IMG/VR virus record: IMGVR_UViG_3300006217_000050
Strand: one strand, 5' to 3'
DNA length: 58,653 nt
Source: a virus
The position numbers and the translations under genes were made by a program. The notes below the pieces were generated by a model. The model saw only the letters and a program-made list of their open reading frames with translations. It did not search any database and was not told the DNA's origin. Of the stretch, positions 1 to 58,653 are shown piece after piece; positions within the stretch are counted from its first letter, which is position 1, and the number at the start of each line of letters is the position of its first letter.

Positions 1-109
1 CTTAATCCTCCTTGTAATAATCCCTGATTGCCTTTTCCACCAAAAGCAAGTCATTGTCGATTGTCAGCGTTTCAAACATTCCAATGGGAGATTTACTCAC
101 CGCCCCGTC
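1..109. repeat. Terminal direct repeat, left copy (identical to 58545..58653); marks circular closure or terminal redundancy
   Basis: Base-by-base comparison of the first 109 nt with the last 109 nt shows identity. Confidence 0.95.
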
Positions 110-631
110 CGATGCCTGAGTCACAAATAAATGCTTGCCGGATTCCTCAATGCACCGCAGGACGATGGTAAACATGCCCTCAAGACACACTTTTTCGTCA
201 ATCAGCTTGCCTATGGTCTTAGGCTTCACGTCCCCGAAGTCGTTCTTGTCCTCATGCATCATTACATAGACAATCTTGTCTGCCGGAACCTTGTCCGTAA
301 TGAATGTAATCAGCTGCCAAAAGTAATCGCCAATCTTATTGTAAAGAGTAAAAACACCATTCCCTGCCCCAGCATTAGAATGCCCATTCATGAACATATT
401 TGTAATGAGGTATCCCGCATCATCAATGACAATGTTATTTGCTTTTGACTGAATGAGTAGCTGCATGATTGTCTTATAATCATCACTTCTCCACCCATTC
501 ACCTTTCCCTTAAAAGGTAACGGTTTATTTATAACCCTTATAAGGTTCCAGTCATGATTGCCTGAACAGTTCCTCAGGCTTGTACTCTTTCCTGAACCTG
601 ATTTACCCATAATAAGTACCGCATGTGCCAT
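2..631 (-). CDS. P-loop NTPase, phage AAA_24/Sak4-like recombination-associated ATPase
   Basis: 209 aa. Walker A GKSGSGKS near the N-terminus and Walker B-like IVIDDAG. Lies next to a DUF669-type SSB across the circular junction. Confidence 0.7.
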   Translation of the reverse strand: MAHAVLIMGKSGSGKSTSLRNCSGNHDWNLIRVINKPLPFKGKVNGWRSDDYKTIMQLLIQSKANNIVIDDAGYLITNMFMNGHSNAGAGNGVFTLYNKIGDYFWQLITFITDKVPADKIVYVMMHEDKNDFGDVKPKTIGKLIDEKVCLEGMFTIVLRCIEESGKHLFVTQASDGAVSKSPIGMFETLTIDNDLLLVEKAIRDYYKED

Positions 632-653
632 ATTTCCCTAATCCTCAAATCTC

Positions 654-1061
654 CTACTTCAGAAGAACAGCTTTGCTCCAAAATCCAAGAGTGCCAGCAT
701 TTTCACTTTTATTCTTTTCCATCAACCTCCGATACCCTGATTCTCCATACTTTGCTTTCTTTGCTTCCCTGTCCTCAATTATCTTTTTAATCATGTTTTT
801 GGACTTATCTGACCGATAATAAAGTCTGTCAAACTTGTCCTTTTCTTTTCGGTATTCCCTTACAAATGTGCCGATATTGTACCGATATTTAAGATACTTT
901 TTGCCCGGATGGTCACTTATCCTAATGGAGTTGCATACACCATAATCCAGCTTAAGATATATGCTGTTTGTGGTGTATGCATTGTACCTCTGGACAGTAA
1001 ACCCATTCGCAATCAGCCGCTTTGCTATGGAATCGGCAAGATTGTCTAGTCCATTTTTCAT
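654..1061 (-). CDS. hypothetical protein
   Basis: ORF 654..1109. Start moved to ATG 1061, which is preceded by GGAGAGG. No recognisable domain. Confidence 0.5.
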   Translation of the reverse strand: MKNGLDNLADSIAKRLIANGFTVQRYNAYTTNSIYLKLDYGVCNSIRISDHPGKKYLKYRYNIGTFVREYRKEKDKFDRLYYRSDKSKNMIKKIIEDREAKKAKYGESGYRRLMEKNKSENAGTLGFWSKAVLLK

Positions 1062-1114
1062 GCTTATAATTCCTCTCCAACCGTCACAAACGGCAGCCCG
1101 CATATCCATTCTAT

Positions 1115-1606
1115 TTACCGGATAACCAAATGATCTCCCCGCTCTTTCAACACAGCAAATGGAAGTTCTGCGCCGTTTTTGAGCGCTTCACGGATTTTCA
1201 TGTTGTCAGGCTCTTTCCGACAGTATTCGTCTGGGATTTCCACATCGTGCAGAATCTCCATAGGCTGCAGCCCGCCGTTTTTCTGGATGCCGAAGCTGAA
1301 CAAATCCGTCTTGAATTTCAGCTTTCCAGTGGCTTTCATGCTCTCATACAAGTGCTGCTTAAGCCGCTTTTCATTGTTCGCAAGCGTTTCCATCCTTTTC
1401 TGCATCCGTCCGACTTCTGCCGCATACTTCTCTGATTCCGCCCGTAGTTCCTTGATGATTCTGGCATAATTATCAGCCTTAATCTCAAATTCCCCCTCAA
1501 TGCCCTCCAAGGTATCTGCAAATGCCTGAGGGTCAATGTTTTCCTCTTCCTCCAACATTTCCAGCAATCGGAGATAAACTCCTGTGATTTCATATAGTGT
1601 ACTCAT
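1115..1606 (-). CDS. Siphovirus Gp157-like protein
   Basis: 163 aa, acidic coiled-coil N-terminus (LEMLEEEENIDPQAFADTLEGIEGEFEIKADNYARIIKEL). This is typical of the Gp157 family found beside Sak4/SSB modules. Confidence 0.6.
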   Translation of the reverse strand: MSTLYEITGVYLRLLEMLEEEENIDPQAFADTLEGIEGEFEIKADNYARIIKELRAESEKYAAEVGRMQKRMETLANNEKRLKQHLYESMKATGKLKFKTDLFSFGIQKNGGLQPMEILHDVEIPDEYCRKEPDNMKIREALKNGAELPFAVLKERGDHLVIR

Positions 1607-1612
1607 GCTCTC

Positions 1613-1876
1613 CTAATCCTCCTTTACAGTCAGCACGCTTTTCCTCGGGCAGTAATAGTGGGTAGTCTTCCCATCCTTGCCGGCCGGAACCGCCACAAGC
1701 ACCCTGTCGATGGAGCTTATGTCCTTGTCAACCTTGGAATGGCTCTTCTTTGTGCCAGATGGGATATGCTGCATTGCCCCCACTCCCGCCGGGATATCTG
1801 CGATTACCGTTCCATGCTTTTCTGTCCAAGAGCCTTGCGCCTGGCTCTTCCATGTCACCTTATCTCCAGCTTTCAA
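1613..1876 (-). CDS. hypothetical protein (start uncertain)
   Basis: ORF 1613..2002 overlaps the upstream gene by about 100 nt. An in-frame TTG at 1876 preceded by GAGGAAGGA removes the overlap. Confidence 0.4.
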   Translation of the reverse strand: MKAGDKVTWKSQAQGSWTEKHGTVIADIPAGVGAMQHIPSGTKKSHSKVDKDISSIDRVLVAVPAGKDGKTTHYYCPRKSVLTVKED

Positions 1877-1898
1877 TTTCCAATCCTTCCTCAATATA

Positions 1899-2132
1899 TT
1901 ATTTAATGGAATCCAACACGCTCTGTATATTGATACGATTTCCGGTTTCCGTAAAGTTCTTCGATAACCTATTACCGTATGTTCCATCGGAAAAAAGAAC
2001 ATCTACCCAACCAACTACTTTTTCCGAGCTACCATATCCATTACTTTTCATATAAACCTTAGTTACAACAGCCGGAAGAATCCGGTTCCCTGCCTTTTCT
2101 TTTGTTTTTACAATATCTCCAACCTTAACCAT
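1899..2132 (-). CDS. hypothetical small protein
   Basis: 77-aa ORF in the early leftward operon, tightly packed with its neighbours. Confidence 0.5.
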   Translation of the reverse strand: MVKVGDIVKTKEKAGNRILPAVVTKVYMKSNGYGSSEKVVGWVDVLFSDGTYGNRLSKNFTETGNRINIQSVLDSIK

Positions 2133-2277
2133 CTTCCCTACCCTTTCTTTCCGCCTCTTCGTAAGCTTGTCTTTCCCTCTTCATCCTTGCCCTGTCCGGT
2201 ATCTGATACTCTGCATCATCCCATGGACAATCCATCACAACACCGTCACTAAACATATCCATTTCCAGAGTATTCAC
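2125..2277 (-). CDS. hypothetical small protein
   Basis: In-frame GTG at 2277 overlaps the upstream stop (GTGA) and follows GGAGGTG. The ORF track extends it to 2316. Confidence 0.4.
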   Translation of the reverse strand: MNTLEMDMFSDGVVMDCPWDDAEYQIPDRARMKRERQAYEEAERKGREDG

Positions 2278-2474
2278 TTGACACCTCCACGCAGCTCCCA
2301 CGTGACGGTGATACATTCCTCGCTTTTTCCCGCTGCCGTAGAATAAGTATTCGCTGGGTTGTCTTCACGACACCTCAGTCCATAGTTCGTTACTTCCAGG
2401 ATCCCCATAGAGATCAGCATGAGAGTTACATATGGACTCGCCTGCGGAATAGGTATGATTTCCGTTTTAAACAC
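2274..2474 (-). CDS. hypothetical small protein
   Basis: 66-aa ORF. GTG start preceded by AAAGGAG. Confidence 0.45.
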   Translation of the reverse strand: MFKTEIIPIPQASPYVTLMLISMGILEVTNYGLRCREDNPANTYSTAAGKSEECITVTWELRGGVK

Positions 2475-2506
2475 TTTTACTCCTTTCTTCAGTGTCTGCC
2501 AAGCTC

Positions 2507-2752
2507 CTAATTCTCCAGGTTCGCTGCGCTTTCCTGAGTCTCGATACTTTCATCTGAAACCTCTAAGTCCAATTCGATAGACACAGTGTTGTTATCATAC
2601 CAGGTAAAATTTCTGACCACAGTATTCATGTGATCCAGGATTTTCTCCTGATACCAACGTCCGAACGCAATAGTAGCGCTTTTATGTCCTCGAAGCCAAA
2701 CATTTGTTTTGTTGTTAATAATCCCCAAAGCAAAAATCTGTTTTAACGTCAT
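2507..2752 (-). CDS. hypothetical protein
   Basis: ATG 2752 preceded by a strong GAAGGAGG. The ORF track extends it to 2824. Confidence 0.55.
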   Translation of the reverse strand: MTLKQIFALGIINNKTNVWLRGHKSATIAFGRWYQEKILDHMNTVVRNFTWYDNNTVSIELDLEVSDESIETQESAANLEN

Positions 2753-2783
2753 GTTATCCTCCTTCTGACAGTCCATCGCCTTT

Positions 2784-2966
2784 TTATCCCTGAAAAATTG
2801 CAGGAACCACTGTCTCATACTCATGCTTGTGAGGGTTGTATTTCTGGATCTCTGCTATCGCAAGGCTGTCATAAAATTCCCGCGCCCGGGACATGGTCTG
2901 AAACCCAACATACTCCTCCTGGCCGTCGTCTCCCCAGAATTTCACTCTTAATTTAGTTAGTGGCAC
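2784..2966 (-). CDS. hypothetical small protein
   Basis: GTG 2966 preceded by AAAGGAGG. The ORF track extends it to 3002. Confidence 0.45.
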   Translation of the reverse strand: MPLTKLRVKFWGDDGQEEYVGFQTMSRAREFYDSLAIAEIQKYNPHKHEYETVVPAIFQG

Positions 2967-3083
2967 TGCTCCTCCTTTCCCCGTGCCCTCCGCGTGGTGC
3001 ACAGCCTATGGCATAGCTGTACACCTTATGAAAGGAGAGGTGGTGTATACACACCACGCGCAGGACACGGAGCTTTTTTGCTC

Positions 3084-3323
3084 TTACATCTTCATCAGTT
3101 TTAAGATTTCCTCATCTGTCGCCTGAAACTCCTTGAAAATCACATACAATTGTACATTTTCAAACTTCCCCTGCTTAAGCCTATTTCCAAACCCCTGCTG
3201 GGTGATATGTAGTAATTCTCCCATATACGCCTGGGTCTTTCCCAGACTCTTCATGCGCCCATTTATCCACTCTCGTAGGTCCGTCTGGAGATAATCTTTT
3301 TTCTTAATTGCTACCCGCGGCAC
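3084..3323 (-). CDS. small helix-turn-helix DNA-binding protein
   Basis: 79 aa. The segment SLGKTQAYMGELLHITQQGFGNRLKQG looks like an HTH. Early-operon position. Confidence 0.5.
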   Translation of the reverse strand: MPRVAIKKKDYLQTDLREWINGRMKSLGKTQAYMGELLHITQQGFGNRLKQGKFENVQLYVIFKEFQATDEEILKLMKM

Positions 3324-3365
3324 TTATATCACCTCCACATTATTCACGTCCCAAGGACGTATTGC

Positions 3366-3506
3366 TTAGACGTATTCGCGCCAGTTCTGGGCAAAGTAGC
3401 TCGTCATTGCAGATCCGTCCTTGACACGGATGTCCTTCCGGCAGGGTTTATGTATGCCCCGATTCGCCATATTTGTTTTTGCAACTGCTCTTGCGAGTTT
3501 CCTCAT
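3366..3506 (-). CDS. hypothetical small basic protein (46 aa, below the ORF-track cutoff)
   Basis: ATG 3506 preceded by AAAGGAGGA. My translation is MRKLARAVAKTNMANRGIHKPCRKDIRVKDGSAMTSYFAQNWREYV. Confidence 0.5.
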   Translation of the reverse strand: MRKLARAVAKTNMANRGIHKPCRKDIRVKDGSAMTSYFAQNWREYV

Positions 3507-3556
3507 GATACTTGTCCTCCTTTTGATTAAAATCTGGAAGCCCACTCTGGAGCATC

Positions 3557-3754
3557 CTATTCCTTCACATGCACCATTTTTGTAAGGGGTTCGTATTCCA
3601 GCTCCAAGGAATTGCCCTCCCGGTCTGTCAAAAACCCCTCATTACCTCTCACAGTAAGGGAAAAATACTCCTCTACCAAACCCTCCTGGACCATCCATTT
3701 CCTGATTGCATATTCCGCGATACTCCTCGCACCTTTAATTGCCATCGCATTCAC
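3557..3754 (-). CDS. hypothetical small protein
   Basis: 65-aa ORF, second gene of the leftward early operon. Confidence 0.5.
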   Translation of the reverse strand: MNAMAIKGARSIAEYAIRKWMVQEGLVEEYFSLTVRGNEGFLTDREGNSLELEYEPLTKMVHVKE

Positions 3755-3763
3755 CTCCCATCC

Positions 3764-4018
3764 TTACTCCAAAAAATATGTTTCGCCTCCTTTATTTTGC
3801 GCTGTGCAACTTCCGTTGTAAAAAAAATAAACAGCAAATTCCTCTGGCTTAATATGCAATAAATCTGAAAGTTGTTCAGCTTCATTTAAATCCATAGGAC
3901 GAATATTGTTTATTTTCTGATTAATAGTTGGCTGTGCAAGTCCTAACGAATTAGCAACATCTTTCTGGGTTATCTGCAATTCTGCCATTCTACCCTTGAT
4001 TTTATTTGTGTTAATCAA
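3764..4018 (-). CDS. Cro-like XRE-family HTH regulator
   Basis: HTH segment ITQKDVANSLGLAQPTINQKINN. Divergent from the CI-like gene. TTG 4018 preceded by AAGGAGGAA. Confidence 0.7.
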   Translation of the reverse strand: MINTNKIKGRMAELQITQKDVANSLGLAQPTINQKINNIRPMDLNEAEQLSDLLHIKPEEFAVYFFYNGSCTAQNKGGETYFLE

Positions 4019-4044
4019 GTTTATTCCTCCTTTCGTCTGAATCA

Positions 4045-4073
4045 ATAGTAGCATTATGCAACAAATATGTCAA
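4045..4073 (-). promoter_or_regulatory. Leftward early promoter (TTGACA-17-TACTAT)
   Basis: On the minus strand, TTGACA (4068..4073), a 17-nt spacer and TACTAT (4045..4050), upstream of the Cro-like gene. Confidence 0.6.
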
Positions 4074-4114
4074 TAGCTGTGCGCAACTTTTTTTAAATTA
4101 TTTTGTTTTTGCTA

Positions 4115-4143
4115 TTGCATTACGCAATAAAATATAATATAAT
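4115..4143 (+). promoter_or_regulatory. Rightward repressor promoter (TTGCAT-17-TATAAT) overlapping a TTGC-N5-GCAA inverted repeat
   Basis: TTGCAT 4115..4120, 17-nt spacer, TATAAT 4138..4143. TTGCATTACGCAA lies at 4115..4127. Confidence 0.6.
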
Positions 4144-4168
4144 GTCTGTCATAGAGAGGTGATTCAAC

Positions 4169-4612
4169 ATGACAAATGCAGAAATAGGAAATAGAATCAA
4201 ACATGCTCGTGATTTAAGAGATGTTACTTTGGATGATATCGCAAAAAAAGTAGGTGTTGCAAAATCTACTATACAACGCTATGAGACTGGAAAGATTACT
4301 ACTATAAAAATTCCTGTTGTTGAGTCAATCGCCATAGCTTTAAATGTGAATCCTGCATGGATTGTTGGAAAATCTGAAGATATGGAGCTTCCATCACAAA
4401 AGGTTCCAAAAATCATGCAGTATTACGAACAGCTCAACGACATAGGCAAGCATGAAGCCACAAAGAGGGTTGAGGAGCTGACAATGGTTCCGCGGTATGT
4501 TAAAGAAGATCCTGGTTATGTCAATGCGGCCCATGCGGATGATTATGCCAATGCTCCAGAGGAGCTGAAGCAATTAGAAGAAGAAATGATTATGAAAAAA
4601 TTTCTAAAGTAA
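4169..4612 (+). CDS. CI-like XRE-family repressor (no S24 peptidase domain)
   Basis: 147 aa. N-terminal HTH LDDIAKKVGVAKSTIQRYETGK. Followed by an ImmA-like gene, as in ImmR/ImmA modules. Confidence 0.8.
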   Translation: MTNAEIGNRIKHARDLRDVTLDDIAKKVGVAKSTIQRYETGKITTIKIPVVESIAIALNVNPAWIVGKSEDMELPSQKVPKIMQYYEQLNDIGKHEATKRVEELTMVPRYVKEDPGYVNAAHADDYANAPEELKQLEEEMIMKKFLK

Positions 4613-4624
4613 GGAGTTGATTTT

Positions 4625-5080
4625 GTGACATACGAAGACTTGTTGATTGAGGCAGACCAAAACAACATCATCACAAAAGAAGCGCCGCTTCCTATCAGTA
4701 AGGGAAGAATAATGGGGAATTGGATAGCAATAAACAGCAAAATGACCGAAACAGAAAAGAAATGCATCATGGCGGAGGAGCTGGGTCACTATTACACCGG
4801 GTGCGGAGACATCCTGGACCAGTCCTCTGTTGCCAATAGGAAGCAGGAACGGTATGGCCGGGTTCATGCATATAACCGCCTGGTCGGCCTGATCGGGCTC
4901 ATAGACGTGTACAAGCATCACTGTGAAAGCCTTTATGATGCAGCTGAGCACCTGCATGTATCGGAGGATTTCTTAGCAGAATCAATATCATATTACCGAA
5001 GCAAGTACGGAGTCTGCACCACCGTTGATAACTATGTAGTTTATTTTGAGCCGCATATCGGAGTGCTTGAGCTGAAGTAA
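4625..5080 (+). CDS. ImmA/IrrE-like (DUF955) metallopeptidase, putative anti-repressor protease
   Basis: 151 aa, GTG start. EELGH motif in the place of HExxH. Sits immediately downstream of the XRE repressor. Confidence 0.6.
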   Translation: MTYEDLLIEADQNNIITKEAPLPISKGRIMGNWIAINSKMTETEKKCIMAEELGHYYTGCGDILDQSSVANRKQERYGRVHAYNRLVGLIGLIDVYKHHCESLYDAAEHLHVSEDFLAESISYYRSKYGVCTTVDNYVVYFEPHIGVLELK

Positions 5081-5106
5081 CCCTAGAACAGGGAAGAAGG
5101 TGGCGA

Positions 5107-5661
5107 ATGAGTTTAATACTTGGATACGCAACTAAGACAAATGCTGTTATAATGAGCGATGGAAAAGCTGGTGGAACAATAAGGCCATCAGAATCTTGCA
5201 ATAAAACCAGGAAAATTAATGACAATATTATCTTGGGATTTGCCGGATATTTAGAAGATATTACTTATGCTTTCGATTATATCACTGATGTAAGCGGTAA
5301 TGACCTCAATAATTATATGATAGATGATTTTTGGAACATAATTATTTCCTTTATGAGAAATAAGCAAACACCAAAATTTTTCCATTCCTCATTTATTATT
5401 ATTGGACGTCATAATAATGGAAACATGTATACTTCTATAATAGGTGACAATACAAATTATATGCTTGAAGAACACAAAGTGGAAAACCCCCGGTATTTAA
5501 CTATAGGTGGAAGCATTGACGGAGAAATCATCAATCAAATTTACTCTAGTAATATAAAACAATTTGGAAGCCCAATAGAAAAACGCATAATTGATACCAT
5601 AAGGAAAGTATCAGCTCTTGACAACTCCATCAACACAAATACTTTTACCGTTACGATTTAA
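5107..5661 (+). CDS. HslV/20S-proteasome-beta-like Ntn-hydrolase-fold protein (paralog 1)
   Basis: 184 aa. MSLILGYATKTNAVIMSDGKAGG...NKTRKINDNIILGFAGYLEDITYAF aligns by eye with HslV TTIVSV...VVIAGDGQ...[23 protein letters not shown]. A later LTIGGSIDG matches GSGG. Visibly AT-rich. Confidence 0.6.
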   Translation: MSLILGYATKTNAVIMSDGKAGGTIRPSESCNKTRKINDNIILGFAGYLEDITYAFDYITDVSGNDLNNYMIDDFWNIIISFMRNKQTPKFFHSSFIIIGRHNNGNMYTSIIGDNTNYMLEEHKVENPRYLTIGGSIDGEIINQIYSSNIKQFGSPIEKRIIDTIRKVSALDNSINTNTFTVTI

Positions 5662-5784
5662 TGTCGCCGTGTACTGGTCAACATCATCAATGGCAATATC
5701 TAATTTGTTATTGTTCATGTCTCCAAGATCAGTAACTCTTTTAGGATATTTTGACCAGTCAATATGTTTATAATTTTGTTCCAT
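5611..5784 (-). CDS. small ORF (57 aa) convergent with and overlapping the Ntn-like gene; N-terminus resembles a tail-fibre N-terminus
   Basis: ATG 5784 preceded by AAAGGAGA and lying downstream of promoter-like element P1. MEQNYKHIDWSKYPKRVTDLGDMNNNKLDIAIDDVDQ compares with fibre ENIGWENKPSDKSPINKRNLNKMDYSIDVIDDR. Confidence 0.4.
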   Translation of the reverse strand: MEQNYKHIDWSKYPKRVTDLGDMNNNKLDIAIDDVDQYTATLNRNGKSICVDGVVKS

Positions 5785-5812
5785 AGCTTATCTCCTTTTC
5801 TGTTCTATAAAT

Positions 5813-5846
5813 AATTATACATCGTAAAAGGAGCTATTTGTACCAA
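5813..5846 (-). promoter_or_regulatory. Phage-specific promoter-like element P1 (TTGGTACAA-N19-ATAATT)
   Basis: Read on the minus strand. Shares the motif and the exact 19-nt spacing with ten other sites. Confidence 0.55.
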
Positions 5847-5880
5847 AATAAAACCGCCCGGTGCTACCAACACCGAACGG
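5845..5880 (-). terminator. Rho-independent terminator-like hairpin (minus strand)
   Basis: Minus strand reads CCGTTCGGTG-ttggtag-CACCGGGCGG followed by TTTTATTTT. Confidence 0.55.
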
Positions 5881-5893
5881 CTTTAGATACACC

Positions 5894-5950
5894 CCAGAAG
5901 GATGATACATTAGGTCTCCCAAACCTACACACAGTGTATCATCCTCCTGG
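5894..5950. repeat. 16-bp near-perfect inverted repeat with a 25-nt loop (structured RNA/DNA element)
   Basis: ccagaaggatgataca (5894..5909) pairs with tgtatcatcctcctgg (5935..5950), with one mismatch. Confidence 0.6.
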
Positions 5951-6020
5951 GCACCTGGTCAATCAGAACATTTGTTTATGATTGGGTGTAATTTTTGTAC
6001 TCATTTTTAAGGAGGCTATC

Positions 6021-7049
6021 ATGAAGATTGAAAAGCGAGGATCCGGATCCTACCGGGTCAGGAAGATGTACAAGGGGCAGATGTACACGGTCAATTTTGA
6101 CCACAAGCCCACACAGAAAGAAGCTATGTTGGCTATGGCGGATGAGCTACAGAAGATTCAGACTAAGCATGAGAGCATGGATTTCAAAGCGGCGGCTGAA
6201 GAATATATTGAGGCTAAGAAAAATGTATTGTCTCCCACAACAATAAAGGGTTATAAAAGTGCCATGAAAACCATATCTAAAAAATTCCAGGGCCTAAACA
6301 TACACGACATTACGGCCTTAGATATACAATCCGAGATCAATATTTTAGCAATAGGACACAGCCCGAAGACTGTACGGAACTACCACGGCTTTATTTCGGC
6401 CGTCCTGGGCACATTTTGTCCGAACCTTAAGATTAGTACCACCCTGCCACAAAAACTCAAAAACGAGCCGTATATACCCTCTGATGAAGAAGTGAAGAAA
6501 ATACTAAAATATTCTAAGGGAACCGAGTATGAGATTCCAATAATTCTTGCCTGCTATGGTCTACGTAGATCGGAAATATGCGCATTGACACTCGACGATA
6601 TAGAAGATGATATAGTAACCATTGATAAAGCCAAAGTATTAGCAGACACAGAAACCTGGGTAAACAAAACAACAAAGACAACTTCAAGTACACGGCAAAT
6701 TATTATACCAATGGAAATCGCAGACATGATAAGAAAGAAAGGCTACATATACAAAGGCCATCCTAATTCAATAAACTCTTTCCTGGTAAAAACCGAAGAT
6801 AAACTTGGAATACCACACTTTCCGTTGCATAAACTTCGCCATTATTTTGCATCTAAAATGAGTGCTCTAAATGTGCCGGAAGCAGATATTATGAAGATGG
6901 GTGGATGGGAAACGGATCATGTTATGAAATCAGTTTACCGGCATTCCATGATAAACCAAGAAAAAGACGCTAAGAGGCAAGCAGCTGAAAAGTTAAAAAA
7001 TGCCCTTTTCACCCAGGACAACTCCGGACAAATTCTGGACAAAAAGTGA
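6021..7049 (+). CDS. int: Tyrosine-type site-specific integrase
   Basis: ATG 6021 preceded by AAGGAGG. C-terminal HKLRHYFAS ... GGWETDHVMKSVYRH matches the HxLRH and catalytic Tyr motifs. Confidence 0.9.
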   Translation: MKIEKRGSGSYRVRKMYKGQMYTVNFDHKPTQKEAMLAMADELQKIQTKHESMDFKAAAEEYIEAKKNVLSPTTIKGYKSAMKTISKKFQGLNIHDITALDIQSEINILAIGHSPKTVRNYHGFISAVLGTFCPNLKISTTLPQKLKNEPYIPSDEEVKKILKYSKGTEYEIPIILACYGLRRSEICALTLDDIEDDIVTIDKAKVLADTETWVNKTTKTTSSTRQIIIPMEIADMIRKKGYIYKGHPNSINSFLVKTEDKLGIPHFPLHKLRHYFASKMSALNVPEADIMKMGGWETDHVMKSVYRHSMINQEKDAKRQAAEKLKNALFTQDNSGQILDKK

Positions 7050-7094
7050 TACAAATTTGCGTTGTAACGTACAAATATAAATTGTAAAACTGAC

Positions 7095-7154
7095 ATGCAA
7101 AAAGCCGCAGATCCTCGATTTTCCTGGGAAAACCTTGGTTCTGCGGCTTTGCAT
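7095..7154. repeat. Long inverted repeat downstream of int (terminator-like)
   Basis: atgcaaaaagccgcaga (7095..7111) pairs with tctgcggctttgcat (7140..7154). Confidence 0.5.
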
Positions 7155-7160
7155 GAAAAA

Positions 7161-7185
7161 AGCGGGTGATGGGAATCGAACCCAC
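7161..7185 (-). other. attP core: 3' fragment (T-arm plus acceptor strand) of a tRNA gene, tRNA-Gly-like
   Basis: Minus strand reads GTGGGTTCGATTCCCATCACCCGCT. No matching 5' half is nearby. Sits just after int. Confidence 0.6.
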
Positions 7186-7228
7186 AAAACAAATTCTCAA
7201 AAACATTGTAAATACAGGGCTTCAAAAA

Positions 7229-7252
7229 TTTCTGGACAAATTTCTGGACAAA
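7229..7252 (+). repeat. Tandem 12-bp repeat tttctggacaaa x2, candidate integrase arm-type sites
   Basis: Two exact copies. Two more GGACAAA copies at 7024..7045 lie on the other side of the attP core. Confidence 0.5.
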
Positions 7253-7336
7253 TTTTTCAACTTTATCTTCTTCTGTTTAGACTACAAGTCTTATCCTCAA
7301 TTTTGCATTTTGTAAATATTCTTAAAACCAGTAAAC

Positions 7337-7370
7337 TTGGTACAATGATTTTCCCTTTCCATATTATAAT
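7337..7370 (+). promoter_or_regulatory. Promoter-like element P2 (TTGGTACAA-N19-TATAAT)
   Basis: Plus strand, about 100 nt upstream of the antirepressor-like gene at 7473. Confidence 0.6.
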
Positions 7371-7472
7371 GAAAATATGGCAGGGATAGGGAGCGCACCC
7401 GACAAAAGCAGCTTTCCACCTTTCATGCTTTCCCTGCCTATGTTGGAAATGGTGGAGAAAGGTGAAGTGTAT

Positions 7473-8273
7473 ATGAATGATTTGACTGTAAAGACTGTGG
7501 ATTTATTTGGCGACAAGGTGGTTGCGGCGCAGGATAAGGACGGTGTTATCTGGGCCGGGGTCAAGTGGTTTTGCAATGGCCTCGGATTTTCGGATGGGCA
7601 GAGGCAAAGACAAACAACTAATATAGGAGAGGATATAGTATTAAGCAAAGGTGTTGCAAATTTGCACCTCCCTACAAGCGGCGGATATCAGGACGTTTTA
7701 TGCCTGAAACTAGATTTCCTTCCCCTATGGCTTGCGAAGATCTCAATCACGCCAAACATGAAAGAGAATAACCCGGAACTGGTGGACAAACTGGTAAAAT
7801 ATCAGTTGCAGGCGAAAGACATTCTGGCGGCAGCATTCATTCCGGCATTCAGGAAAAGGTCAGCCATAGAAGAGCTGCAGGAATTGCAAGGCAGGGCCAT
7901 CCTGGAGGTAAATGAGAAAGTTGACAGCGTAGAAAAGCGCGTAGACTACTTGGAGAATGATATTCCCCTTTATGGCTCAGAAGCCGACGAAATCAGCCGG
8001 AAAGTAAAGAAGAAGGGCGTGGAGATCCTGGGCGGCAGGGAAAGCGATGCCTATACTGATAGTAAACTGCGATCAGAAGTATATTCGGACATATACAACC
8101 AGATTAAGCGCGAGTTCGGCCTGTATGACAGCAACGGGAAATTTGTAACATACAAGGCCCTGAAGAGGCGATACATCAAAGAGGCCCATGTACTCATCGA
8201 AGCTTATACACCGCCGAAATATCTTGAAGAGAAAATAAAAAACTGCAATGCACAGCAACGGTTAATGGAATGA
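7473..8273 (+). CDS. Antirepressor-like protein: P22_AR_N-like N-domain plus ORF6C-like C-domain
   Basis: ATG 7473 (MNDLTVKTVDLFGDKVVAAQDKDGVIWAGVKWFCNGLG...LWLAKISIT). The C-terminus ...KNCNAQQRL parallels the C-terminus of the 14162 gene. Confidence 0.7.
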   Translation: MNDLTVKTVDLFGDKVVAAQDKDGVIWAGVKWFCNGLGFSDGQRQRQTTNIGEDIVLSKGVANLHLPTSGGYQDVLCLKLDFLPLWLAKISITPNMKENNPELVDKLVKYQLQAKDILAAAFIPAFRKRSAIEELQELQGRAILEVNEKVDSVEKRVDYLENDIPLYGSEADEISRKVKKKGVEILGGRESDAYTDSKLRSEVYSDIYNQIKREFGLYDSNGKFVTYKALKRRYIKEAHVLIEAYTPPKYLEEKIKNCNAQQRLME

Positions 8274-8274
8274 A

Positions 8275-8302
8275 AGTGGAAGAGAAAATCTTCCACTTTT
8301 TT
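8275..8302 (+). terminator. Rho-independent terminator
   Basis: AGTGGAAG-agaaaat-CTTCCACT followed by TTTTTT. Confidence 0.7.
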
Positions 8303-8340
8303 GGGTATATTTTCTTCAATATCTGATATATTGAAAATTA

Positions 8341-8370
8341 GGCAGAGAAGAAAAATCCCTCTGCCTTTTT
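8341..8370 (+). terminator. Second terminator-like hairpin
   Basis: GGCAGAG-N-CTCTGCC followed by TTTTT. Confidence 0.55.
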
Positions 8371-8438
8371 ATGTTCTTTTGTGTTATACTCTCCATACAG
8401 GCCCCGCCAGGCCGAGTATAGAGGAAATGAGAAAATAT

Positions 8439-9083
8439 ATGTCATTATGTATAACTTTTTACAATGAGCATGGAATAATTATGTCAGCAGACAATATGGT
8501 TTGCTCTACCATAGAAAAAGATAATTCTCCATATACCTATCAAGGTTCCAAAACAGAACAAAAACTTTTTCTTATTGAAGACAAATATGGAGTTTCATAC
8601 TCTGGAGCATCAAACATTTACGCTGCTTCTACTTCAGCCTTTTTGGAGGAATACATTACTTCACATCCTATCATTGAAGTCCCACCAAGTGAATGGCTTC
8701 TTGAATTGGCTCAAAAGTGCAATAATTTGCTTAATCCAAGCCAAAACATGGTTTTTATAATGGCCGGATACTATCATTCTGAAAAGTTTGTTGTGACTAC
8801 TAACACTAAAGAGCCAAAATTGAATTTCCAAACAAATAATAGCGGGTTGCTTTATTCAGGAGAAAGTGAATTTATATCACATTTAATCAACTCGGATATA
8901 ATTGCGTTTGAATATTCTAAATTTACCCTGCAAGACGGTGCTGACTTTTTGCGTTTTCTCAACAAAACAGTTTCAGGGTTAATGCACTATGGACAATATC
9001 TCCCAACTGTAAGTGATACCTGCGACCTTTTAGCCATACGTCCTAATGAGACTCGCTGGTTAGAACACTTGACGCTGCACTGA
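8439..9083 (+). CDS. HslV/proteasome-beta-like Ntn-hydrolase-fold protein (paralog 2, divergent)
   Basis: Starts MSLCITFYNEHGIIMSADNM (alternative ATG at 8427). Also KTEQKLFLIEDKYGVSYSGAS and LLYSGESEF, the same pattern as paralog 1. AT-rich. The ORF track extends it to 8301. Confidence 0.5.
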   Translation: MSLCITFYNEHGIIMSADNMVCSTIEKDNSPYTYQGSKTEQKLFLIEDKYGVSYSGASNIYAASTSAFLEEYITSHPIIEVPPSEWLLELAQKCNNLLNPSQNMVFIMAGYYHSEKFVVTTNTKEPKLNFQTNNSGLLYSGESEFISHLINSDIIAFEYSKFTLQDGADFLRFLNKTVSGLMHYGQYLPTVSDTCDLLAIRPNETRWLEHLTLH

Positions 9084-9240
9084 CCGCACAATCAATTCTT
9101 TTCCTAGTAACAGTCGTTACGGATGTTGAGTCTCTATTGGTCATGACTGTTATTAAGACATCTGGCGCTGAAACGGAAATTTCCTGCTCGTTTACGGTGA
9201 TTTCCGTTTTTCCGTTACTGATAATGATTTCTTTATCCAT
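9043..9240 (-). CDS. hypothetical small protein, convergent with and overlapping Ntn-like paralog 2
   Basis: 65-aa ORF downstream of P3. Overlaps the 3' end of 8439..9083 by 41 nt. Confidence 0.4.
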   Translation of the reverse strand: MDKEIIISNGKTEITVNEQEISVSAPDVLITVMTNRDSTSVTTVTRKRIDCAVSAASSVLTSESH

Positions 9241-9267
9241 CTATATCCCCTCCAATCATTTTCTTTA

Positions 9268-9301
9268 ATATTATCATATCTATATAAATATTTTGTGCCA
9301 T
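9268..9301 (-). promoter_or_regulatory. Promoter-like element P3 (ATGGCACAA-N19-TAATAT, variant)
   Basis: Minus strand, same 19-nt spacing, one substitution in the upstream box. Confidence 0.45.
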
Positions 9302-9349
9302 TTTAAACACTAAATTTCTACAACATATAAATTTCCCTGTCAATATATG

Positions 9350-9393
9350 AAATCACAGGCCGCCACTTGGTTGGTAGTGACGGCCTGTGATTT
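9350..9393 (-). terminator. 18-bp stem hairpin right after the Rha-like gene
   Basis: aaatcacaggccgccact pairs with agtgacggcctgtgattt. Only a short T-run follows. Confidence 0.45.
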
Positions 9394-9923
9394 CAAAAAT
9401 CGGCTATAGACATTTGCTGATATGCCGGAACCTTTGCGAAATTATCAATCAACTTGATTCCATATTGCTCGCAGATTAACTGTGCGTTCCGTACAATATC
9501 ATATGGCGTGGAATCGTTCTTCCTCATCAGCGGAGAAACGGCATTGATTATCTGTGCTACCCTGTCTGGCCGCTCTGTCAGAGGAGTCTGCTTCAACTGG
9601 TTCTCCATTTCATGAAAGCGCTTTACATACCGGGCAGTGAACAGCACTCCCTTTTCACCAGTGAATTTGTTTGCCAGGAAGTCGCAGCCAAGCCTAGTCA
9701 CTTCATAACACTTATTTTCCTTCCCGCTTGCGTCCCGATACGTTGACAGGATAAAGAAATCACTCACCACTATTTCGTTGTCAGTAAGCACCTCGATATA
9801 TCCCTTGATATGCTTGCCATCCTTTTCCTGGCCTTCCAGTTTCCGAAGGACTTTCCAGTGTTCTGTCTCCATCATCTCCGCGATTTCCAGTGTTGTGATT
9901 GTTGCATTCCTTAAATCATCCAT
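9393..9923 (-). CDS. Rha-family phage regulatory protein (antirepressor-like)
   Basis: ATG 9923 (MDDLRNATITTLEIAEMMETEHWKVLRKLE...). The C-terminal tail ...EQYGIKLIDNFAKVPAYQQMSIADF is shared with the 12513 and 27518 genes. Confidence 0.65.
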   Translation of the reverse strand: MDDLRNATITTLEIAEMMETEHWKVLRKLEGQEKDGKHIKGYIEVLTDNEIVVSDFFILSTYRDASGKENKCYEVTRLGCDFLANKFTGEKGVLFTARYVKRFHEMENQLKQTPLTERPDRVAQIINAVSPLMRKNDSTPYDIVRNAQLICEQYGIKLIDNFAKVPAYQQMSIADF

Positions 9924-10037
9924 AGATTTACCATCCCTCTCTTTAATGACCGTCCTTTTTTCCAAATAGGCAAGGAAACAGCCGGACGGTAACAGAACTG
10001 CTTTTCAAGTGCGCTCCCCTATCCTTGCCTTGAAAAT

Positions 10038-10071
10038 ATCGTATCATGAATTCAAATTAATTTTGTACCAT
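10038..10071 (-). promoter_or_regulatory. Promoter-like element P4 (ATGGTACAA-N19-TACGAT, with TG at the extended -10 position)
   Basis: Minus strand, upstream of the Rha-like gene. Confidence 0.55.
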
Positions 10072-10247
10072 TTTAAATGTCGAATTTCCACAGCACCTCG
10101 CATAGTTCAAATAACATATAACCCCTGTGGTAAAATTATCCTTATGTTGTTCTTCCATTTTTTGACAAAATGTGATATGATGAGTTTTGTCGTGTAGGTT
10201 CAAGTTTCAGGAACTATAGTTTTATCCGTAGGAGGAGGAAAAGGGAA

Positions 10248-10898
10248 ATGAAAAAGAAGCTATTAACAATGTTGTTGTTGTCTGTATTGGCTGTTAGTGC
10301 TGTGGCGTGCGGCGATAAAGATCCGAGTGAAAGCATTAATTCAGAGTCATCAGAAGAAGAAAATAGCACACAGCCAAAAAGCGAAGAATCCGAAAGCAGC
10401 CGTGAAGAGGAAACTCAAAGTGATGTTCCGGAGGAATCAGACCAGATGCAAGAATCGAATAATACTCATACTGTTGACGGAATCACTATTTCAACTGGTA
10501 CTTTTTCGGTTGAGCCATATGAGGATAACCAGGGAGAGTACACAAAACGAATTGTTATGGAGTTTACGATTAAAAATGAATCTGATTCTGCTTTTGGCTA
10601 TGTAACTACATGGGAGGGCCGGTTAAGCGATGGATACAAGCTTAAAACGTGGGCAGATTTGATGAGTATGGATTTGAACCAGGTTGCATCAGGCAGTGAA
10701 AAGACTGATAAGGCATATTTTCTGCTTGATGATAGCATAGACCCTGATGAAATAACTGTATCTTATAACTTTATGGATTATGGCGAAGAATACTGGGAAG
10801 ATTTTGGAAAAATTGTGACTGGAGAAATGGGCGAGGATGAGTATATGAGCAAGTACGGAGACTATGAGGTTCTGGAATTTAACGTAGTAAAAGAGTAA
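10248..10898 (+). CDS. Lipoprotein (possible superinfection-exclusion / surface protein)
   Basis: Signal peptide with lipobox LAVSAVAC-G, then a Ser/Glu-rich linker and a beta-rich domain. Confidence 0.7.
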   Translation: MKKKLLTMLLLSVLAVSAVACGDKDPSESINSESSEEENSTQPKSEESESSREEETQSDVPEESDQMQESNNTHTVDGITISTGTFSVEPYEDNQGEYTKRIVMEFTIKNESDSAFGYVTTWEGRLSDGYKLKTWADLMSMDLNQVASGSEKTDKAYFLLDDSIDPDEITVSYNFMDYGEEYWEDFGKIVTGEMGEDEYMSKYGDYEVLEFNVVKE

Positions 10899-10961
10899 TC
10901 AAGTTGAAAGGGCGGCGGAGCAATCTGCCGCTATTCTGCTATATGATAGAAAGGAATCTGC

Positions 10962-12083
10962 ATGGCCTTAATACAAAAAATTATTGAAAGATTAAAATTA
11001 GAAAGCTCTGCCAACAGCTTTGTTCCAGACGGTCAAACAATATATTTCATAAACGGGAAAATGTATAAAGTTTATCCTACTGATCAGGAAAGTTGGTATG
11101 ATGCAAGATATTTGGTATCTGACAATAGAAAATATGATTTGGAAAATATTGAACATATTAGAATGATACCAATACCTGCCTTTAAACGGTTAGAAAATGA
11201 CCAATACGGTGTAACAGGAGCACTAGATTATGTATTGCGAATGAAAGCAGGGGCATTTTTTACCAGAAAAGAAAAAGAGCTGTGTTCTGCTTGCTTATGG
11301 AAGGCAACTGAAATGATGTTCGCCAATCCTCTTTGTTCATGGAGTAAAAAAGATTATATCAGACTTATACAATGGCATCAAAAACTTGACATGATGGATG
11401 AGGCTGACCGTGCGAAAAGGTATTTAGAAAGCAAAGGAATGATTTTTACAGAGTATGAATTGCAGACTAAAAAATCTGAACCTAAAAAACAATCTAAGCC
11501 ATCACAAAGGAAAAAGAGCGCACCCAAAGAAAAAATAGACTGGAGAGAAAAAGAACTTATTACAGTGCAAAACACAGCTACCGAAGATATGCGGTTGTTA
11601 CAGATGCCATTTGTATGCAATACTGAAGTAAAAAAGTATGTACATGAGGGAAATCACCCATTTGCATATATGGAAATACTGGGGGAAAATATCAATATTG
11701 TTAAAGCCGAAATCAAAAAAATGAATGCCATCATAAAAGAAGGCATAAGAAATTATCCGGGCATTCCGCAAAATTTGAGTATTCCGGCAGGCTCCCTAGT
11801 CTTTCAATCTCCTAATGAAGGATACGGATATACCCGAATAATGTGTACTCCTAAAACTTATGAGGGAAACAAGTCAAAACATCCATATACTTTATATTTC
11901 TGCACAGACCTTTCTAAGAGAGGAAATACAACACATGGAGAATTGACTTACGGACAGGACGGAAAAGTCCAGAAAGCAAAGGTTGTTTTTTGGAGGAATA
12001 ATAATCAGTTTGTCTTAAATTTCAAGATGGTAGACGGAAAGTTGACGTTTACGGATATGGGGCAGAACAGACCGACATGGTAA
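10962..12083 (+). CDS. hypothetical two-domain protein with a Lys-rich linker
   Basis: 373 aa. Linker KKSEPKKQSKPSQRKKSAPKEK. No domain recognised. AT-rich. Confidence 0.6.
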   Translation: MALIQKIIERLKLESSANSFVPDGQTIYFINGKMYKVYPTDQESWYDARYLVSDNRKYDLENIEHIRMIPIPAFKRLENDQYGVTGALDYVLRMKAGAFFTRKEKELCSACLWKATEMMFANPLCSWSKKDYIRLIQWHQKLDMMDEADRAKRYLESKGMIFTEYELQTKKSEPKKQSKPSQRKKSAPKEKIDWREKELITVQNTATEDMRLLQMPFVCNTEVKKYVHEGNHPFAYMEILGENINIVKAEIKKMNAIIKEGIRNYPGIPQNLSIPAGSLVFQSPNEGYGYTRIMCTPKTYEGNKSKHPYTLYFCTDLSKRGNTTHGELTYGQDGKVQKAKVVFWRNNNQFVLNFKMVDGKLTFTDMGQNRPTW

Positions 12084-12094
12084 ATAGCGGAAAG

Positions 12095-12124
12095 GGCAGG
12101 GAATGAAATTTTTCTGCCTTTTTT
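12095..12124 (+). terminator. Terminator-like hairpin
   Basis: GGCAG-N14-CTGCC followed by TTTTTT. Confidence 0.5.
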
Positions 12125-12135
12125 AATTTTAAGGC

Positions 12136-12164
12136 TTGACTTTGTACGGACGTTCTGATATATT
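12136..12164 (+). promoter_or_regulatory. Sigma-A-type promoter (TTGACT-17-TATATT)
   Basis: TTGACT 12136..12141, 17-nt spacer, TATATT 12159..12164. Confidence 0.6.
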
Positions 12165-12197
12165 GAATGTACGGACAAACTGAAAGGAGATGATAAG

Positions 12198-12377
12198 GTG
12201 TCACCCAAAATGGGGCAAAGGCTGACAGACAATCCAAAAGACAAACGAATTGAAATCCGAATGGATAAGGAAACGCTTAGAAAAATGGATTGTTTGGTAT
12301 CTGAACAAAATTCCGACAGGTCAAAAATAATTAGACAAGGGATTGAACTTCAGTATGAGCAAAGGAATAAAAAATAA
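12198..12377 (+). CDS. Ribbon-helix-helix (CopG-like) small protein (59 codons, below the ORF-track cutoff)
   Basis: GTG 12198 preceded by AAAGGAGA. ...KRIEIRMDKETLRKMDCLVSEQNSDRSKIIRQGIELQ fits a beta-alpha-alpha RHH pattern. Confidence 0.55.
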   Translation: MSPKMGQRLTDNPKDKRIEIRMDKETLRKMDCLVSEQNSDRSKIIRQGIELQYEQRNKK

Positions 12378-12512
12378 AAGCAGTCGGTCACTTTGGCGAG
12401 AGACGACTACTTTTATCGCAACCAAATTGACAACAGTCAACTTAGGTACGCAAATATTATACACTGTGTACCTCTGTTTGGCAACCTGAAATTGTTGAAT
12501 GGAGGATTTTTA

Positions 12513-13118
12513 ATGGATGGATTAATTGTAAAGAACGTAGATATGTTTGGCGACAGCGTTATGGCGGCACAGGATAAGGACGGTGTTATCTGGGCAGGAA
12601 TTAATTTCTTTTGTCGTGGACTTGGAATGAGTAAGCGACAGAGGGACTTTCAGGTAGAGAAGGTTAAGACAGATAGGGCGCTTTCCAGGGGGTGCACGTT
12701 ATTACGGGCAGGGGTACTTGACCCGGCAAATGAAGTATACGCATTAAAACTTGATTTTGTTCCGATATGGCTGTCCAAGATTACGATTACCAAGAAAATG
12801 GAAGCAGAGACTCCGGAGCTTGCGGACAAGCTCCTACAGTACCAACTCAAGGCCAAGGACATCCTTGCGGCGGCGTTCCTGCCCAGTGCCCTTCCCCAGT
12901 CCGGGAGCACACAGCACATCACCCAGGACATCCCCGTGGGGGAGGTAGCCCGGCTCTCTACGGTCATGGACAGGATCATGGTACGGCAGAACTCCAAGCC
13001 CCACGACATTGCCAGGGCGTTTGAGATGCTGTGCAGGCAGTTTGGGATTGCGCTCCCGGAGAATTTTGTGAATGTGCCGGAGTGGGAGCAGTTGACGATT
13101 GAGAGCATGGGGAAGTAG
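12513..13118 (+). CDS. Antirepressor-like protein: P22_AR_N-like N-domain plus shared C-terminal tail
   Basis: ATG 12513 preceded by GGAGGA. MDGLIVKNVDMFGDSVMAAQDKDGVIWAGINFFCRGLG...IWLSKITIT. C-terminus ...RQFGIALPENFVNVPEWEQLTIESM. Confidence 0.7.
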   Translation: MDGLIVKNVDMFGDSVMAAQDKDGVIWAGINFFCRGLGMSKRQRDFQVEKVKTDRALSRGCTLLRAGVLDPANEVYALKLDFVPIWLSKITITKKMEAETPELADKLLQYQLKAKDILAAAFLPSALPQSGSTQHITQDIPVGEVARLSTVMDRIMVRQNSKPHDIARAFEMLCRQFGIALPENFVNVPEWEQLTIESMGK

Positions 13119-13138
13119 AAAGAAGGGGAAGGTTATTT

Positions 13139-13360
13139 ATGGAGAAGATCAAAAGGTATGTTGAGCGATTTCTGAGTAATACAACGCAGAATATCAGATA
13201 CTCGGTAACACTTGAGGAATGCAGAGACGTTGTGAATGCTATCCGGAATATGGATGAATTCGACGGAATTTTTGCACTGGGAGAGTTCTTCAGTTTCGGC
13301 TATGCCAAGGGCTACCGGGCCGCAATGGCTGAGATGAAGAAGAAAGGCGGTGCGGCATGA
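13139..13360 (+). CDS. hypothetical small protein
   Basis: 73-aa ORF. Confidence 0.5.
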   Translation: MEKIKRYVERFLSNTTQNIRYSVTLEECRDVVNAIRNMDEFDGIFALGEFFSFGYAKGYRAAMAEMKKKGGAA

Positions 13361-13470
13361 ACAAGGAGCAGCTGCAGATGGTTTTTACATTCGTATATAC
13401 CCTGGTAGCCGAAATTTGTGGCTTTATCCTGGCACTGGTGATTGTTTTGTGCATGGCCGGGGTTCTGTAG
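13357..13470 (+). CDS. small hydrophobic (single-TM) peptide, 37 aa
   Basis: ATGA overlap with the upstream stop. MNKEQLQMVFTFVYTLVAEICGFILALVIVLCMAGVL. Confidence 0.4.
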   Translation: MNKEQLQMVFTFVYTLVAEICGFILALVIVLCMAGVL

Positions 13471-13520
13471 GCAATCCCTTATCCCACCCGGCGGGGTTGC
13501 GCCGGGAGAAAGAAGGGAAG

Positions 13521-13778
13521 ATGAAAAAATATACAGTTTATTACGCAAGCGCTCCGACTGGTTATGGATGGACACGGGAATTTGATAGGATTGACGAATT
13601 TGAAGATATCGTTGATGATGCCCGGAGAGATTGTACACAATCTGTTTCTGTACGGGACAATGAACTTGGAAAAGAAATCTTTTTCAAGCGTGCCATGACA
13701 TACAAAATCGAAATAGATATGCTTTCCGGAATTGAAAGGGATTTAAGAACTACTACAAGAAAAAGAAAGTACGCATGA
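13521..13778 (+). CDS. hypothetical small protein
   Basis: ATG 13521 preceded by GAAGGGAAG. The ORF track extends it to 13350. Confidence 0.5.
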   Translation: MKKYTVYYASAPTGYGWTREFDRIDEFEDIVDDARRDCTQSVSVRDNELGKEIFFKRAMTYKIEIDMLSGIERDLRTTTRKRKYA

Positions 13779-13802
13779 TTTTATCCCGCCCCCTGCCGGG
13801 TA

Positions 13803-14006
13803 ATGCAGGGAGAAAGCAGGAGCATGGGAACAGAACAAATCCTGAGATATCTTTACTTGGTAGACCGTCGGCTCACTCTCCTGACTTCCGGGATAAACTG
13901 GAAACCGGAGTATGAGGCGGAACTTGAGGCAATAGATCGGGAGCTGAAGCAGCTGAGGGAGGTTGTGGAAGCAGAGCATAAGAAAAAGCGCCATGCGGCA
14001 GGATGA
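13803..14006 (+). CDS. hypothetical small protein (start uncertain, alternative ATG 13824)
   Basis: 67-aa ORF with a coiled-coil C-terminus. Confidence 0.4.
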   Translation: MQGESRSMGTEQILRYLYLVDRRLTLLTSGINWKPEYEAELEAIDRELKQLREVVEAEHKKKRHAAG

Positions 14007-14024
14007 TCTGCATTTTTACGGATA

Positions 14025-14058
14025 AATGGTACAAATTATCTTCGGTTCTATGATACGA
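14025..14058 (+). promoter_or_regulatory. Promoter-like element P5 (ATGGTACAA-N19-TACGAT)
   Basis: Plus strand, about 100 nt upstream of the ORF6N-type gene. Confidence 0.55.
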
Positions 14059-14161
14059 TTATTTCAGCGGAGATAGTGATTGCAACACGACAAGCGGTAA
14101 GCCTTAACCGTTTCTCCGCTATTCTGATATAGGCGATTTTACAGAAAGGCAGGTAAAGCGT

Positions 14162-14860
14162 ATGGAAGAATTACAGATTGTGGAATACAATAATATTCGC
14201 GTATTAACCACACAGCAGGTAGCAGAAGCGTATCAGACAAGCACCGATACGGTTAAAAAGAATTTTAGCAGAAACAAAGACAGATACACAGAGGGAAAAC
14301 ATTATATCTGCTTGAATGGCGAGGAATTAAAGGATTTTAAAGCAAAGGGACAAATTGTCACCTCGCCAAATGTGAACACTCTGTACCTCTGGACACAGAA
14401 AGGTTGTCTGCTCCATGCGAAATCCCTTAACACAGATATTGCATGGGAAGTGTATGATAGGCTGGTTGACAATTACTTTGCACCTGTAAAGCAACTTTCG
14501 CAAGTGGATATGATGCGGATTCAGCTTGGCATGATTGACAACCATGAGGACAGAATAACCAATCTCGAAAACAACATGACGATTGATTACGGACAGCAAC
14601 GTGTACTGGAAGATACGGTCAATAAAACCGTTACTGACGTTCTCGGCGGCAAAGGCTCATGTGCTTATGAGGAAATCGGCAGAAAGATATTTGCAGAGTG
14701 CAACAGAGATTTGAAGCATTACTTCAATGTGAACGCAAGGAACAACGTCCCCAAAAAGCGATTTGATGAAGCTGTGGAATATGCAAAGAATTGGAAACCC
14801 TGCACCAATACGGTGATGCGGATTCAATATTGCAATGCACAGCAGACACTGGATGTATAG
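14162..14860 (+). CDS. Antirepressor-like protein: ORF6N (KilA-N-like) N-domain plus ORF6C-like C-domain
   Basis: IVEYNNIRVLTTQQVAEAYQTSTDTVKKNFSRNKDRYTEGKHY. The C-terminus ...YCNAQQTL parallels the 7473 gene. Confidence 0.65.
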   Translation: MEELQIVEYNNIRVLTTQQVAEAYQTSTDTVKKNFSRNKDRYTEGKHYICLNGEELKDFKAKGQIVTSPNVNTLYLWTQKGCLLHAKSLNTDIAWEVYDRLVDNYFAPVKQLSQVDMMRIQLGMIDNHEDRITNLENNMTIDYGQQRVLEDTVNKTVTDVLGGKGSCAYEEIGRKIFAECNRDLKHYFNVNARNNVPKKRFDEAVEYAKNWKPCTNTVMRIQYCNAQQTLDV

Positions 14861-14938
14861 AAGAAAAAGTTCTTAGCCATTCCATTCTCCCGTTCTGTTG
14901 ACTTACTCGTCTGTATTTGCTATACTGTTTTTAAAGTT

Positions 14939-14968
14939 GGGGCGGCGGCAAGCCCGCCCCTTCTTTAC
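14939..14968. terminator. GC-rich hairpin terminator between convergent genes
   Basis: GGGGCGG-cggcaag-CCCGCCCC followed by TTCTTT. Confidence 0.6.
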
Positions 14969-14979
14969 CCCTTAAAGAT

Positions 14980-15192
14980 TTACTCTGTTTCCTTCGCCCT
15001 TGCGATTGTGTCCAGGAGCTTCAAGATTTCATCCTTTGTGTAAGTTTCCTTCTCGTCCGTATCCAACATCAGCCGGATTTCATAGATTGTGGAATTTTTT
15101 ACAATTCTGATTTCATCTCTGTTCATCTCTTCTGTCATTCTTTCTCCTTTCCCCTCAGGTTTTGCTTGCCCTCCACCTTTAGTTATTGCCAT
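14980..15192 (-). CDS. hypothetical small protein
   Basis: ATG 15192 preceded by AGGAGGG. The ORF track extends it to 15225. Confidence 0.45.
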   Translation of the reverse strand: MAITKGGGQAKPEGKGERMTEEMNRDEIRIVKNSTIYEIRLMLDTDEKETYTKDEILKLLDTIARAKETE

Positions 15193-15253
15193 TCGGTTTC
15201 CCTCCTGACAATTATATCTTATCACATTTTTTTGTGATTGTCAATGATTTTTC

Positions 15254-15493
15254 TCATATTTTTGAGATTATTTTCTCTCTGTCCTCATCAGTTTCAACAA
15301 ATTTTATGATATCTCTGGGCTGCATTTCCAACGCACAACATAGCCGATTTAGGACTTCTAAAGTAATATTTGTATCTCCATTCCTAAATTTTCTCATTGT
15401 ATCCTGACCAAAAATGCCATTTTTCTTTGCCGTAGTTGTGTTTATGCCTACCTTAGCCAACTCAGCAATTATATCTATTTTATACTTAATCAT
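15254..15493 (-). CDS. XRE-family HTH protein
   Basis: 79 aa. The N-terminal segment IIAELAKVGINTTTAKKNGIFGQDTMRKFRNG followed by ITLEVLNRLCCAL fits an XRE-type HTH. A TTGACA-containing promoter-like sequence lies upstream. Confidence 0.6.
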   Translation of the reverse strand: MIKYKIDIIAELAKVGINTTTAKKNGIFGQDTMRKFRNGDTNITLEVLNRLCCALEMQPRDIIKFVETDEDREKIISKI

Positions 15494-15601
15494 AGTATCT
15501 CCTCCTCTTTTTAGAGTACACTACAACTTAAATTTTGTCAATAAAATTCTCCGATTCTTGTGACATTTTTCTTTTTGGGACTCCATAGTTGTGGGGATAA
15601 T

Positions 15602-15638
15602 CAAAAAGCCCCTCTACAGCACACCATGCGCTGCAGAG
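15602..15638 (-). terminator. Terminator after the lysis cassette
   Basis: Minus strand reads CTCTGCAGC-N9-GCTGTAGAG followed by GGGCTTTTTG. Confidence 0.55.
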
Positions 15639-15666
15639 AAGCTTTTCAAAAGATATGTGAATGATT

Positions 15667-16503
15667 TCAAGTATTTACCCTTTTCAGTAGCCCTGCCTTG
15701 AGCAAATTATACATCTGTGTATTCTGGGCCGCCGTGCCCACATATCCCCTGATATCGTTGGCTACCGCGATCTGCTTTCGGAAGGCATAAGTACTGTTAA
15801 TGCCCAGGCTTGTGAGGGCTGCGGAGAGCGTTGTTGGCTTGCCGGTGTATGCTTGGTAGTATGTCCCCAGGTGGACCACCTTGTCTGTGACGTCCTCCAC
15901 GGCGCCACCAGAAGTTTTCTTCTCAAGCTTCAGCTCCGCCACCAAAAAGTCCAGAATTCCCCGGGCAGTTTTTTCTGCATGGGCTTGAGTCAAAATAATT
16001 GGGGTATCCTTCAGGCTGTCCATAAAGCCATTTTCCAAGAGCAGCGCGGGCATATTGGTATTCTTCAGCACATACAGGCCAGAGGAGGGTACTATCTTCT
16101 GGGAGCGGTTGCCCGTCAGGCCATTCTGTTTAACCACCGCATTATACAGCCTCCGTGCCTTCTCCGCGCGGTCCGACTTACCGGAAGCGTAATAATGTAC
16201 AGTCACCCCGCCGCCCGCTCCCCCATTGATTCCTGCATTGTGATGGATGCTCATATAAAAGTCCGCTTTGCCACTATTGGCTGTTTTTGTCCTGGTAGAA
16301 AGCGGCACATCCTTGGCCCCAGTGGTATCTCCCACTCGGAGAACCCTGCAGCCATATTCTGCCAATCCTTTCTCAACCATGTCTGCGATCCGGTCATTGA
16401 GATACCATTCCCGGGTCTGGTTCGGGTCAATACTCTTCAGGCAGCGCTTGCCGGCTGTTCCCATGCCGTGCCCTGCATCCAAGGCGATAGTTTTTATACT
16501 CAT
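15667..16503 (-). CDS. Endolysin, N-acetylmuramoyl-L-alanine amidase (Amidase_3-like) with a C-terminal binding domain
   Basis: IALDAGHGMGTAGKR ... DFYMSIHHNAG motifs. Last gene of the late operon. Confidence 0.8.
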   Translation of the reverse strand: MSIKTIALDAGHGMGTAGKRCLKSIDPNQTREWYLNDRIADMVEKGLAEYGCRVLRVGDTTGAKDVPLSTRTKTANSGKADFYMSIHHNAGINGGAGGGVTVHYYASGKSDRAEKARRLYNAVVKQNGLTGNRSQKIVPSSGLYVLKNTNMPALLLENGFMDSLKDTPIILTQAHAEKTARGILDFLVAELKLEKKTSGGAVEDVTDKVVHLGTYYQAYTGKPTTLSAALTSLGINSTYAFRKQIAVANDIRGYVGTAAQNTQMYNLLKAGLLKRVNT

Positions 16504-16712
16504 TCAGCTCCCCCTTTCAGTTCCGGCAGTCCCGCCACAGATGTCAGTAGGGACAACACCCCTGCAAGAGCAGAGACAGAAAGAACATACTTCCAGTCCA
16601 CCTGCCCCATAGCCGCAGCCGTCCCGATTCCAGCAATCGCTGCTTGAGCCACGGTCTTCACAGCTCTTACACCTGCCCTCTTTGCCCACTCAATCCAGTT
16701 TCTGTTTTTCAT
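16500..16712 (-). CDS. Holin-like membrane protein (Dp-1-holin-like pattern)
   Basis: 70 aa with two hydrophobic segments. Overlaps the endolysin start by 4 nt. Confidence 0.6.
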   Translation of the reverse strand: MKNRNWIEWAKRAGVRAVKTVAQAAIAGIGTAAAMGQVDWKYVLSVSALAGVLSLLTSVAGLPELKGGAE

Positions 16713-16726
16713 AAATTTCTCCTTCC

Positions 16727-17095
16727 TTATAAAAGCGCCATTGCCGCTATAATTGCACCAACAGCAGTAGTAACAACTGTACTTATTATTGCGGTTATAA
16801 TCGTAGTCTTGATCTGCTTGTAATCTTTCCCTGGCTCCTTTTCCATCTCATCAAGCCTGTCATTCTGCTTCTCAATTAAATTTCCCTGCCGTTCAATGGC
16901 ATTCAACATATTTTCCATATTTACAGCCATTTTCTCGACGGAAACTGTCAAGGCATTAATTTGCCCTGTAACCTTCTCTAACGCATCAAGACGGCGGTTC
17001 TGCCTCTTGTTTTCGTCTTCCAGCCGTTGGTTCTCCGCCTCCATCCTACGGGCAAACTCTTCATGCACTTCCTTGGTTATGTAATTTCCATCCAT
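16727..17095 (-). CDS. XhlA-like coiled-coil protein with a C-terminal TM anchor
   Basis: ATG 17095 preceded by GGAGA. Long coiled coil followed by TIITAIISTVVTTAVGAIIAAMALL. Confidence 0.5.
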   Translation of the reverse strand: MDGNYITKEVHEEFARRMEAENQRLEDENKRQNRRLDALEKVTGQINALTVSVEKMAVNMENMLNAIERQGNLIEKQNDRLDEMEKEPGKDYKQIKTTIITAIISTVVTTAVGAIIAAMALL

Positions 17096-17265
17096 AAGCA
17101 ATCTCCTATGTTCCGCTGATATACATATCATACATCTAATTTTTTAAAGATTGAAACATTTATACCCAGTCTGGCCAGCCATCTGTCTCTGGAGAAATGC
17201 GGGCGGTGTAGGAATGTTTTTCCGAATGGAAGCTTTAGTTGTGACAGAGGTATGGCTATCTTGGC

Positions 17266-17310
17266 GTAAAAAAACAGGGCAGAAGGATACTTTTATATTC
17301 CCTCTGCCCT
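17266..17310. terminator. Bidirectional terminator-like hairpin after the tail-fibre gene
   Basis: AGGGCAGA pairs with TCTGCCCT, flanked by A-run/T-run on both sides. Confidence 0.55.
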
Positions 17311-17315
17311 ATTTT

Positions 17316-20300
17316 TTACGCCAATTTACTCAATAAAATGTCCATTTTATTCTCTAGTTCTCTTATTCTCGTTTCCTGATCTTGAATAATTTTCTCTTGT
17401 TTGTCAATCTGCCTCTGTTGTCTTTGTATAACTGCAGTATTCAATGCAATGAATTCTGTGTATCTCAACGAATAATTATATTCAAGATTTCCGTCTTCGT
17501 CATATACACATTCAGATACCATTTCACCATTTTCATCGGCCGATATTTTCACATTCACATCTTTGCAGAAACCCGCAAAATCAAGTGCGGTCAATCCTAC
17601 TTTTTGCAGTGCCTCTTCTACTTCTTGTGAAACATATCCCACATGGGTTCTGCCGGAATTGCCATCAATCATTTTGTAGGATACTGGGTTTAACTGCATA
17701 AAAAAATCTAAATATTTATCAGATAGCGGATGAATATCTTCTTTTTTATTGCGATCCGATGTTTGAATAGTTCCGCTTTTTGCATATATAACATTCCATT
17801 TAAAGTTTCCGGCGCCCGTCCCTAAATCAATTGTGGAGCTAAAACTCGGACATAGCGTTATGTTGTTAGTGCTACTAATCCTCCCAAACTTTAAATACTC
17901 ACTATTACTTCTATTGTAAATATTTGTAGCGTAATTATCATGATCAAGTATCGTTTTCTGATAATTATTATTGTCATCATATTTTACTACAACTCCCGCC
18001 ATAGTTGCGCTGAGGGCATAGTTTACACTCTGTGAGCCGATATTCCCGCTTGTGATAGCTTCAACCATATGCGACCAGGCCGCGCTGTTTCCTTTTGCGC
18101 CATTGGCAATAAACATCCTGGGATTTCCATTATTTTTAGTCACGCCGATGCCCGTTACGTAAGGGACATCTCCTCCGGTATAGTTATCCATCAGGATTGT
18201 GTCCATATAATATCCACAGGATTCAAAACCGAGAAACCTGTCCATCATATTAAATCTAACTCTTCCACTTGGTACATATGAAGGAGGCTGCGAACCTCCA
18301 TTTCCCGTATAGGTTCCGTTTACTTGATTGGCAGTCTCTGCTATGCTTCCATACCCTACATGTGTATTATTAACAATCCGTGTGATGGTGGGTCTGGTGG
18401 TGGCACTGATGTATATGCCCCAGCCGCTGTGCCACTTTGAATATTCTTTATTATGCGTACCCAAAATTACATCATGTATTTTTACATGAGGATATTCCCA
18501 TACAGAATCGGGTTCTCCAATAAGTATCACACATCTGATTCCATCGTGGCCGAATCTGACAGTAAGGTTTGAAGTTTTTGCTCCTGCTCTACCAATGCAT
18601 GTAGCCGAACAGTTAAACCATGATTCCCCATCTATGTAAGTATATCCAGAGATATGATACTCCACAGAAGTATCCGTCACATAATTAAAGATTGTAACCG
18701 CAAATTTAATCATGGTGTCCGTCCATGACTGAGGCAGGTTAATGACCAGGTATCCTGTTACACTTGCCGCATCAGTTTGGTAGTCCCCATCACTTGGATA
18801 CGCAATCCATCCATCCTTCCCCGCATACTCAAGGCCTCCGCTTGGTGTGACAGCTCCGATCAAGTTTGCGTCCACGGTTGCCCTGCTTACGCTGTCCTGA
18901 TTTCTGAAATAAAACTTTGCATCGGAGTGATACAGTAGCATTGCCGCAGTTCTATGCCCCCAATGGAATCCAATGGTGGGAGCATAAGCCATATCTGATT
19001 GGTCGCTTGCAACCCGGTCATTTTCCCGGATCTCCAGTGCTCCGCAGTGGTACCTTTGTGTGGGTTCACTGACATATGTTCCACTAAAAATACCTTTGCC
19101 GCCCTCAAACGTATCACTCTTGATTCTGCCGGTCACGGTTCCACCAGTAAGGGGCAGTGTCCCAACCAACTTTACGGGGTTTTCTGAGTTTCCAGCCCAA
19201 TGGTATGTTCTGTTGCCAAATGTGGTTACGGTCACGGCTATGAGCCATGCACTTCTTTTGAAAATCCGTAGATCAGAATAGTTGTCAGTGATTCCTGCCG
19301 CTGCCACCACAGGATCTTCTTTTTTGGCATAGCCCTGATATAAGCTGTTGTTCGGCAGGGCGGCTATAATGTCCTCAATATATGACCTTTCTATTCCAAG
19401 CTCTTCGCGAGAATAATAATTTAGGGCCCCGATATCATCAGGGGAAGGTTTGTCAATTTCGCTATATACCTTGTACCAAGTGACGCTGACTTCTGGGGTT
19501 GTTGTGCTACCCCCATCCACTAAGCCATAGTATACGTGTTGACCGCCTTGTGCCAATCCAGTGGACATCAGCAGAATGCGCCCGGTAACAGACCACTGGC
19601 TTCCAATACCATTCTGAAATCCCACAATAGCACACCACCACCCAAGAGATGGCGTCCATCCGCCGGTATCCTTAAAACGCATGGCGCACATATATGAGCT
19701 TGTTTTTATGCCATGCTTGTTCGCATCGCTCCAAAAGTCTTCAAATGTGTTGTATGAAGGGGAAGAAGTCAGAACAGGCAGGGCACCGATATCCTCCGGT
19801 GACAGATTTACGAATCCGCTCCTGTACTCTTCCTCCTCACTGCCCTTTACCCCGAACACTGCTCCTGCACCCTCCAAGTCCTGGAAGATTTCTTTTGCGC
19901 CCTCATAATACTTTTTGGCATTGTCCTCATCCTCCCCTGGCCTTGTCCCGGTGCCGCCATGGGCATAGCTTTCCGCCTCTGCCGCGCTGTCTGCCGCGTC
20001 ATCCGCCTTTTGAGAGGCAGTTGCTGCGGAGGCCGCTGCTGCCTTCTGGCTTGTGTCCGCGGCCGTCGCACTCCCCGCCGCCGCTGTGGCACTCGCCCCG
20101 GCTGCTGCCGCAGACTCCGCCGCTGCCTCCTGGCTTGCTGCTGCCGCTTCCGCACTTGCCTGGGCCGCTGCCGCCTTCTGTGTAGCCGCTGCCTCGCTTG
20201 CAGCTGCCGCAGACGCGCTCCCGGCTGCTGCCCTCTGGCTTTCCGCTGCCGCTGCCGCGCTGTCAGCTGCATTTTGTTCTGACTCCGCCGCCGCTGCCTC

Positions 20301-20834
20301 GCTCGCTGCCGCTGCCGCTGCGCTTGCCTGGGCTTTCCCGGCCTCCACTTTGATATCTGCCAGATAGTTGGGGCGCAAGTGCTTTTCCTCAATACTACCC
20401 TCCTTGACAATCGCCGTTACCTTCCCGTCCGCGCGGACGGAAAAGGCTATGGTTTCGCTGTCCAGGAATTCAAACTCTGTGATGAGCCGCGACAGGTCAA
20501 CCTCCATGTATGTACCGTCCACCAGGGGCAGGGTCAACATCTCCGTCACCGGGTCATAGTAGATGTTCAGGGCGATCTTCTCCATGGGCGTGTCAATGGT
20601 AAAGGTTGCGCCGTTTTTCCTCGTGAATGTTATGATTCCGGTTTTTTCATCATAGGCTACTTCCTTTATAAGCGGGGAGACCTCCACCTTTGTGGCCTTG
20701 GTGCTGTCCAGGACAATTACACGGTCGTCAATTACATCAATAGAGTAATCCATCTTGTTCAGATTTCGCTTATTAATAGGGCTTTTGTCGCTGGGCTTGT
20801 TTTCCCAGCCTATATTCTCATGTGCCTTTGTCAT
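17316..20834 (-). CDS. Tail fibre with an Ala-rich repeat segment and a C-terminal S74-type intramolecular chaperone domain
   Basis: 1172 aa. N-terminus NKRNLNKMDYSID. About 130 aa of A/S/E/Q-rich repeats. C-terminal TSDRNKKEDIHPL...GYVSQEVEE matches the endosialidase-chaperone cleavage motif. Confidence 0.8.
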   Translation of the reverse strand: MTKAHENIGWENKPSDKSPINKRNLNKMDYSIDVIDDRVIVLDSTKATKVEVSPLIKEVAYDEKTGIITFTRKNGATFTIDTPMEKIALNIYYDPVTEMLTLPLVDGTYMEVDLSRLITEFEFLDSETIAFSVRADGKVTAIVKEGSIEEKHLRPNYLADIKVEAGKAQASAAAAAASEAAAAESEQNAADSAAAAAESQRAAAGSASAAAASEAAATQKAAAAQASAEAAAASQEAAAESAAAAGASATAAAGSATAADTSQKAAAASAATASQKADDAADSAAEAESYAHGGTGTRPGEDEDNAKKYYEGAKEIFQDLEGAGAVFGVKGSEEEEYRSGFVNLSPEDIGALPVLTSSPSYNTFEDFWSDANKHGIKTSSYMCAMRFKDTGGWTPSLGWWCAIVGFQNGIGSQWSVTGRILLMSTGLAQGGQHVYYGLVDGGSTTTPEVSVTWYKVYSEIDKPSPDDIGALNYYSREELGIERSYIEDIIAALPNNSLYQGYAKKEDPVVAAAGITDNYSDLRIFKRSAWLIAVTVTTFGNRTYHWAGNSENPVKLVGTLPLTGGTVTGRIKSDTFEGGKGIFSGTYVSEPTQRYHCGALEIRENDRVASDQSDMAYAPTIGFHWGHRTAAMLLYHSDAKFYFRNQDSVSRATVDANLIGAVTPSGGLEYAGKDGWIAYPSDGDYQTDAASVTGYLVINLPQSWTDTMIKFAVTIFNYVTDTSVEYHISGYTYIDGESWFNCSATCIGRAGAKTSNLTVRFGHDGIRCVILIGEPDSVWEYPHVKIHDVILGTHNKEYSKWHSGWGIYISATTRPTITRIVNNTHVGYGSIAETANQVNGTYTGNGGSQPPSYVPSGRVRFNMMDRFLGFESCGYYMDTILMDNYTGGDVPYVTGIGVTKNNGNPRMFIANGAKGNSAAWSHMVEAITSGNIGSQSVNYALSATMAGVVVKYDDNNNYQKTILDHDNYATNIYNRSNSEYLKFGRISSTNNITLCPSFSSTIDLGTGAGNFKWNVIYAKSGTIQTSDRNKKEDIHPLSDKYLDFFMQLNPVSYKMIDGNSGRTHVGYVSQEVEEALQKVGLTALDFAGFCKDVNVKISADENGEMVSECVYDEDGNLEYNYSLRYTEFIALNTAVIQRQQRQIDKQEKIIQDQETRIRELENKMDILLSKLA

Positions 20835-21031
20835 ACCCTCTGCTCCTCTCTTCCGGCGGTTTCCTGGGCCGTCTCCTCTACCATCAGCTGCTCTTCTATG
20901 CAGGCGGCCGCCCGCTTCTCCATCTCCTCATATACCTCTTTTAGCACCATCCTCATAACCTCCGGCGGCAGGCCCGTGCTGTTCAGATAGTTGATGAGTC
21001 CCAGCTTCAGTTTTCTGATTTCCAAATCCAT
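20831..21031 (-). CDS. hypothetical small protein
   Basis: 66-aa ORF overlapping the fibre start by 4 nt. Confidence 0.5.
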   Translation of the reverse strand: MDLEIRKLKLGLINYLNSTGLPPEVMRMVLKEVYEEMEKRAAACIEEQLMVEETAQETAGREEQRV

Positions 21032-21049
21032 GCCTTCCTCCTTGCAATT

Positions 21050-23437
21050 CTAAAAAGTTTTTATATTAAGTATTTTCACATAATATTTCTGACCTTCAAA
21101 TTGTCCTTGTAATGCTCCGTTTGTATAGCTGTTATATCCCCTTATGCGAGCACCTATGTAATACTCGCCTTTCAGTTGCGATACATCAATATCTTTGGAC
21201 GTCGTTCCTTTTTGTGTAATATCAGTAGAAAGATTACCAAAAGTTATTGATTTGTATGAATTAAGCGCATACTTGTTTGTAGAAACGCCAACTGCAGCTT
21301 CAAAAGTATTATAATAATATTTTGTATTGTCTGCGCTTGCATCAGAGTCGTCATCAAAATAATAATACTCAAATGTAATGGTTAGTCCTATCAAATTCGT
21401 CATATCGTAGCTGCCTCCGTAGAAACCATATACGAAGTTGGGTGATACCGAACCGGTCCCTTCTACTGTTAAAGGTTCTGCGAATTGTATATTGAGAACT
21501 CTTTGTTCCAAGACAGCAATTAAATGATTAATATCCGCAATAGTCTTTGAGTCCAGCACAGCAGTGTTAAACTGGTTTATTGCCTCCCCTGTAATCTTAA
21601 ATGCATTGATGCTGTTACACCACATATGCCCCTGTGAGTCCACGCCCCAATTGTTCGAGGTGATATTGATACCTGCGGATGAAAGATTCAGGGTGCCTCC
21701 CGCCATAAGGTTTATCACATCATTGGCAGAAAGGTTTATATTGTCCGCATCCACCTTAAATTCTGATCCGGTTGCGGGATTTGCGTTGAGCGCCACCTGC
21801 ACCATCCTACCGTTTGCGTCTGCTTTCAGCACAATTTGCCCTGCCAGGAGTTGTAGCTGCGACGATAAATTTCCCTCTGCTGCCGTGGCGCGGCTTACCT
21901 CCGCGCTGATTGCCTGGGATGTCTGGGAGATGCTGCTGCTTAAGCTGTTGTACTGGGCCTGGGCCCCTACTTTGGTTTCGTAGGTTTGGCTTACTTCCGT
22001 GCGTATCTGCCCAGCTGTGGCAGTTATGCTTGCCTCCAGACCTTCCTTGGTATTCTGCAGTTCAGCCCGTATCTGCCCGGCTGTCTGGCTGATGGAGCTT
22101 TCCAGGCCTTCCTTAGTATTCTGCAGCTCTGCCCTGATCTGTGCCGCTGTGACGCTGATTTCAGACTTAATCTCCTTTTCCATGTCCGTCATTTCCAGGC
22201 GGGTTTCTTCAAGCGTCCGGGTCAGGACATTGGTCTTCCCCTTGAGCTGCTTAATCGACCGATGGATGCCGTTCACCTTTTCCGCATATTTTTCCACGCC
22301 CTGAGAGCGATATTTATCCCGCAGGGCCTGGATGCCGGTCAGTGTCCGCTCCAGGATATATGTTTCCACCAGCTCATACTTTGTGGGGAGACGCACCGGA
22401 TCTCCGACCTCAAAACAGGGATTTCCCAGGGCTTCGCAGTCAAAGGGCTGATATGTGATCCCCCTGATTTTCTCCAGGATGTTTTCCGCGATGGGAGCAA
22501 GCTCTTCCGATGACTTTCCGTAGACCAGGAAGTTATCCTCAATGATATAGCAATTGTCCTGGGGGGTCTGGGCCCGCTCAGGCCAGATTTTCCCGATATC
22601 ATTTTCTTCCTTTCGGATTTGCAGCATGGTGATGCCCTGCGTGATGAAGTTCTCGCAATCGCACTGTATGTATGTGCCATCCCCAATCCTGGATGTTCCA
22701 GGCTCAATGGGAAAAAGATCATCTGCTGGATAGAGATCATCTGCCGGCCATAACCCCTGGATTTCCTGGGGCAGATAGATGTAGTGGAACTTACCGTCCC
22801 GTCCAATATGTCCAAAGCACCCGTTAATTTCGCATATGGCGGTTATGATATCTTTTCCACTGATTTGCTCCGGGTTTATGGTCCGCTCCACGGTCACGCT
22901 ATCGTTTACCAAACCACGCACCGGATTCCCTTCCCCATCCTCCCCAATCTTAGGAAGTACCTCTTCCAGACCGAAATATCGCAGGAAACTTTCCCGGAAC
23001 TCCCGCAAAGACATGGTGCTGGTTTCCGCCGGCAGTATAGAATTGTACCAAGCGGCCATGTCAGTGTTGAGGATGTCATACATAGCATCATAGGCCACGA
23101 TCCTCTTATACTGCCTGTCTGGATCAAGTTCCTCCGAAGCGATCTTATACTTTCCTATCATCAGCGGCTCATCAGCATAGTGCCCCGGAACCACGCTCAG
23201 GGTGAACCACTTATTTACCAAAGTTTTGACCACATTCCCAATCCGAAATTTCAGGATACTTGCCTCACAGCTTCCAAACCGCAGCTCCTTTTCAGAGCAA
23301 AGGCATTCTGTCAATTCTATGCTCTGGTCAAACATCTCCCAATCAGAAAACACCGCACCATCACACTCAATTTTCCAGTCCTTATTTACACTGCCTTTTT
23401 CGTGCTGAAACAGGCCAAAATGCTTATACTCGATCAT
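21050..23437 (-). CDS. Tail-associated (Tal-like) minor structural protein
   Basis: 795 aa, positioned after the Dit-like gene. Internal 22-aa tandem repeat TA(A/G)QIRAELQNTKEGLE. Confidence 0.7.
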   Translation of the reverse strand: MIEYKHFGLFQHEKGSVNKDWKIECDGAVFSDWEMFDQSIELTECLCSEKELRFGSCEASILKFRIGNVVKTLVNKWFTLSVVPGHYADEPLMIGKYKIASEELDPDRQYKRIVAYDAMYDILNTDMAAWYNSILPAETSTMSLREFRESFLRYFGLEEVLPKIGEDGEGNPVRGLVNDSVTVERTINPEQISGKDIITAICEINGCFGHIGRDGKFHYIYLPQEIQGLWPADDLYPADDLFPIEPGTSRIGDGTYIQCDCENFITQGITMLQIRKEENDIGKIWPERAQTPQDNCYIIEDNFLVYGKSSEELAPIAENILEKIRGITYQPFDCEALGNPCFEVGDPVRLPTKYELVETYILERTLTGIQALRDKYRSQGVEKYAEKVNGIHRSIKQLKGKTNVLTRTLEETRLEMTDMEKEIKSEISVTAAQIRAELQNTKEGLESSISQTAGQIRAELQNTKEGLEASITATAGQIRTEVSQTYETKVGAQAQYNSLSSSISQTSQAISAEVSRATAAEGNLSSQLQLLAGQIVLKADANGRMVQVALNANPATGSEFKVDADNINLSANDVINLMAGGTLNLSSAGINITSNNWGVDSQGHMWCNSINAFKITGEAINQFNTAVLDSKTIADINHLIAVLEQRVLNIQFAEPLTVEGTGSVSPNFVYGFYGGSYDMTNLIGLTITFEYYYFDDDSDASADNTKYYYNTFEAAVGVSTNKYALNSYKSITFGNLSTDITQKGTTSKDIDVSQLKGEYYIGARIRGYNSYTNGALQGQFEGQKYYVKILNIKTF
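21990..22150 (-). repeat. 66-bp in-frame tandem repeat (2 copies plus a partial third) inside the Tal-like gene
   Basis: Copy boundaries at 22150/22084/22018, read from DNA and protein. Confidence 0.7.
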
Positions 23438-23446
23438 ATATTCACC

Positions 23447-23866
23447 TTAATATTCAATAAAAATCCACTGGGTTTCCCCATAATTTATTTTTCTTCCCTC
23501 ATCATCAGCTTTTTTTATCCTAAACTTCACACTTGGGTCAAGATAAAAGTGCCCAGTGGAATACGTCCTTTTCCGGGGATTAAAGTATATACACTCCGCG
23601 TCAGTCTCGTTCTGGTTCATATAATTTCTCTCCAGGGCCGCCAAAATCATATCCATAGCCGCCTCCGGCATCGCAATGGTGGTAAAGGTGATATTGGTCT
23701 TGGTATGCTCCAGGGCGTTCCGGATTGTAACTCCTTTGCCATTAGCGAAGCTGTCCTTGTCCTGCCGCTGATCCGGGGCTATGTCATAGCTGTCAAACTT
23801 TATGTACTTATTTGGAAAAATGAATGTCCCAAACTGAAATAAATATCCACCGTATGCCATAGCCAC
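23447..23866 (-). CDS. Distal-tail-protein-like component
   Basis: 139 aa, immediately downstream of the TMP. Called by position only. Confidence 0.45.
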   Translation of the reverse strand: MAMAYGGYLFQFGTFIFPNKYIKFDSYDIAPDQRQDKDSFANGKGVTIRNALEHTKTNITFTTIAMPEAAMDMILAALERNYMNQNETDAECIYFNPRKRTYSTGHFYLDPSVKFRIKKADDEGRKINYGETQWIFIEY

Positions 23867-23870
23867 CTCC

Positions 23871-26800
23871 TTACATCTGGAACGTCGGCACGCCGGTACG
23901 TTTAAACTGCTCCAGGTCTAGCTTTTTTATGATATCAAAAAGTACTCTTTCATTAATCTGTACTGGAACATGGACAGTCAATTCCTTTACTCCGCCCGCG
24001 CCGCCATTACGCCGCAGCACATTTTCCACGGCTTCTTCTATAGTAGAGACTGGCGAAACCACCTCATGTTCCCGCGTGTTGTCGCCCAGAACCGCCAGAA
24101 ACTCATTATTTGGAGGAACCACCGTACCAGTAGCAAGCCGGGGAATCGAAATTTGGCTGAGCTCCCCAATGTTAAACCCAAAACTTTTCCCACCTAACAA
24201 AGGCACCCATTCAGGGATTTCAAAGTGCAGACCATTCAAGGCACCAATAATCGTATTGATTCCATTGATTACTCCATTAGCCATCCATTCAATTCCACCA
24301 AGGATACCATTAATTATTCCTTTTATTACTCCAGCAACACCCTCAAGTATTTTTGCAACTCCATTCCAGGCTTTATCCCAGTCTCTAGTAAAAAACCCAA
24401 CGATAAAATCTATAAGACCTTCAAAGTATTTTTTAAGGTTTCTAATGATTTCTCCAATAGTGTCAAATACATTACTAAATACGGGCATCAGCGTACTGCG
24501 CAAAAAGTTTACAATCGGACTAAAAACATTATCCCATAAAAACTGAAATACTTTAATCATGTTGTTAATAGCAGGTATTACAATATTTATAAAAATATCT
24601 ACTACATTTTCAAATACTGTTGACAAAACTCCACCTATAAATTCAGCCAGAGGAACAATTACGTTCTGCCATAAAAATGTGAGTATTGTTGACAGATTTT
24701 CAATAATAGGCTGTAAAATACTCATTACAAATTCACCTAGTGGCACAAGCACATTATTCCAAAGGCTTTCAAAGGCTGAGATAACCATAGGCAGAACTGT
24801 TTCTGCAAGGTAGTTAAAGGCCGGTGCTAAAACATCCTCAATCACACTTGTAAGCACGGTATCAATAAAATTTCTGAATGCTTCGCTGTTTTCATACAAG
24901 TACACAAATCCTGCGGCTAAAGCAGCTATGGCCGCAATTATCAAAGTAACCGGAGATGTTAAAAGAGCAAACGCTGTACTCAATGCGCTTACTGCAGCAG
25001 ATAAAATTGTTCCTGCATTGGCAATTGCTAATACAACACCCGCAATCGGTGCTACAATCGTAATAAATTTCTGTATGGCTTCAGAATGCTCAGAAATCCA
25101 GTTCCCAAGCTGTGTCAAAATACCAACAATGCTTTCAATTACGGAAACAATTACACCACCAGACCATTCTCCCAATGGCTGTAAAAAATTCTCCCACAGC
25201 CATTCACCAAAAGGCTTCAAAACTTCTATAACACTATTCAGCGCTCCTATGGCCGCAGACAGCATGTCAAGAAATGCAGGAACAACATCCTCTATAGTCC
25301 ACCCTGCGATTGGAAGCAATACATTATCCCAGAACCACTTTAACCCCCCGCCAATGTTTTCTGCCAATGGCTGTATGGCTTTTAGTAAACCATCAATAGA
25401 CTGTAATAATGGTGTAAAATCTAATTTTTCGGCCCACTCTGCTGTGGAGTCAGCTATGCTGTGTATTGTCTCAAGTACGGTATTTGCAATGCCTAATATA
25501 CCTTCCCAGATACTATCTCCAATTCCTGCCGTATTCCATGCCTCTGTCAAACTGGCGGCAAGATTCCCAATGATGTTGTAGACTCCTGTCACAATCCCAA
25601 GTATATTTGTCCAAATTGATACGCCTATACCGTTGCTAAATACCCTGTTAAAAGAATCTCCAATTGACGTTTGAAGGATATTTAAATTCGTCAACATATT
25701 AAACAAAGCTGTAACATTTTCATATCCTGCTCCGCTATTCCATGCTGTTGAAAATGCATCCGCAATTACATGAACTGTATCCAGTATGGAGCGAAGCTGG
25801 CCAAGCAGGCTGTTCACCCAGGCCAATCCTGCACCTCCAGTAAACACTTCATAAAATGTCTTTCCGACGCTCTTCGCCGCCTTTAACAGGCTTTCCAGTG
25901 CAGATTTTGCAGAGTTTACCACACTCTGTCCATTTTTTTCCCATGCCTGCCGGAACACATTCCATATTTCTGCCAATGCCCCTGACAGTCTGTCAATAAT
26001 GGTTTCGCCCTCCTCAAGTGTTCCATAATCTATTTCTGGAATTTCCGGAAAACCAGCTCCATCTACTCCTTCCGAATCTGCTTTATTGGCGGCACCAGAG
26101 GAAAGATTATTCAGTTTGTCCAATGTAGAAAGCTGACCTTTTGCGGCCTTCCCGGCTTCTTTTGCTGCCTGAGCCGCATCCTCGTTGGCGCTGGCAAGAT
26201 TTTCTGCCCCTGCAGCAGCTGTGTCATAACCGGCTCCTATGGACTCCCCTTCCTTCTGAGACATCCCAGGTGAGCCTCCACCCTGCGACTTTTTTCCAGT
26301 TATTAATTCACTGAATGAGCGTAATGCCCCTGTTACTGCAAACAGTCTGGCTAATAATGCATTAATGGCATTAATTACACTTGTTATTGCTTTTACTGCC
26401 TGAACTGCCGCGGGAAGGATAAATCTTCCCAGATTTGCCTTGAGAGTTGTCCATGCTTGGTTTAAATTCCCGATCTGGTTTACCCATGTATCCGATTCTC
26501 TTGACGCCTGCCCAAGGGCCCCGGACAGCCTGTTTGCATCCTCAACCATCTGAAGCAGAGTAAGCTGTTTCTGGGCTTCTGACAGCTCAATGAAAGACTT
26601 GCCGTACAGCTTATTTGCAGCGGCATTTCTGGTGAATTCCGTAGCAGATAGCCCAAGGGCCGCATCGTTTTCATAATTTCCCTTTAGGAACGATTGAAGG
26701 GATTCTGTGGTTTCTTCCAGTGAGCGGTCATAAAATGCTGCGCTGTCCGCCACAGCAACCATTGCTCTATCTGCCAGCTCAAGAGCCCCCTCTGTATCCA

Positions 26801-27155
26801 TTCCTGTTGTTTTTGCAAAAGCGGCTATCTTTGTAAAACTGGCTTTCATTCGCTGTTCTGTAATTCCAGTTTGTTTAGCTATCCTTGATAAACTTTCACT
26901 TGCTTGCTGTTCCAAATTTCCGAATACTTGAGAAAACTGTGATTCAACAGCTTCCAAATCTGACGCAGCCTCAAGCGCTTCTTTTCCAAACTGAATAAGT
27001 TGCCCGACAGCAAACGCAGATGCAACAATCGCCGCACATTTTTTTGCTAGTCCCGCGATCCTCTCCAAAGACTTCCTTATATCCGATTCACCGCGCTGCA
27101 TACCCTTTGTATTAATTCTGGTTAGTATCCTGATTGCGCCGTCATACCGTGCCAC
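23871..27155 (-). CDS. Tape measure protein
   Basis: About 1094 aa, Ala/Gly/Ile-rich helical and TM-like repeats. GTG 27155 preceded by GGAGGTGAG. The ORF track extends it to 27218. Confidence 0.85.
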   Translation of the reverse strand: MARYDGAIRILTRINTKGMQRGESDIRKSLERIAGLAKKCAAIVASAFAVGQLIQFGKEALEAASDLEAVESQFSQVFGNLEQQASESLSRIAKQTGITEQRMKASFTKIAAFAKTTGMDTEGALELADRAMVAVADSAAFYDRSLEETTESLQSFLKGNYENDAALGLSATEFTRNAAANKLYGKSFIELSEAQKQLTLLQMVEDANRLSGALGQASRESDTWVNQIGNLNQAWTTLKANLGRFILPAAVQAVKAITSVINAINALLARLFAVTGALRSFSELITGKKSQGGGSPGMSQKEGESIGAGYDTAAAGAENLASANEDAAQAAKEAGKAAKGQLSTLDKLNNLSSGAANKADSEGVDGAGFPEIPEIDYGTLEEGETIIDRLSGALAEIWNVFRQAWEKNGQSVVNSAKSALESLLKAAKSVGKTFYEVFTGGAGLAWVNSLLGQLRSILDTVHVIADAFSTAWNSGAGYENVTALFNMLTNLNILQTSIGDSFNRVFSNGIGVSIWTNILGIVTGVYNIIGNLAASLTEAWNTAGIGDSIWEGILGIANTVLETIHSIADSTAEWAEKLDFTPLLQSIDGLLKAIQPLAENIGGGLKWFWDNVLLPIAGWTIEDVVPAFLDMLSAAIGALNSVIEVLKPFGEWLWENFLQPLGEWSGGVIVSVIESIVGILTQLGNWISEHSEAIQKFITIVAPIAGVVLAIANAGTILSAAVSALSTAFALLTSPVTLIIAAIAALAAGFVYLYENSEAFRNFIDTVLTSVIEDVLAPAFNYLAETVLPMVISAFESLWNNVLVPLGEFVMSILQPIIENLSTILTFLWQNVIVPLAEFIGGVLSTVFENVVDIFINIVIPAINNMIKVFQFLWDNVFSPIVNFLRSTLMPVFSNVFDTIGEIIRNLKKYFEGLIDFIVGFFTRDWDKAWNGVAKILEGVAGVIKGIINGILGGIEWMANGVINGINTIIGALNGLHFEIPEWVPLLGGKSFGFNIGELSQISIPRLATGTVVPPNNEFLAVLGDNTREHEVVSPVSTIEEAVENVLRRNGGAGGVKELTVHVPVQINERVLFDIIKKLDLEQFKRTGVPTFQM

Positions 27156-27272
27156 TGTCTCACCTCCAGAAAATAAAAAAGGTGCCAGCAAACACGCATT
27201 ACACGCATTTACTGGCACCTCTTAGCCCTTACACTGCCCCACTCAGCAGTGTGCCGATGATTCAATTCCCAT

Positions 27273-27425
27273 TCAGTCTCTTGCTACCAATTCCCTTTCG
27301 ATTTCCATGACGATGATTCTTCCATCTTTTCTGGCCTGAATCTCTACATCTTTCCCGGCGGAAAGTTTTTCCTCAATCGCCGCGATGTCTTCCAGCGATA
27401 ACTTGTATTTCTTTTCCATCTCCAT
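27273..27425 (-). CDS. 50-aa protein, paralog of 29452..29604
   Basis: ATG 27425 preceded by GGAGGA. MEMEKKYKLSLEDIAAIEEKLSAGKDVEIQARKDGRIIVMEIERELVARD. Confidence 0.55.
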   Translation of the reverse strand: MEMEKKYKLSLEDIAAIEEKLSAGKDVEIQARKDGRIIVMEIERELVARD

Positions 27426-27445
27426 ATCCTCCAACCTTTTCTTTT

Positions 27446-27479
27446 ATTGTAACATTGTTTACGAAGGTATTTGTACCAA
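27446..27479 (-). promoter_or_regulatory. Promoter-like element P6 (TTGGTACAA-N19-TACAAT)
   Basis: Minus strand, upstream of the 50-aa gene and the TMP. Confidence 0.55.
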
Positions 27480-27517
27480 GTTAAAAGGGACAGCACTATA
27501 CCGCCCCTTTACCATAT

Positions 27518-28129
27518 TCATGCACTCTCTTTGATCATATCCGCTATGCTCAGCTGCTCAAACTCTGGCTTATTCACAAAATCATCTGTCAGCTCCACTC
27601 CAAATTGCTCTGACACCTTTTTGAAGTTTTCCGCGATCCTGTACGGCGCAAGATTCTCTCTGTGGGCAACCCTGTCCATGGCCTTAAGATAGCTTGCCAA
27701 CTCTCCTAAGGGGATTTCTGCCGAATTGCATATCTGATTGGGCATATTACCCTTTTTCGGGAGAAAAGCTGCCGCCAAAACATCTTTCGCTTTAAGCTGA
27801 TACTGTAAGAGCTTGTCGGCAAGTTCAGGGTGGTCTTTCTCCATTTCATCTGTTATGGATATTTTGGCAAGCCATAACGGAATGAAATCAATTTTCAACG
27901 CAACTGATTCATTGCTTTGGTCAAATACACCTGCGCCGAATTTGGCGCACCCCTTTTTTAATGCCCTGTCTTTCTGTACATTTCTTACTTGCCTGTCCCT
28001 CTGTCCCTTGCTCATACCCAGGGCATTGCAGAAATAGTTTACCCCCGCCCAGATGTTACCGTCCTTGTCCTTTGCTGCCATTACGCTGTCGCCAAACAAA
28101 TCAACGCTCTTTACAACTAAATCGTCCAT
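27518..28129 (-). CDS. Antirepressor-like protein: P22_AR_N-like N-domain plus shared C-terminal tail, inserted in the tail module
   Basis: MDDLVVKSVDLFGDSVMAAKDKDGNIWAGVNYFCNALG...LWLAKISIT. C-terminus ...EQFGVELTDDFVNKPEFEQLSIADM. Confidence 0.7.
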   Translation of the reverse strand: MDDLVVKSVDLFGDSVMAAKDKDGNIWAGVNYFCNALGMSKGQRDRQVRNVQKDRALKKGCAKFGAGVFDQSNESVALKIDFIPLWLAKISITDEMEKDHPELADKLLQYQLKAKDVLAAAFLPKKGNMPNQICNSAEIPLGELASYLKAMDRVAHRENLAPYRIAENFKKVSEQFGVELTDDFVNKPEFEQLSIADMIKESA

Positions 28130-28227
28130 AAAGTTTACCTCTACTTTCTATCAATAGTAGAGGGTGGCAGGAGCATACCCTACCATGCGTTACCCTCTAT
28201 GAACTGGCATTTCGCCCTTACACTTCA

Positions 28228-28261
28228 ATGGTATCATGGTTTCGGACAACATTTGTACCAA
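28228..28261 (-). promoter_or_regulatory. Promoter-like element P7 (TTGGTACAA-N19-TACCAT, TG at the extended -10 position)
   Basis: Minus strand, about 100 nt upstream of the 28129 start. Confidence 0.55.
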
Positions 28262-28294
28262 ATTAAAAGAGCAGTATTTCTACTGCCCGAACTC

Positions 28295-28321
28295 AAAAAA
28301 GGCACAGCCTTAAGCCATGCC
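28295..28321 (-). terminator. Rho-independent terminator inside the tail gene block
   Basis: Minus strand reads GGCATGGC-ttaag-GCTGTGCC followed by TTTTTT. Confidence 0.6.
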
Positions 28322-28331
28322 CCCGCAGTCA

Positions 28332-28468
28332 ACCGGAATTGAACCGATGTCTCGTCTATTGACGTGTTCTGCCCGCCTAAACTATTTTCTGCTGACAAAA
28401 AGTGCCCGGATTTGAACCGGGGTTCCTGCGCTGATAACGCTGCTTCTTCCTCGTGAGCTACTTCTTTT
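28332..28468 (-). pseudogene. Two tRNA-like relics (good T-arms, poor acceptor/anticodon pairing)
   Basis: Minus-strand T-arms are ATCGGTTCAATTCCGGT (28332..28348) and CCCGGTTCAAATCCGGG (28405..28421). I could not fold canonical cloverleaves. Confidence 0.35.
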
Positions 28469-28856
28469 TGTTTAAGTGATTATACCACAATTTCTCAATC
28501 CTCTCAACCATTTTCTTTTCTTCGGTAGTAAGATTTGATGCTCCTTTAGGACCGTCATTTTCAAAGTGTATATAACCATGATGAGTATGCGGCTTCATCT
28601 TTTTGTGTGGGTGATCTAAATCAACAGACTTTACTCGTTTATTGTTAGAATCAAAATACATTACTGATAACAAGTCTTTTCCACCAACTGTAACATATAC
28701 CCTTCCGGGAGTCATTGTTTCCATGAGTGTTTCTGATGTGCGATCAGTTTTGGTAACAAATTTTATATTTCCGTTTTGCAGAATTGTATTATATTCACTT
28801 CCGTACTTCTTCCCCTTGTTGGATATACCCGAACTGGCCCCTCTTCCTCCCATCAC
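28458..28856 (-). CDS. hypothetical protein, possibly a MuF-C-terminal-like domain
   Basis: 132 aa. Begins MMGGRGASSG, with a His-rich HPHKKMKPHTHHGY. AT-rich. Confidence 0.5.
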   Translation of the reverse strand: MMGGRGASSGISNKGKKYGSEYNTILQNGNIKFVTKTDRTSETLMETMTPGRVYVTVGGKDLLSVMYFDSNNKRVKSVDLDHPHKKMKPHTHHGYIHFENDGPKGASNLTTEEKKMVERIEKLWYNHLNKKK

Positions 28857-29477
28857 TCACACTTCTTTCTTAAATCGCCTATGAAACGGCGGTATCTGCA
28901 CTATGTTCCCCTGACATTCCTCTGGAACCTTCCCATAAAAGAGAATCATTTCTGGATGTAGCCTGGACAGCATTTTATCGTATCCTGCCAGAAACAGCTC
29001 TTTCTTCGCCCTGCTGTTCGCCGCTCCAACAGAAGATACCGCCACAACCCCACCCTCAGGCTCCCCGTCAAAACACCATTCAAAACTGTCCGGTGTGCTC
29101 CATGAGATAGTTGGTATCACATTCACACCGTTTTCCTGCAGATATGCGCCTACCCAGTGCTTGCGGTAGTGGTTGTATATCTGAATGGCTTTGGGGAAGT
29201 CAGTGTATGTAGAGAAGTCCGGGGACATGACATGGCTGAACTGCCGAAACATGTCAAGGTACTTATCTGGAGTCTGCCAGACGGAATTGAACTGGTAATC
29301 ATCAAGGAAGAAATGCACACCCTTACCAGCTCTGTCCTTTTCACTTCTGGCATAGTTGAAACCTATCCATTCGCAATCCCTATACTGCGTCGGCCGTATC
29401 TGCGGTATGTCATATTCCCCGACACCTTCAAATATACGCTTCTGGAGGTTTTCATACCCCCTTGTCTGCCGGTACAT
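28857..29477 (-). CDS. DUF4417-like protein
   Basis: 206 aa. GVHFFLDDYQFNSVW ... VMSPDFSTYTDFP ... YRKHWVGAYLQENGVNVIPT fits my recollection of DUF4417. Confidence 0.55.
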   Translation of the reverse strand: MYRQTRGYENLQKRIFEGVGEYDIPQIRPTQYRDCEWIGFNYARSEKDRAGKGVHFFLDDYQFNSVWQTPDKYLDMFRQFSHVMSPDFSTYTDFPKAIQIYNHYRKHWVGAYLQENGVNVIPTISWSTPDSFEWCFDGEPEGGVVAVSSVGAANSRAKKELFLAGYDKMLSRLHPEMILFYGKVPEECQGNIVQIPPFHRRFKKEV

Positions 29478-29604
29478 TTTCTTTCCTCACAATCTTCTTT
29501 CCAACTTCCAGAATTACAATCCCATCCTTGTTTCGCTTGACCTCCGCCGTATTGCCCCGCTCTGCAATTTCCCGGGCTGTTTTACCAATCTCTTTGTCTG
29601 TCAT
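29452..29604 (-). CDS. 50-aa protein, paralog of 27273..27425
   Basis: ATGA overlap with the upstream stop. MTDKEIGKTAREIAERGNTAEVKRNKDGIVILEVGKKIVRKENVPADKGV. Confidence 0.55.
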   Translation of the reverse strand: MTDKEIGKTAREIAERGNTAEVKRNKDGIVILEVGKKIVRKENVPADKGV

Positions 29605-30194
29605 CCCAACACCTCATCTAACAGCGCTTTATATTCTGCTTCCTGTTCCTGCTCTTCCCTGGTTCTGGGCTTCTCCAGCCGGATAAGCTCCTTGTTTTGT
29701 GATAAGAACTCTTTCTCATGCTTTTCCAGCTTCTTCCCTTTGTTAAGCTTATGCCGGATACCTACAACAAAGGAAAAAGTGCCTTCTCCCACTTCGTTGA
29801 AATATCCCAGGAACGTCCACCAGTGCAGGTACTCAAGCTCCCTGATCTCTCTCCCGGCTACTTTGTTTACGGCAGAAAAAATCATCTGCTCATCTTTTAT
29901 CCAACTATATGTGGGTTTTCCCTGCTCCTCTTTTTCTGGACTGCCGGCAGAGATAAACCAGGATATCTGCCGGACAGCTTCACCCACATTAAAGCCGGTG
30001 GCCACTGCCTCCAGTACATCATCATCACCGGAGAAATCTTCAAACAGCAGATATATAGCCACGATCCACTTTTCCTCCTGGGTCAGTTCCGGGTCCTGGA
30101 ACGCCTCAAACACCTGAAGAACATTGCGGTAATCCGTGCGGACAAGATATTCTTTCCCATTTACCAGGAGCACTTCTGGCAGGGTACCTATCAT
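29601..30194 (-). CDS. Gp15-family tail-assembly-associated protein
   Basis: 197 aa. LVNGKEYLVRTDYRNVLQVFEAFQDPELTQEEKWIVAIYLLFEDF resembles the phage Gp15 family. Position is before the TMP. Confidence 0.6.
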   Translation of the reverse strand: MIGTLPEVLLVNGKEYLVRTDYRNVLQVFEAFQDPELTQEEKWIVAIYLLFEDFSGDDDVLEAVATGFNVGEAVRQISWFISAGSPEKEEQGKPTYSWIKDEQMIFSAVNKVAGREIRELEYLHWWTFLGYFNEVGEGTFSFVVGIRHKLNKGKKLEKHEKEFLSQNKELIRLEKPRTREEQEQEAEYKALLDEVLG

Positions 30195-30706
30195 ACCCTG
30201 CCACCTTTTTTCTTGTGATCCTGCGGCTTATACTTACTCATACGGGCCTTACTGGCCTGCCGCTGCCGCTCAACCTTGCGTTTGAACAGCTCCTCCATGA
30301 CCGGGATGATCTGCTCAAAGAAGTCCAGAATTCCATCTGCATCCGGCAGGAAATCTGGGATTTCTGCATACTCGTCTCGGAAATACTTTCTGACCGTGTC
30401 AGGGCCAAAAAGACTGTCAATCGTCTGCACGGCCTCAGTAGAAAACTTTACATTTTCACATGACATTTCCTGTGTCTTTTCCATGACCGCGGCAAAATCA
30501 TCTCGTTCCTCATATTTCTTTTCGATTTGGTCCAGGGCTGCATGGATTTTTTCTGCCAAGTCTGTTATGTACTTAAATCCGGATACAAACTTGTCGAACA
30601 GTGATGTATTATCGGCAGAAACCACTATATACTCGCCCTGCTCATTGAGCTCGATCTTCAGCAACCCGGATGCACGTCCTTCAATCTTTACGTTTTCCAT
30701 ATCCAT
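30191..30706 (-). CDS. Tail assembly chaperone-like protein
   Basis: 171 aa, acidic, between the major tail and Gp15-like genes. Confidence 0.5.
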   Translation of the reverse strand: MDMENVKIEGRASGLLKIELNEQGEYIVVSADNTSLFDKFVSGFKYITDLAEKIHAALDQIEKKYEERDDFAAVMEKTQEMSCENVKFSTEAVQTIDSLFGPDTVRKYFRDEYAEIPDFLPDADGILDFFEQIIPVMEELFKRKVERQRQASKARMSKYKPQDHKKKGGRV

Positions 30707-30747
30707 ATCCTTTCATGGCCAGAGATTTCTCCCTGGCCGTTTTTGTG

Positions 30748-31320
30748 TCAATCGCTCAAACTTTTTCCCGTGTCTTCAGGCGCCTGCAGCTTAGATGCCT
30801 GGGAACGCATAAATGTAGTGGATTCTTCCGCAGCCTTAGGTGTAAACGTGGGCTTGCGGTCCGCCACAGATACAGTGCCCTGGATCCGGTTTCCAGATTC
30901 ATATGCAGTGAAGGAAATTCCATATCCGGAGGTGTCTCGTCCATCGGTATCTACTACAATCCTGGCGGGAACCTTAAACCCTTTTCCGGTTAGAGTCTTA
31001 GTATCAGAATCCTTAACCTCCTCTGTCAGAGTTGCGACAAGCAAAGTTGCCGTGATCAGCTCATCATCCACAAGCAGACCGTTGGCAATGTCCTGCAGTG
31101 GCTCATAGATGGAATCCTCGGTCCTGGCTACATAATCCATGGCAATCGACGGTGTATATCCGTTATGGCTGAATGTGGTCTCCCCCAGGACGTTCTTGGT
31201 CTGTTCCGTGTCGGGATTGGTCTCGATGGACAGATCATCAGAATCTTTTCCCAACAGGGTGAAGTTCTCATCATCAAAGGATAGCCACATTGCCCTGCAG
31301 CCCCTCAAAATCTTTCCCAT
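30748..31320 (-). CDS. Major tail protein
   Basis: 190 aa, beta-rich, in the canonical position. Confidence 0.65.
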   Translation of the reverse strand: MGKILRGCRAMWLSFDDENFTLLGKDSDDLSIETNPDTEQTKNVLGETTFSHNGYTPSIAMDYVARTEDSIYEPLQDIANGLLVDDELITATLLVATLTEEVKDSDTKTLTGKGFKVPARIVVDTDGRDTSGYGISFTAYESGNRIQGTVSVADRKPTFTPKAAEESTTFMRSQASKLQAPEDTGKSLSD

Positions 31321-31386
31321 AATAATCCTTTCTACCCCACAATTTTTTGGGGTCAGCGACCCTCTCAGTTGCAGGCCGGTTAATGC

Positions 31387-31848
31387 TTAATCTGATTCAT
31401 ATTCCAGCACTGCATCCGCAGCATACACAGTGCTTTTGTCTGCCCCAGTCTCATCCTTGTATGGGAGCACACTGGAGGATGTGATCCTGGTGATGGTTCT
31501 GCCACCGGTAAGCTTCGGCCAGTTTTTAATCTCCTCCAGCCACGTCATAATCCTGCCCACGTAAGCCTGCGCATCAATACGCTGCGGGGAGGTCTTGGGA
31601 TTGCTCTTATAGGCCACGCGAAACCCGATCTCTGCGGTAAATCCCCCCAGGACATTATGGCTCTTATATCTGCCGCTCGGCAGCGTAAATACCGCCAGGG
31701 AGCTGTCCGCGCCCAGAGCGTCATACTGGGCTGTCACGTCCGGGTCGCCCGGCTCGCTCGGATACTGCTTCACCAGCTCCCACAAGGCTTTTTCGATAAT
31801 GTCATATTCTGTTGCGCTTAATGGTTCGATTTTTGTTTGTTCGGGCAT
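31387..31848 (-). CDS. Tail terminator / head-tail joining protein
   Basis: 153 aa, immediately upstream of the major tail gene. Confidence 0.5.
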   Translation of the reverse strand: MPEQTKIEPLSATEYDIIEKALWELVKQYPSEPGDPDVTAQYDALGADSSLAVFTLPSGRYKSHNVLGGFTAEIGFRVAYKSNPKTSPQRIDAQAYVGRIMTWLEEIKNWPKLTGGRTITRITSSSVLPYKDETGADKSTVYAADAVLEYESD

Positions 31849-31851
31849 AGG

Positions 31852-32169
31852 CTACCTCACAATCAAATAAAGGATAAACGCTGTCACATAATGCAGAATT
31901 TGGTCTTGTGTATATGTGATTTTGTTCCATCTCGCCTTTAACGGGTCAATAATGATATGGCTGGCAAAAAGAACAGCCAACTGCCAATTAAACCCAAAGC
32001 ACAGATAAAAAGGCAGAATGTACAATGCGCAATGCACAAACAAGTGATACCAATTCTTCCCTTTTGTCTGTGCGATAAAATCACACTGCAAAACATAATC
32101 CCCCACTAAATGACATAGGATTATTTTAATTAAAATCTCAATCACTCTCTTTTTTCCCTCCAATCTCAA
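31852..32169 (-). CDS. DUF3307-like integral membrane protein (accessory gene inside the head-tail module)
   Basis: HLVGDYVLQ motif, 3-4 hydrophobic helices, AT-rich relative to its neighbours. Confidence 0.55.
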   Translation of the reverse strand: MRLEGKKRVIEILIKIILCHLVGDYVLQCDFIAQTKGKNWYHLFVHCALYILPFYLCFGFNWQLAVLFASHIIIDPLKARWNKITYTQDQILHYVTAFILYLIVR

Positions 32170-32194
32170 CCCTCGGTATCAGCGCGAAAGCGGA

Positions 32195-32446
32195 TTACTC
32201 ACCCAAATCCACGCCTTCCATGACTGCTCTTGCCTCCAGCACAGCGATATAGTCGGTCATTGCACGCACCTGCATATTGTATGTACTTCTCGGGCAGGTC
32301 GGTGTGAAATTCAGTTCGCCGTTGTCCCACTTCTGCAACATTGCCGCCAGCTTCTGATAGCGGATAACCACCTGCTGATACTCTGCCTTGAATCGCTCTT
32401 TGTAATCTGCGCTGTTCATCATTTCAACTGTTTCTTTTAATTCCAT
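32195..32446 (-). CDS. hypothetical small helical protein
   Basis: 83 aa. YKERFKAEYQQVVIRYQKLAAML pattern, seen in small phage proteins of unknown function. Confidence 0.5.
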   Translation of the reverse strand: MELKETVEMMNSADYKERFKAEYQQVVIRYQKLAAMLQKWDNGELNFTPTCPRSTYNMQVRAMTDYIAVLEARAVMEGVDLGE

Positions 32447-32450
32447 AGTC

Positions 32451-32915
32451 TTATTTTCCTCCTATTTCAAATCGTGGTATTAAGGTGTACACGTCCACCG
32501 TATCAACGCTGTACGCATACCCGTATTTGTTTTTCACATGCTCAAAGAATCCGCCGGGATAAACGTCACTGTCAATCATGCCCTCCGGCAAATCCACATC
32601 AATCCCCAAATCAGCCTTACCCACAATCACAAAGAAATCCTCGCCCTTATTCAGTGTGAAGTTTTCAACCATTTCCTCCGTGGTCAGCTTCACCCACACC
32701 GGCGGCGATTTGTAAGGCTTTGGCAGATTGGCATTCGGGATTTTCACCACGCACACACTGGCGTTTTCCATGCCGCTCGCTTTGATGTTTGCTCCCTGGG
32801 TAAGCTCCACCCGGACACCGTCAAAGCGGGTGCCGAAATAGAGCTCCTTTTCCCCGGCGATCATATTTAGGTAGCGGTTATAAACCACCACTGAATCCAC
32901 ATAGTTAATACCCAT
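32451..32915 (-). CDS. Head-tail joining / minor structural protein
   Basis: 154 aa, called by position. Confidence 0.5.
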   Translation of the reverse strand: MGINYVDSVVVYNRYLNMIAGEKELYFGTRFDGVRVELTQGANIKASGMENASVCVVKIPNANLPKPYKSPPVWVKLTTEEMVENFTLNKGEDFFVIVGKADLGIDVDLPEGMIDSDVYPGGFFEHVKNKYGYAYSVDTVDVYTLIPRFEIGGK

Positions 32916-32922
32916 GGCACTA

Positions 32923-33150
32923 TCACGTCTCTTCGATCTGACTCATGAGCTCCATGGCAACACGGTCAAACTCCACAAAGTCTCTTTCGCACTGCTCCTG
33001 GTTTTCCTGGTACACAGCCTTGTTGACGATGTTCTTATTTGACGAGTAATTTCCACTTATTCCAGAGGATGAGGAAGCACTCAAGAACGCCACATCCACT
33101 CCGTCAATCCTGCATACACCACTTACAGTCATAGAATTCAAACTTAACAT
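32923..33150 (-). CDS. hypothetical small structural-module protein
   Basis: 75-aa ORF. Confidence 0.45.
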   Translation of the reverse strand: MLSLNSMTVSGVCRIDGVDVAFLSASSSSGISGNYSSNKNIVNKAVYQENQEQCERDFVEFDRVAMELMSQIEET

Positions 33151-33162
33151 ATTTTTCTCCTT

Positions 33163-33666
33163 TTATTTCCATATCTCACGCCGTCTCGGGTACACCCCTG
33201 CATACAACAGATTAATGCCGTTTGCGTCCGGCACAAGTGAAAGATAATCTCTCACTGTGTCCCGGTACAGCTTATCCTGCGCCGCTTTATCTGCCAGAAC
33301 TGCATCTACCAAGGTACTGCCGCTTTCTGATTTTGAAGTGTATGATATAGACTCACTGCCGGAGGAAACAGAAGATATCACTTTCCCCCGGAGGTCTCCA
33401 GTGCCCGTATCCTTTTCATATCCCTGTGCTTCGGTGATCCGCCGGCTTGCCGCTTCAATCTGCCCGGCAATCTCAATCAGCTTGCAGACACACCGTTTGA
33501 CAGCTTCTACTGCGTCCGGGTCAGTTGGGTATGCGAATTTCAGCTTGTTCAGCGTGAGGGCATCTACCCTGCGGCAAGCCTCCCATGACAGCCGGTTAAA
33601 GTCGGTTTCCGGCATGGAATCCTCGCCGTATATGCTTTTGTAGTAGTCATAGGTTACGTATCCCAT
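33163..33666 (-). CDS. Head-tail connector (gp6-like) protein
   Basis: MGYVTYDYYKSIYGEDSMPETDFNRLSWEACRRVD is a typical connector N-terminus. Confidence 0.6.
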   Translation of the reverse strand: MGYVTYDYYKSIYGEDSMPETDFNRLSWEACRRVDALTLNKLKFAYPTDPDAVEAVKRCVCKLIEIAGQIEAASRRITEAQGYEKDTGTGDLRGKVISSVSSGSESISYTSKSESGSTLVDAVLADKAAQDKLYRDTVRDYLSLVPDANGINLLYAGVYPRRREIWK

Positions 33667-33680
33667 GCCGGTGTCCTCCT

Positions 33681-34004
33681 TTATGCCAGGCCTGATTTTC
33701 TCCCACGCTTCTTTTCTTCCTGGAAAATTTCCTGCTCCTCTCCGCTTTCCTGTTCTTCCCCGGGTTCCTCGATTCCGGAAGGAGAAGCCGCTTCCTGATA
33801 CTGGCGCAACTCTGCTTCCAGTTCAGTGATACGTTTGTTGGCGGCTTCCAGTTCGCTTTTCAGCGTGTGGTTGGACTTCACCCCCTGCTCCAGGACAGTG
33901 CCGTCATCTCCAATCACGCTGTATCCCTCTGCCAGATACTTTTCTTTTTCGATGGAGGGAATCAGACGTTCCCGATTCCCCCTTAAAACCCTGATCGTGT
34001 CCAT
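33681..34004 (-). CDS. hypothetical protein (possible head decoration/accessory)
   Basis: 107 aa with an acidic C-terminus, downstream of the MCP. Confidence 0.45.
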   Translation of the reverse strand: MDTIRVLRGNRERLIPSIEKEKYLAEGYSVIGDDGTVLEQGVKSNHTLKSELEAANKRITELEAELRQYQEAASPSGIEEPGEEQESGEEQEIFQEEKKRGRKSGLA

Positions 34005-34014
34005 ATGTACCTCC

Positions 34015-34914
34015 TTATGCCGCCGCTTCAGTTACATACTGCAGTCCATGGATACGCTTATTCAAAATGAATGCGTCACCATAGGATTCCTCAAAATACA
34101 CCCACTTGCCTTCCGTGGTCGCTCCAGGCGGGTCAAGCTTCACAAATTCGTACTTTTCCGGTGTAATTATGCAGGACGGGTGAGCAAGGAACATCTGTAT
34201 CTGCTTTGCGCTTGCCCCGACAGTGTATCCAGTGGAGAAATCATACACTGTTTTCATCAGTTCGCTCGGCACCTTCTCAATGGATACAGAATCAATGTTG
34301 GCAATCATCCTCGCAATCATGCCGTCATTGTTCGTGATCATCATCTGCCTGGCGATTCCCTCTGCAGATTTCAGAATCTTGTCAACCGCCGGCGTAACGT
34401 ACAGAAGCCGTCCGGTCGTCGGAACCCTGTTTTCATCCATATCCATCATCAGCGTGTCAAACACTTCTAGGATATTCTCCGTGGTCAGCGCCTGCTCCGT
34501 GACTGTGCCGCCTGCTTCAGTCCAGTCCGCATACAGTTTGGATACCAGATACGCATCCATCTCCGGGAACTTCTTTTCCTGGTTGAATGTCTCTGTGATA
34601 TTCGCGATGGACGCCACCTGGTTCGTTTCGTCGATGTCCAGGGGATGCACCAGGGTCTTCCACTTTCTGTGGAATTTCAGTTCTTTTGTCTCCCAGTCAT
34701 TGGAAAAATTCCTCTGAGTATCACCGATAGTGTCCCTATCAGCATCCGTCCGGCCAGTGGTGGACAGAATGGGAATCTTGATGGTCTTTGCGTCAACCCA
34801 TTTGTACCTACGGTCGTTCTCCGCACTTCTGAGGGCTGCAAAGTGCAGCACATAGGGATATGCGTTCGCAAGTTCCCGGCTGTACTCCACTGCATAGTTT
34901 AATGCTTCAGGCAT
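34015..34914 (-). CDS. Major capsid protein
   Basis: 299 aa, directly after the scaffold gene. Highly expressed-looking RBS. Confidence 0.75.
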   Translation of the reverse strand: MPEALNYAVEYSRELANAYPYVLHFAALRSAENDRRYKWVDAKTIKIPILSTTGRTDADRDTIGDTQRNFSNDWETKELKFHRKWKTLVHPLDIDETNQVASIANITETFNQEKKFPEMDAYLVSKLYADWTEAGGTVTEQALTTENILEVFDTLMMDMDENRVPTTGRLLYVTPAVDKILKSAEGIARQMMITNNDGMIARMIANIDSVSIEKVPSELMKTVYDFSTGYTVGASAKQIQMFLAHPSCIITPEKYEFVKLDPPGATTEGKWVYFEESYGDAFILNKRIHGLQYVTEAAA

Positions 34915-34919
34915 TTGTG

Positions 34920-35585
34920 TTAATCTCCTTTCTTAACTTCCCTTATCGGGGTGAATCCGAAATTGAAAGCGGGCTTGTCATCGCCCCTGGCAGGTTTTCC
35001 GGTAGTGGGAGCTGTAAACTGTCCTTTTGGCGCGCTCTCGGCAGCTTTCTGTTTGGCTTCTTCCTCAGCAGCCTTATCTGCAGCGGCTTTCTTCTCGTCC
35101 TCTGTCTGATAGAAGTGGTCTTTTTCGTTCTCCTTTTCCAGATAGTCTGACAGCCCCATAAACGCACCGTCCTTCCACTTCAGGCCGTCCTCGCCCATGA
35201 TATCAGCCATGAGAGATTTCCTGGTGCGGTCGGAAGAGATTCCCAGTTTCTCGAACTCTGCATTAAGATAATCACGCTGGTCACGCTGGAGAATCTGCTT
35301 GCTGGCGGTCTCCTGCGCTTCTTTCGCCGCCTGCTTATACTTCTCGATCTCCGCCGCCTGCTTCTCCGGATCAATATCCTTGAACTTCTCCAGGGTCTCA
35401 TTCGCCGTGTCCAGCTGCCCTTTGTAAGTATCCCGGTCAGATTCCGCCGCTTCCAGCTTCTTGGCCTGCTTGTCATAGTCAGCAACCGTGCGGTAGTTTT
35501 CCGTCACAGCCTTATTGACCGCCGCTTTCTGCTCGTCAGTAACTTCAACTCCTGCTTCTTTCAAAATCTGTTCAATGTTCTTCAT
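34920..35585 (-). CDS. Scaffolding protein
   Basis: 221 aa, charged coiled coil (KQAAEIEKYKQAAKEAQE...). Confidence 0.7.
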   Translation of the reverse strand: MKNIEQILKEAGVEVTDEQKAAVNKAVTENYRTVADYDKQAKKLEAAESDRDTYKGQLDTANETLEKFKDIDPEKQAAEIEKYKQAAKEAQETASKQILQRDQRDYLNAEFEKLGISSDRTRKSLMADIMGEDGLKWKDGAFMGLSDYLEKENEKDHFYQTEDEKKAAADKAAEEEAKQKAAESAPKGQFTAPTTGKPARGDDKPAFNFGFTPIREVKKGD

Positions 35586-35664
35586 GTGTCGTTATCCTCC
35601 TAACATGGTTTTTAACAGCGTGTCCGCTGTATGGATTTAGGCAGATGAACCACTGCCGGGGTAA

Positions 35665-35754
35665 TCGGGAAAGTTGGAATCGAACCAACAATGTTTACCG
35701 CGTGGGAACGGATTTACAGTCCGCCGCAACACCACCAATCGTTGCCGTTTCCCG
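35665..35754 (-). tRNA. tRNA-Tyr (anticodon GTA), long variable arm, no encoded CCA
   Basis: Hand fold. Acceptor CGGGAAA/TTTCCCG (7 bp). D-stem GCAAC/GTTGC. Anticodon stem CGGA/TCCG with loop CTGTAAA. T-arm GTTGG-TTCGATT-CCAAC. Confidence 0.75.
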
Positions 35755-35929
35755 GGAGTGCGCCCACCCACAAGGGCAGGCGCTTAGGAAAAAAAGGATT
35801 AGGGGTTTATCGAAAATTAGATGTAAGCATAGTAAAAGGCACCTCCACATAGCAGAGATGCCTTGCAAATCTGCCTGTAGTTTTTTCAGGTTAGCGACTG
35901 AATCCATTTATCAGCCGGTTATTTATTCT

Positions 35930-35963
35930 ATTGTACCGCAGTTTGGTGGGGAAGTTGTACCAA
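35930..35963 (-). promoter_or_regulatory. Promoter-like element P8 (TTGGTACAA-N19-TACAAT)
   Basis: Minus strand, upstream of tRNA-Tyr and the scaffold/capsid genes. Confidence 0.55.
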
Positions 35964-35974
35964 ATTAAAGGCTA

Positions 35975-36050
35975 ATCTGCATACCGGAATCGAACCGATA
36001 AAAGTACGGAATCACTTTGGATATTGCTGACCGTTTTCTCCCAGTGCAGA
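35975..36050 (-). ncRNA. tRNA-like element (T-arm plus 6-bp acceptor helix; body does not fold as a cloverleaf)
   Basis: T-arm ATCGG-TTCGATT-CCGGT. Acceptor TCTGCA/TGCAGA. Confidence 0.35.
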
Positions 36051-36184
36051 ACCCATTTCCTATTGAAATGATTAGTCAATTCTGATTTTCAAGCCAAACA
36101 GTTTCCAAAACTCCGGTTTCTCTTTCTCTGATATGCTCTCCATATCTGCCTGAACAAGAAAACCTTAAAAAAGAAATAGGCTCA

Positions 36185-36280
36185 TGGATAGACAGGGAAT
36201 CGAACCCTGCACTGTCAGACGGTGCCAGTTTATCTGACTTTTTTTTGCACAACCGCCGCGTATACATTTCGCCACTATCC
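36185..36280 (-). ncRNA. 96-nt tRNA-like element (T-arm plus acceptor helix; non-canonical body with an A8 run)
   Basis: T-arm CAGGG-TTCGATT-CCCTG. Acceptor GGATAG/CTATCC. Internal 6-bp helix GTCAGA/TCTGAC. Confidence 0.35.
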
Positions 36281-36385
36281 ACTTTTGAAGCAATAACCAC
36301 TCGCTCCAATGATGCCTCCCACCGGTGCCTTCCGTTCTCGACGGACTGCGGCGCCCAGTTCTCCTCTATAGCATCTTCCCAGGCA

Positions 36386-36461
36386 TGGAAAGTATAGGAA
36401 TCGAACCTATCTCGCCGGTGCTAGCCTCCCAGCAGTTTCACGCCAGATAACACAACTTTCC
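36386..36461 (-). ncRNA. 76-nt tRNA-like element (perfect 7-bp acceptor and T-arm; anticodon region non-canonical)
   Basis: Acceptor GGAAAGT/ACTTTCC. T-arm ATAGG-TTCGATT-CCTAT. GG at the D-loop position. The best anticodon helix leaves a 6-, 8- or 10-nt loop containing CTA. Confidence 0.4.
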
Positions 36462-36650
36462 ACTGTCCATTTTCTGTCTGCAAGGACCGTGCAGTGCGGA
36501 CTTACATAGTTTAACGTGTTCTTAAAGCCGATATTCGTTGCGAGAAACGCCACGTTTGGCACTTTTGTCCTGGCCGCAGATCGTTAATTAAATGTTTGCT
36601 TTGTGATTCCGAGTCTTCATGTCGGCATCCTCCTTTTGCTTGATAGATAC

Positions 36651-36684
36651 ATGATACCATGATTCCAGAATTAATTTGTACCAA
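36651..36684 (-). promoter_or_regulatory. Promoter-like element P9 (TTGGTACAA-N19-TATCAT)
   Basis: Minus strand, at the head of the ORF-poor RNA locus. Confidence 0.55.
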
Positions 36685-36723
36685 GTTATACGCAAAAGAG
36701 CGGCATCACTGCCGCCCCTTTCC

Positions 36724-37164
36724 TTATGAAATCTGCTCCATGCTCTTTTTATATTTTTGCACAACGTCCCTCTCTGCTTTAAAATCAGCATCTCTGTTGA
36801 TATCAAACAACAAATCGCAGATTTCCGACATCAGCCGTTCAAGGGCCTCCGTCACTTTCTGTCGGTGAACCTCAGAACCGTCCCTGGCATACTCTTTCTT
36901 ACACCAGAGATATTTGTCATACAGTTCATTGATGTTCCGGTCAAACCGTGCGTCTGCTCTGCGTTCCATGGTTCTCGCCTTGCCCGGCATCATCTCTTCT
37001 TTCACTTCATGGTATGCGCCCTCTGTGAATCCCATGTACTCTACATATTTTAGGTCTTTGTACATGTCCACAAACTTCATGGCATTGTCTATGTTTGTGG
37101 GAGAGAACCCCTTTTCTGCTATCTCATGGAGTTCTTTCTCGATCCGTTCCATCAGCTTATGCAT
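36724..37164 (-). CDS. hypothetical helical protein
   Basis: 146-aa ORF. Confidence 0.5.
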   Translation of the reverse strand: MHKLMERIEKELHEIAEKGFSPTNIDNAMKFVDMYKDLKYVEYMGFTEGAYHEVKEEMMPGKARTMERRADARFDRNINELYDKYLWCKKEYARDGSEVHRQKVTEALERLMSEICDLLFDINRDADFKAERDVVQKYKKSMEQIS

Positions 37165-37396
37165 TGTCCAATCTCCTTTCCAGTTGCTCCAACTTTTTCA
37201 ATATCGCTTCAAGCGTCCTATCTTGCCTGTCAAGGCGTTTTCCTATTTCAGACAGTAAATAAGACGCTTGCTTATCGTTCGCCGCTCCTACGTCATTCTG
37301 TGCGCTCTGGCTCCTATTCTCATAAAGATTTTCCAAACCCAAAAGGAACGAAGCCACGCCCAGAGCGTCCAGAGCGTCAAATTGTCTGCCATCCAT
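37157..37396 (-). CDS. hypothetical small protein
   Basis: 79-aa ORF with a coiled-coil C-terminus. Confidence 0.5.
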   Translation of the reverse strand: MDGRQFDALDALGVASFLLGLENLYENRSQSAQNDVGAANDKQASYLLSEIGKRLDRQDRTLEAILKKLEQLERRLDNA

Positions 37397-37800
37397 TACA
37401 GCTTAATGACTTTCAGCGCCACATTGTTGATAGTCGCCGCTGTGCCGCCAAGAACGAGTGTAAGGGTGGAGCCGCCGGAGCAACCGCAAGCCTGCCTTAC
37501 AAGCGCGGTGATGGGGAGCGCAACTGTCCCTGCCGCTGCCGCCGTTGCAGACGCTACCGCCCCCGGAACCGCCATACCGTCACGGAGCAGTGTTACCGTT
37601 ACAGTGCCGGCCGCCGCTGCTGTGGCTGTAATGGACGCGTCCACGTCATAATATCCCTCTCTGTCAATCACAATGCCGTTTCCGTTCAGATTTACGCCGC
37701 ACCCGAAACGCCGGATAATGGAGCCAAGGGAAAGCACGCTCCCGATCTGCAATGCCTGTGCGCCCGTGTTGGCTGTATATATAGCCGCTTTACAACTCAT
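37396..37800 (-). CDS. C1q/TNF-like (BclA-C-terminal-like) beta-sandwich protein
   Basis: ATG 37800 preceded by GGAGG. The pattern AIYTANTGAQAL...GIVIDREGYYDVDASITA...VTLLRDGMAVPGA...LTLVLGG...ALKVIKL resembles BclA C-domains. Confidence 0.45.
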   Translation of the reverse strand: MSCKAAIYTANTGAQALQIGSVLSLGSIIRRFGCGVNLNGNGIVIDREGYYDVDASITATAAAAGTVTVTLLRDGMAVPGAVASATAAAAGTVALPITALVRQACGCSGGSTLTLVLGGTAATINNVALKVIKL

Positions 37801-37819
37801 AATATTTTCCTCCATTTCT

Positions 37820-37859
37820 GCAAAATAAAAACTACCGACCTCCTATTGGCTGGTAGTTT
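37820..37859 (-). terminator. Rho-independent terminator overlapping the HTH gene's 3' end
   Basis: Minus strand reads AAACTACC-N15-GGTAGTTT followed by TTATTTT. Confidence 0.6.
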
Positions 37860-38016
37860 CTAAATTCCATATTCGCTCTAAAAGTTTTGGTATGTAGTCG
37901 GGCGGCTTCCGTCTGCCCTGTTCCCATTCTTGGACTGTGCGGAATGGGATTCCAAAGTATTTAGAAAATTCTTTCTGAGACATTTTGCACATTTGACGAA
38001 TTTCTTTAATTACCAT
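37843..38016 (-). CDS. Small XRE/Aca-like HTH regulator
   Basis: ATG 38016 preceded by AAAGGAG. MSQKEFSKYFGIPFRTVQEWEQGRRKPP. Confidence 0.65.
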   Translation of the reverse strand: MVIKEIRQMCKMSQKEFSKYFGIPFRTVQEWEQGRRKPPDYIPKLLERIWNLETTSQ

Positions 38017-38017
38017 G

Positions 38018-38173
38018 CTATTCTCCTTTTTCTTCAAGTGATAGCATATGCAAAAAGGAGCTTGCTTCGGATTCTCCTTTTTCAAAAGCTAATTCTGAAA
38101 GAGAAGAAAGAATTTCAGACAAATCTGCGCTACTTAAGTTGTAATCATTTTTGATAATTTCAAGAATACTCAT
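38018..38173 (-). CDS. 51-aa acidic protein (candidate anti-defence/Acr-like)
   Basis: ATG 38173 preceded by GGAGGT. MSILEIIKNDYNLSSADLSEILSSLSELAFEKGESEASSFLHMLSLEEKGE. Confidence 0.45.
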   Translation of the reverse strand: MSILEIIKNDYNLSSADLSEILSSLSELAFEKGESEASSFLHMLSLEEKGE

Positions 38174-38207
38174 TTTAATACCTCCATACATGTGTTTTGT
38201 TGTATTC

Positions 38208-38236
38208 ATTATACGTCATTGACGTATTTGTGTCAA
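38208..38236 (-). promoter_or_regulatory. Consensus promoter TTGACA-17-TATAAT with a 17-bp perfect palindrome operator
   Basis: Minus strand has TTGACA (38231..38236) and TATAAT (38208..38213). ATACGTCA-T-TGACGTAT lies at 38211..38227. Confidence 0.7.
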
Positions 38237-38363
38237 GAGGTTTTTGCAGAAAATTTATGAAACATACAAATTACCAGCCAATATTCGGTTTTCAATGTAC
38301 AATAAAAACGGGGCAACCGATTGATTCAGCCACCCCGCCTTTCTTCCCGGTCAGAGTGACCAA

Positions 38364-39005
38364 TTAGATGTTGCCGTTTCCGCAGCACCTTCCGCAACCA
38401 TCACCGTATCCATAACCAAAGAACGGATTTACAGGAATACTCCCATATACCGTACCAGGCTGGAATCTCGGAACGCCACAGAACTGAGACTGAATATAAT
38501 TCCTCATATTCTCGTCACGCAGGTTGCGGTTCTCCTGGTTGCATAGCCAGTCAAGAACTTTCTGTGTTCCCCTCTCCTGTGCCTGGATAATCTCGCTGGT
38601 GTTCTGTGCTGCCAGATAGCGGTTCTCAAGGATTGCCTTTTCGATACCGCAGCAACAAGCCGCTAACTGCTGTTCCAGGCTGTTGAAGTTCCGCAGGGTC
38701 TCATAGCCCAGGTTGCAAATCGCATTGTCTGTCTGGCGTGCAATTGCGTTCTGCTGGTCATTCAGACGGCCAACGGCATTTTCAAGCTGCGTGAAATTCT
38801 GGCTCTGGCAAAGGTCTGCTTCTGTGACCGCATTCCCTCTGTTATTTCCCCAGAATCCGCCGCCGTTCAGCATAGGCAAGAGTAACAGTGCAAAAATCCA
38901 GAAGAATCCTCCGTCACCGCCGAACATACCATTTCCATAGCAATTTCTGTTTGCGGCATTGTCACCGACTGCATAGCCTACTGCAAAATCGTTAGAACTA
39001 TCCAT
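38364..39005 (-). CDS. Gly/Cys/Asn-rich protein with one TM-like segment
   Basis: 213 aa. GGFFWIFALLLLPML, CCCG, and C-terminal GCGRCCGNGNI. Confidence 0.5.
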   Translation of the reverse strand: MDSSNDFAVGYAVGDNAANRNCYGNGMFGGDGGFFWIFALLLLPMLNGGGFWGNNRGNAVTEADLCQSQNFTQLENAVGRLNDQQNAIARQTDNAICNLGYETLRNFNSLEQQLAACCCGIEKAILENRYLAAQNTSEIIQAQERGTQKVLDWLCNQENRNLRDENMRNYIQSQFCGVPRFQPGTVYGSIPVNPFFGYGYGDGCGRCCGNGNI

Positions 39006-39096
39006 ATTTTCTCCTTTCTACCCCATAACTTTTAGGGGTTAGTGGCGCACTTTCGATTTGTGCGTCAGTTTATTCTTAACACCGTTTTTGGTGGTG

Positions 39097-39381
39097 TTAG
39101 CGTAATTGTCTCAAAATATCTTCCGGGTTTACGCCACTTTTCTTGCACTCCTCATAAAACACCTGCTGCGGGTCCCGGCCTCCTACCATTTGCATGACAG
39201 CACTAAGTTGCGGATTCTTCTGTGCTGCCGCCATAAGAGCCTGCTTCGGATTTTTAACTCCCTGCAGCATACCCATCATTCTTTTTGCGGATTGTGCCGC
39301 CTGCATCAGATTGTTTTGTGTGCCCATTGCCGGATTTGCCGCCGGAACACCGCCCATCATTCCCATCAAAGGATTAGCCAT
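39097..39381 (-). CDS. Met/Gln/Ala-rich small protein
   Basis: 94 aa. MANPLMGMMGGVPAANPAMG... Confidence 0.5.
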   Translation of the reverse strand: MANPLMGMMGGVPAANPAMGTQNNLMQAAQSAKRMMGMLQGVKNPKQALMAAAQKNPQLSAVMQMVGGRDPQQVFYEECKKSGVNPEDILRQLR

Positions 39382-39859
39382 TGTCCTCTACCCCCTTATT
39401 TGCCTTTTGCTGTCGTTTTGATTGCGTACTGGTATATTCTTCCAACTGCGCCTTTAAGGCGTCAAATTCGCCACGCTGGACATACTGCGACAGGTCAATT
39501 TGTGACTGTGCAGCCTGTTCTGGTGCAACTTCCTGCACTTCTGCAAACTGGAATATACGGAAAGTGGAGCTGCCTACTCCATCAACCGACTTGACATAGA
39601 AGTAAGGATCGTTGTTATCCATCATCCATGCAGTCTGCCCAGGCTGAACAATCTGATTTTTTGCCCCATCAACGCCAGACACATAAATCCAATTTACATT
39701 TTGGCTGGGCGACTGTGATTGCTGTGTGCCCTGTGCGCTCTGTCGCCCCCAGCTACCGCCCTGCTGCTGGTCATAGAAGCTCTGCATGATATTGGCTTTT
39801 CTCTGCGCATACTCCTGATCGAGTTGTGCCATCTGCTGATTTAACATGGGATTGTACAT
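39374..39859 (-). CDS. Gln-rich protein with a central beta domain
   Basis: 161 aa. Q-rich N-terminus and WIYVSGVDGAKNQIVQPGQTAWMMDNNDPYFYVKSVDG. Confidence 0.5.
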   Translation of the reverse strand: MYNPMLNQQMAQLDQEYAQRKANIMQSFYDQQQGGSWGRQSAQGTQQSQSPSQNVNWIYVSGVDGAKNQIVQPGQTAWMMDNNDPYFYVKSVDGVGSSTFRIFQFAEVQEVAPEQAAQSQIDLSQYVQRGEFDALKAQLEEYTSTQSKRQQKANKGVEDNG

Positions 39860-39895
39860 TCATAATTCCTCCCTTGACTTGATAGCTTTATTTTA

Positions 39896-39935
39896 CAAAA
39901 TAAAAAGAGACTCTGAAATATCATCAAAGTCTCTT
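39896..39935 (-). terminator. Rho-independent terminator
   Basis: Minus strand reads AAGAGACT-N15-AGTCTCTT followed by TTTATTTT. Confidence 0.65.
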
Positions 39936-39964
39936 AAAAGTAGTTCATAAGTGTCAGAAAGGTA

Positions 39965-40165
39965 TCAACACACCTTAATTATTTTGTTTTTCATTTTTCT
40001 ACTCAACCGCTTTACTGTTGAAACACTTACATTCAGTTTCTCCGCGCACTGCTCTAAGGGTATATCCTTACAGCGCATAGTAAATACCTGCAATTCAGCT
40101 TCCGTAAAGTTACATTCCCTTATGCAATATTCTATTTCCGGTTTTGTAAAGCTGCATACTTTCAA
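39965..40165 (-). CDS. Sigma-70 region-4-like / LuxR-type HTH mini-protein (66 aa)
   Basis: TEAELQVFTMRCKDIPLEQCAEKLNVSVSTVKRLSRKMKNKI. Confidence 0.55.
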   Translation of the reverse strand: MKVCSFTKPEIEYCIRECNFTEAELQVFTMRCKDIPLEQCAEKLNVSVSTVKRLSRKMKNKIIKVC

Positions 40166-40231
40166 GGCATCACCTACTTTTTCCTTCTTCTCGCAATACC
40201 CCTGCTCTTCCCACTCTTTCTAGTCCTGCTT

Positions 40232-40597
40232 CTAGTCATTCTGGTCTTTGCCATTGTTTATAATCTCCATTATCTCTTTGGCCTGTTCCGGCGTTACATC
40301 AGCACTTATCACATTTCCGGAGCTATCCATCAGAGTGTATACCCCAGTCTGCTCTATAGTGCTTGTGAAATCATACTGATACAGGTACCAGATAAACCCA
40401 GCTATTGTGAGAACTTCCACAACTACCATAACAAGAAATGTATGATACCATCTCTTGGATTGTGCTTTCAGTTCTCCTAACATCTCCATTGCCAGGCCCT
40501 TTTCTTCTTTTTCAGCTACATTTTCTTCATTTCCCATCCTCATCATCCTCCGGTATATATTTTTCAATATTATACCAACTATCAGCAATATATGCAA
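40232..40597 (-). CDS. Single-pass membrane protein (start uncertain)
   Basis: TM segment WYHTFLVMVVVEVLTIAGFIWYLY. Confidence 0.5.
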   Translation of the reverse strand: MHILLIVGIILKNIYRRMMRMGNEENVAEKEEKGLAMEMLGELKAQSKRWYHTFLVMVVVEVLTIAGFIWYLYQYDFTSTIEQTGVYTLMDSSGNVISADVTPEQAKEIMEIINNGKDQND

Positions 40598-40951
40598 TTA
40601 TCGGCTTGCCACCGTCTCCATTATTTCCTTCATGACTTTGGCATCCATATACATCTGATTCTTAACAGCATTTTCCGCTTGTTCGCGTCTATCAGTAAAC
40701 ATAATACACTCTGGCGGTACTTTATGCATGGTGCCATCCTCATATTCTACCAAGCCATACATTTCAGAATTTTGCTTATGCCAATTAAGCCTACCTTCTG
40801 TGTGAACATCGCTGCCCCATGTATGAAAATAGCCTTTGTGCATTTCGGCCTCTTTAATTACGGTCCTACATGTACGAGCGTCTATATAATCAGTCTCAAA
40901 TGTGCGCTCCCCGATTTTTACCACGCATGGTCTCAACTCCATTTTTTGCAT
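40598..40951 (-). CDS. hypothetical protein, GYFHxWG-motif family (paralog of 48682..48909)
   Basis: ATG 40951 preceded by AAGGAGA. GYFHTWG...YGLVEYEDGTMHKVPPECIMFTD. Confidence 0.5.
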   Translation of the reverse strand: MQKMELRPCVVKIGERTFETDYIDARTCRTVIKEAEMHKGYFHTWGSDVHTEGRLNWHKQNSEMYGLVEYEDGTMHKVPPECIMFTDRREQAENAVKNQMYMDAKVMKEIMETVASR

Positions 40952-40978
40952 AAAAATCTCCTTTTTTAACACCTGTTG

Positions 40979-41194
40979 TTAAGGTGCAAAATACTTTCCG
41001 TTTGTGGCATTATCAATACATCCACCTAACTCAGAAAAGAAAAAAGATACTTGATCCTCTTTATCAGTTCCGTTCCCCATCTGCCATATTTCGTGCCCTA
41101 CCCTTTTACAGATTTCACTTGCCTTTTGGAAGATTTCCTTTTCCTCTTCTGTGAATGTGACACTACAGTCAGTGTTTGTTGATATATTTGCCAT
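40979..41194 (-). CDS. hypothetical small protein
   Basis: ATG 41194 preceded by AGGAGG, downstream of P10. Confidence 0.5.
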   Translation of the reverse strand: MANISTNTDCSVTFTEEEKEIFQKASEICKRVGHEIWQMGNGTDKEDQVSFFFSELGGCIDNATNGKYFAP

Positions 41195-41223
41195 CTTCCC
41201 CACCTCCTACCTTAATTTTACAA

Positions 41224-41257
41224 CAGATTCAGGCGGGGGTTGTACCAATTATTCAGC
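41224..41257 (-). promoter_or_regulatory. Promoter-like element P10 (TTGGTACAA-N19-TAAAAT)
   Basis: Minus strand. Confidence 0.55.
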
Positions 41258-41413
41258 TTTTGCTTCAACGTTATTCAACTTTGTTTCGTCTATTTCTATA
41301 CCATACTTTTTTAATGAATCTGTAATTCCTATACCTCCGACTATTATGTCGTATTGCTCTTTAGAAATCCCATAAAATTTACAAACATCTTTTTCTACAC
41401 TATTTTTCTGCAT
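41249..41413 (-). CDS. hypothetical small protein (54 aa)
   Basis: ATG 41413 preceded by AAGGAGA. The ORF track extends it to 41524. Confidence 0.45.
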   Translation of the reverse strand: MQKNSVEKDVCKFYGISKEQYDIIVGGIGITDSLKKYGIEIDETKLNNVEAKAE

Positions 41414-42704
41414 TTTTATATCTCCTTGCGCCCTGATTCGATTGCTTTGTCTGCTCTCTGCCAAAATCAGCCAGTTTCGTCCGGCCATACTGGGGTTGCA
41501 GATTATGTTCCCTGGCAAAATCATTATATTTCTTGTTCTGTTGTGTCAGGTCATACGCAAGCTTATCATATTCCGGCTGTAGACGCTGCCTTTCCTCTTC
41601 CGTGGCTCCCTGCATCAGCTGTTCCTTTGCCACCAGCTGCCGCTTTGTCGCCCGGATGTTCCGCTCAATCGCCCTTAACCGCTGTGAGTCAAGGTACTTC
41701 TGCTTTGATTCCTCGCTATCTATCCGGTTTCCGGCGCCGTCGACCAGGTTCCCGTTCTTATCCCGCCAAGGATTACCGATGCGTTCATCATAAGGGCCGA
41801 AGCTATGACGACAGTTATATCCGGCCAAACCCTCTCCCGTCCCATATCCTGTTGTCTTCCGAAAATCCGGATATTTCCCTGTATTAGGAGAACCGCCCGC
41901 TTTTTGCCCATCACTTTCAATTTTACCCTTAACAGCTGTAAGATCTGCCAGGTCAGCATTCGTTATGTAAAATACTTTGCCCTGCCAACTCTGATGGTTT
42001 GCAGGCTCATCCTTTTTGGTAAACCTAGCCCCTGTGTGAGCTGACGTAATGATGAGATTAGTCCCTGCCTCCTTAATAAATTCCAGCGTCAACTGTCCCG
42101 CCATCTGTGCCATACTTGTCCTGATGCAGCACATCACTGCCGCTTCAAGGGTACGTCTGGTCCCGGTAGGGTAAAATACATATATCCCGCGCCCGGCATA
42201 CCTGGTAAGTATATCATTAATAGCAGCAGAATAACTCTGCACCCCAGCAGCTACCCGCATATCTGCTTCATCAAGCATATTGATCAGGTCTAAATGGCTC
42301 TGCTTCATGGTAGTCCTAGTCAGGTTTTGCAGCTCCCCCTGGCTCCGCTTGTACTGTGCGTCCATAATTCGGATTACAGCAGGATTTTTGAGCGGGTCTG
42401 AGAGATCTATGCCTATCTCACGGAACGGCGCTGCATCGGCCTCCCACGATGTGAGGACAGCATCCTGAAGCAGGGTGCGAAGCTCTTTCCGGGAAAGTCT
42501 GGTCAACTGCTCTAATTTCTTTTCGATCTCCGCTTGGGCCTCACCCATTAGTTGCAGCCGCTGCAGGAGCCGATCAGCCGTTGGAGTGATTTCCCCGGCT
42601 TGGACCAGGAACCGGGCGGCTTCCTTTAGGACGTACTCGGACAACTGCTGATACAGCTCCATCATGCGCTGTTCTTTTCCGTCAAAATACTCTGGCTTAA
42701 GCAT
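41400..42704 (-). CDS. MuF-like minor head / head morphogenesis protein
   Basis: About 434 aa. ...LAGYNCRHSFGPY motif. Position follows the portal. Confidence 0.7.
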   Translation of the reverse strand: MLKPEYFDGKEQRMMELYQQLSEYVLKEAARFLVQAGEITPTADRLLQRLQLMGEAQAEIEKKLEQLTRLSRKELRTLLQDAVLTSWEADAAPFREIGIDLSDPLKNPAVIRIMDAQYKRSQGELQNLTRTTMKQSHLDLINMLDEADMRVAAGVQSYSAAINDILTRYAGRGIYVFYPTGTRRTLEAAVMCCIRTSMAQMAGQLTLEFIKEAGTNLIITSAHTGARFTKKDEPANHQSWQGKVFYITNADLADLTAVKGKIESDGQKAGGSPNTGKYPDFRKTTGYGTGEGLAGYNCRHSFGPYDERIGNPWRDKNGNLVDGAGNRIDSEESKQKYLDSQRLRAIERNIRATKRQLVAKEQLMQGATEEERQRLQPEYDKLAYDLTQQNKKYNDFAREHNLQPQYGRTKLADFGREQTKQSNQGARRYKNAEK

Positions 42705-42708
42705 AACC

Positions 42709-43146
42709 TTACCCTTTCCCTGCTTCTTCCCGCACAAGCCTCAGCCATTTATCCTTGTTTTGCTCTTTCGCTTTTTCGAACCAGTGGTCAGAAGTTCCAG
42801 GTTCGTGATATTGTATTTTTTTCCCGGTCGGATGCTTTGCCCTTCCAGGAGGAGAAAACCATCCAGTTATATTTCCCTCTGCATCTTTTATGGGAATGTT
42901 GGGACCGTAGACCTTGCCTTCATAAAGATAATGTGCATAGGGAGTATTATATTCTAATTCTCCGCCATATACACCTTCTGGGAAAATTGCACTTCTTCGT
43001 AGTTGCCCATTTAGATGTGGCACCAGTGGCTCGCAATCTGTGCGGACGGCCAAATTCAATACTTTCTGACATTCTTTCATATTGCGGTCAATGCGATTTG
43101 TATCAAATTTTATATCAACATTCCCCACATGCTGTCTGATTCGCAT
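42709..43146 (-). CDS. Minor capsid protein-like
   Basis: About 145 aa. YAHYLYEGKVYGP pattern. Start could instead be GTG 43161. Confidence 0.5.
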   Translation of the reverse strand: MRIRQHVGNVDIKFDTNRIDRNMKECQKVLNLAVRTDCEPLVPHLNGQLRRSAIFPEGVYGGELEYNTPYAHYLYEGKVYGPNIPIKDAEGNITGWFSPPGRAKHPTGKKIQYHEPGTSDHWFEKAKEQNKDKWLRLVREEAGKG

Positions 43147-43157
43147 AAATCTATACC

Positions 43158-43451
43158 TCACTCTTTATTTTTCATGAATTCCAGAATAAATGCCAAATTA
43201 CACGCGGCATGGTACAGATGTGGAAATCCGCTTTCTTCATCTTTCTTGCCAATATCCTCAAAGCAGGGAAGAATATGCCTGAGCATAGCATCAAAATATC
43301 TCTCAATTTCCACATTCTTCCAATTCTCTCTCCCCCCGTATTTCTTTACTCCATATTCTCTGATCTTTGCAATATCATATATAATAGCAGTAGGGACAAG
43401 TGAAATTTGGAGCTTTCCGTCATCGGATTTTACACTCTGATCGTAATCCAT
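43158..43451 (-). CDS. dATP/dGTP diphosphohydrolase-like (DUF5664, all-alpha MazG-type) protein
   Basis: ATG 43451. DDGKLQISLVPTAIIYDIAKIREYGVKKYGGRENW...AMLRHI...DEESGFPHLYHAACNLAFILEF fits the family signature as I recall it. Confidence 0.6.
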   Translation of the reverse strand: MDYDQSVKSDDGKLQISLVPTAIIYDIAKIREYGVKKYGGRENWKNVEIERYFDAMLRHILPCFEDIGKKDEESGFPHLYHAACNLAFILEFMKNKE

Positions 43452-43452
43452 G

Positions 43453-44925
43453 CTATTCCTCCCCAAATAATCCCTCTTTCGGCTCATTCTCGCTCTTGGC
43501 TTCTGCCACAATAGCCCGCGCTTCTTCTTCCGTGAACCCTTCGTTATGCACCAAATAATACCACTTGGGATAAAATCCCTTATCCGTCAACAGCAACGCC
43601 CTTGACCGATCTTCCTCAGCGTTTCTCGTAAGGTCTGCAAAGTCCGCATATATTTCATAGTTCCCAAACTCGCTAGGAGCTGATTCTCCGTTGATAACGG
43701 ACATAGCGTCCATTATATAGGCTATGTCATGGATAGCCCCTATACGGCCGTCTCCGTTGCTGTCAGGGCATGATAGAATGTCCCGGTAATCTCCAACCGT
43801 ATTGATTGTGCGCCGCTCCGTTGCTTCTACCTGGGTAGCAGTAGCAACGGAAATAGTCTGTCCGTTAAAGACAAAATATCCTGGGTCGAACCCGGTCTTG
43901 TAAGAAATGATAGAAAGCAGGAAATTTATGCCGTCTGTCCGGCTCGCCACCTGGAGCTGCGGCTGCCACTGCTCAAATGGCTTTCCGCCATCCAAGTCAT
44001 CTGCACCAACGTCTTTGAGCACAAGCCTTGGCAGCTTAATCCCATGTGTTTCCGCATACTGTATGGCAGACTGCCCAACAATCATTTTGGGTGCCGAATC
44101 CTCAGTTTCGATTCCCATAGTACTCATGGCAATATCCAGCCAGCGCAATTCCTCAATACATTCGGAAAAGCAGGATACTCCCAGGGGGCTGTCGGGGTCT
44201 ATGGTGTTGCTGTATGGGTTCTTTATGTACACGAACAAAGGCTTTTCAAGGTTCTCCGCTGTAAACTCTGGCGCAATGTCCGCCCACTTAGTATTCTTAA
44301 GAGAAATTTCCCGTCCGATCTGGTCTTGCTGGTCCGACACAAAGGCTTTGTTGGACACCCAGTAAATGCGGACCGATACCATTTCTCCGGCTTCGTTCTT
44401 CTGTGTGCCATCCTCGAACCTGTGCCATTCTGCCCTGGTGTAGAACTTTTTTTCTTTCTGATAGTACGAGAAAAATATCGCCCCGGTCACTTCCCCATTA
44501 CTGTCAAATTCAGTCACAAGAAAGCGATCCGGCGGTATGTAGTCCATGCCATCACCGTTCCATTTCGCCATCACGCCGCCAAGCCGAATCACCTTTTCCA
44601 TGTTTTCCTGGGCATTCTTTAGGAAATGGTCATCAATGGCTTTCTGGATTTTTGTTGCAGTTTCCCCGGTTCCATACTTAGCCTGCACCTTAATGTCAAT
44701 GTTCTGCGTGACCAGCTTAGACAGTTCCCTGGCCACAGTGTTTGAAAAGCGGATTGTTCGGGTATCGCCTTCAACCCACGGCGGCTTTCCACTCTCCAAC
44801 TGCCCCCACAGCTTGATAGCAGCGTCCATTTCCGGCGAAAGGTACGTTTCCACACCGAAAGCCTTTTCAGCGTCCGTTTTAAACAGCATTTTGAATTTCT
44901 CCTTTATCCATGTTATCAGTCCCAT
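43453..44925 (-). CDS. Portal protein
   Basis: 490 aa, by size and position in the packaging module. Confidence 0.75.
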   Translation of the reverse strand: MGLITWIKEKFKMLFKTDAEKAFGVETYLSPEMDAAIKLWGQLESGKPPWVEGDTRTIRFSNTVARELSKLVTQNIDIKVQAKYGTGETATKIQKAIDDHFLKNAQENMEKVIRLGGVMAKWNGDGMDYIPPDRFLVTEFDSNGEVTGAIFFSYYQKEKKFYTRAEWHRFEDGTQKNEAGEMVSVRIYWVSNKAFVSDQQDQIGREISLKNTKWADIAPEFTAENLEKPLFVYIKNPYSNTIDPDSPLGVSCFSECIEELRWLDIAMSTMGIETEDSAPKMIVGQSAIQYAETHGIKLPRLVLKDVGADDLDGGKPFEQWQPQLQVASRTDGINFLLSIISYKTGFDPGYFVFNGQTISVATATQVEATERRTINTVGDYRDILSCPDSNGDGRIGAIHDIAYIMDAMSVINGESAPSEFGNYEIYADFADLTRNAEEDRSRALLLTDKGFYPKWYYLVHNEGFTEEEARAIVAEAKSENEPKEGLFGEE

Positions 44926-44946
44926 TTAATCAAACCTCAATCTGCT

Positions 44947-45246
44947 TTACTTAATCGTTCCATTCATCTTTGCTGCAAGCACATCTTTCAAGTGCTGTTC
45001 TGGATTGTTTTTGTAATATTCCGCTTTCTGCTCTGCCATCTCAAAATATTCGTATAAAGGCTTGTAGTTCGTACTGTTTTTCACTTTTTCCCTCATACTG
45101 GACACTTCTTCCCTCGTGACAATACCTTTTGAAACCAAAAGCTGTAAAATTAGCTGCGTTTCCACTTTCACATCTAACAGCAGTTTCTTTTCATTGATTT
45201 CATTCAATGCTGTGTCCATATCATAATTCGCATTTCTGCTTAACAT
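44947..45246 (-). CDS. hypothetical protein
   Basis: 99-aa ORF. Confidence 0.5.
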   Translation of the reverse strand: MLSRNANYDMDTALNEINEKKLLLDVKVETQLILQLLVSKGIVTREEVSSMREKVKNSTNYKPLYEYFEMAEQKAEYYKNNPEQHLKDVLAAKMNGTIK

Positions 45247-45437
45247 TTTCCCATTCCTCCGTTATATTCTTCCAACTTCTGCACCTGCCGCAGTTCCCTT
45301 TTATCGTTCTTATGTGTCCGATTCCTCTTGCACCACTCACAGCCGCCATGATTCCGACACGACTTCGCTATAGCTTTCGCTCCCCGGTATGGCTTGCGGT
45401 GTTCTTTGCCGTGGGTGATGGATTTGTTAAGGCTCAT
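45240..45437 (-). CDS. small basic Cys/His-rich protein
   Basis: ATG 45437. HGKEHRKPYRGAKAIAKSCRNHGGCEWCKRNRTHK. Confidence 0.45.
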   Translation of the reverse strand: MSLNKSITHGKEHRKPYRGAKAIAKSCRNHGGCEWCKRNRTHKNDKRELRQVQKLEEYNGGMGKC

Positions 45438-45798
45438 GGTATGGCTCCGGCTGTGGCATCCATGCCAATACATTCTCACACAGAATATATCCTTCTTCCT
45501 CGGTATAAAAATATCCTTCTGTATCGGCTCTATATCCCTTATAAACATCAAGACCTCTTGTTGATAGTAGAACGTCACACTCTATTTCCGGCAGATTCTT
45601 CCCATCACCGCAGTATATCCACCCGCCGCCGCGATCCTCCGCTGACCGCTCCATATCTGCCAGCTTTGCGGAGAGGGACTCTATGGTGTCGGCGGCTTCC
45701 CTAAAACGCTCTACTGCCAAAGAAATAGGCATATTATGCCCAATAGACAAATTGTTTGCTATTGCTCTCAATTCCTTTACCTGTTCGCTAATGCTCAT
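45427..45798 (-). CDS. DUF551-like protein
   Basis: ATG 45798. C-terminal GGGWIYCGDGKNLPEIECDVLLS...LAWMPQPEPY. Confidence 0.5.
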   Translation of the reverse strand: MSISEQVKELRAIANNLSIGHNMPISLAVERFREAADTIESLSAKLADMERSAEDRGGGWIYCGDGKNLPEIECDVLLSTRGLDVYKGYRADTEGYFYTEEEGYILCENVLAWMPQPEPYHEP

Positions 45799-45802
45799 TC
45801 TG

Positions 45803-46144
45803 TCAATCCTCCACTGTACCGATTCTTTTTGAAAGTTCCTTATAATCAGACACTTTACAACGCTTCGATTGCTTGACATATTCAATATCTTCTGTCTTAA
45901 AATGACCGATTTCCCCACTGTCAATAAGCATTTCCATAACACCAATAAGCTGATAATATTCATTCAGAATATCTATCGCATTATCTTTCTCTGGTGTCTC
46001 TGGGTTGTAATTATGAAACCCAAAACGCAACGCCTTGCTTAATGCCTGTTGCAGTTCTGCGCATTCCTCCATAACTACCACGCACAAATTTTCTGTCTCT
46101 TTCATTTCCCTATCCTCTCCTTGCCACATTGGCAGATGTTTCAA
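45803..46144 (-). CDS. MazG-like nucleotide pyrophosphohydrolase
   Basis: VVMEECAELQQALSKALRFG helix pair typical of small phage MazG proteins. Confidence 0.55.
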   Translation of the reverse strand: MKHLPMWQGEDREMKETENLCVVVMEECAELQQALSKALRFGFHNYNPETPEKDNAIDILNEYYQLIGVMEMLIDSGEIGHFKTEDIEYVKQSKRCKVSDYKELSKRIGTVED

Positions 46145-46455
46145 TCTATGCCGCCAGATTTTACAGTTTTAGCCGCATCTCTATACGCCGCTGCTTTTCC
46201 TTGTAATTCTGTTGCAGTCCCCCAATTTCCCACCTGTGCAAGTTCGTCTGCTTCGCTCTGAAAATATTTTGCGTCTTCTTCCAACCGCCCCACAACCTTA
46301 TCCACATCATAGGCAGTAGATTGGCCGTCAATAAGTTCCGATATTTTCTCTATGGGAAGCGCCCTATATCCGGCCTTGCCATAGGTAAGTATAATCTCCT
46401 TAAATTCATCTGCATCGATTAAACGTGGCATCTCATATCTTTCCCTTTCTACCAC
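46141..46455 (-). CDS. hypothetical protein
   Basis: 104-aa ORF. Confidence 0.5.
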   Translation of the reverse strand: MVERERYEMPRLIDADEFKEIILTYGKAGYRALPIEKISELIDGQSTAYDVDKVVGRLEEDAKYFQSEADELAQVGNWGTATELQGKAAAYRDAAKTVKSGGID

Positions 46456-46464
46456 ATAGCAATT

Positions 46465-47805
46465 TTAATACTTCCACCTCAACCGCCGCCGCAGGAATGT
46501 ATAGCATAAATAGCGTATCTGGTCACACTGGTGGTCATTCTCCTTTATAACAGCGTCTTCTGGGCTTTCCATGTCCCAGGAATACAATCCCATTTCACTC
46601 ATTACCGATTCGCAATCTTCATAAAAGCTGATAATTCCTTTGTTCAGCATGGTTGTGACAACCCGTATTCCGTCCAGTACATCATTTTCCGCACCCTTGG
46701 CAATGTATTTCCCATGCTTCTTGATTGTTTCGATAAATGAAGCGGCGGACGGGTCAACGATTATAAAAGACACTTTCCTATCCCCGATCAGTTTGCATAG
46801 TTCCTGATAATGCGTTTCATCATCGCGCCTTACCCCGGTTTCGCGGCTGTCATAGTAATATTCGTACTCCATTTGTGCGTGCCGGCCATCAAACGCCCAT
46901 AAGCCTGCTGCAAATGGGTTGACCGTTCCATAGTCGATAGATGCCACCCATTCTTTCGCCCCGGTCATATGCTTATCAGAAACGTGCTTGTCCTCGTCAA
47001 ACATGGAGTAGACAAGACCCTCTGCCACACACCACTCACCAAGAATATAGCGCTTATAGAACACTCCCTTATACATTGAGCGATAACGGTTCTTTATTTT
47101 CTCACTCAAAGACAAATTATCATCCATTGTGAAGTGAAGATATATCAGATTCTTTTCGCCGCTCTGATCTATCCAATCAGTTTTAAAGAAGTGTTTCGGG
47201 TCGCCCGGATTGCAGTTAAAGAAATACTTTGAACCCTCAACGGAACACCGTCCAGTTGCCTGATTCACAAAGGACTGCGGCATTAAGGCAACCTCATCAA
47301 AGAAGAATCCTGCCGCAGTAATTCCCTGTACTAAATCCTGCGAACGCTCGTTGTTTCCGCCGAAAATGTAAAAGTAATTTGTCTTATTTCTCTTGCTGAT
47401 AATGAGATAATGGTCGTCGCCCCTATGGTCTATGACTGTATATCCTCTGCTTTTCAACATCAGCTTCAGCCAAAATATGACGTTTCTACGGAAAGAAGCT
47501 ATTGTTTTCCCTGCCATTCCAAATATCTGCAGGTTATATGTATCCATTGCCCAGAACACATAGGACAGTGACATGGAGAGCGTTTTCCCGCTCCTGATTG
47601 CCCCGTCTGCTATAATCCCGTCCATGTCCTTGACTGGGCTTGCAGGACACCACCATGTGAGGACTTTCTTCTGTTTGGTGGAAAACGGCTTGAACTGGAA
47701 GCCCTGCTTCTGCACCTTTGCCTTCATGGCGGCGGCACGTTTTGCTATGCCTTTGCGGATATTTTCTATCCTGGTGTTGATGTCGTTCAAACTGTTTCGC
47801 TCCAA
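46465..47805 (-). CDS. terL: Terminase large subunit
   Basis: 446 aa. Walker A-like DGAIRSGKT, Walker B-like FFFDE, C-terminal nuclease-size domain. Confidence 0.85.
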   Translation of the reverse strand: MERNSLNDINTRIENIRKGIAKRAAAMKAKVQKQGFQFKPFSTKQKKVLTWWCPASPVKDMDGIIADGAIRSGKTLSMSLSYVFWAMDTYNLQIFGMAGKTIASFRRNVIFWLKLMLKSRGYTVIDHRGDDHYLIISKRNKTNYFYIFGGNNERSQDLVQGITAAGFFFDEVALMPQSFVNQATGRCSVEGSKYFFNCNPGDPKHFFKTDWIDQSGEKNLIYLHFTMDDNLSLSEKIKNRYRSMYKGVFYKRYILGEWCVAEGLVYSMFDEDKHVSDKHMTGAKEWVASIDYGTVNPFAAGLWAFDGRHAQMEYEYYYDSRETGVRRDDETHYQELCKLIGDRKVSFIIVDPSAASFIETIKKHGKYIAKGAENDVLDGIRVVTTMLNKGIISFYEDCESVMSEMGLYSWDMESPEDAVIKENDHQCDQIRYLCYTFLRRRLRWKY

Positions 47806-48146
47806 TCAATAGCCTGCCCGCATTCATGACAATATTTTCGTTTTCCTTTTCTCCAAAATCCTTCATAAGTCCAATCTACATTGCTATCACAAGTAGGGCA
47901 ACATGCAAGTTTATCTGTATCATTTTGTCCTGTGGTTATATTTGGTTTCTTTGGTATTTGCTTTTCCCTTGCCTCCCGACATTCCTCGACTGTGCCGATT
48001 GCAATATATTCCTCTAATGCAGATACCACTAATGCATCTGCGCAATAGCATTTTCCATCTTTGTAACTTCCGCATTCGCCCTCACAGTTATCAAGACATA
48101 ATTCGTTATTATTTTTTAATGATTCAATCGCTTCCAGAATCTCCAT
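47787..48146 (-). CDS. Cys-rich zinc-ribbon-like protein
   Basis: 119 aa. CCPTCD ... CHECG pairs. Confidence 0.5.
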   Translation of the reverse strand: MEILEAIESLKNNNELCLDNCEGECGSYKDGKCYCADALVVSALEEYIAIGTVEECREAREKQIPKKPNITTGQNDTDKLACCPTCDSNVDWTYEGFWRKGKRKYCHECGQAIDWSETV

Positions 48147-48645
48147 CTTCCTCTACCTCGCTTTCCTCCCACACTTCCGCCGCCGTTCCGTTTAGCGCGT
48201 CCATGAAATTATCTTCTGCTTCCTCCTCCGGCTGGCTATCCTTGACTTGGCTCTCCAGCTTCAGGAGTTCGATTTCAAGCTTCTGTTTATCCAACTGGTG
48301 TTTCATTGGATTGTTAATGAATTTATCTATCACAATCCCCATAGCAGTAGCAATCTCTGACAGCTTCGCCGCTTCTATTTTCTCTGGCTTTTTCAGCGCT
48401 TCTATATAAGCATCCAATACATCTTTCGCTTTCTCTTTTCTGGAATCCAGATAATCCAAAATTTCGGCGGTGTTCTGTTCTCTTTTTTGTGTACACTTCT
48501 GTACAGTTTCCGGATTTCCTGTACACACTGACCTTACAGTCATTGCGGATACGCCAAATTTCTTTGCTGTAGCCCTGTAGCTGCCAGATTCAGCATAATC
48601 TGCAATCATTTCTTTTTTCTGTTTATCCGTCAGCCTGGCAGCCAC
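48124..48645 (-). CDS. terS: Terminase small subunit
   Basis: 173 aa. N-terminal HTH (SYRATAKKFGVSAMTVRS), acidic C-terminus, upstream of terL. Confidence 0.7.
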   Translation of the reverse strand: MAARLTDKQKKEMIADYAESGSYRATAKKFGVSAMTVRSVCTGNPETVQKCTQKREQNTAEILDYLDSRKEKAKDVLDAYIEALKKPEKIEAAKLSEIATAMGIVIDKFINNPMKHQLDKQKLEIELLKLESQVKDSQPEEEAEDNFMDALNGTAAEVWEESEVEEDGDSGSD

Positions 48646-48681
48646 TTCTCATCACCTCAATCTGCAAATACTTTCTGCCTG

Positions 48682-48909
48682 TCATTCCGTAATCAAATCA
48701 AGGAAAACAATATCATTTGCGACAGGCATAACGATTCTTCCGTCTGGTAACTCTACAATTGCAACAGAATAATTTCCGGGTCCGCTATCACAAAATTCCT
48801 CATAGTTCATTCCCCATTCATGGAAATAACCCAATTCAAAATCCATGCTATGCCATTTCCCATTTTCATATATGTTACATTTCCCTTTACATCTTCTCAA
48901 TTTATTCAT
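48682..48909 (-). CDS. hypothetical protein, GYFHxWG-motif family
   Basis: GYFHEWG...VAIVELPDGRIVMPVANDIVFLD. Confidence 0.5.
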   Translation of the reverse strand: MNKLRRCKGKCNIYENGKWHSMDFELGYFHEWGMNYEEFCDSGPGNYSVAIVELPDGRIVMPVANDIVFLDLITE

Positions 48910-48927
48910 TTCCCTATCCTTTCCCTG

Positions 48928-49515
48928 TCATTCTCCTACTTCTTTCAATGCTGCTTCAGCTTCTTTTCTGGTGAGGAAAAACCGTTTTCCAAGGTCTGAA
49001 ATCTGAAACTGCGTCATATGCCCGGCACCGATTTCAACATTTATGAAACCTCCTGTGCTGTTGATTCCAATAAACACGACTTCTGCAGCGTATGGCCTAC
49101 CTTTTTCCCTGAAATACCACCCCTTCATTGAATGGTTTGTATATACCGTATCCCCCACTGCGCAGGGCAGTTTCAGCAGTTTTCCTTGTTCCTCTAAGTC
49201 CTCGTAATATTTCAGACGCTCCCTCAGCCCCGCCATTGCCCACAAATTACGGTAAAACAACGCAATCAGCCCCTCTATGCTGTCCGTGCCATCCTCAAGA
49301 CAAGCCGTAATATATTCCTCAAAGTCTTCGTCGCAAGTGAAAGCGTCATCTCCATCCGCAAAGTCTTTCAAAAGCTTCCTTGCCAGTATCCTGGCATCCA
49401 CCTCCACGCCATAATCCCTATACCATGCCGATCTATCCTTGACAAAGCAGGAATTATATGCCAGTTCTACCATTCCCATTTCTGATACTGACTTATTGCT
49501 TGTCAATCTCTCCAT
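48928..49515 (-). CDS. hypothetical protein
   Basis: ATG 49515 preceded by GGAGGGGAAGG, downstream of P11. Confidence 0.55.
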   Translation of the reverse strand: MERLTSNKSVSEMGMVELAYNSCFVKDRSAWYRDYGVEVDARILARKLLKDFADGDDAFTCDEDFEEYITACLEDGTDSIEGLIALFYRNLWAMAGLRERLKYYEDLEEQGKLLKLPCAVGDTVYTNHSMKGWYFREKGRPYAAEVVFIGINSTGGFINVEIGAGHMTQFQISDLGKRFFLTRKEAEAALKEVGE

Positions 49516-49557
49516 ATTTCCCTTCCCCTCCACAATCCCCCTAAATCCCCTAATGAT

Positions 49558-49591
49558 ATTATACAGGAGATTTTAGAGAGAGTTGTACCAA
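49558..49591 (-). promoter_or_regulatory. Promoter-like element P11 (TTGGTACAA-N19-TATAAT)
   Basis: Minus strand, at the head of the block leading to terS/terL. Confidence 0.6.
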
Positions 49592-49592
49592 A

Positions 49593-50126
49593 TTATACCC
49601 TTCTGTTCCACAATTCTATGGCATCGGTTGAGTTTGAGGAATATGTACCATTAATCGAAGCTGTATTCATGTAGCAGTCTTCACATTGAATTACAAATCC
49701 TTCATCTCCACCAAGTCTTAATTCTTGCACTACCATAATCTTCGCTTTTCCACCGCAGAACGGACACGGTTTCAGCTCTATATCTTGTTTGTCAAGTCTG
49801 TCCCCAAGTGATGTGCGAAGATATTCTAAATCCCAGTCATTGTTATCAATAACAATTTTCGGAATCCAAAACTGATGCCTCAATCCATAGTCTATAATGA
49901 TTCCGCTTTCATCTTCAAATGCTCTGACCGAAAGCTTCTCTGCGCTCAATCCGCATTTCCCTACTTCCACAAAAAATTGCTGCATAGAAATGCTTTGGCT
50001 TATCCCTTGCCACTCATACCAATAAGACACATGGGCATCATCAGCAACATCCCTAAAACATATAACTTCAGGATTATCGTATGCGTGATGACATATTCCA
50101 TTGATCCCCTCTACCCTAAAACTCAC
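49593..50126 (-). CDS. Lar-like restriction-alleviation zinc-ribbon domain fused to an N-terminal unknown domain
   Basis: C-terminus LKPCPFCGGKAKIMV...IQCEDCYMNT...AIELWNRRV. Confidence 0.55.
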   Translation of the reverse strand: MSFRVEGINGICHHAYDNPEVICFRDVADDAHVSYWYEWQGISQSISMQQFFVEVGKCGLSAEKLSVRAFEDESGIIIDYGLRHQFWIPKIVIDNNDWDLEYLRTSLGDRLDKQDIELKPCPFCGGKAKIMVVQELRLGGDEGFVIQCEDCYMNTASINGTYSSNSTDAIELWNRRV

Positions 50127-50578
50127 TTCCCTATCCTCCTAACCTCCAAATCAAACAGATGATAAAACAGCCGCCTGTACCCATAAAAGTCTGTCTGGCA
50201 GACGCATATCCTGCCTAATTTCCTATCAAACTCTATCTTGCCATAGCTTTTCTTTTGTGTTACTGATTTGATGATATACTCCGCGATCTCTTCACTGGCC
50301 TGGTATGCGGCCTGCCTGACTAAGCCTCGGTACTTACCTGACTGGCAAAGGAGATAAAGCTTTTTCCGGTAAGCCTTATCCCCAAGGCCATATGATTCCC
50401 ATGAGGCCCGGGGAGCAGGATTGCTCTGCTTCCCCGTATCTTGGACAAAAATGCTCTCCTGCCGGAAGCCCTGATATTGCTCGCAGACTGATACTTTACC
50501 TTTACAATTTTTACGCTTGCAACACGTCCCCAAGCAAGTATCGCACAGACAGGTACCACATTTTGTCCGCATAATCAC
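50123..50578 (-). CDS. Cys-rich protein with a C-terminal HTH-like segment (possible RinA/ArpU-type late regulator)
   Basis: N-terminus CGTCLCDTCLGTCCKRKNC. C-terminus ...ICVCQTDFYGYRRLFYHLF. Confidence 0.35.
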   Translation of the reverse strand: MIMRTKCGTCLCDTCLGTCCKRKNCKGKVSVCEQYQGFRQESIFVQDTGKQSNPAPRASWESYGLGDKAYRKKLYLLCQSGKYRGLVRQAAYQASEEIAEYIIKSVTQKKSYGKIEFDRKLGRICVCQTDFYGYRRLFYHLFDLEVRRIGK

Positions 50579-50614
50579 ACCCCCAAATCAAATAAAGACA
50601 TTTGCGTATAATGC

Positions 50615-52018
50615 TCATAGTTCATCCAGATTACTTCCTGCCTCTGTTTTCCTCCCTCTGCACAACTCAGGCAGGTTCGCTTTGACCAATGCCGCTGGTA
50701 TGGGAGGACACACCGCATTTCCGCACCGCTTTACCTGTTCACTCTTTGGATAGTTCTTCCAAGTATAATCCCTAGCAATAACGTAATCATCCGGAAAGCC
50801 TTGGCACCCATACAATTCTTTCGGACTCAGCATCCGTAGCCCAATATCTGATATCTTATAGTCCTCCCCTTGGATAGTCACCAAGCCGAACCTGTCCTGT
50901 GCCGTCACCGTGCCCAGCGGCTCCTTTATGTCCTGTCCAGTACCCTGCCCATAATATTTAATCAGATAAGCCCTAACCTCTCCAAAGTGCCCTGGAGAAC
51001 ATGTGACCGTATGCAACGGCTCCCTCAAGTCTTGTCCTATACCACTTTTATAAAATTTACTCAGGAACGATGTTACCAGTCCATACCGATTGGATGTGTC
51101 TACTGTCATGATGGGATCTTCTATCCCCTGTCCACGAACTTCATCCTTCGATGTCTCAAAGTGATATTGTATTAATACCGGAGATAACATCTTTTCGCCC
51201 TCTTGTACAACATATGGGTCAGGATTATCCAACACAAACTTCTTTATTCCTCTGGCGATCCTGTCCATGGTCTTTTCTGCCAGCGGCCTGACCGCCCGGA
51301 TACCGTGTTTCTCCTTGATTTCCTCCGCTGTATCGAAAATGCTAGGGCACGGCAGGGAAAAGTCTATCTGAGTATATGCACCTATGTAAGGCTTCCGCAA
51401 GCCTGCTACAACCTCCAGACTGCCTGCCGGGGCGTGTGTCGGATCCGGCCAGACAATCGGCCTGCAGTCACATCTGGCAATCAGGAAGAACCGCTTGCGC
51501 ATTGTCGGCGCTCCATAGTCTGCCGCCGTCAACTCCCGGTGCTCTACTTGGTACCCCAGCTCCTGCAACTGGCTTATAAACTTCTGGAATGTTGTACCCT
51601 GTTTTGTCTTGATAGGTCTATGTCCCCGGTTCAGCGGCCCCCATGTCCTGAATTCCTCTACGTTTTCCAACATTATGACCCGCGGCCTGACCATTCCCGC
51701 CCACCGCAACACTACCCATGCAAGCCCCCGAATATTTTTGTTTTTGGGCTTGCCCCCTTTTGCCTTGGAGAAGTGCTTGCAATCCGGACTAAACCATGCC
51801 AGTGCTACAGGATGCCCTTCGCAGGCTCTTACCGGATCAACATCCCATACAGATTCACAGTAATGAGTTGCGCCCGGATGGTTGGTTTTATGCATCCGTA
51901 TGGCTTCTGGGTCATGGTTGATAGCAATATCCACGCTTACCCCTGTTGCCATCTCTATGCCTGTGCTGGCACCGCCGCCACCTGCGAAATTATCAACTAT
52001 CAGTTCGCCATTTATCAT
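50615..52018 (-). CDS. DNA (cytosine-5)-methyltransferase
   Basis: Motif I DNFAGGGGAS, motif IV-like SPDCKHFS, motif VI MLENVEEF. Confidence 0.8.
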   Translation of the reverse strand: MINGELIVDNFAGGGGASTGIEMATGVSVDIAINHDPEAIRMHKTNHPGATHYCESVWDVDPVRACEGHPVALAWFSPDCKHFSKAKGGKPKNKNIRGLAWVVLRWAGMVRPRVIMLENVEEFRTWGPLNRGHRPIKTKQGTTFQKFISQLQELGYQVEHRELTAADYGAPTMRKRFFLIARCDCRPIVWPDPTHAPAGSLEVVAGLRKPYIGAYTQIDFSLPCPSIFDTAEEIKEKHGIRAVRPLAEKTMDRIARGIKKFVLDNPDPYVVQEGEKMLSPVLIQYHFETSKDEVRGQGIEDPIMTVDTSNRYGLVTSFLSKFYKSGIGQDLREPLHTVTCSPGHFGEVRAYLIKYYGQGTGQDIKEPLGTVTAQDRFGLVTIQGEDYKISDIGLRMLSPKELYGCQGFPDDYVIARDYTWKNYPKSEQVKRCGNAVCPPIPAALVKANLPELCRGRKTEAGSNLDEL

Positions 52019-52072
52019 TTTCTTTATAGAGCCTGCTATAGCGTTGCCCCGGCCGGAGGCGGCTCCTTTCCT

Positions 52073-53194
52073 TCACTCTTCTATGTAGTCAAATATTTCC
52101 ATCTGTCCACTCGCATTTGCCTTATTTTCTTTTTCCTTTTTTAATCTAGAGTTCTTGTAGTCGTTATACTTCTTACGATACTCATAGCTTTTTCCGAATA
52201 TATTCCATGCGGCCTTCACAACATTGGGCTCGTATGGGCGTATCTTCTCCAGGTCGTCTACCGCCTTATATGAGATTGGACAACCACAGCATCCTGTCCT
52301 TGTGAGACCATAAACCTCATATGCATCCGAATATCTAATCCCAAACTGTGCTTTGTACCAGTCCTTGTCTTTGTCTGTGACATAGTAAAGCGGCCTGAAC
52401 CTGTACTGCCCGCTACTTGTCTCCGTAAAGCAGAGCGCCGTATTATCTTTTCTGGGCACCGACCGCATTCCACCCTCGTCCCTGCGCTCTCCGGTAATTA
52501 TCATCTCATAATCTTTCTGGACACTGTGCGCCACCTGTTTTTTGCAATAATCACAGCATTTTGCGCTGATCTGAAAATCCGGTGGGTACTCACCAATAAA
52601 ATCTCGCATATATTTTGACGAGTTAATCACAAGCTGTATATTCGGTCTTGGCTCACCCGCTGAATTGCAGCAACATAAAAAATTGATTATGCTCTCACAT
52701 TTGGGAAACCTCTCACTCAGCTCCCGTCTTTTTGCCGCCTTATTCTCTGCCTGTTCATATTCATCAGCTATTTGCAGGGGGATCCCCTTTTTCTGCCACC
52801 CCTCAAGTCCAGCAGACATTATTTTTGACACGAATGGAACACCATGTTCCCTCACCGCCTGCACAATGCCAACCTTCGGCCTAACTTCTTCAATTTCCAC
52901 TCCATACTTTTCCCCAGTTGCCTTTACATGGTCTTTTATGGCATTCATCTCCAGGCCTGTATTGAAGAATACATACTTGACCGGCGGAAGGGACGGAGAA
53001 ATTTTCCTCGCTGACTCAATCAGGTCAATCATAATGTCGCTGTCCGCTCCCCCTGAATAAGAGCATATGGCCCTCGGGTGCTGTCTGAGATGCGTCATTA
53101 TAATCCCTGTTATCGCTTGGAATTTTTCCGGAGCATCAAGGTCAGCATAATCTGGCCTATCTGTATATACTTTGCTTCTGTATGGTTCGCTCAT
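52073..53194 (-). CDS. PAPS-reductase/PP-loop family protein (DndC/IbrA-like)
   Basis: PP-loop SYSGGADS and a C-terminal Cys cluster RTGCCGCP. Confidence 0.7.
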   Translation of the reverse strand: MSEPYRSKVYTDRPDYADLDAPEKFQAITGIIMTHLRQHPRAICSYSGGADSDIMIDLIESARKISPSLPPVKYVFFNTGLEMNAIKDHVKATGEKYGVEIEEVRPKVGIVQAVREHGVPFVSKIMSAGLEGWQKKGIPLQIADEYEQAENKAAKRRELSERFPKCESIINFLCCCNSAGEPRPNIQLVINSSKYMRDFIGEYPPDFQISAKCCDYCKKQVAHSVQKDYEMIITGERRDEGGMRSVPRKDNTALCFTETSSGQYRFRPLYYVTDKDKDWYKAQFGIRYSDAYEVYGLTRTGCCGCPISYKAVDDLEKIRPYEPNVVKAAWNIFGKSYEYRKKYNDYKNSRLKKEKENKANASGQMEIFDYIEE

Positions 53195-53255
53195 ATTTTC
53201 ATCAAGGAACCCGGCGCGCCTTATTCCCGGGAAGGTTCCGGCTCCTTTCTGAAAG

Positions 53256-53459
53256 TTAAATTGTCTTTAAAAACTTCTTCATAACCTTAGATCTGTAATC
53301 TTGTGTCTTTTGATAGGCTTCGTTCTTTTTCAGGCGCAACACGTTCTTTCTTCTGCTAATCTGTACATCATATATTTTATGTCTGCACATGTAATTGCAC
53401 ATTGCCCTCTGTGCCTTAGCAGCACTTTGGGTATCCACATAATTCTTGTTATAGTTCAT
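53256..53459 (-). CDS. small basic protein
   Basis: 67-aa ORF, Lys/Arg-rich. Confidence 0.45.
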   Translation of the reverse strand: MNYNKNYVDTQSAAKAQRAMCNYMCRHKIYDVQISRRKNVLRLKKNEAYQKTQDYRSKVMKKFLKTI

Positions 53460-53521
53460 GGAGCTTGAACTATAAAATGCCTTAAAAATTACAGCGGGCC
53501 TATCCTGTAATGGCTTTTATT

Positions 53522-54358
53522 CTATTCTTGGCATCTTTCCTCCATAGCCTTGCGCCGCTTTGCCAATATCTTCCCATATACTCCACATTCTTCCAAAGGA
53601 ACCTCTCTCAACACCATCACTTCAGCACATCTTACCTTCCCTGGGCATCCGCAAGGGAGAACAATTCCATCAAGCTCAGCTCCGACCTCCAAGATTGCCA
53701 GATCATCCCACTCACAGCCAAAATCAAGCGCCCAAGCCAGATATGCAATATGTATCCCATGACTGCAGTCGTCAGTTGGATCTGGATCAAGGTAATCCGC
53801 AGCTACTGTTTTCCCAATCACATAAACAAAATCCGAATCCTGATCAGAAAAATATACACCATCTTTCTTATGCACAGCCTTAAAGAATCTTCCAGTTTTT
53901 TTATCATGCTTTATACCATAGAACGAACAATATTCCTCAATTGTCTTTGGCATATACACAACCCTGGCATTACCAGTGATTTCGACCCGTCCCCCTCTCG
54001 TCAGATCAACCACTTGAACATTTCCATTAGCCACGACACTGCTGTTCTCCCGGGCCTCGACACTGCTGTTCTCCCAGGCCACGACACTGCTGTTCCCCCG
54101 GGCCACGACACTGCTGTTCTCCCGGGCCTCGACACTGCTGTTCTCCCGGGCCTCGACACTGCTGTTCTCCCGGGCCTCGACACTGCTGTTCTCCCAGGCC
54201 ACGACACGCTTACAATAATTCTTTCTAACGACAGCCTTGTCCCACACCGTCCCGAACTCAATATAGATCCGCCCTGCGAAGTTATCCGGAATGGCGTCAA
54301 GCTCGCTCTGCTTCTTTACCGTAATTTCCTCCAATTTGCTGTAATCAATGTTTTCCAT
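53522..54358 (-). CDS. Repeat-containing protein (8-aa beta-solenoid-like repeats) with a Cys/His C-terminal domain
   Basis: ENSSVEAR/GNSSVVAW repeated about 8 times. C-terminus DDCSHGIHIA...LPCGCPGKVRC. Confidence 0.6.
   Translation of the reverse strand: MENIDYSKLEEITVKKQSELDAIPDNFAGRIYIEFGTVWDKAVVRKNYCKRVVAWENSSVEARENSSVEARENSSVEARENSSVVARGNSSVVAWENSSVEARENSSVVANGNVQVVDLTRGGRVEITGNARVVYMPKTIEEYCSFYGIKHDKKTGRFFKAVHKKDGVYFSDQDSDFVYVIGKTVAADYLDPDPTDDCSHGIHIAYLAWALDFGCEWDDLAILEVGAELDGIVLPCGCPGKVRCAEVMVLREVPLEECGVYGKILAKRRKAMEERCQE
54031..54208 (-). repeat. 24-bp in-frame tandem repeat, about 7.5 near-identical copies
   Basis: The cga phase marker recurs at 54034, 54058, 54082, 54106, 54130, 54154, 54178 and 54202. 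Confidence 0.9.
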
Positions 54359-54396
54359 GTGCTTCCTCCACTAATCACATTTCCTGACTTATGAAA

Positions 54397-54624
54397 TTAA
54401 TTCCTGTTATTCTTAAAGTCTTCAGCAAGCCCGTTAATAATGGGTACCCATGAAAGGACCAAAGTCTGAGCGAACAACATCATATTCTTTTTCCCATTAT
54501 ATTCATGTACCAATGCCGCGGCTTTATCTGTATAATCCTTTACTTTATGGTCTTCCAGAAACTCTTTGTATATCCTCCACAGCGTGTTCTGGATATTTTT
54601 GATGTCCTCTAATTTTTCCTGCAT
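54397..54624 (-). CDS. hypothetical small protein
   Basis: 75-aa ORF. Confidence 0.5.
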   Translation of the reverse strand: MQEKLEDIKNIQNTLWRIYKEFLEDHKVKDYTDKAAALVHEYNGKKNMMLFAQTLVLSWVPIINGLAEDFKNNRN

Positions 54625-54636
54625 GATAATTTCCTA

Positions 54637-54833
54637 ATTACACATTTTTGTTAAAAGTGACACGTAGTTACACCAGCACATTACACTGAAAAGTCCAATA
54701 TTTATGCGGTGTTTACACTAGTTACACCATTTTGCCACTGTTTTAAAAAATCATGATTCATATATTGAATATGCATATTTACATACATCAGTATAGGCAC
54801 ACTTTTTGTGGTGTAATTAGTGTAAAAGTGTAA
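54637..54833. promoter_or_regulatory. Candidate replication origin: TTACAC/GTGTAA iterons flanking an AT-rich core
   Basis: TAGTTACACC at 54665 and 54719. TTACAC also at 54637, 54681 and 54713. Inverted GTGTAA at 54811, 54820 and 54828. AT-rich 54740..54800. Confidence 0.55.
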
Positions 54834-54842
54834 CCAAATATG

Positions 54843-56711
54843 TCAATCAAAAGGCAGCTTCATCTGTTCATCAACCTTGATAAAGCCATGTTCATCTGTC
54901 TCAAGTTCCGAATCATCTAAAACATTCTCAACCTTTACCCAAACACACCGCACCAGCGTACCGTTAATCTTTGTAGGCTTCGTGTTCTTGTCACCATACT
55001 TGTCAATCAGCTTTTTCTTAGCCGCCCATGACAAGAAAGATTTCTTTGAAAATCCCCCGGATTTACATAATTCATCAAAAGCGTGGTTGAAAAACACGGC
55101 AAAATCACCTCTCATGATTCCCCATTTTTCGCAGTTCGTTTCAGCATCAAAGCGAATTTCATTCATTGCCACTTTGTCTATTATGTACCGGTAGCACCGC
55201 TCATTGTCAGACAACTCATTTCGGTCAATAAGCACCTTTTTCGCTTCATCAATAGAAATATACTGCCCGTCATTAAAAAGCATGTCTGTGGCAATTTTAT
55301 CCGCTGTCAGGATGATGGAAAGCGATATACTTTGCTTCTGCATCTTATCATCATCAAAAAGCTGCAGCTGAAAGCCTTTCTGTATCTCCCTGATCGCATC
55401 CGCTCCCATAGCCTTTATGACTTCAACAAAATCTTTCCCAGCAAAACCGTAGTTTTGTTTCAGCGTGTCGGCGGTCTGCTGCGGGTCTGTATAAACCTTT
55501 TCTCCGCACTCAATTTCCAAAATACGGTTGATTGCACCGCCCTGGCTGACATAAGATGTCAGAGGTCGCTCACCATTCGTCAGTATACAGTTGTTCCAGT
55601 GGCTTTCCGTATTGATTCCTATATCCCGGTTGGAACGTGTCTTCCCCTTGCCGGAGCAGAGGTCATATACCACGCCCTCAAAATTTTCCTCTATACGCCT
55701 GTTCTTCTTGCTCGTGTCGTCCAGAATCATCGGCAGGTGATTTAGCATGTTCGCCTTCGCTTCCAAGGCCACATCCGTTGTTTTAAAATCCCCAATGTAT
55801 GCACTCTCTGCCGGATTCGCCCATACAGAAGCTGCCAGCATCAGCGTGACGGTCTTCCCACCTTCTGTCTCACCCCATAGGTCAACAAAAAATGGTAATG
55901 CTCCTATTGGGTGGATTAGTACGCTTGCAAAGGATGCCGCCAACATCAGTTTTATTTCCATTCTGCCGGACTGGCGCAAACTCCTGACATGCTTATACCA
56001 TTTGTCCCGGCTCCCACGCTCCCCAATGTTCTCAAACAGTTGCCGGAACCGGCTGTCTCCGTCAAAAGTGATTTCTGTATCATAGGGCAGAAATTCCTTC
56101 TTAATCCACCCTAACTTTGAACTGGAATATTGCACTGCTATTTGCCCCGTATTGCGGTTTTCCACGTCGGACAGGTATCTTACCAGAAGCTTCGCGTTTT
56201 CGCTCGTTACAGCCACTCCACGGCCTGATAAAGCCACTATTTTACTGGCAGAGGTAATCATAACCTTTGGCACAATTATTTCTTCCCAACGCCCATTACG
56301 CTTAAAGGCAAGCCTAATCTGTTCCTCTCCCGTTTCAAGATTTTTTAGGCGCTCAATAGGCAAAATGGGATGATAACAGGCTATCTGTTCCACCTGGGAC
56401 ATATTTTGAGCATATATGCCATTTTCCTCGGCAAGCCACGAGCCGCAATACATATTTTCATATGGACCGTCAAAGTTGGTATAATTATTTATTCCAGATG
56501 ATTCCTGCCGCTTTTTCTGCTTTGTTTCTCGATCAACTCGTTTGTAAGCTTTCACCATCTGGTCAAATTTACCCTTTACATGAAACCGCTCCGCCACTTC
56601 CTGCGCTGATAACAGCAGCCTTGCTTTGTATATCTCATTCTCCTGTGAAAAAATTTCCTCAAAAACTTCATCCGAAAGGATTGTCTTTTCATTCATTTTT
56701 GCTAAATTCAT
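54843..56711 (-). CDS. DUF927/SF3-type replicative helicase (primase-helicase-like)
   Basis: 622 aa. Walker A GETEGGKT, Walker B LPMILDD. Confidence 0.7.
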   Translation of the reverse strand: MNLAKMNEKTILSDEVFEEIFSQENEIYKARLLLSAQEVAERFHVKGKFDQMVKAYKRVDRETKQKKRQESSGINNYTNFDGPYENMYCGSWLAEENGIYAQNMSQVEQIACYHPILPIERLKNLETGEEQIRLAFKRNGRWEEIIVPKVMITSASKIVALSGRGVAVTSENAKLLVRYLSDVENRNTGQIAVQYSSSKLGWIKKEFLPYDTEITFDGDSRFRQLFENIGERGSRDKWYKHVRSLRQSGRMEIKLMLAASFASVLIHPIGALPFFVDLWGETEGGKTVTLMLAASVWANPAESAYIGDFKTTDVALEAKANMLNHLPMILDDTSKKNRRIEENFEGVVYDLCSGKGKTRSNRDIGINTESHWNNCILTNGERPLTSYVSQGGAINRILEIECGEKVYTDPQQTADTLKQNYGFAGKDFVEVIKAMGADAIREIQKGFQLQLFDDDKMQKQSISLSIILTADKIATDMLFNDGQYISIDEAKKVLIDRNELSDNERCYRYIIDKVAMNEIRFDAETNCEKWGIMRGDFAVFFNHAFDELCKSGGFSKKSFLSWAAKKKLIDKYGDKNTKPTKINGTLVRCVWVKVENVLDDSELETDEHGFIKVDEQMKLPFD

Positions 56712-56732
56712 AGATTTATCTCTCCCGGATTA

Positions 56733-57242
56733 TTATTTTAAATGTCCTATAACTTCATAGCATTGTTCTGGGTCATTCAATACTTCCCATAGATATTCCT
56801 GGTACTGCAATGCATTATACGTATTTGCCCAAGCGTCAGAAAGCGGCTCTAGGCGGTCAAGCCATTTGCGATAGACCCTCATCAGAAGATAGTTAAGTTT
56901 TCTTTTATTCTTCAACTTTTCCTCAATCTTCTGCTGCATTTCACGCTTTTTCTGTACCTGGTAAATCTTTAACCTGGTGGAGAAACTGTTGTCAGAATCC
57001 CCACCAAGCTCTTTAAATGCCTCTTTAAAGGTCAATCCATCCATCAGCATAGCAAAAGTAAATATGTCCCCGTTTGCGCCGCATCCAAAGCAATTAAAAT
57101 CTTTATTGTATATCTTCATGCTGGCCGTTTTTTCTTTATGGAACGGGCAGCATATAAAACCTGCCCTGTTCGGTTGCGGTAGCCCATACCGCTCTAGTAT
57201 ATCTTTCATGGAATATAGGTCTTTTATTTCTTCCTTAGTCAT
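56733..57242 (-). CDS. CHC2 zinc-finger (DnaG-type) primase-associated protein
   Basis: ATG 57242. CCPFHKEKTASMKIYNKDFNCFGCGANGD. Confidence 0.65.
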   Translation of the reverse strand: MTKEEIKDLYSMKDILERYGLPQPNRAGFICCPFHKEKTASMKIYNKDFNCFGCGANGDIFTFAMLMDGLTFKEAFKELGGDSDNSFSTRLKIYQVQKKREMQQKIEEKLKNKRKLNYLLMRVYRKWLDRLEPLSDAWANTYNALQYQEYLWEVLNDPEQCYEVIGHLK

Positions 57243-57747
57243 GCAAACCACCAAGAAGATCAATGATTTTCTGCCCCGTTTCCTCTTTCTGACAGAAGAC
57301 AAATTCAACCGAATAGCGGTCTCTTATCGTACACAGCGACTTGTAAAGCTGATTTCCGTCCACTGCTTTTGCTGATATTACATCCTTCACACGCTTGCCG
57401 TTGACTGTCTTCCAACGTATTTGATATTTGCGTGGATTCTGCCAGAAATACACGTCCTCAAGACTCTTTATATCCGGCCCATGCTCGCAGAGTATAACCA
57501 ATTTTATCCCCTGCTCCTTTGCACGAAGCAATTCCGATCTGAAGCGTTCATGTTGTTTGCTACTTACATTACTGCAAATTTCCTGCAAGTCCTTTTTCCG
57601 GTCAATTACCAATCTCGGATTGTCTAAGGACTGATAATCTCCTACATAAAGTTTTGAGCGAAAATACTGTACTCCCAGCGCGTCAAACTGACCTTTTATC
57701 CGCTCCCATTCCTTGTTGTGCTCACGGGTATCTACTTGTATCTGCAT
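57235..57747 (-). CDS. ERCC4/XPF-type nuclease (candidate junction resolvase)
   Basis: VDTRE ... YVGDY ... IDRKKDLQE. Confidence 0.6.
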   Translation of the reverse strand: MQIQVDTREHNKEWERIKGQFDALGVQYFRSKLYVGDYQSLDNPRLVIDRKKDLQEICSNVSSKQHERFRSELLRAKEQGIKLVILCEHGPDIKSLEDVYFWQNPRKYQIRWKTVNGKRVKDVISAKAVDGNQLYKSLCTIRDRYSVEFVFCQKEETGQKIIDLLGGLHD

Positions 57748-57759
57748 ATCATCACCACC

Positions 57760-58371
57760 TTAGTTAAAGGGCAGCTCGTCCTCAAAACCATCAGGAATAT
57801 TCATAAACCCGTCACTTCCTGGTGTTCCATAGTTCGGAAATCCGCCATTCTGTTTCCATTCCTTATACGCCTTTGTTTCGCTCATATCCGGCACAGCAGA
57901 ATCCGCAACCTTGTCAAGCGATACAAACCACCGCAGGACACGCTTTTTCTTTTCCTCGCCGTTGTAGTAGTCCATCTGCTCCCCGAATACGCCACCGATT
58001 TTCTTGTCCTTGAAACACTGGCAGAACTTATCCCCCCACTGGACAGAGAACCCGGCGTTGGAATGCTCTACGCACGTTGTGAATGTCTTGAAATTGCGCG
58101 TGCATTTCCCCTCTGCATCCTCTGTCAATATGTACTGCGTTGCCTGGTTCGGCCATTTCTTATCCGGCCGGATATCGTTCTGGAACTGCTCCATGAAATA
58201 TCCCGGCTGCTTATCGTCGTCTGCAAAGTCAAACAGCACAACAATCATATCCTTGCCGGTTTTCGACTTCGTTTCGTTGACCTGCTTGATTACCAGCTTA
58301 TGCCCTCCAAGTTCCACGGGGGTAAATTCTCCCCCAGCCTGCGTCTCGTCATAATTATTAGGCTTCTGCAT
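57760..58371 (-). CDS. DUF669-type single-stranded DNA-binding protein
   Basis: 203 aa. Acidic C-terminal tail DGFEDELPFN, as in SSB tips. Neighbour of the Sak4-like ATPase. Confidence 0.6.
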   Translation of the reverse strand: MQKPNNYDETQAGGEFTPVELGGHKLVIKQVNETKSKTGKDMIVVLFDFADDDKQPGYFMEQFQNDIRPDKKWPNQATQYILTEDAEGKCTRNFKTFTTCVEHSNAGFSVQWGDKFCQCFKDKKIGGVFGEQMDYYNGEEKKKRVLRWFVSLDKVADSAVPDMSETKAYKEWKQNGGFPNYGTPGSDGFMNIPDGFEDELPFN

Positions 58372-58374
58372 ATC

Positions 58375-58539
58375 CTACCTCCATGTGGTTTCTTTTTTCT
58401 TTTCTACACTCTTTTCTCCATACTTCAATTCTACAGCCTTTACTTCTCCATCATCATTTGCATGCACTTTCATATCCACAAGATTCAATTCCTGTAATAT
58501 TTCCCACAAAGGTTTACTATAAAGTTCACCTAACTTCAT
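58375..58539 (-). CDS. hypothetical small protein (54 aa, below the ORF-track cutoff)
   Basis: ATG 58539. MKLGELYSKPLWEILQELNLVDMKVHANDDGEVKAVELKYGEKSVEKKKETTWR. Confidence 0.4.
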   Translation of the reverse strand: MKLGELYSKPLWEILQELNLVDMKVHANDDGEVKAVELKYGEKSVEKKKETTWR

Positions 58540-58544
58540 TCTTT

Positions 58545-58653
58545 CTTAATCCTCCTTGTAATAATCCCTGATTGCCTTTTCCACCAAAAGCAAGTCATTG
58601 TCGATTGTCAGCGTTTCAAACATTCCAATGGGAGATTTACTCACCGCCCCGTC
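58545..58653. repeat. Terminal direct repeat, right copy (identical to 1..109)
   Basis: Identity with the first 109 nt. Confidence 0.95.

Follow-up and report, generated by a model that had tools for sequence, protein, structure and literature searches.

A stand-alone HslV-like hydrolase with a predicted serine nucleophile in a phage lysogeny operon and the convergent small gene beside it

RESULTS

The third gene of the lysogeny operon of a temperate phage of gut bacteria encodes what is, with high confidence, an Ntn hydrolase of the proteasome/HslV type. A small convergent open reading frame (ORF) usually accompanies the hydrolase gene and has its own predicted promoter. This association is new here, as are the occurrence of relatives among known defence genes and a second, Anbu-like proteasome homologue in the same phage. 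The DNA analyzed is IMG/VR virus record IMGVR_UViG_3300006217_000050, and "the window" refers to this whole stretch of 58,653 nucleotides. It constitutes a complete 58.6-kb temperate siphovirus-type genome, in which terminase, minor capsid protein, C5-methylase, and DUF927 primase-helicase are encoded, and a prophage copy of the same phage, adjoining host genes, is present in a MAG (locus L048).

Organization of the lysogeny operon

The repressor, ImmA, and hydrolase genes are co-directional, with intergenic gaps of only 12 nt and 26 nt, and the scan for terminator-like sites found none between the three genes (Table 1). The HExxH-like motif of the metalloprotease can be read in its translation as AEELGHYY, and the hydrolase gene has a good Shine-Dalgarno sequence (GAAGGTGG) ahead of its ATG. 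An earlier reading, made from the sequence only, had described an ORF of 184 codons as the third gene after the repressor-ImmA pair and before int, more AT-rich than its surroundings. All of this was confirmed by reading and translating the ORF and by the composition of the gene, which has a GC content of 31.5% versus 44.7% for the window and falls within the lowest 0.3% of 555-nt windows. This low GC content marks the hydrolase gene as an exchangeable accessory gene. The arrangement suggests that the hydrolase gene is co-transcribed with the repressor and ImmA genes from the lysogenic promoter and that, being transcribed with them, it would be expressed in lysogens.

Table 1. Features of the lysogeny region of the window
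Feature	Position	Strand	Basis or remark
Divergent promoter-like sites, lysis/lysogeny switch	4045..4138	both	Consensus scan, pattern matches only
Promoter-like TTGACA-17-TACTAT with TG	4073-4045	-	Faces leftward genes
Promoter-like TTGCTA-18-TATAAT	4109-4138	+	5' of repressor
XRE/CI-type HTH repressor, 147 aa, lysogeny operon gene 1	4169..4612	+	Pfam HTH_3, E = 4e-12; PHROG transcriptional regulator/repressor families
ImmA/IrrE-type M78 metalloprotease, 151 aa, gene 2	4625..5080	+	Pfam Peptidase_M78, E = 1.8e-5, above cut-off; PHROG_87 metallo-protease, E = 2.7e-32
HslV-like proteasome-family Ntn hydrolase, 184 aa, predicted Ser nucleophile	5107..5661	+	Pfam, AlphaFold2, Foldseek, conservation, hhalign
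Convergent hydrophilic 57-aa ORF	5611..5784	-	Shine-Dalgarno AAGGAG 7 nt before ATG; conserved motif; homologues beside hydrolase genes
Perfect -10 hexamer TATAAT, 35 nt 5' of small-ORF ATG	5814..5819	-	Promoter by pattern only
17-bp G+C-rich hairpin and T-run, terminator-like	5849..5885	-	Just 5' of small-ORF promoter-like site
Tyrosine integrase, ATG at 6021 after AGGAGG	6021..7049	+	Pfam Phage_integrase, E = 7e-11, and Phage_int_SAM_3; PHROG_1 integrase, E = 4e-51

Family and fold of the hydrolase

Residues 4 to 61 of the hydrolase match the Pfam Proteasome family (PF00227) with an E value of 4.1e-7 and 30.3 bits, above the curated cut-off of 22.4, and a precomputed PF00227 match is recorded for most of its database relatives. 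The match to PHROG_1040 ("peptidase HslV family") is weak, with an E value of 0.008. A search of the PDB with a profile of 36 homologues retrieved 20S beta subunits and HslV, and alignment of the family profile with HslV of Escherichia coli (from NC_000913.3) by hhalign gave an E value of 8e-5, in a register that places Asp18 on Asp17, Lys33 on Lys33, and GFAG on GFAG.

The AlphaFold2 model is confident, with a pLDDT of 92.6 and a pTM of 0.89. Its elements follow the order E E E E H H (H) E E E E H H E, and the compact topology reads S1-S4, H1, H2, S5-S8, H3, H4, and S9-10, with the C-terminal H5 absent. Helices H1 (residues 49 to 69) and H2 (residues 72 to 84) are both present, and the model has the four-layer alpha-beta-beta-alpha fold. 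The top Foldseek match in the PDB is HslV of T. brucei (4hnz), with an E value of 2.6e-10 and TM scores of 0.70/0.73 over 190 columns. The best 50 of 1198 matches at E ≤ 0.001 are all HslV or 20S proteasome subunits, and neither BPH nor Anbu is among these 50. The sequence-only reading had aligned the N-terminal half of the protein by eye with HslV and proposed an HslV/proteasome-beta-like Ntn hydrolase; the Pfam match above its cut-off, the profile alignment, and the Foldseek search of the model all bear this out, with HslV as the best structural match.

The fold is shared at E ≤ 0.001 by 27 phage proteins in BFVD. The family members found at NCBI (WP_342979579.1, MDM8298117.1, and DAK25317.1) are records of recent date; DAK25317.1, from Caudoviricetes sp., carries the name "Proteasome subunit alpha type-2", and the other NCBI members are named "hypothetical protein". 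A precedent from a cultivated phage is VUE37436.1 of Roseburia phage Jekyll (LR596902.1), which is 50.5% identical over the full length and is annotated as "protease, ATP dependent, HslV-like", where "ATP dependent" is by homology only. The Jekyll module consists of Xre, ImmA-like, nuclease, hydrolase, a convergent 53-aa ORF on the minus strand, and integrase.

The present phage also encodes a second proteasome homologue, at positions 8439 to 9083, which is Anbu-like, with Anbu as its best match. No significant similarity between this protein and the hydrolase was found by BLASTP or hhalign, and related loci have one family or the other but not the two together, so that the two genes were rejected as paralogues or obligate partners. 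The convergent ORFs that follow the second homologue were likewise rejected as a conserved family, because they are not conserved outside the overlap.

Predicted active site and its conservation

Direct reading of the translation shows that, once the initiator methionine is removed, serine becomes residue 1, an aspartate residue 17, and lysines residues 32 and 35, just as had been proposed. In 36 close homologues (45 to 58% identity, nearly all 184 aa long), M1, S2, D18, G19, K33, K36, G44, and G47 are invariant. When 1.84 billion representatives were searched exhaustively with the profile, no more than 273 proteins reached E ≤ 0.001; they are almost all 180 to 210 aa long and begin with Met-Ser. 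The predicted catalytic positions are also conserved at this distance: among 117 full-length representatives with at most 50% mutual identity, nearly all of which start at Met-Ser without an extension, Ser2 and Asp18 are each kept in 99%, Lys33 and Gly47 in 100%, and Asn176 in 98%. The glycine-rich segment LTIGGSIDG, which had been equated with the GSGG loop, occupies the equivalent place in the model (strand, loop, helix), but the loop is variable in the wider family and the equivalence is topological only.

Serine after methionine is a good context for methionine aminopeptidase, and the Ser1 nucleophile could therefore be exposed without autoprocessing. Removal of Met1 by this enzyme would leave Ser1 free in a protein with no propeptide, and Asp17, Lys33, and Gly47 at the oxyanion position would complete the predicted active site. 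The Met-Ser start agrees with the published statement that, among proteasome-like homologues, propeptides are confined to proteasome beta and HslV (PMC8665760).

The conservation makes it very improbable that the protein is an inactive relic or a purely structural component with no catalytic role. Such a state has some precedent, given that the related BPH is inert in standard assays, as are some homologues in vitro (PMC5777263), and the second-shell loop varies within the family. Nevertheless, Ser1, Asp17, Lys33, and Gly47 are 99 to 100% conserved among representatives that are otherwise only 25 to 50% identical, and intact full-length ORFs of the family occur in hundreds of contigs.

Absence of a dedicated ATPase

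A Walker-A scan of the genome, combined with Pfam searches of the large ORFs, retrieved only the terminase, the DUF927 primase-helicase, and an AAA_24 protein, and found no HslU-like ATPase or AAA+ unfoldase in the 58.6 kb. This upholds the claim that no HslU-like ATPase is encoded anywhere in the genome, and the possibility of an HslV orthologue with a hidden HslU in the phage was rejected on the same grounds. A linked ATPase gene was also not found in about 20 distinct neighbourhoods of relatives, and no NCBIfam family, including the HslV equivalog models, matches the hydrolase at E ≤ 10.

These results bear on the proposal that the hydrolase is a true HslV substitute which recruits a host AAA+ unfoldase (HslU/CodX or ClpX/ClpY-like) and so forms an ATP-dependent protease with phage-chosen specificity. 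HslV is indeed the top structural match, the Ser1-type CodW of Bacillus subtilis is active only with its ATPase (PMC5777263), and the Jekyll homologue carries its homology-based "ATP dependent" label. Nonetheless, recruitment of a host unfoldase is judged improbable, with the NCBIfam HslV models unmatched, the neighbourhoods devoid of a linked ATPase gene, and the homologues newly described by Fuchs, Alva, and Lupas all reported to lack a co-occurring AAA+ (PMC8665760). With no dedicated unfoldase, the hydrolase would instead be expected to act independently of ATP on peptides, unfolded proteins, or specific proteins, and it is probably an oligomer like its relatives.

A convergent small ORF beside the hydrolase gene

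The 3' end of the small ORF overlaps the 3' end of the hydrolase gene by 17 codons. Outside this overlap, the small-ORF family has the conserved motif Y-x-x-I-D-W-S-x-Y-P-P-I-E-x-C-x-x-x-G-D-T-N-x-N, and its homologues adjoin the hydrolase gene in many loci. The family comprises 55 protein-database clusters, none of which (0/55) has a Pfam domain. Its products are hydrophilic, with GRAVY values of -0.3 to -1.6, and no signal peptide or hydrophobic segment was found in them. The identical small ORF was read in 23 contigs, and the hydrolase adjoins it in every one of them. A -10-like hexamer lies at -34 to -37 in 8 of the 12 loci checked, which cover both small-ORF families, and hairpins equivalent to that in Table 1 occur at the same place in L001, L015, L020, L046, and L059.

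Divergence in the non-overlapping part, counted by codon position, is 5/6/17, a bias toward the third position. Together with the ORF's own Shine-Dalgarno sequence, the fixed distance of the -10 hexamer, the conservation outside the overlap, and the 55 clusters, this bias led us to reject the view that the ORF arises from faulty gene calling in an AT-rich 3' end. A function as excisionase was also rejected, because the identical ORF occurs with a tyrosine integrase in one locus (L001) and a serine recombinase in another (L003), and because the ORF is retained in loci with no integrase close by (L033, L014).

The arrangement varies among lineages. In L014 the small gene is co-directional with the hydrolase gene and overlaps its stop by 4 nt, and in a distant subfamily (L043, L046, and L057) a different family of convergent ORFs of about 55 aa occupies the same place with a similar overlap. 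One lineage (L028 to L031) has no small ORF at all. The pairing is thus frequent and its architecture conserved, but it is not obligatory, as this last lineage demonstrates, and its absence there weakens the case for the small ORF as an obligatory antitoxin.

A pairing of this kind could reflect an enzyme and its substrate, with the hydrolase cleaving the small protein at the conserved motif, or ligating it in the manner of connectase, and thereby releasing or attaching a signal or toxin peptide. The pairing is kept in both the convergent and the co-directional (L014) order, the short motif could be a recognition site, and connectase provides the example of a proteasome homologue acting as a sequence-specific ligase (PMC7980362; PMC8665760). 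This explanation is nevertheless an improbable one: the small ORF is missing in L028 to L031, an unrelated family substitutes for it in the sister subfamily, the small protein lacks a signal peptide or hydrophobic segment, and connectase is without helices H1 and H2, both of which are present in the hydrolase. In the favoured explanation, the small ORF may encode an inhibitor or a sensor or be a source of antisense transcript, and with the hydrolase gene it would form a mobile AT-rich accessory cassette.

Gene neighbourhoods of relatives

Relatives of the hydrolase are found in Lachnospiraceae, Eubacteriaceae, Ruminococcus, and Enterocloster. The usual order in most lineages is repressor, ImmA, zero or one variable gene, hydrolase, integrase, and host DNA. 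The variable gene encodes either a 263-aa protein of no assigned family or an Mrr-like nuclease, the latter lying between ImmA and the hydrolase in L007 and in Jekyll. The order is retained in a subfamily that is only about 30% identical (L043 to L046). L001 and L003 share an identical block, Xre-ImmA-263aa-hydrolase-small-ORF, which continues into a tyrosine integrase in the former and a serine recombinase in the latter, with the recombination boundary just after the cassette. Since one block joins two kinds of integrase, the hydrolase gene travels with the immunity genes and not with int.

Other members of the family are found in different settings. In L034 a gene for an HTH protein precedes the hydrolase gene, and in L057 the order is HTH, small genes, hydrolase, integrase. 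In L050, from larger phages, the hydrolase gene occupies a slot beside an antirepressor gene, and L033 has the order antirepressor, hydrolase, Ltp, and PD-Lambda-1 (E = 5e-113). The chromosomal locus L054 of Enterocloster is a DISARM-like island in which the genes directly preceding the hydrolase encode DrmB (E = 4e-66), a NERD-helicase (E = 2e-52), and Vsr. ImmA is absent from L033, L034 to L036, L050 to L053, L054, and L057, and present, directly or nearly upstream, in most lineages. The XRE-ImmA-int context is therefore kept in most lineages, down to about 30% identity, but the adjacency to ImmA is not universal.

Among the neighbours of the relatives, PADLOC-DB v2 families match the Mrr-like/ZorD nuclease, PD-Lambda-1, DrmB, the NERD-helicase, and Vsr. 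The hydrolase itself is matched by no PADLOC-DB v2 family at E ≤ 10, and it was rejected as a catalogued defence protein on the basis of PADLOC and NCBIfam.

The ImmA gene upstream in most loci could mean a role in the ImmR/ImmA switch. In this explanation, the hydrolase would be a dedicated component of the switch that clears repressor fragments after cleavage by ImmA, or sets the levels of ImmA or repressor, and so tunes induction. Most lineages, including L043 to L046 at about 30% identity, have ImmA either right before the hydrolase gene or separated from it by a single gene, and the whole block remains identical beside different integrases (L001 and L003). There is also a parallel in Staphylococcus aureus, where completion of phage induction is reported to need the host ClpX-dependent removal of cleaved CI fragments (PMC10584840). 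A dedicated switch component is nevertheless unlikely: members without ImmA follow a plain HTH repressor (L034 and L057), adjoin antirepressor genes at a distance from the switch (L033 and L050), or lie in the DISARM-like island (L054). The stretch separating ImmA from the hydrolase receives variable insertions of defence-type genes, and the strong AT bias is that of an exchangeable accessory gene.

Of the three functions put forward in the sequence-only reading, namely, defence effector, regulator of the lysis-lysogeny switch, and hijacker of a host unfoldase, the gene neighbourhoods favour the defence effector. Because it is guilt by association within the accessory (moron) slots of prophages, the argument from defence neighbours is weak.

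DISCUSSION

Taken together, the conserved predicted active site, the position in the operon, and the neighbourhoods of relatives lead us to infer, with somewhat less than even confidence, that the hydrolase is a lysogen-expressed, ATP-independent Ser1 peptidase that serves as an accessory or defence cassette. The likeliest role of such a cassette would be protection of the lysogen, through defence or superinfection exclusion, rather than the running of the phage's own switch. Points against this explanation are the inertness of the related BPH, the lack of a PADLOC match, the frequent presence of ImmA upstream, the absence of the small ORF from L028 to L031, and the variable GSGG-like loop. 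A more specific version of this role, which is possible but on the unlikely side, holds that the Ser1 hydrolase and the small ORF that overlaps its 3' end are an unrecognised prophage defence cassette of gut Clostridia, of an abortive-infection or toxin-antitoxin-like kind. Its effector would be an ATP-independent, self-compartmentalising protease, which a labile small protein, antisense transcription, or both would restrain and which superinfection would release. The rival explanations are not all mutually exclusive.

No physiological role has been assigned to any catalogued bacterial or phage proteasome homologue that lacks an ATPase. To these, the hydrolase family adds genomic context that the 2021 survey lacked, in the form of predicted expression from a lysogeny operon, recurrent placement amid known defence genes, and a conserved small partner gene. 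If the hydrolase is a component of defence or of the switch, a proteasome-type protease joins the systems of phage-host conflict; if it is neither, it is one more annotated HslV-like accessory gene. Jekyll is a cultivable, mitomycin-inducible prophage of Roseburia intestinalis L1-82, and its availability makes the role of stand-alone proteasome relatives directly testable. The paper that describes Jekyll neither discusses nor tests the hydrolase gene.

Comparison with known systems

Stand-alone HslV-like genes of phages are of an already catalogued kind, and their existence is not new. The sequence-only reading knew of no described phage-borne proteasome homologue without an ATPase, and on this point it is contradicted by both the annotated Jekyll gene and the survey of Fuchs, Alva, and Lupas (2021), who described 22 new proteasome homologues (PMC8665760). 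These include PPH, AAH, CPH, DAH, and PMI-4 of phages and FC1 to FC5 of Firmicutes, none with a co-occurring AAA+ protein; PPH is called "the first true viral member", and AAH was spread by phages into Firmicutes and Bacteroidetes (PMC8665760). Published AAH, CPH, and FC representatives include WP_035979212, WP_008185288, and WP_075525441 (PMC8665760). A literature search on HslV-like proteases in phages, and on proteasome homologues or HslV in anti-phage defence, found nothing relevant.

With HslV (ClpQ), including CodW, the hydrolase shares the compact alpha-beta-beta-alpha fold, a length of about 175 to 185 aa, and the alignment of Asp17, Lys33, and the GFAG oxyanion segment, and HslV is its top structural match. 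The serine nucleophile is shared with CodW, the Ser1 HslV of B. subtilis; it is also known from one Anbu and some BPH subfamilies (PMC5777263). The hydrolase differs from HslV in being only about 18% identical, in leaving the NCBIfam HslV model unmatched, in having no hslU adjoining its gene or elsewhere in the phage, and in the variation of the GSGG loop across its family. Moreover, its gene belongs to the lysogeny operon of a prophage, whereas that of HslV belongs to a heat-shock operon.

BPH and Anbu, which are self-compartmentalising relatives, resemble the hydrolase in having no partner unfoldase and, in some BPH subfamilies, in the replacement of threonine by serine. They are, however, chromosomal housekeeping-type genes, mainly of Proteobacteria.

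PPH, AAH, CPH, and FC1 to FC5 are likewise stand-alone, have neither propeptide nor AAA+ partner, retain Thr1/Ser1-Asp17-Lys33-Gly47, and are spread by phages, including into Firmicutes. Unlike PPH, which is about 140 aa long and without helix H2 (PMC8665760), the hydrolase is 184 aa long and includes H2 as well as H1, and it is therefore not PPH. VUE37436.1 of Jekyll is a direct family member in the same module, which differs in an additional nuclease gene that separates ImmA from the hydrolase and in a serine recombinase where the present phage has a tyrosine integrase. For the homologues of the 2021 survey, "no genomic contexts ... suggestive of a specific function" were found (PMC8665760), in contrast to the hydrolase family, which has a lysogeny/defence context and a small ORF beside it.

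Exchange of the hydrolase module and its variable cargo

Two related loci, L001 and L003, share an identical block composed of the repressor, ImmA, a 263-amino-acid protein, the HslV-like hydrolase and the small convergent open reading frame (ORF) that overlaps the hydrolase 3' end. What the block is joined to differs: in L001 it is a tyrosine integrase, at an efp-side site, and in L003 a serine recombinase adjoining fur. The breakpoint of the module exchange is located just after the small ORF. The interval between ImmA and the hydrolase gene is a slot with variable cargo, as observed in L001, in the related locus L007 and in Roseburia phage Jekyll (L059). The 263-amino-acid cargo protein of L001 gave no match in any library.

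P0003, a database relative of the hydrolase, is called as a 238-amino-acid protein whose N-terminal piece is a Peptidase_S24 (LexA/CI-type) sequence. This arrangement suggests that in the corresponding phage the hydrolase gene lies directly behind, and is merged with, an S24 self-cleaving repressor, which takes the place of the XRE/ImmA pair.

The window contains a perfect inverted repeat with arms 25 nt apart, located approximately 76 nt before the start codon (ATG) of the integrase gene and with a possible regulatory or recombinase-related role.

Locations of features in the window and in related loci
Feature	Location	Strand	Description
Inverted-repeat arm, 10 bp	window 5900-5909		GGATGATACA
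Inverted-repeat arm, 10 bp	window 5935-5944		TGTATCATCC
Ant-like antirepressor gene	window 7377-8273
Second proteasome-like gene	window 8439-9083	+	214 aa, starts MSLCITFYNEHGIIMSADN
Convergent ORF	window 9043-9240	-	overlaps 3' end of second proteasome-like gene
Accessory gene	window 10248-10898	+	216 aa; lipoprotein-like N terminus MKKKLLTMLLLSVLAVSAVAC; acidic Ser/Glu-rich linker
Accessory gene	window 10962-12083	+	373 aa
tRNA-Asp(atc)	window 28396-28469	-	ARAGORN
tRNA-Tyr(gta)	window 35665-35754	-	ARAGORN, 90 nt
tRNA-Ala(ggc)	window 36386-36475	-	ARAGORN, 90 nt
C-5 cytosine DNA methylase	window 50615-52018	-
PAPS-reductase-domain protein	window 52073-53194	-
Slot cargo	L007 4924-5910		Mrr-like nuclease; matches PADLOC models for ZorD-nuclease and type IV REase (lowest E, 7e-15)
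Slot cargo	L059 4125-4967		"putative restriction endonuclease" by record annotation only
Slot cargo	L001 5176-5967		263 aa
Convergent ORF	L037 5605-5922		after relative of second proteasome-like gene
Convergent ORF	L040 5593-5817		after relative of second proteasome-like gene

Other genes of the phage

The accessory region to the right of the integrase holds two candidate lysogenic-conversion or exclusion genes, the larger of which has no Pfam match. The adjacent methylase and PAPS-reductase-domain genes, situated amid the replication genes, form a possible anti-restriction or DNA-modification pair. Given their unusual anticodons and lengths, the three tRNA calls within the structural-gene region could represent either phage tRNAs or false positives.

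A second proteasome-like gene

The second proteasome-like gene, which is preceded by the antirepressor gene, is AT-rich like the hydrolase gene (GC, 35.8%). Similarity between the two products is not significant, and judged by sequence the genes are unrelated to each other. Other phages carry relatives of the second gene without the hydrolase, close to helix-turn-helix and integrase genes. The convergent ORFs behind this gene in the window and behind its relatives in L037 and L040 overlap its 3' end by about 40 to 50 nt; they show no mutual conservation beyond the overlap and may therefore be unrelated genes or chance ORFs.

The second product has no matches in Pfam, PHROG, NCBIfam or PADLOC. 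Ser2, Asp18, Lys42 and Gly56 are invariant among the 13 members of its family. A Foldseek search of the PDB with its AF2 model, which is poor (pLDDT, 52.7), gave 232 matches at an E value of ≤0.001, the best 50 of which are all proteasome-family structures, with Anbu as the top match (E = 2.3e-7).

Follow-up and report, generated by a model that had tools for sequence, protein, structure and literature searches.

Middle promoters of phage T4 combine a MotA box with a sigma70 -10 element and are read by sigma appropriation through MotA and AsiA; the MotA box has its centre near -30, at a distance of 11-13 bp to the -10 element. In MerR-type promoters, over-long spacers of 19-20 bp place the -35 element too far for unaided sigma-A, and a factor is therefore needed. 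Ogr of phage P2 and Delta of P4 are zinc-finger activators of four late promoters in proteobacterial hosts, and the Ogr site is a dyad near -55. For Gram-positive siphoviruses, late activators are described as the Ltr superfamily, which comprises RinA, ArpU, LtrA (Sigma70_r4), LtrB (DUF1492), and LtrC (Quiles-Puchalt et al. 2013, PMC3753634). Their binding target is a region of DNA repeats ahead of terS, and one promoter serves the whole late cluster from packaging to lysis (PMC3753634). In clostridia, promoters of the group-5 sigma factors TcdR, UviA, and BotR carry a TTTACA -35 and a GTTATA -10 element, and an SRQ signature has been reported for region 4.2 of this group (PMC4031146).

The stretch of DNA analysed here (IMG/VR record IMGVR_UViG_3300006217_000050, 58,653 nucleotides, hereafter the window) comes from a temperate siphovirus of gut Lachnospiraceae whose genome, about 58.5 kb in size, is complete and assembled as a circle. 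It holds eleven copies of a promoter-like motif, and these are very probably genuine promoters that form a single phage-specific class. The motif itself is real. The pattern WTGGYACAA-N19-TANNAT has 10 exact matches in the window, against 0.02 ± 0.14 (maximum 1) in dinucleotide-preserving shuffles. The first-pass annotation had reported eleven copies with exactly 19 nt between the two elements. This holds for ten of them; the eleventh (box 5838..5846, minus strand) has TATAAT at N18 and reaches N19 only with the weaker hexamer ATAATT. The core TGGYACAA occurs 19 times where 4.4 are expected, and eight occurrences lack a -10 partner, all within coding regions (19471, 23043, 52353, and five TGGCACAA). 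The first two had already been recognized as chance copies. As originally described, every one of the 11 sites is intergenic with respect to the ORFs accepted as genes and faces the next gene. A start codon with a Shine-Dalgarno sequence follows on the same strand 20-115 nt past the -10 element at 10 of the 11; the exception is the copy at 36684, which has only a 10-codon ORF and RNA-like elements downstream. The fuller conserved element, TTTAAy-TTGGTACAA-N10-rAAyC-n-(A)TGn-TAnnAT, is longer than first described. Since sequence likeness beyond the motif is limited to the four antirepressor-gene copies, duplication does not explain the motif family.

Six copies, all on the minus strand, are located within the late region. 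Copy 11 (49558..49591; TTGGTACAA-N19-TATAAT) marks the early/late junction. It begins one base past the stop codon of a Lar-like gene, and its predicted targets are a 201-aa gene, a 75-aa gene, the genes of the HTH small terminase (48124..48645) and the large terminase (46465..47805), and the portal gene. The terS block, listed earlier among the targets, would be served by this copy and not by copy 10 (41215..41248; TTGGTACAA-N19-TAAAAT), which lies directly past the minor-capsid-2 gene region and precedes small head-module genes (40979..41203 onward), among them a sigma-r4-like gene. Copy 9 (36651..36684; TTGGTACAA-N19-TATCAT) is followed by a tRNA-like stretch of non-coding DNA (36386..36620) and then by a 77-aa ORF (36076..36309). 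Copy 8 (35930..35963; TTGGTACAA-N19-TACAAT) precedes the scaffold (34920..35585) and major capsid (34015..34914) genes, with an element at 35668..35752 in between that had been called tRNA-Tyr but is a tRNA-like element scoring below the Rfam threshold. Within the tail module, copy 7 (28228..28261; TTGGTACAA-N19-TACCAT) faces a conserved 98-nt leader (from 28227) and an embedded P22_AR_N antirepressor-like gene (27518..28129), and copy 6 (27446..27479; TTGGTACAA-N19-TACAAT) the tape-measure gene (23871..27218), with a small ORF (27273..27425) ahead of it. Terminator-like hairpins are found directly upstream of copies 6 (27480..27510), 7 (28262..28288), and 9 (36691..36720), as well as of copy 1, where the hairpin is strong (5845..5884). 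Because terminators separate the packaging, head, and tail units, each of them would need its own promoter.

The remaining five copies belong to the accessory region. Copy 1 (5814..5846, minus strand; TTGGTACAA-N18-TATAAT), the sole N18 copy, faces a 57-aa ORF (5611..5784), and its transcript would enter the plus-strand cI/ImmA/proteasome-like operon (4169..5661) in antisense direction. Copy 3 (9268..9301, minus strand; ATGGCACAA-N19-TAATAT) precedes a 65-aa ORF (9043..9240). The other three face antirepressor-like genes through RNA leaders. Copy 5 (14026..14059, plus strand; ATGGTACAA-N19-TACGAT) is followed by an int-alpA RNA (Rfam RF02996; 14066..14134, plus strand) and an ORF6N/ORF6C gene (14162..14860). 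Copy 4 (10038..10071, minus strand; ATGGTACAA-N19-TACGAT) precedes a weaker int-alpA copy (9954..10029, minus strand) and a Rha-family gene (9393..9923/9965). Copy 2 (7337..7370, plus strand; TTGGTACAA-N19-TATAAT) precedes another weaker one (7379..7438, plus strand) and a gene with P22_AR_N and ORF6C domains (start about 7467/7473, end 8273). Most site coordinates of the first-pass annotation stand; 14025 is corrected to 14026, and 41224..41257 to 41215..41248.

The int-alpA leaders bear on where transcription would start. The RNA behind copy 5 reaches 37.7 bits, above the gathering score of 35.8, and covers model positions 1-71. Its model position 1 is the 7th nucleotide past the -10 element, i.e., the predicted +1. 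The leader of copy 4 scores 24.2 bits, under the gathering score, and that of copy 2 was assigned by alignment and covariation only. In nine leaders, the covarying P1 stem begins 7-10 nt past the -10 element. This coincidence of the RNA 5' boundary with the predicted +1 supports a transcription start at that position.

The -10 element TAnnAT, present in all 11 sites, fits sigma-A. In contrast, no TTGACA-like hexamer is found 16-18 nt upstream of it at the motif sites: the hexamers at 17 and 18 bp read ACAAnn and TACAAn, and the best TTGACA-like readings, GGTACA and TTGGTA, are located 20 and 22 bp away. Within the box, a -35-like GTACA(A) is shifted upstream from the legal register by about 3 bp. 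The same genome offers a contrast class at 4045..4138, where the cro-like and cI-like genes diverge. Their promoters are canonical, with TTGACA-17-TACTAT (and a TG) for the minus strand and TTGCTA-18-TATAAT for the plus strand. Neither the TGGTACAA box nor TGGYACAA is present in this control region (3990..4230). The original claim that the upstream box does not match TTGACA at a legal spacing is therefore upheld, and its proposed recognition by a phage-specific factor rather than by region 4 of host sigma-A is supported as far as sequence goes. An extended -10 (TGn) is found in six of the 11 sites; TG abuts the hexamer in three, and two have none. In Firmicutes, an extended -10 can function without any -35 element. 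Some of the six copies with a good extended -10 might therefore fire without a factor.

About 25 related phages and prophages from Lachnospiraceae (L121-L133, L139, L158-L164, L167, L177, L178) retain box, 19-nt spacing, and orientation at matching positions, in every case on the coding strand. Among 113 distinct TGGTACAA contexts, TAnnAT follows at N19 in 53, at N18 in one, and at N20 in one. Across 51 non-redundant sites, box and -10 element are invariant, and the flanks upstream of -8 carry no information. In about 20 relatives, an orthologue of copy 11 precedes the terminase genes, and orthologues of copy 10 occur in at least 12, with the near-identical spacer CCCCCGCCCGAATCTGTTG; copy 9 has orthologues in L177 and L178, and copy 8 in L178 (at 8024). 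Conservation at orthologous positions had been set beforehand as a test of the motif; the motif passes it, and the N19 spacing proved invariant. Other related phages have their own box variants, such as ATATGTACAA, GGGGACAA, and GTGTATACAA, at the same spacing. The variant is AAATATGTACAA in L229 and L176 (four copies), AAAGGTGTATACAA in L233 (two copies), GTGTGTACAA in L244 (two copies), and GGGGACAA in L231 and a clade defined by a 147-aa homologue of the candidate activator described below, all at N19. That sister phages keep their own variants at one spacing argues for a phage-encoded reader.

Compared with the known systems, the motif shares with the T4 middle promoters a retained primary-sigma -10, an asymmetric 9-bp phage box in place of the -35 element, a fixed distance, and many scattered copies. 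However, the box here lies at -40 to -32, 19 bp from the -10 element, the phage is a temperate siphovirus and not T4-like, and a Pfam scan of about 90 window proteins gave no MotA or AsiA domain. As in MerR-type promoters, a -35-like element (GTACA or GGACA) is placed about 20 bp from the -10 element. The spacer here holds no dyad-symmetric operator, because spacers differ between copies, and no MerR-family protein was found among the same roughly 90 proteins. Group-5 sigma promoters have a TACA-containing -35 core and the Clostridia context in common with the motif; their -10 element and spacing differ. The Ltr-controlled phages are likewise temperate siphoviruses of Firmicutes with an activator-dependent promoter upstream of terS, a dependence that is inferred here. 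In contrast to them, the sites have a single asymmetric box without a consistent upstream repeat; indeed, a second GGTAC occurs within 150 nt upstream in only nine of 56 sites, at varying distances. Moreover, six copies serve the late region, several with a terminator hairpin directly ahead.

A candidate activator is encoded at 50123..50578 (minus strand). This protein, p151, is small (151 aa) and basic (pI 9.4) and, like the Ltr activators, is encoded just ahead of the terminase genes. One Lar-like gene separates it from copy 11, a position that is the same in relatives. It has 11 Cys with an N-terminal Cys cluster, followed by a conserved helical core of about 100 aa that ends in ...GRxDFYGYRRLFYHLFD. 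A small Cys-rich candidate combined with several dispersed promoters that share an upstream element recalls P2 Ogr and P4 Delta. However, the Cys-rich N-terminus is missing from most members of the p151 family, and no sequence similarity to those activators was detected. Searches of p151 and 33 homologues against Pfam, NCBIfam, and PDB sequences gave no match, and p151 belongs to none of the Ltr families (ArpU, RinA, Sigma70_r4, DUF1492, LtrC). The sole PHROG match is phrog_11237, whose function is not annotated. As no DNA-binding domain was detected in p151 and its model has no structural neighbour (a sigma-2 neighbour in the PDB included), its proposed role is deduced from position and co-occurrence. 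The family forms 680 clusters at 50% identity, all without annotation, and its members are the last early gene ahead of the terminase genes in diverse phages. For 13 of 34 distinct homologues, the first motif copy overlaps the p151 stop codon or is located between -60 and +400 nt from it; among control windows, the figure is 18 of 610. Shared ancestry and synteny confound this linkage. In the 147-aa clade, box and last codons of the homologue overlap. No motif is located within 400 nt of the stop codon in the other 21 homologues; in many of them, and in the window as well, the first copy is 0.5-1.7 kb further on. Relatives with a 66%-identical terL that lack p151 lack the motif too. L229 has four copies of GTACAA-N19-TAnnAT, yet the 10 kb that precede its portal gene encode no p151 homologue, and a 182-aa double-HTH protein occupies the early/late junction instead. 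Taken together, p151 is the best candidate and the most likely activator of the motif promoters.

The first-pass annotation had proposed 50123..50578 and 39965..40165 as regulators, and these come out as the two best candidates. The second (39965..40165, minus strand; sig66) is encoded downstream of copy 10; its 66 aa form a stand-alone protein whose four helices adopt a sigma-region-4/LuxR-type fold. Its AlphaFold2 model has a pLDDT of 94.5, the best Foldseek matches are region 4 of sigmaE on -35 DNA, region 4 of SigF, and AlgU (TM about 0.7), and weak sigma matches were obtained in Pfam, PHROG, and NCBIfam. The whole motif could thus be read by a non-canonical sigma-like assembly in which sig66 contacts GTACAA, either by itself on the core or the sigma-A polymerase or jointly with p151 in a split or two-subunit specificity factor. 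The fold, the location of the box at the -35 position, and its rigid spacing fit this idea, which we nonetheless consider unlikely. sig66 is present in every multi-copy motif phage in which the region is covered (18 loci, including L229, L231, L232, and L233, and also in L244), and two p151-positive phages without sig66 have the junction copy alone. On the other hand, L240 and L241 show the promoter architecture without sig66, and L242 and L243 encode distant homologues without the motif. The recognition helix of sig66 is highly variable among phages with an identical box, and closely similar sig66 proteins in L233 and L178 go with different boxes; sig66 thus does not follow the box variants. 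Being encoded downstream of motif copies in the late region, it cannot begin the cascade. Furthermore, the -10 element is typical of sigma-A, and the phage encodes no full sigma factor with regions 2 and 4, in contrast to the alternative and group-5 sigma systems, only the region-4-like sig66, which lacks the SRQ signature. No region-2-like protein was found; the neighbouring ORF 40232..40597, considered for this part, encodes a membrane-like protein. sig66 may possibly be an auxiliary factor.

Alternatively, the box may be the operator of a phage repressor that binds at -40 to -32 and silences all eleven promoters in the lysogen; these would be intrinsically active extended -10 promoters. Dispersed repressor sites are known from mycobacteriophage L5 (stoperators) and phiC31, and the asymmetric sites described here are likewise dispersed genome-wide and co-oriented with transcription. 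A prophage must hold antirepressor and late genes off, and the copies with TGnTAnnAT (six of 11) may be -35-independent. However, five copies have no proper TGn and would be weak alone. Unlike the L5 sites, the box is missing from the immunity-region early promoters (3990..4230), where an immunity repressor must act. An operator also needs no invariant 19 bp, a rigidity that is typical of co-recognition with polymerase, and at the early/late junction, the place of activators, the first copy is linked with a small basic protein. A repressor operator is therefore quite improbable. As for ordinary constitutive sigma-A promoters, in which the box would be a tolerated odd -35 or a host-factor site, the -10 and TRTG elements and the UP-like AT-rich TTTAAy fit, but this reading is very unlikely. 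The 9-bp box is invariant among drifting flanks, which indicates selection for a specific reader. It differs among sister phages of similar hosts that each hold several copies of their own, which speaks against a host factor, and where sigma-A alone must act, the same genome has canonical -35 boxes.

We consider it somewhat better than an even chance that the sites are a second, phage-specific promoter class, at which an early-operon protein, most likely p151, binds the box and recruits or repositions the sigma-A polymerase. Host sigma-A polymerase would recognize the -10 element (TAnnAT, often with the Gram-positive TRTG or extended -10), and its usual -35 contact would be missing. The asymmetric 9-bp box TTGGTACAA, at about -40 to -32 and a fixed 19 bp from the -10 element, would take the place of the -35 element. 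The early-operon protein would bind there and contact the polymerase in a class-II-like or sigma-appropriation-like activation. Its activity would turn on the packaging, head, and tail units, the four antirepressor-like genes with int-alpA leaders, and the antisense transcript into the lysogeny operon. At the early/late junction, p151 is encoded in the place of the RinA, ArpU, and Ltr activators of other Gram-positive phages. More speculatively, and with a low probability in our estimate, the p151 family may represent a new, fifth kind of late-gene activator in phages of Firmicutes, which would work in a manner akin to sigma appropriation and force sigma-A holoenzyme onto a -35-like element shifted by 3 bp, with a spacer of effectively 20 bp, and with sig66 as a second component that would spread the programme to internal and accessory promoters in multi-promoter phages.

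The motif WTGGYACAA-N19-TAnnAT marks a real, conserved and well-delimited class of very probable promoters, which is accompanied by an unannotated candidate regulator family. The first-pass annotation had described eleven copies with a fixed 19-nt spacing. Ten exact matches are present in the window (shuffled sequences: 0.02 +/- 0.14); the eleventh site, with its box at 5838..5846(-), carries TATAAT at N18. Two positions were also corrected, from 14025 to 14026 and from 41224..41257 to 41215..41248. Numbered by position, copies 1-11 lie at 5814..5846(-), 7337..7370(+), 9268..9301(-), 10038..10071(-), 14026..14059(+), 27446..27479(-), 28228..28261(-), 35930..35963(-), 36651..36684(-), 41215..41248(-) and 49558..49591(-). 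All eleven are located between accepted genes and face the next gene, as already proposed, with a start codon 20-115 nt past the -10 hexamer except at copy 9, where a non-coding tRNA-like stretch comes next. The core TGGYACAA occurs 19 times in the window (4.4 expected), and its copies without a -10 partner sit in coding sequence. Alignment of the 11 sites gives the extended element TTTAAy-TTGGTACAA-N10-rAAyC-n-(A)TGn-TAnnAT.

TAnnAT is found at N19 in 53 of the 113 distinct TGGTACAA contexts from the window and its relatives, with single cases at N18 and N20. A further peak of 19 contexts at N24 is read as a putative second TAGAAT overlapping the terminase-type copies. Duplication was ruled out as the source of the motif family, which is not a by-product of it, since flank similarity in local alignments is restricted to the leaders and 5' coding regions of the four antirepressor units. 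A scan of IMG/VR for TTGGTACAA-N16-TGNTANNAT returned, among the matches listed, single and apparently random occurrences only, and a literature search with the box sequence found nothing but primers.

A 109-nt terminal direct repeat (1..109 = 58545..58653) indicates that the window is a circular assembly and represents a complete genome of about 58.5 kb, with a GC content of 44.7%. Its gene map was built from domain searches. A cro-like gene (3764..4054(-)) lies next to an immunity operon of a cI-like HTH gene (4169..4612(+)), an ImmA-like peptidase (4625..5080(+)) and a proteasome-like gene (5107..5661(+)). The integrase (5982..7049(+)) and an accessory zone (7.3-14.9 kb) of antirepressor-like genes with P22_AR_N, ORF6N/ORF6C or Rha domains follow. 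Replication genes (AAA_24, Gp157, DUF927 primase, DnaG zinc finger) run on the minus strand from 4054 across the origin. This strand also carries a C5 methylase, the adjoining PAPS-reductase-like gene (52073..53194(-)), the gene of p151, a 151-aa candidate activator (50123..50578(-)), and a Lar-like gene, in this order. The HTH small terminase (48124..48645(-)) and the large terminase (46465..47805(-)) are likewise on the minus strand, as are, past the latter, the portal and minor capsid 2 genes, which flank a dATP/dGTP diphosphohydrolase-like gene (43158..43511(-)). The scaffold gene (34920..35585(-)) is followed by capsid and tail genes; the tape measure gene is found at 23871..27218(-) and an Amidase_3 lysin at 15667..16503(-). 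The proteasome-subunit-like, diphosphohydrolase-like and PAPS-reductase-like genes are unusual phage cargo. The large terminase is most similar (83-92% identity) to those of prophages in mouse-gut Lachnospiraceae (Acetatifactor, Hungatella, isolate JLR.KK009), and relatives also occur among IMG/VR contigs. At the DNA level, a megablast search of the GenBank phages with 24 kb gave no match.

Conservation in relatives had been set beforehand as a condition for the motif. Indeed, the motif recurs in about 25 related loci (numbered below with an L). Its position corresponds from locus to locus, and it invariably lies on the coding strand: it is found ahead of the terminase cluster, directly past the minor-capsid gene, and ahead of the scaffold/capsid genes and of antirepressor-like genes. 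One of the motif-bearing loci, L164, is the related prophage of the isolate Lachnospiraceae bacterium JLR.KK009 (CP143549.1). Across 51 non-redundant sites, neither the box nor the TA...T of the hexamer varies, and the information content upstream of -8 is about 0.1 bit.

Sister phages keep N19-TAnnAT and the ACAA end of the box and change its 5' part, each with its own version in several copies. L176 and L229 carry AAATATGTACAA (four copies), Dulem virus 35 (L233) AAAGGTGTATACAA (two copies), L244 AA(A/T)GTGTGTACAA (two copies), and L231 and a large gut-phage clade (A)TGGGGACAA. On sequence grounds, these versions at one geometry favour the earlier proposal that a phage-specific factor reads the box. 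This reader is probably phage-encoded, since a factor of the host should not differ among phages of similar hosts.

The leaders of the antirepressor genes support the promoter assignment. These leaders of about 100 nt (96-114 nt) represent copies of int-alpA (RF02996), an orphan Rfam motif, with one of them above the gathering score. The leader of copy 5 (14066..14134(+)) matches the model over its full length with 37.7 bits (gathering score 35.8), a hit that the whole-window run at gathering score did not pick up. Model position 1 falls on 14066, the 7th nt past the hexamer of copy 5, and this 5' boundary independently supports the predicted start site. The leaders of copies 2 and 4 (7379..7438(+) and 9954..10029(-)) and seven orthologous leaders in relatives (L124 8072; L127 8297 and 14629; L160 14741; L161 14271 and 15709; L162 15900) adopt the same fold. 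Their outer stem begins 7-10 nt past the -10 and shows compensatory changes in 7 of 13 pairs, with covarying versions such as GTGAGGA/TCCTCAC, GGCAGGGA/TCCCTGCC and GCGGAGA/TCTCCGC. In this phage group, int-alpA RNA is always positioned right at +1 of a motif promoter.

Other RNA-like stretches were observed at 28396..28469(-), 35665..35754(-), 36386..36475(-), 28294..28397(-) and about 35975..36010(-). ARAGORN gave three tRNA calls, for Asp-ATC, Tyr and Ala, with a length of 90 nt in two cases; all stay below the Rfam gathering score, the highest value being 28.9 bits, against tRNA-Sec. A sub-threshold similarity to the sRNA SpF41 (38.7 bits) was seen at 28294..28397(-), and a T-arm-like ATCGGTTC(A/G)ATTCCGGT is repeated a short distance upstream of copy 7 and of copy 8. 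The ARAGORN-called and SpF41-like stretches have the appearance of tRNA-like elements or of remnants, with terminators following them. Right before the tape-measure start, 27208..27255(-) weakly matches gut-2 RNA (25.3 bits, under threshold).

Strong terminator-like hairpins (-16 to -25 kcal/mol) directly precede copies 1, 6, 7 and 9, and their T-tracts run into the TTTAAy element. Because of these hairpins, the late region would need several promoters. Copy 1 (region 5611..5846(-)) faces the 3' end of the cI/ImmA/proteasome-like operon (4169..5661(+)). At terminase-type copies, a perfect inverted repeat of 10 nt, made up of the spacer TCCCCCTAAA and the first transcribed bases TTTAGGGGGA, brackets the -10 and the start site (L159 8055..8064 / 8091..8100; L163 2922..2931 / 2958..2967); the window has a weaker form (49507..49523 / 49565..49581). 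This repeat could give a hairpin formable only in read-through transcripts of the early operon or, alternatively, could be bound by a dimeric regulator.

As for recognition, sigma-A is suggested by the -10 hexamer and the TRTG features. The GTACA/GGACA core of the box, which spans -40..-32, resembles the ACA half of a -35 element moved about 3 bp upstream, with an effective spacer of 20 bp. The most economical reading would be a three-step activation. An early phage protein would bind the box and hold or reposition the polymerase, either by class-II activation or by a remodelling of sigma region 4 like that of T4 MotA/AsiA. The insulated late units and the antirepressor/int-alpA units would then be switched on, together with a copy 1 transcript running antisense into the cI-ImmA-proteasome-like operon.

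The position of p151 makes it a candidate for this early protein. In every relative covering the region, the first motif copy lies 0.1-1.7 kb downstream of p151, and relatives with a 66%-identical terminase but without p151 lack the motif too. In unrelated phages, p151 is the last gene ahead of Terminase_2/Terminase_3. The pattern [GT][GTA]ACAA-N19-TA...T occurs at -60..+400 nt of the p151 stop in 13 of 34 distinct homologues, compared to 18 of 610 control windows. In a 147-aa clade of the p151 family, the last codons (KSGDKLDLLS*) even encode the box, and the TGA stop provides the TG of the extended -10 (L237 4420..4452, L238, L239, L240 10420, L241 4625). The protein has a pI of 9.4 and 11 Cys, mainly in an N-terminal cluster, and AlphaFold2 predicts a helical C-terminal core with confidence (pLDDT >90 from about residue 60). 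Searches of Pfam, NCBIfam and PDB sequences and tblastn against GenBank phages gave no match, Foldseek against PDB and BFVD returned uncharacterised Siphoviridae proteins only (E at least 0.01), and the cluster tables hold no names for its homologues. The family comprises 680 clusters at 50% identity, most members being the 100-aa core alone.

The sister phage L229 (capsid protein 79% identical) has four AAATATGTACAA promoters at N19 (6177, 16348, 17102, 18476), and p151 was not found within 10 kb upstream of its portal gene; p151 is thus not the sole possible partner. The junction gene of L229 (5601..6149(+)) encodes a 182-aa double-HTH protein that combines HTH_23 with GerE/Sigma70_r4. This is compatible with a model in which the 5' part of the box, which varies, is dictated by the protein made from the junction gene, and the shared (G/T)ACAA-N19 part would be a common contact with the polymerase.

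A sigma-like recognition of the motif could instead be based on sig66, a stand-alone 66-aa protein (39965..40165(-)) with a model pLDDT of 94.5. Structurally, it is closest to domains of sigma region 4 (2h27, sigmaE region 4 on -35 DNA, TM 0.72; SigF; AlgU), followed by LuxR and KorA HTH domains. It is present in all multi-copy motif phages with the region covered and absent from two p151-positive phages having the junction copy only. Against a primary role, its gene itself lies behind motif copies, the recognition helix is highly variable among phages sharing an identical box, L233 and L178 differ in their boxes despite very similar sig66 sequences, and distant homologues are found in motif-less phages. 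It would therefore be an auxiliary factor at most. The variable 5' part of the box is not tracked by sig66 residues, and covariation of box variants with sig66 or p151 residues gave nothing usable, the p151 core being too uniformly conserved. A split sigma gene (40232..40597 + 39965..40165) was rejected, as the upstream ORF encodes a hydrophobic unrelated protein.

The invariance of the box and its phage-specific variants also weaken the view that the sites are plain constitutive promoters. That the box is a repressor operator is weakened by the rigid spacing and by the cI/cro intergenic region, where the box was looked for and is absent. The promoters there are of the textbook type (TTGACA-17-TACTAT with TG; TTGCTA-18-TATAAT), which indicates that the host polymerase gets a normal -35 where it acts alone. 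Sigma-54 (TGGCAC-N5-TTGC) was dismissed as the bases past the box are not TTGC, the sporulation sigmas E, F, G and K and sigma-H, by their consensus sequences, as CATA-type -10s and matching spacings do not persist from copy to copy and the late copies lack CAT, and TcdR group-5 promoters on both -10 and spacing.

Overall, the system resembles Ltr-type late activation combined with the logic of T4 middle promoters and belongs to neither family. The protein families, DNA repeat region and single-promoter layout of Ltr systems are all missing from this phage, as are the T4 MotA box geometry and, among the roughly 90 window proteins searched, MotA/AsiA proteins. Analogies with MerR-type, Ogr-type and TcdR-type systems each break down at defining features.

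To our knowledge, gene timing in phages infecting the dominant gut Clostridia is almost unstudied. Temperate siphoviruses of Gram-positive bacteria are described in textbooks as having a single Ltr-dependent late promoter. In contrast, this phage follows a modular programme of eleven insulated units sharing one rigid promoter architecture. If copy 1 fires with the other copies, antisense RNA would be produced against the lysogeny-maintenance genes. If confirmed, orthogonal promoter/activator pairs would become available for engineering gut Firmicutes, and in hundreds of uncultured Lachnospiraceae phages the sequence signature would serve to annotate transcription units of the late and accessory kind. 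The lytic programme would then also be connected with the antirepressor genes and with int-alpA, so far an orphan RNA.

Follow-up and report, generated by a model that had tools for sequence, protein, structure and literature searches.

A predicted proteasome-fold hydrolase and a convergent small gene as a recurring accessory cassette in prophages of Lachnospiraceae

In the prophage-like elements of Bacillus subtilis, the type I toxin–antitoxin pairs txpA/RatA and bsrG/SR4 are convergent and overlap at their 3′ ends; in such pairs the toxin is a small membrane peptide and the antitoxin a non-coding RNA. Phage lambda has its own version in OOP and cII, which overlap by tens of nucleotides, OOP being a short non-coding RNA that stops at a terminator of its own. 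There, a promoter downstream of the lysogeny-side gene fires back into the 3′ end of that gene (PMC7067206). A hallmark of prophage accessory loci is genes that run antisense to lytic genes under a promoter of their own (PMC7067206), the classical 'moron' being a promoter–gene–terminator unit. The enzymes at the center of this article have described relatives too. Fuchs, Alva and Lupas (2021; PMC8665760) reported uncharacterized proteasome homologues, including PPH and AAH in phages and the Firmicute clusters FC1–FC5 (WP_075525441.1 represents FC1). These are divergent Thr1 or Ser1 proteins without a propeptide, some spread by phages and some restricted to Firmicutes, of unknown function, and no genomic context suggestive of function was found for them (PMC8665760). 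Proteasome homologues in phages are therefore already known; a convergent two-gene cassette that carries one appears to be undescribed, and we found no literature linking proteasome-like proteins to phage defense.

The window (the whole stretch of DNA that we analyzed, 58,653 nucleotides of the virus record IMGVR_UViG_3300006217_000050, from a temperate phage of a gut bacterium) has two hydrolase genes, A and B, each facing a small gene on the other strand. With the Bacillus pairs they share prophage-borne, convergent, 3′-overlapping transcription units, but here the target is an enzyme of 184 to 214 aa, and what opposes it would be a transcript with a protein gene that is under purifying selection. 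The same holds against OOP: the convergent transcript would encode a selected protein, and no terminator is predicted before it crosses the target gene. The likeness to moron loci (PMC7067206) lies in deviant base composition, own promoter, anti-lytic orientation and variable presence and position, in a convergent two-gene unit rather than a promoter–gene–terminator one, with no terminator room between the stop codons. To proteasome beta subunits, Anbu and HslV (peptidase family T1), the likeness is one of predicted fold, with the N-terminal nucleophile, Asp17 and Lys33 in register, whereas the phage hydrolases have Ser instead of Thr as nucleophile, lack a propeptide and are single phage-borne genes. 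Compared with the homologues of PMC8665760, to which we liken them by description, A and B recur in prophage-accessory positions and are accompanied by a convergent small gene. The features on which the argument turns are these, the promoter-like sites among them being, like every promoter and terminator named in this article, sequence predictions:

8439..9083, plus strand: gene B, predicted Ser1 N-terminal-nucleophile hydrolase with a proteasome beta/Anbu-like fold, 214 aa
9043..9240, minus strand: small gene B, a 65-aa protein (MDKEIIISNGKTEITVNEQEISVSAP...) with a GGAGGGG ribosome-binding site
9043..9083, both strands: tail-to-tail coding overlap of gene B and its small gene, 41 nt
9268..9300, minus strand: promoter-like site P3, TGGCACAA (9300..9293), 16 nt, TGaTAATAT (−10 at 9273..9268)
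8382..8390, plus strand: gene B's own putative sigma-A-type promoter, TG-extended −10 TGtTATACT
5107..5661, plus strand: gene A, predicted Ser1 hydrolase with an HslV-like fold, 184 aa
5611..5784, minus strand: small gene A, a 57-aa protein of the (K/N)KxYKxIDWSK motif family, convergent with gene A
5611..5661, both strands: coding overlap of gene A and its small gene, 51 nt
5814..5845, minus strand: promoter-like site P1, TGGTACAA (5845..5838), 18 nt, TATAAT (5819..5814)

Gene B is predicted to encode an active N-terminal-nucleophile hydrolase with the proteasome fold and Ser1 as nucleophile. The AlphaFold model (pLDDT 86, pTM 0.86) matched proteasome beta subunits and Anbu in Foldseek (E 4e-8), and against the PDB it gave 351 matches at E <= 0.001, the best 50 of the 351 all being proteasome subunits or Anbu (TM 0.6–0.68). 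Its closest structural relative lies in a library of predicted viral structures: A0A8S5LJV3 (TM 0.85, 25% identity, E 3.7e-15), the 'Proteasome beta type-2 subunit' of Siphoviridae sp. ct3o911, an automatic label, so such genes are already labeled in virome data. Sequence searches were far less generous. Neither gene B alone nor a profile of its close family found anything significant in the PDB; Pfam and NCBIfam models, the Pfam proteasome model PF00227 included, did not match gene B, and the Pfam proteasome model matched only three of 34 relatives at E <= 0.01 (best 1.2e-5). It took the 34-sequence profile to link gene B to a PDB proteasome at the level of sequence; aligned to yeast beta1 (E 1.6e-5), this profile sets S2 on Thr1, D18 on Asp17 and K42 on Lys33 (S2, D18, K42 and G56 count from Met, and Ser1, Asp17 and Lys33 are in mature numbering). 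S2 is conserved in at least 90% of those 34 diverse relatives, and D18 and K42 are invariant in the same alignment (A3). Among 17 homologues the invariant residues are M1, S2, L3, D18, K42, G56, Y139, G141, E142 and T190, together with V191, S192, C195 and D196, with S140 nearly so.

The original prediction had read the product as starting MSL with Asp17 counted from Ser1, and the translation (MSLCITFYNEHGIIMSADNM...; Asp is residue 17 with Ser as 1) agrees. It had also taken KxxKLFLIEDKYGVSYSGAS and LLYSGESEF for equivalents of the HslV motifs. Here the Lys33 register comes from the profile alignment, and G56 and S140-G141 are conserved at the places expected for Gly47 and Ser129-Gly. Because of that alignment to beta1 and of the conservation, we read the YSG motif (G56) as the probable equivalent of Gly47 and YSGE (S140-G141) as that of Ser129-Gly, both from position. 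Public gene callers make gene B either 260 aa (from a TTG at 8301) or 200 aa (from Met15); we prefer the MSL start because the family alignment supports it. That family comprises 625 cluster representatives (E <= 1e-3), and among the best 150 of the 625 nearly all align from residue 1, the sequences that were read starting MS. Removal of Met before Ser is expected from the general specificity of methionine aminopeptidase, so Ser1 would be exposed by ordinary loss of the initiator. Longer family members gave no Pfam hints of domain fusions, and PHROGs, NCBIfam and PADLOC searches with gene B and both small open reading frames (ORFs) returned nothing useful. Four of 185,579 species genomes carry gene B, all of them Lachnospiraceae.

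Gene A ends a string of three genes: a repressor (4169..4612), an ImmA-type metalloprotease (4625..5080) and the hydrolase. It is matched by the Pfam Proteasome model (E 4e-7, 30.3 bits against a curated cut-off of 22.4), and its model (pLDDT 91.6) has HslV as best Foldseek match (E 4.9e-10), with HslV and beta subunits on top. Judged by its model, gene A resembles HslV in fold only. HslV membership was rejected for either hydrolase on account of Ser1 in place of Thr1, the lack of an NCBIfam match and the neighborhood: in the window and in those related loci that we examined, neither hydrolase was seen with a gene for an HslU-type AAA+ unfoldase next to it. A and B had been proposed to be paralogs. 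This did not hold up: BLASTP between the two proteins finds nothing, and hhalign gives their close-family profiles a probability of 2%, rising to 25% with a broad profile, when the alignment is weak and in the correct register. Recent paralogy was rejected because neither BLASTP nor close-family hhalign produced a homologous alignment. With no similarity at the family level, and one protein HslV-like and the other beta/Anbu-like by model matches, A and B look like two deep branches of one fold, separately acquired, and gene A would be an independent, HslV-like case of gene B's design in the slot between repressor and integrase.

The small genes had been thought dissimilar to each other, and our comparison finds no similarity between them; the predicted overlaps of 51 nt (5611..5661) and 41 nt (9043..9083) are both exact. 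What changed is the view of what they are for. The conserved feature had been taken to be antisense transcription, with the small ORFs incidental to it. Outside the overlap, both kinds are under purifying selection (pN/pS 0.08/0.43 for small ORF B and 0.12/0.68 for small ORF A), and the family A small ORFs form a conserved protein family. Because of that selection we believe that the small genes encode proteins and are not mere carriers of antisense RNA. Homologues of small protein B occur at L009 (BLASTP 1e-7) and L059-63, and the identical protein is found on 245 contigs; the window phage is itself common in public metagenomes.

Comparison with related phages, which the original prediction had put forward as a check, shows that the pairing of a hydrolase with a convergent small ORF recurs in many of them. 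Family B has a convergent small ORF 3′ of the hydrolase in nine of ten phage loci, with overlaps of 41, 41, 41, 41, 50, 50 and 15 nt, and loci L059-63 likewise have 41 nt; family A has one in seven of eight locus types, with overlaps of 16 to 51 nt. The convergent ORF is present at L015, L031 and L032 and the overlap absent, and the family A loci L044 and L047 have the hydrolase without the small ORF. L010, a non-phage context, has no convergent gene beside its hydrolase, and in one bacterial copy (L012/L016) the hydrolase is broken and the small ORF retained. A scan of metagenome loci contributed only three further loci. As an organization of opposing promoter-like sites (P1 and P3) downstream of the target with 3′ overlaps of 51 and 41 nt, recurring in relatives, the locus has the makings of convergent antisense control in phage. 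The repeated two-part module as first proposed (a hydrolase, an overlapping convergent small gene and a TGG(T/C)ACAA promoter) does therefore recur in many related phages. The layout goes beyond chance, we think, because the promoter's 8-mer is enriched and the convergent arrangement returns in independent related loci.

The hydrolase genes are AT-rich, as predicted, at 31.5% GC for A and 35.8% for B against 44.7% for the window. A unit of 883 bp (8385..9267), made up of leader, hydrolase and small gene, matches L059-63 at 86% identity; there it is inverted relative to the neighboring anti-repressor (Ant) gene, and the homology stops just beyond both 5′ untranslated regions of the unit. From these sequence comparisons, hydrolase and small gene move together as one unit, in both orientations. 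Gene B has at least four different insertion contexts: it lies beside cro/repressor (L001, L004, L007), within tail modules (L009, L059-63) and, in L023-25, one gene in from the end of the prophage, in second place. Wherever repressor and integrase genes are seen, it has their orientation, against neighboring phage genes on the other strand. Low GC, a promoter of its own and variable presence and position lead us to regard gene B, on sequence grounds, as accessory to temperate phages of Lachnospiraceae, an AT-rich 'moron' cassette and not a core phage function.

The flanks and interior of the B unit hold several further predicted elements, listed here together with a hairpin ahead of P1:

8272..8301, plus strand: intrinsic terminator of the upstream Ant gene (7377..8273), a GUGGAAGAG/CUUCCAC stem followed by UUUUUU
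8340..8366, not strand-specific: second hairpin, GGCAGAG..CUCUGCC, left boundary of the convergent unit, U-tailed on the plus strand and flagged as a terminator on the minus strand too
8397..8418, plus strand: conserved leader upstream of the gene B ribosome-binding site (ACAG, a hairpin of 4–5 bp, GAGTA)
9170..9210, plus strand: 12-bp hairpin within the small ORF, followed by a run rich in U, which may terminate the hydrolase mRNA (−19.9 kcal/mol, z = −3.1)
9348..9395, not strand-specific: strong two-way hairpin 3′ of the Rha gene (9393..9965, minus strand), right boundary of the convergent unit
5885..5849, minus strand: terminator hairpin directly preceding P1

The stretch 8270..8375 folds as RNA with z = −5.1 on the plus strand and z = −7.0 on the minus strand, and the hairpin at 9348..9395 reaches −32 kcal/mol on the plus strand and −36 kcal/mol on the minus strand (z about −8). 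In the leader, GGCC at 8400..8403 pairs with GGCC at 8410..8413; across a six-sequence alignment (A4), 90% of cells are paired as against 17–46% when the hairpin is slid, and three of its five pairs change on both sides. Its folding energy does not differ significantly from that of shuffles (z = −0.7), and its support is this covariation in six sequences. An Rfam scan over 3500..10500 found no match near any gathering score. Ahead of the leader, upstream regions from six homologous loci show TTGCCx/TTGTCT, 17 nt and TATAAT/TATACT at the place of gene B's promoter; the window itself has a weak −35-like CTGCCT at 8361..8366, which is also the 3′ arm of the 8340..8366 hairpin.

The promoter elements that had been predicted in front of both small ORFs are there as sequence sites, promoter-like by prediction. 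The 8-mer is exact at P1 (TGGTACAA, 5838..5845, minus strand) and has one mismatch at P3 (TGGCACAA, 9293..9300, minus strand); each site lies about 60 nt upstream of its small ORF's ATG, with a TG-extended −10 following after 16–18 nt. Thirteen exact copies of the 8-mer are present against 1.44 expected, a number reached by none of 100 shuffles, and we take it for a general promoter-like motif of this phage, not one specific to the module. A promoter-like site ahead of the small ORF occurs twice in the window and also in L017, L021, L036, L040 and L059-63, often with a terminator before it; L021 shares the hairpin-plus-promoter arrangement of the P1 region, and L059-63 have TTGGTACAA-N16-TGgTACAAT at the position equivalent to P3. 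Three other readings of these sites were rejected: a sigma-54 reading of TGGCAC/TGGTAC, since the copies have no conserved −12 GC element in common; the 8-mer as a standard sigma-70 −35, which would lie 21–22 nt from the −10 and so too far; and an operator that the immunity region would have in common with the promoter of B, with P1 or with P3, where no shared 9-mers of note were found.

The account we favor, to which we give an even chance, is of an accessory cassette, rich in AT, that the lysogen expresses and that a phage-type promoter counters by convergent transcription, with the small proteins as partners. Gene B would be driven by its own sigma-A-type promoter with a structured leader. 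Expression from the prophage is most likely because the gene runs in the direction of the lysogeny genes (repressor and integrase) and opposite to the lytic genes. The small gene, tail to tail with the hydrolase, would be transcribed from a TGG(T/C)ACAA-class promoter firing into the hydrolase gene. Since the coding regions overlap, a terminator would not fit between the stop codons, and antisense transcription would pass through the whole hydrolase gene; from 9043 down to 8366 the minus strand showed no terminator-like site, and a transcript from P3 would run to the hairpins at 8340..8366 and 8272..8301. With the phage-type promoters on, polymerase collision and pairing of complementary RNAs would bring hydrolase expression down, and the reverse would apply too, making an either/or switch; with the candidate plus-strand terminator at 9170..9210, the hydrolase mRNA would stop short and less of the two RNAs would overlap. 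Antisense, antitoxin-like control of the hydrolase is thus plausible from the layout. The small proteins are probably partners of the enzyme (regulator or inhibitor), most clearly in family A. For the hydrolase's target we can offer a guess: the enzyme may shield the lysogen from other phages, or it may control a protein of the phage or of the host. A bolder version of this account, a new prophage module in which a proteasome-fold Ser1 peptidase acts as effector in defense or addiction, is checked by a convergent small protein and its antisense RNA, and is switched off by phage promoters in the lytic cycle, strikes us as rather unlikely.

The alternative that survives best is that nothing regulatory is going on: a reverse-oriented accessory gene has been packed into a compact genome, where every gene of that kind meets one convergent neighbor, the small genes are unrelated phage genes, and the overlap exists because the strand opposite the 3′ end of the hydrolase happens to have an open frame up to the conserved Pro-Asn codons. 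The stop codon (TAG) of small ORF B is indeed the antisense of those codons (CCTAAT), so that the hydrolase sequence dictates where the overlap ends and three unrelated small ORFs have the same 41-nt tail; codons of small ORF B within the overlap (pN 0.26 vs pS 0.09) are under no purifying selection. Family B loci have at least three unrelated types of small ORF, and the type in the window is also found without any hydrolase (P0213 in L026-29), both of which weaken the case for a specific protein partnership. Distant family members (L050 and L052) have the hydrolase co-oriented with its neighbors, and homology between the window and L001 is limited exactly to the hydrolase coding region. Packing of this kind sits poorly, however, with an 883-bp unit that moves whole in both orientations, with the homologous small protein that family A retains in each of three contexts, with a small gene that repeatedly has its own promoter-like site after a terminator instead of closing an operon, and with two unrelated hydrolase families arriving at one design in one genome. 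We regard it as possible but not probable.

A second alternative makes the hydrolase harmful and the convergent transcript, the small protein or both its antidote, in a toxin–antitoxin-like, abortive-infection or addiction system that stabilizes the prophage or kills infected cells. The unit is self-contained, mobile, AT-rich and made of two genes, its layout recalls the type I pairs of Bacillus, and weak ribosome-binding-site spacing (14 nt) at gene B, the bacterial copy with its broken hydrolase and surviving small ORF, and exclusion- or defense-type neighbors in L017 (an Mrr-type nuclease) and L022 (Ltp and SNIPE) would all suit it. But PADLOC's defense-system models match neither hydrolase and neither small ORF (E <= 1), the putative toxin is a soluble enzyme of 184–214 aa and not a small membrane peptide, and the hydrolase does without the small gene in L044, L047 and L010, all of which makes this explanation unlikely in our eyes. 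The remaining alternative, that the hydrolases regulate the lysis–lysogeny decision by cleaving repressor, anti-repressors or the integrase/excision machinery, with the integrase-side small ORF an excisionase and P1 antisense to the immunity operon and not to the hydrolase, can point to gene A directly behind repressor and protease (gaps of 12 and 26 nt), to a relative (P0024) whose gene call joins it to the remnant of a LexA-type repressor in front, to an anti-repressor gene ahead of gene B and of the family A copy in L022, to the many family B loci adjoining cro/repressor and to small ORF A diverging from the integrase (a known place for excisionase genes in Gram-positive phages), but is very unlikely given cassettes in tail modules far from any switch (L009, L059-63), a presence/absence pattern and AT-richness that suit accessory genes and not core regulators, and a family A small ORF that is acidic, has no DNA-binding domain match and occurs in L022 with no integrase nearby, itself an unlikely excisionase.

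Bacteria and their phages hold dozens of proteasome-like families without a known function. Two of them now have a genomic context, in prophage accessory slots set against minus-strand lytic genes, tail to tail with a small gene under selection and as a mobile pair, and this context makes the function of A and B open to simple experiments.

Searches of Pfam, PHROGs, NCBIfam and PADLOC gave no match for gene B, the hydrolase gene at 8439..9083, and its 21 close homologues are all metagenomic proteins. Among them M1, S2, L3, D18, K42, G56 and the YSGE and TVS..CD motifs are invariant or nearly so. An AlphaFold model built from the close-homologue alignment was confident (pLDDT 86, pTM 0.86). It resembled proteasome beta subunits and Anbu (E 4e-8, TM 0.6-0.68), and its top viral match, at TM 0.85, was a virome protein carrying the label 'Proteasome beta type-2 subunit'. 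The family is large: searching 1.8 billion cluster representatives with a profile returned 625 at E <= 1e-3. In nearly all of the best 150 of these 625 the alignment starts at protein residue 1, and those whose sequences were read begin MS. A 34-sequence family profile matches yeast beta1 by sequence (E 1.6e-5), in a register that places S2 on Thr1, D18 on Asp17 and K42 on Lys33. From the conserved residues, the fold match and this alignment we predict that gene B encodes an active Ser1 N-terminal-nucleophile hydrolase with no propeptide. We infer from the general specificity of methionine aminopeptidase that this enzyme exposes Ser1. Public assemblies (L023-25 and L059-63; window 8301..9083) call the gene as 260 aa, from a TTG start that reads through terminator hairpins, or as 200 aa, from Met15; both calls mask the N-terminal Ser that is the hallmark of the enzyme class.

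Gene A, the other hydrolase gene, clears the Pfam Proteasome threshold, and its model (pLDDT 91.6) has HslV as nearest structure (E 4.9e-10). The original prediction made B a paralog of A, which did not hold up. Pairwise comparison of the two finds no similarity, close-family profiles give no alignment (2% probability), and a broad profile gives a weak one, in the correct register, at 25%. Within the proteasome-like fold they occupy two deep branches, and duplication within this phage was not their origin. The rest of the prediction's description of the sequence, from ORFs, overlaps and AT-richness to the unlike small ORFs and the 8-mers upstream, proved accurate on recheck, except for one base in P3.

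Features of the two hydrolase loci (hairpins are predicted)
5107..5661, plus strand: gene A, 184 aa, N-terminus MSLILGY...
5611..5784, minus strand: small ORF convergent with gene A, 57 aa, 51-nt overlap with it
5838..5845: 8-mer of promoter-like site P1, TGGTACAA, about 60 nt upstream of the A-side small ORF ATG
8272..8301 and 8340..8366: two hairpins downstream of the upstream anti-repressor gene, from RNA folding prediction
8439..9083, plus strand: gene B, ORF of 214 aa, N-terminus MSLCITFYNEHGIIMSADNM
9043..9240, minus strand: small ORF convergent with gene B, 65 aa, covering its last 41 nt
9170..9210, plus strand: hairpin inside the small ORF, a candidate terminator that could end the hydrolase mRNA
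9293..9300: 8-mer of promoter-like site P3, TGGCACAA, about 60 nt upstream of the B-side small ORF ATG
9348..9395, both strands: strong two-way hairpin after the Rha gene

The window assembles as a circle and represents a complete phage genome of about 58.5 kb, with an identical 109-bp terminal direct repeat at 1..109 and 58545..58653. The minus strand holds the identified replication, packaging, structural and lysis genes: both window ends carry replication and methylase genes, and terminase, capsid, tail and lysis genes come next. The plus-strand order is repressor, ImmA-type metalloprotease, gene A and integrase, followed by the attachment site and an accessory region holding an anti-repressor, gene B, a lipoprotein-like gene and two more anti-repressor-type genes. 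The attachment site lies near 7100-7190 (region 7094..7190), and prophage relatives meet host DNA at 7101; the region includes the 3' end of a minus-strand tRNA gene (GGTTCGATTCCCATCACCCGC). Where relatives are integrated, a single gene separates gene B from the prophage end. Family B carriers number four among 185,579 species genomes, every one Lachnospiraceae. The anti-repressor-type genes of the accessory region are 7377..8273 (P22_AR_N/ORF6C, Ant), 9393..9965 (Rha), 12393..13118 (P22_AR_N) and 14162..14860 (ORF6N/ORF6C). The Rha gene and its promoter form a cassette (9338..10059), flanked at around 9300 and 10070 by promoter copies that resemble each other, and exactly this segment is absent from a near-identical prophage, L023.

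The convergent layout recurs in related phages. A minus-strand ORF lies 3' of the hydrolase in 9 of 10 phage-linked family B loci and in seven of eight family A locus types; the hydrolase stands without one in L044 and L047 (family A) and in L010, the sole non-phage context of family B. The distant members L050 and L052 have the same orientation as their neighbours. Family B overlaps measure 41 nt (window, L001, L009, L014), 50 nt (L004, L013) or 15 nt (L007, L008); a 25-nt gap replaces the overlap in L015, L031 and L032. The small ORFs here are of at least three unrelated types, and the window's own two are also unrelated. That a reverse-oriented gene was packed there incidentally is unlikely, if still a reading to be reckoned with. 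The segment 8385..9267, running from the hydrolase -10 to just upstream of the small-ORF ribosome-binding site, matches a block in L059-63 at 86% identity; that block is inverted relative to the adjoining anti-repressor gene, with this gene's operon on one side and a gene of about 1,300-1,400 aa on the other. The same pair occurs within a tail module in L009, and the window's small-ORF type travels with the hydrolase. In Lacrimispora xylanisolvens DSM 3808 (L012 / L016, 5001..5497) the family B hydrolase is broken, with a stop after 71 aa and its middle part missing; the convergent 64-aa ORF beside it remains intact.

The small ORFs of family A make up a single conserved protein family (BLASTP 1e-5) that shares the motif (K/N)KxYKxIDWSK; their overlaps measure 16-51 nt, and they are under purifying selection (pN/pS 0.12/0.68). 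In L022 the pair is kept together outside the immunity region, with an anti-repressor gene on one side and Ltp/SNIPE genes on the other. Exclusion- or defence-type genes adjoin the family A cassette at two places, an Mrr-like nuclease in L017-L020 (2924..3910) and an Ltp lipoprotein with a SNIPE/T5orf172 nuclease in L022 (4818..8350).

Both of the window's small ORFs have a good ribosome-binding site, and both hydrolase genes are AT-rich (gene B 35.8% GC, gene A 31.5%, against 44.7% for the window). Outside the overlap the B-side small ORF has pN 0.08 and pS 0.43, the clear signature of a coding sequence; its overlapping tail is free of purifying selection (pN 0.26, pS 0.09). The end point of the 41-nt overlap is set by the hydrolase, the small ORF's TAG stop being the antisense of conserved Pro-Asn codons. 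A 54-aa homologue of this small ORF is also encoded, without any hydrolase, in an early operon of other phages (L026-L029, 3501..3885); it too is tail-to-tail, overlapping an opposite-strand 78-aa gene by 17 nt.

The predicted promoter element does precede both small ORFs, with P3 differing by one base, and in each a TG-extended -10 follows the 8-mer by 16-18 nt. It is far from confined to them. The exact TGGTACAA occurs 13 times in the window (1.44 expected), ten intergenic copies having a -10 at fixed distance, and these ten precede anti-repressor genes, the two small ORFs and a number of genes for replication and structure. Its number, spacing and varied gene neighbours argue that TGGTACAA is a general promoter-like motif of the phage and not a mark of the hydrolase module. 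The full motif, (T)TGGTACAA, 16 nt, then TGnTAnnAT, is found on both strands at 5838, 7338, 9293 (one mismatch), 10063, 14027, 27471, 28253, 35955, 36676, 41240 and 49583. We rejected a normal sigma-70 -35 (at 21-22 nt it is too far from the -10) and a sigma-54 site (the -12 element is not conserved). The 8-mer is kept before the small ORFs of L017, L021, L036, L040 and L059-63, often straight after a terminator hairpin. The same promoter-like motif occurs in other Lachnospiraceae phages, and a TGGTACAA-type site precedes three of the four anti-repressor-type genes (Ant, Rha and ORF6N/ORF6C). In intergenic gaps near TGGTACAA sites ARAGORN called three minus-strand tRNA-like genes (28396..28469, 35665..35754 and 36386..36475) with odd anticodons or lengths, namely Asp-atc and 90-nt Tyr and Ala. 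These calls could be spurious, or could mark structured RNAs.

The predicted gene B promoter differs from the 8-mer type. It is of sigma-A type, TTGCCx or TTGTCT, 17 nt, then TATAAT or TATACT in relatives, and a weak CTGCCT, 18 nt, then TGtTATACT in the window. Downstream lies a leader (8397..8418) of ACAG, a short hairpin and GAGTA, shared with L001, L004, L007, L013 and L014. Its hairpin has compensatory changes in three of five pairs across six sequences, an unremarkable folding energy by itself, and no match in Rfam; the element may stabilise the mRNA at its 5' end or serve as a site of regulation. On the minus strand no terminator-like site is predicted from 9043 to 8366, so a transcript from P3 would cover the whole hydrolase gene in antisense.

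The reading we find best supported, and to which we give an even chance, is that the hydrolase and small gene form a mobile accessory cassette whose enzyme is expressed from the prophage and opposed by a convergent phage-type promoter, with the small protein as partner. Prophage expression is suggested by the gene's own predicted sigma-A-type promoter, its lysogeny-gene orientation and a position typical for accessory loci; such loci, antisense to lytic genes and with their own promoter, have been described (PMC7067206). Convergent transcription from the phage-type promoter would oppose hydrolase expression by polymerase collision and RNA pairing, as lambda OOP does against cII (PMC7067206), and the small protein would be the enzyme's partner, maintained by selection. 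A toxin-antitoxin or abortive-infection module seems improbable to us. We hold out little hope for a lysis-lysogeny switch protease with the integrase-adjacent small ORF as excisionase.

The proteasome-like fold and its occurrence in phages are already known from a sequence survey of 22 named families (PPH and AAH in phages, FC1-FC5 in Firmicutes), which states explicitly that informative gene context was not found for these proteins (PMC8665760). Full-text literature searches found no paper tying proteasome-like proteins to phage defence. What appears new is the recurrent two-gene cassette with its convergent layout, seen independently in two branches of the fold. As to what the enzyme does, our guess is that it protects the lysogen against other phages or controls a phage or host protein.
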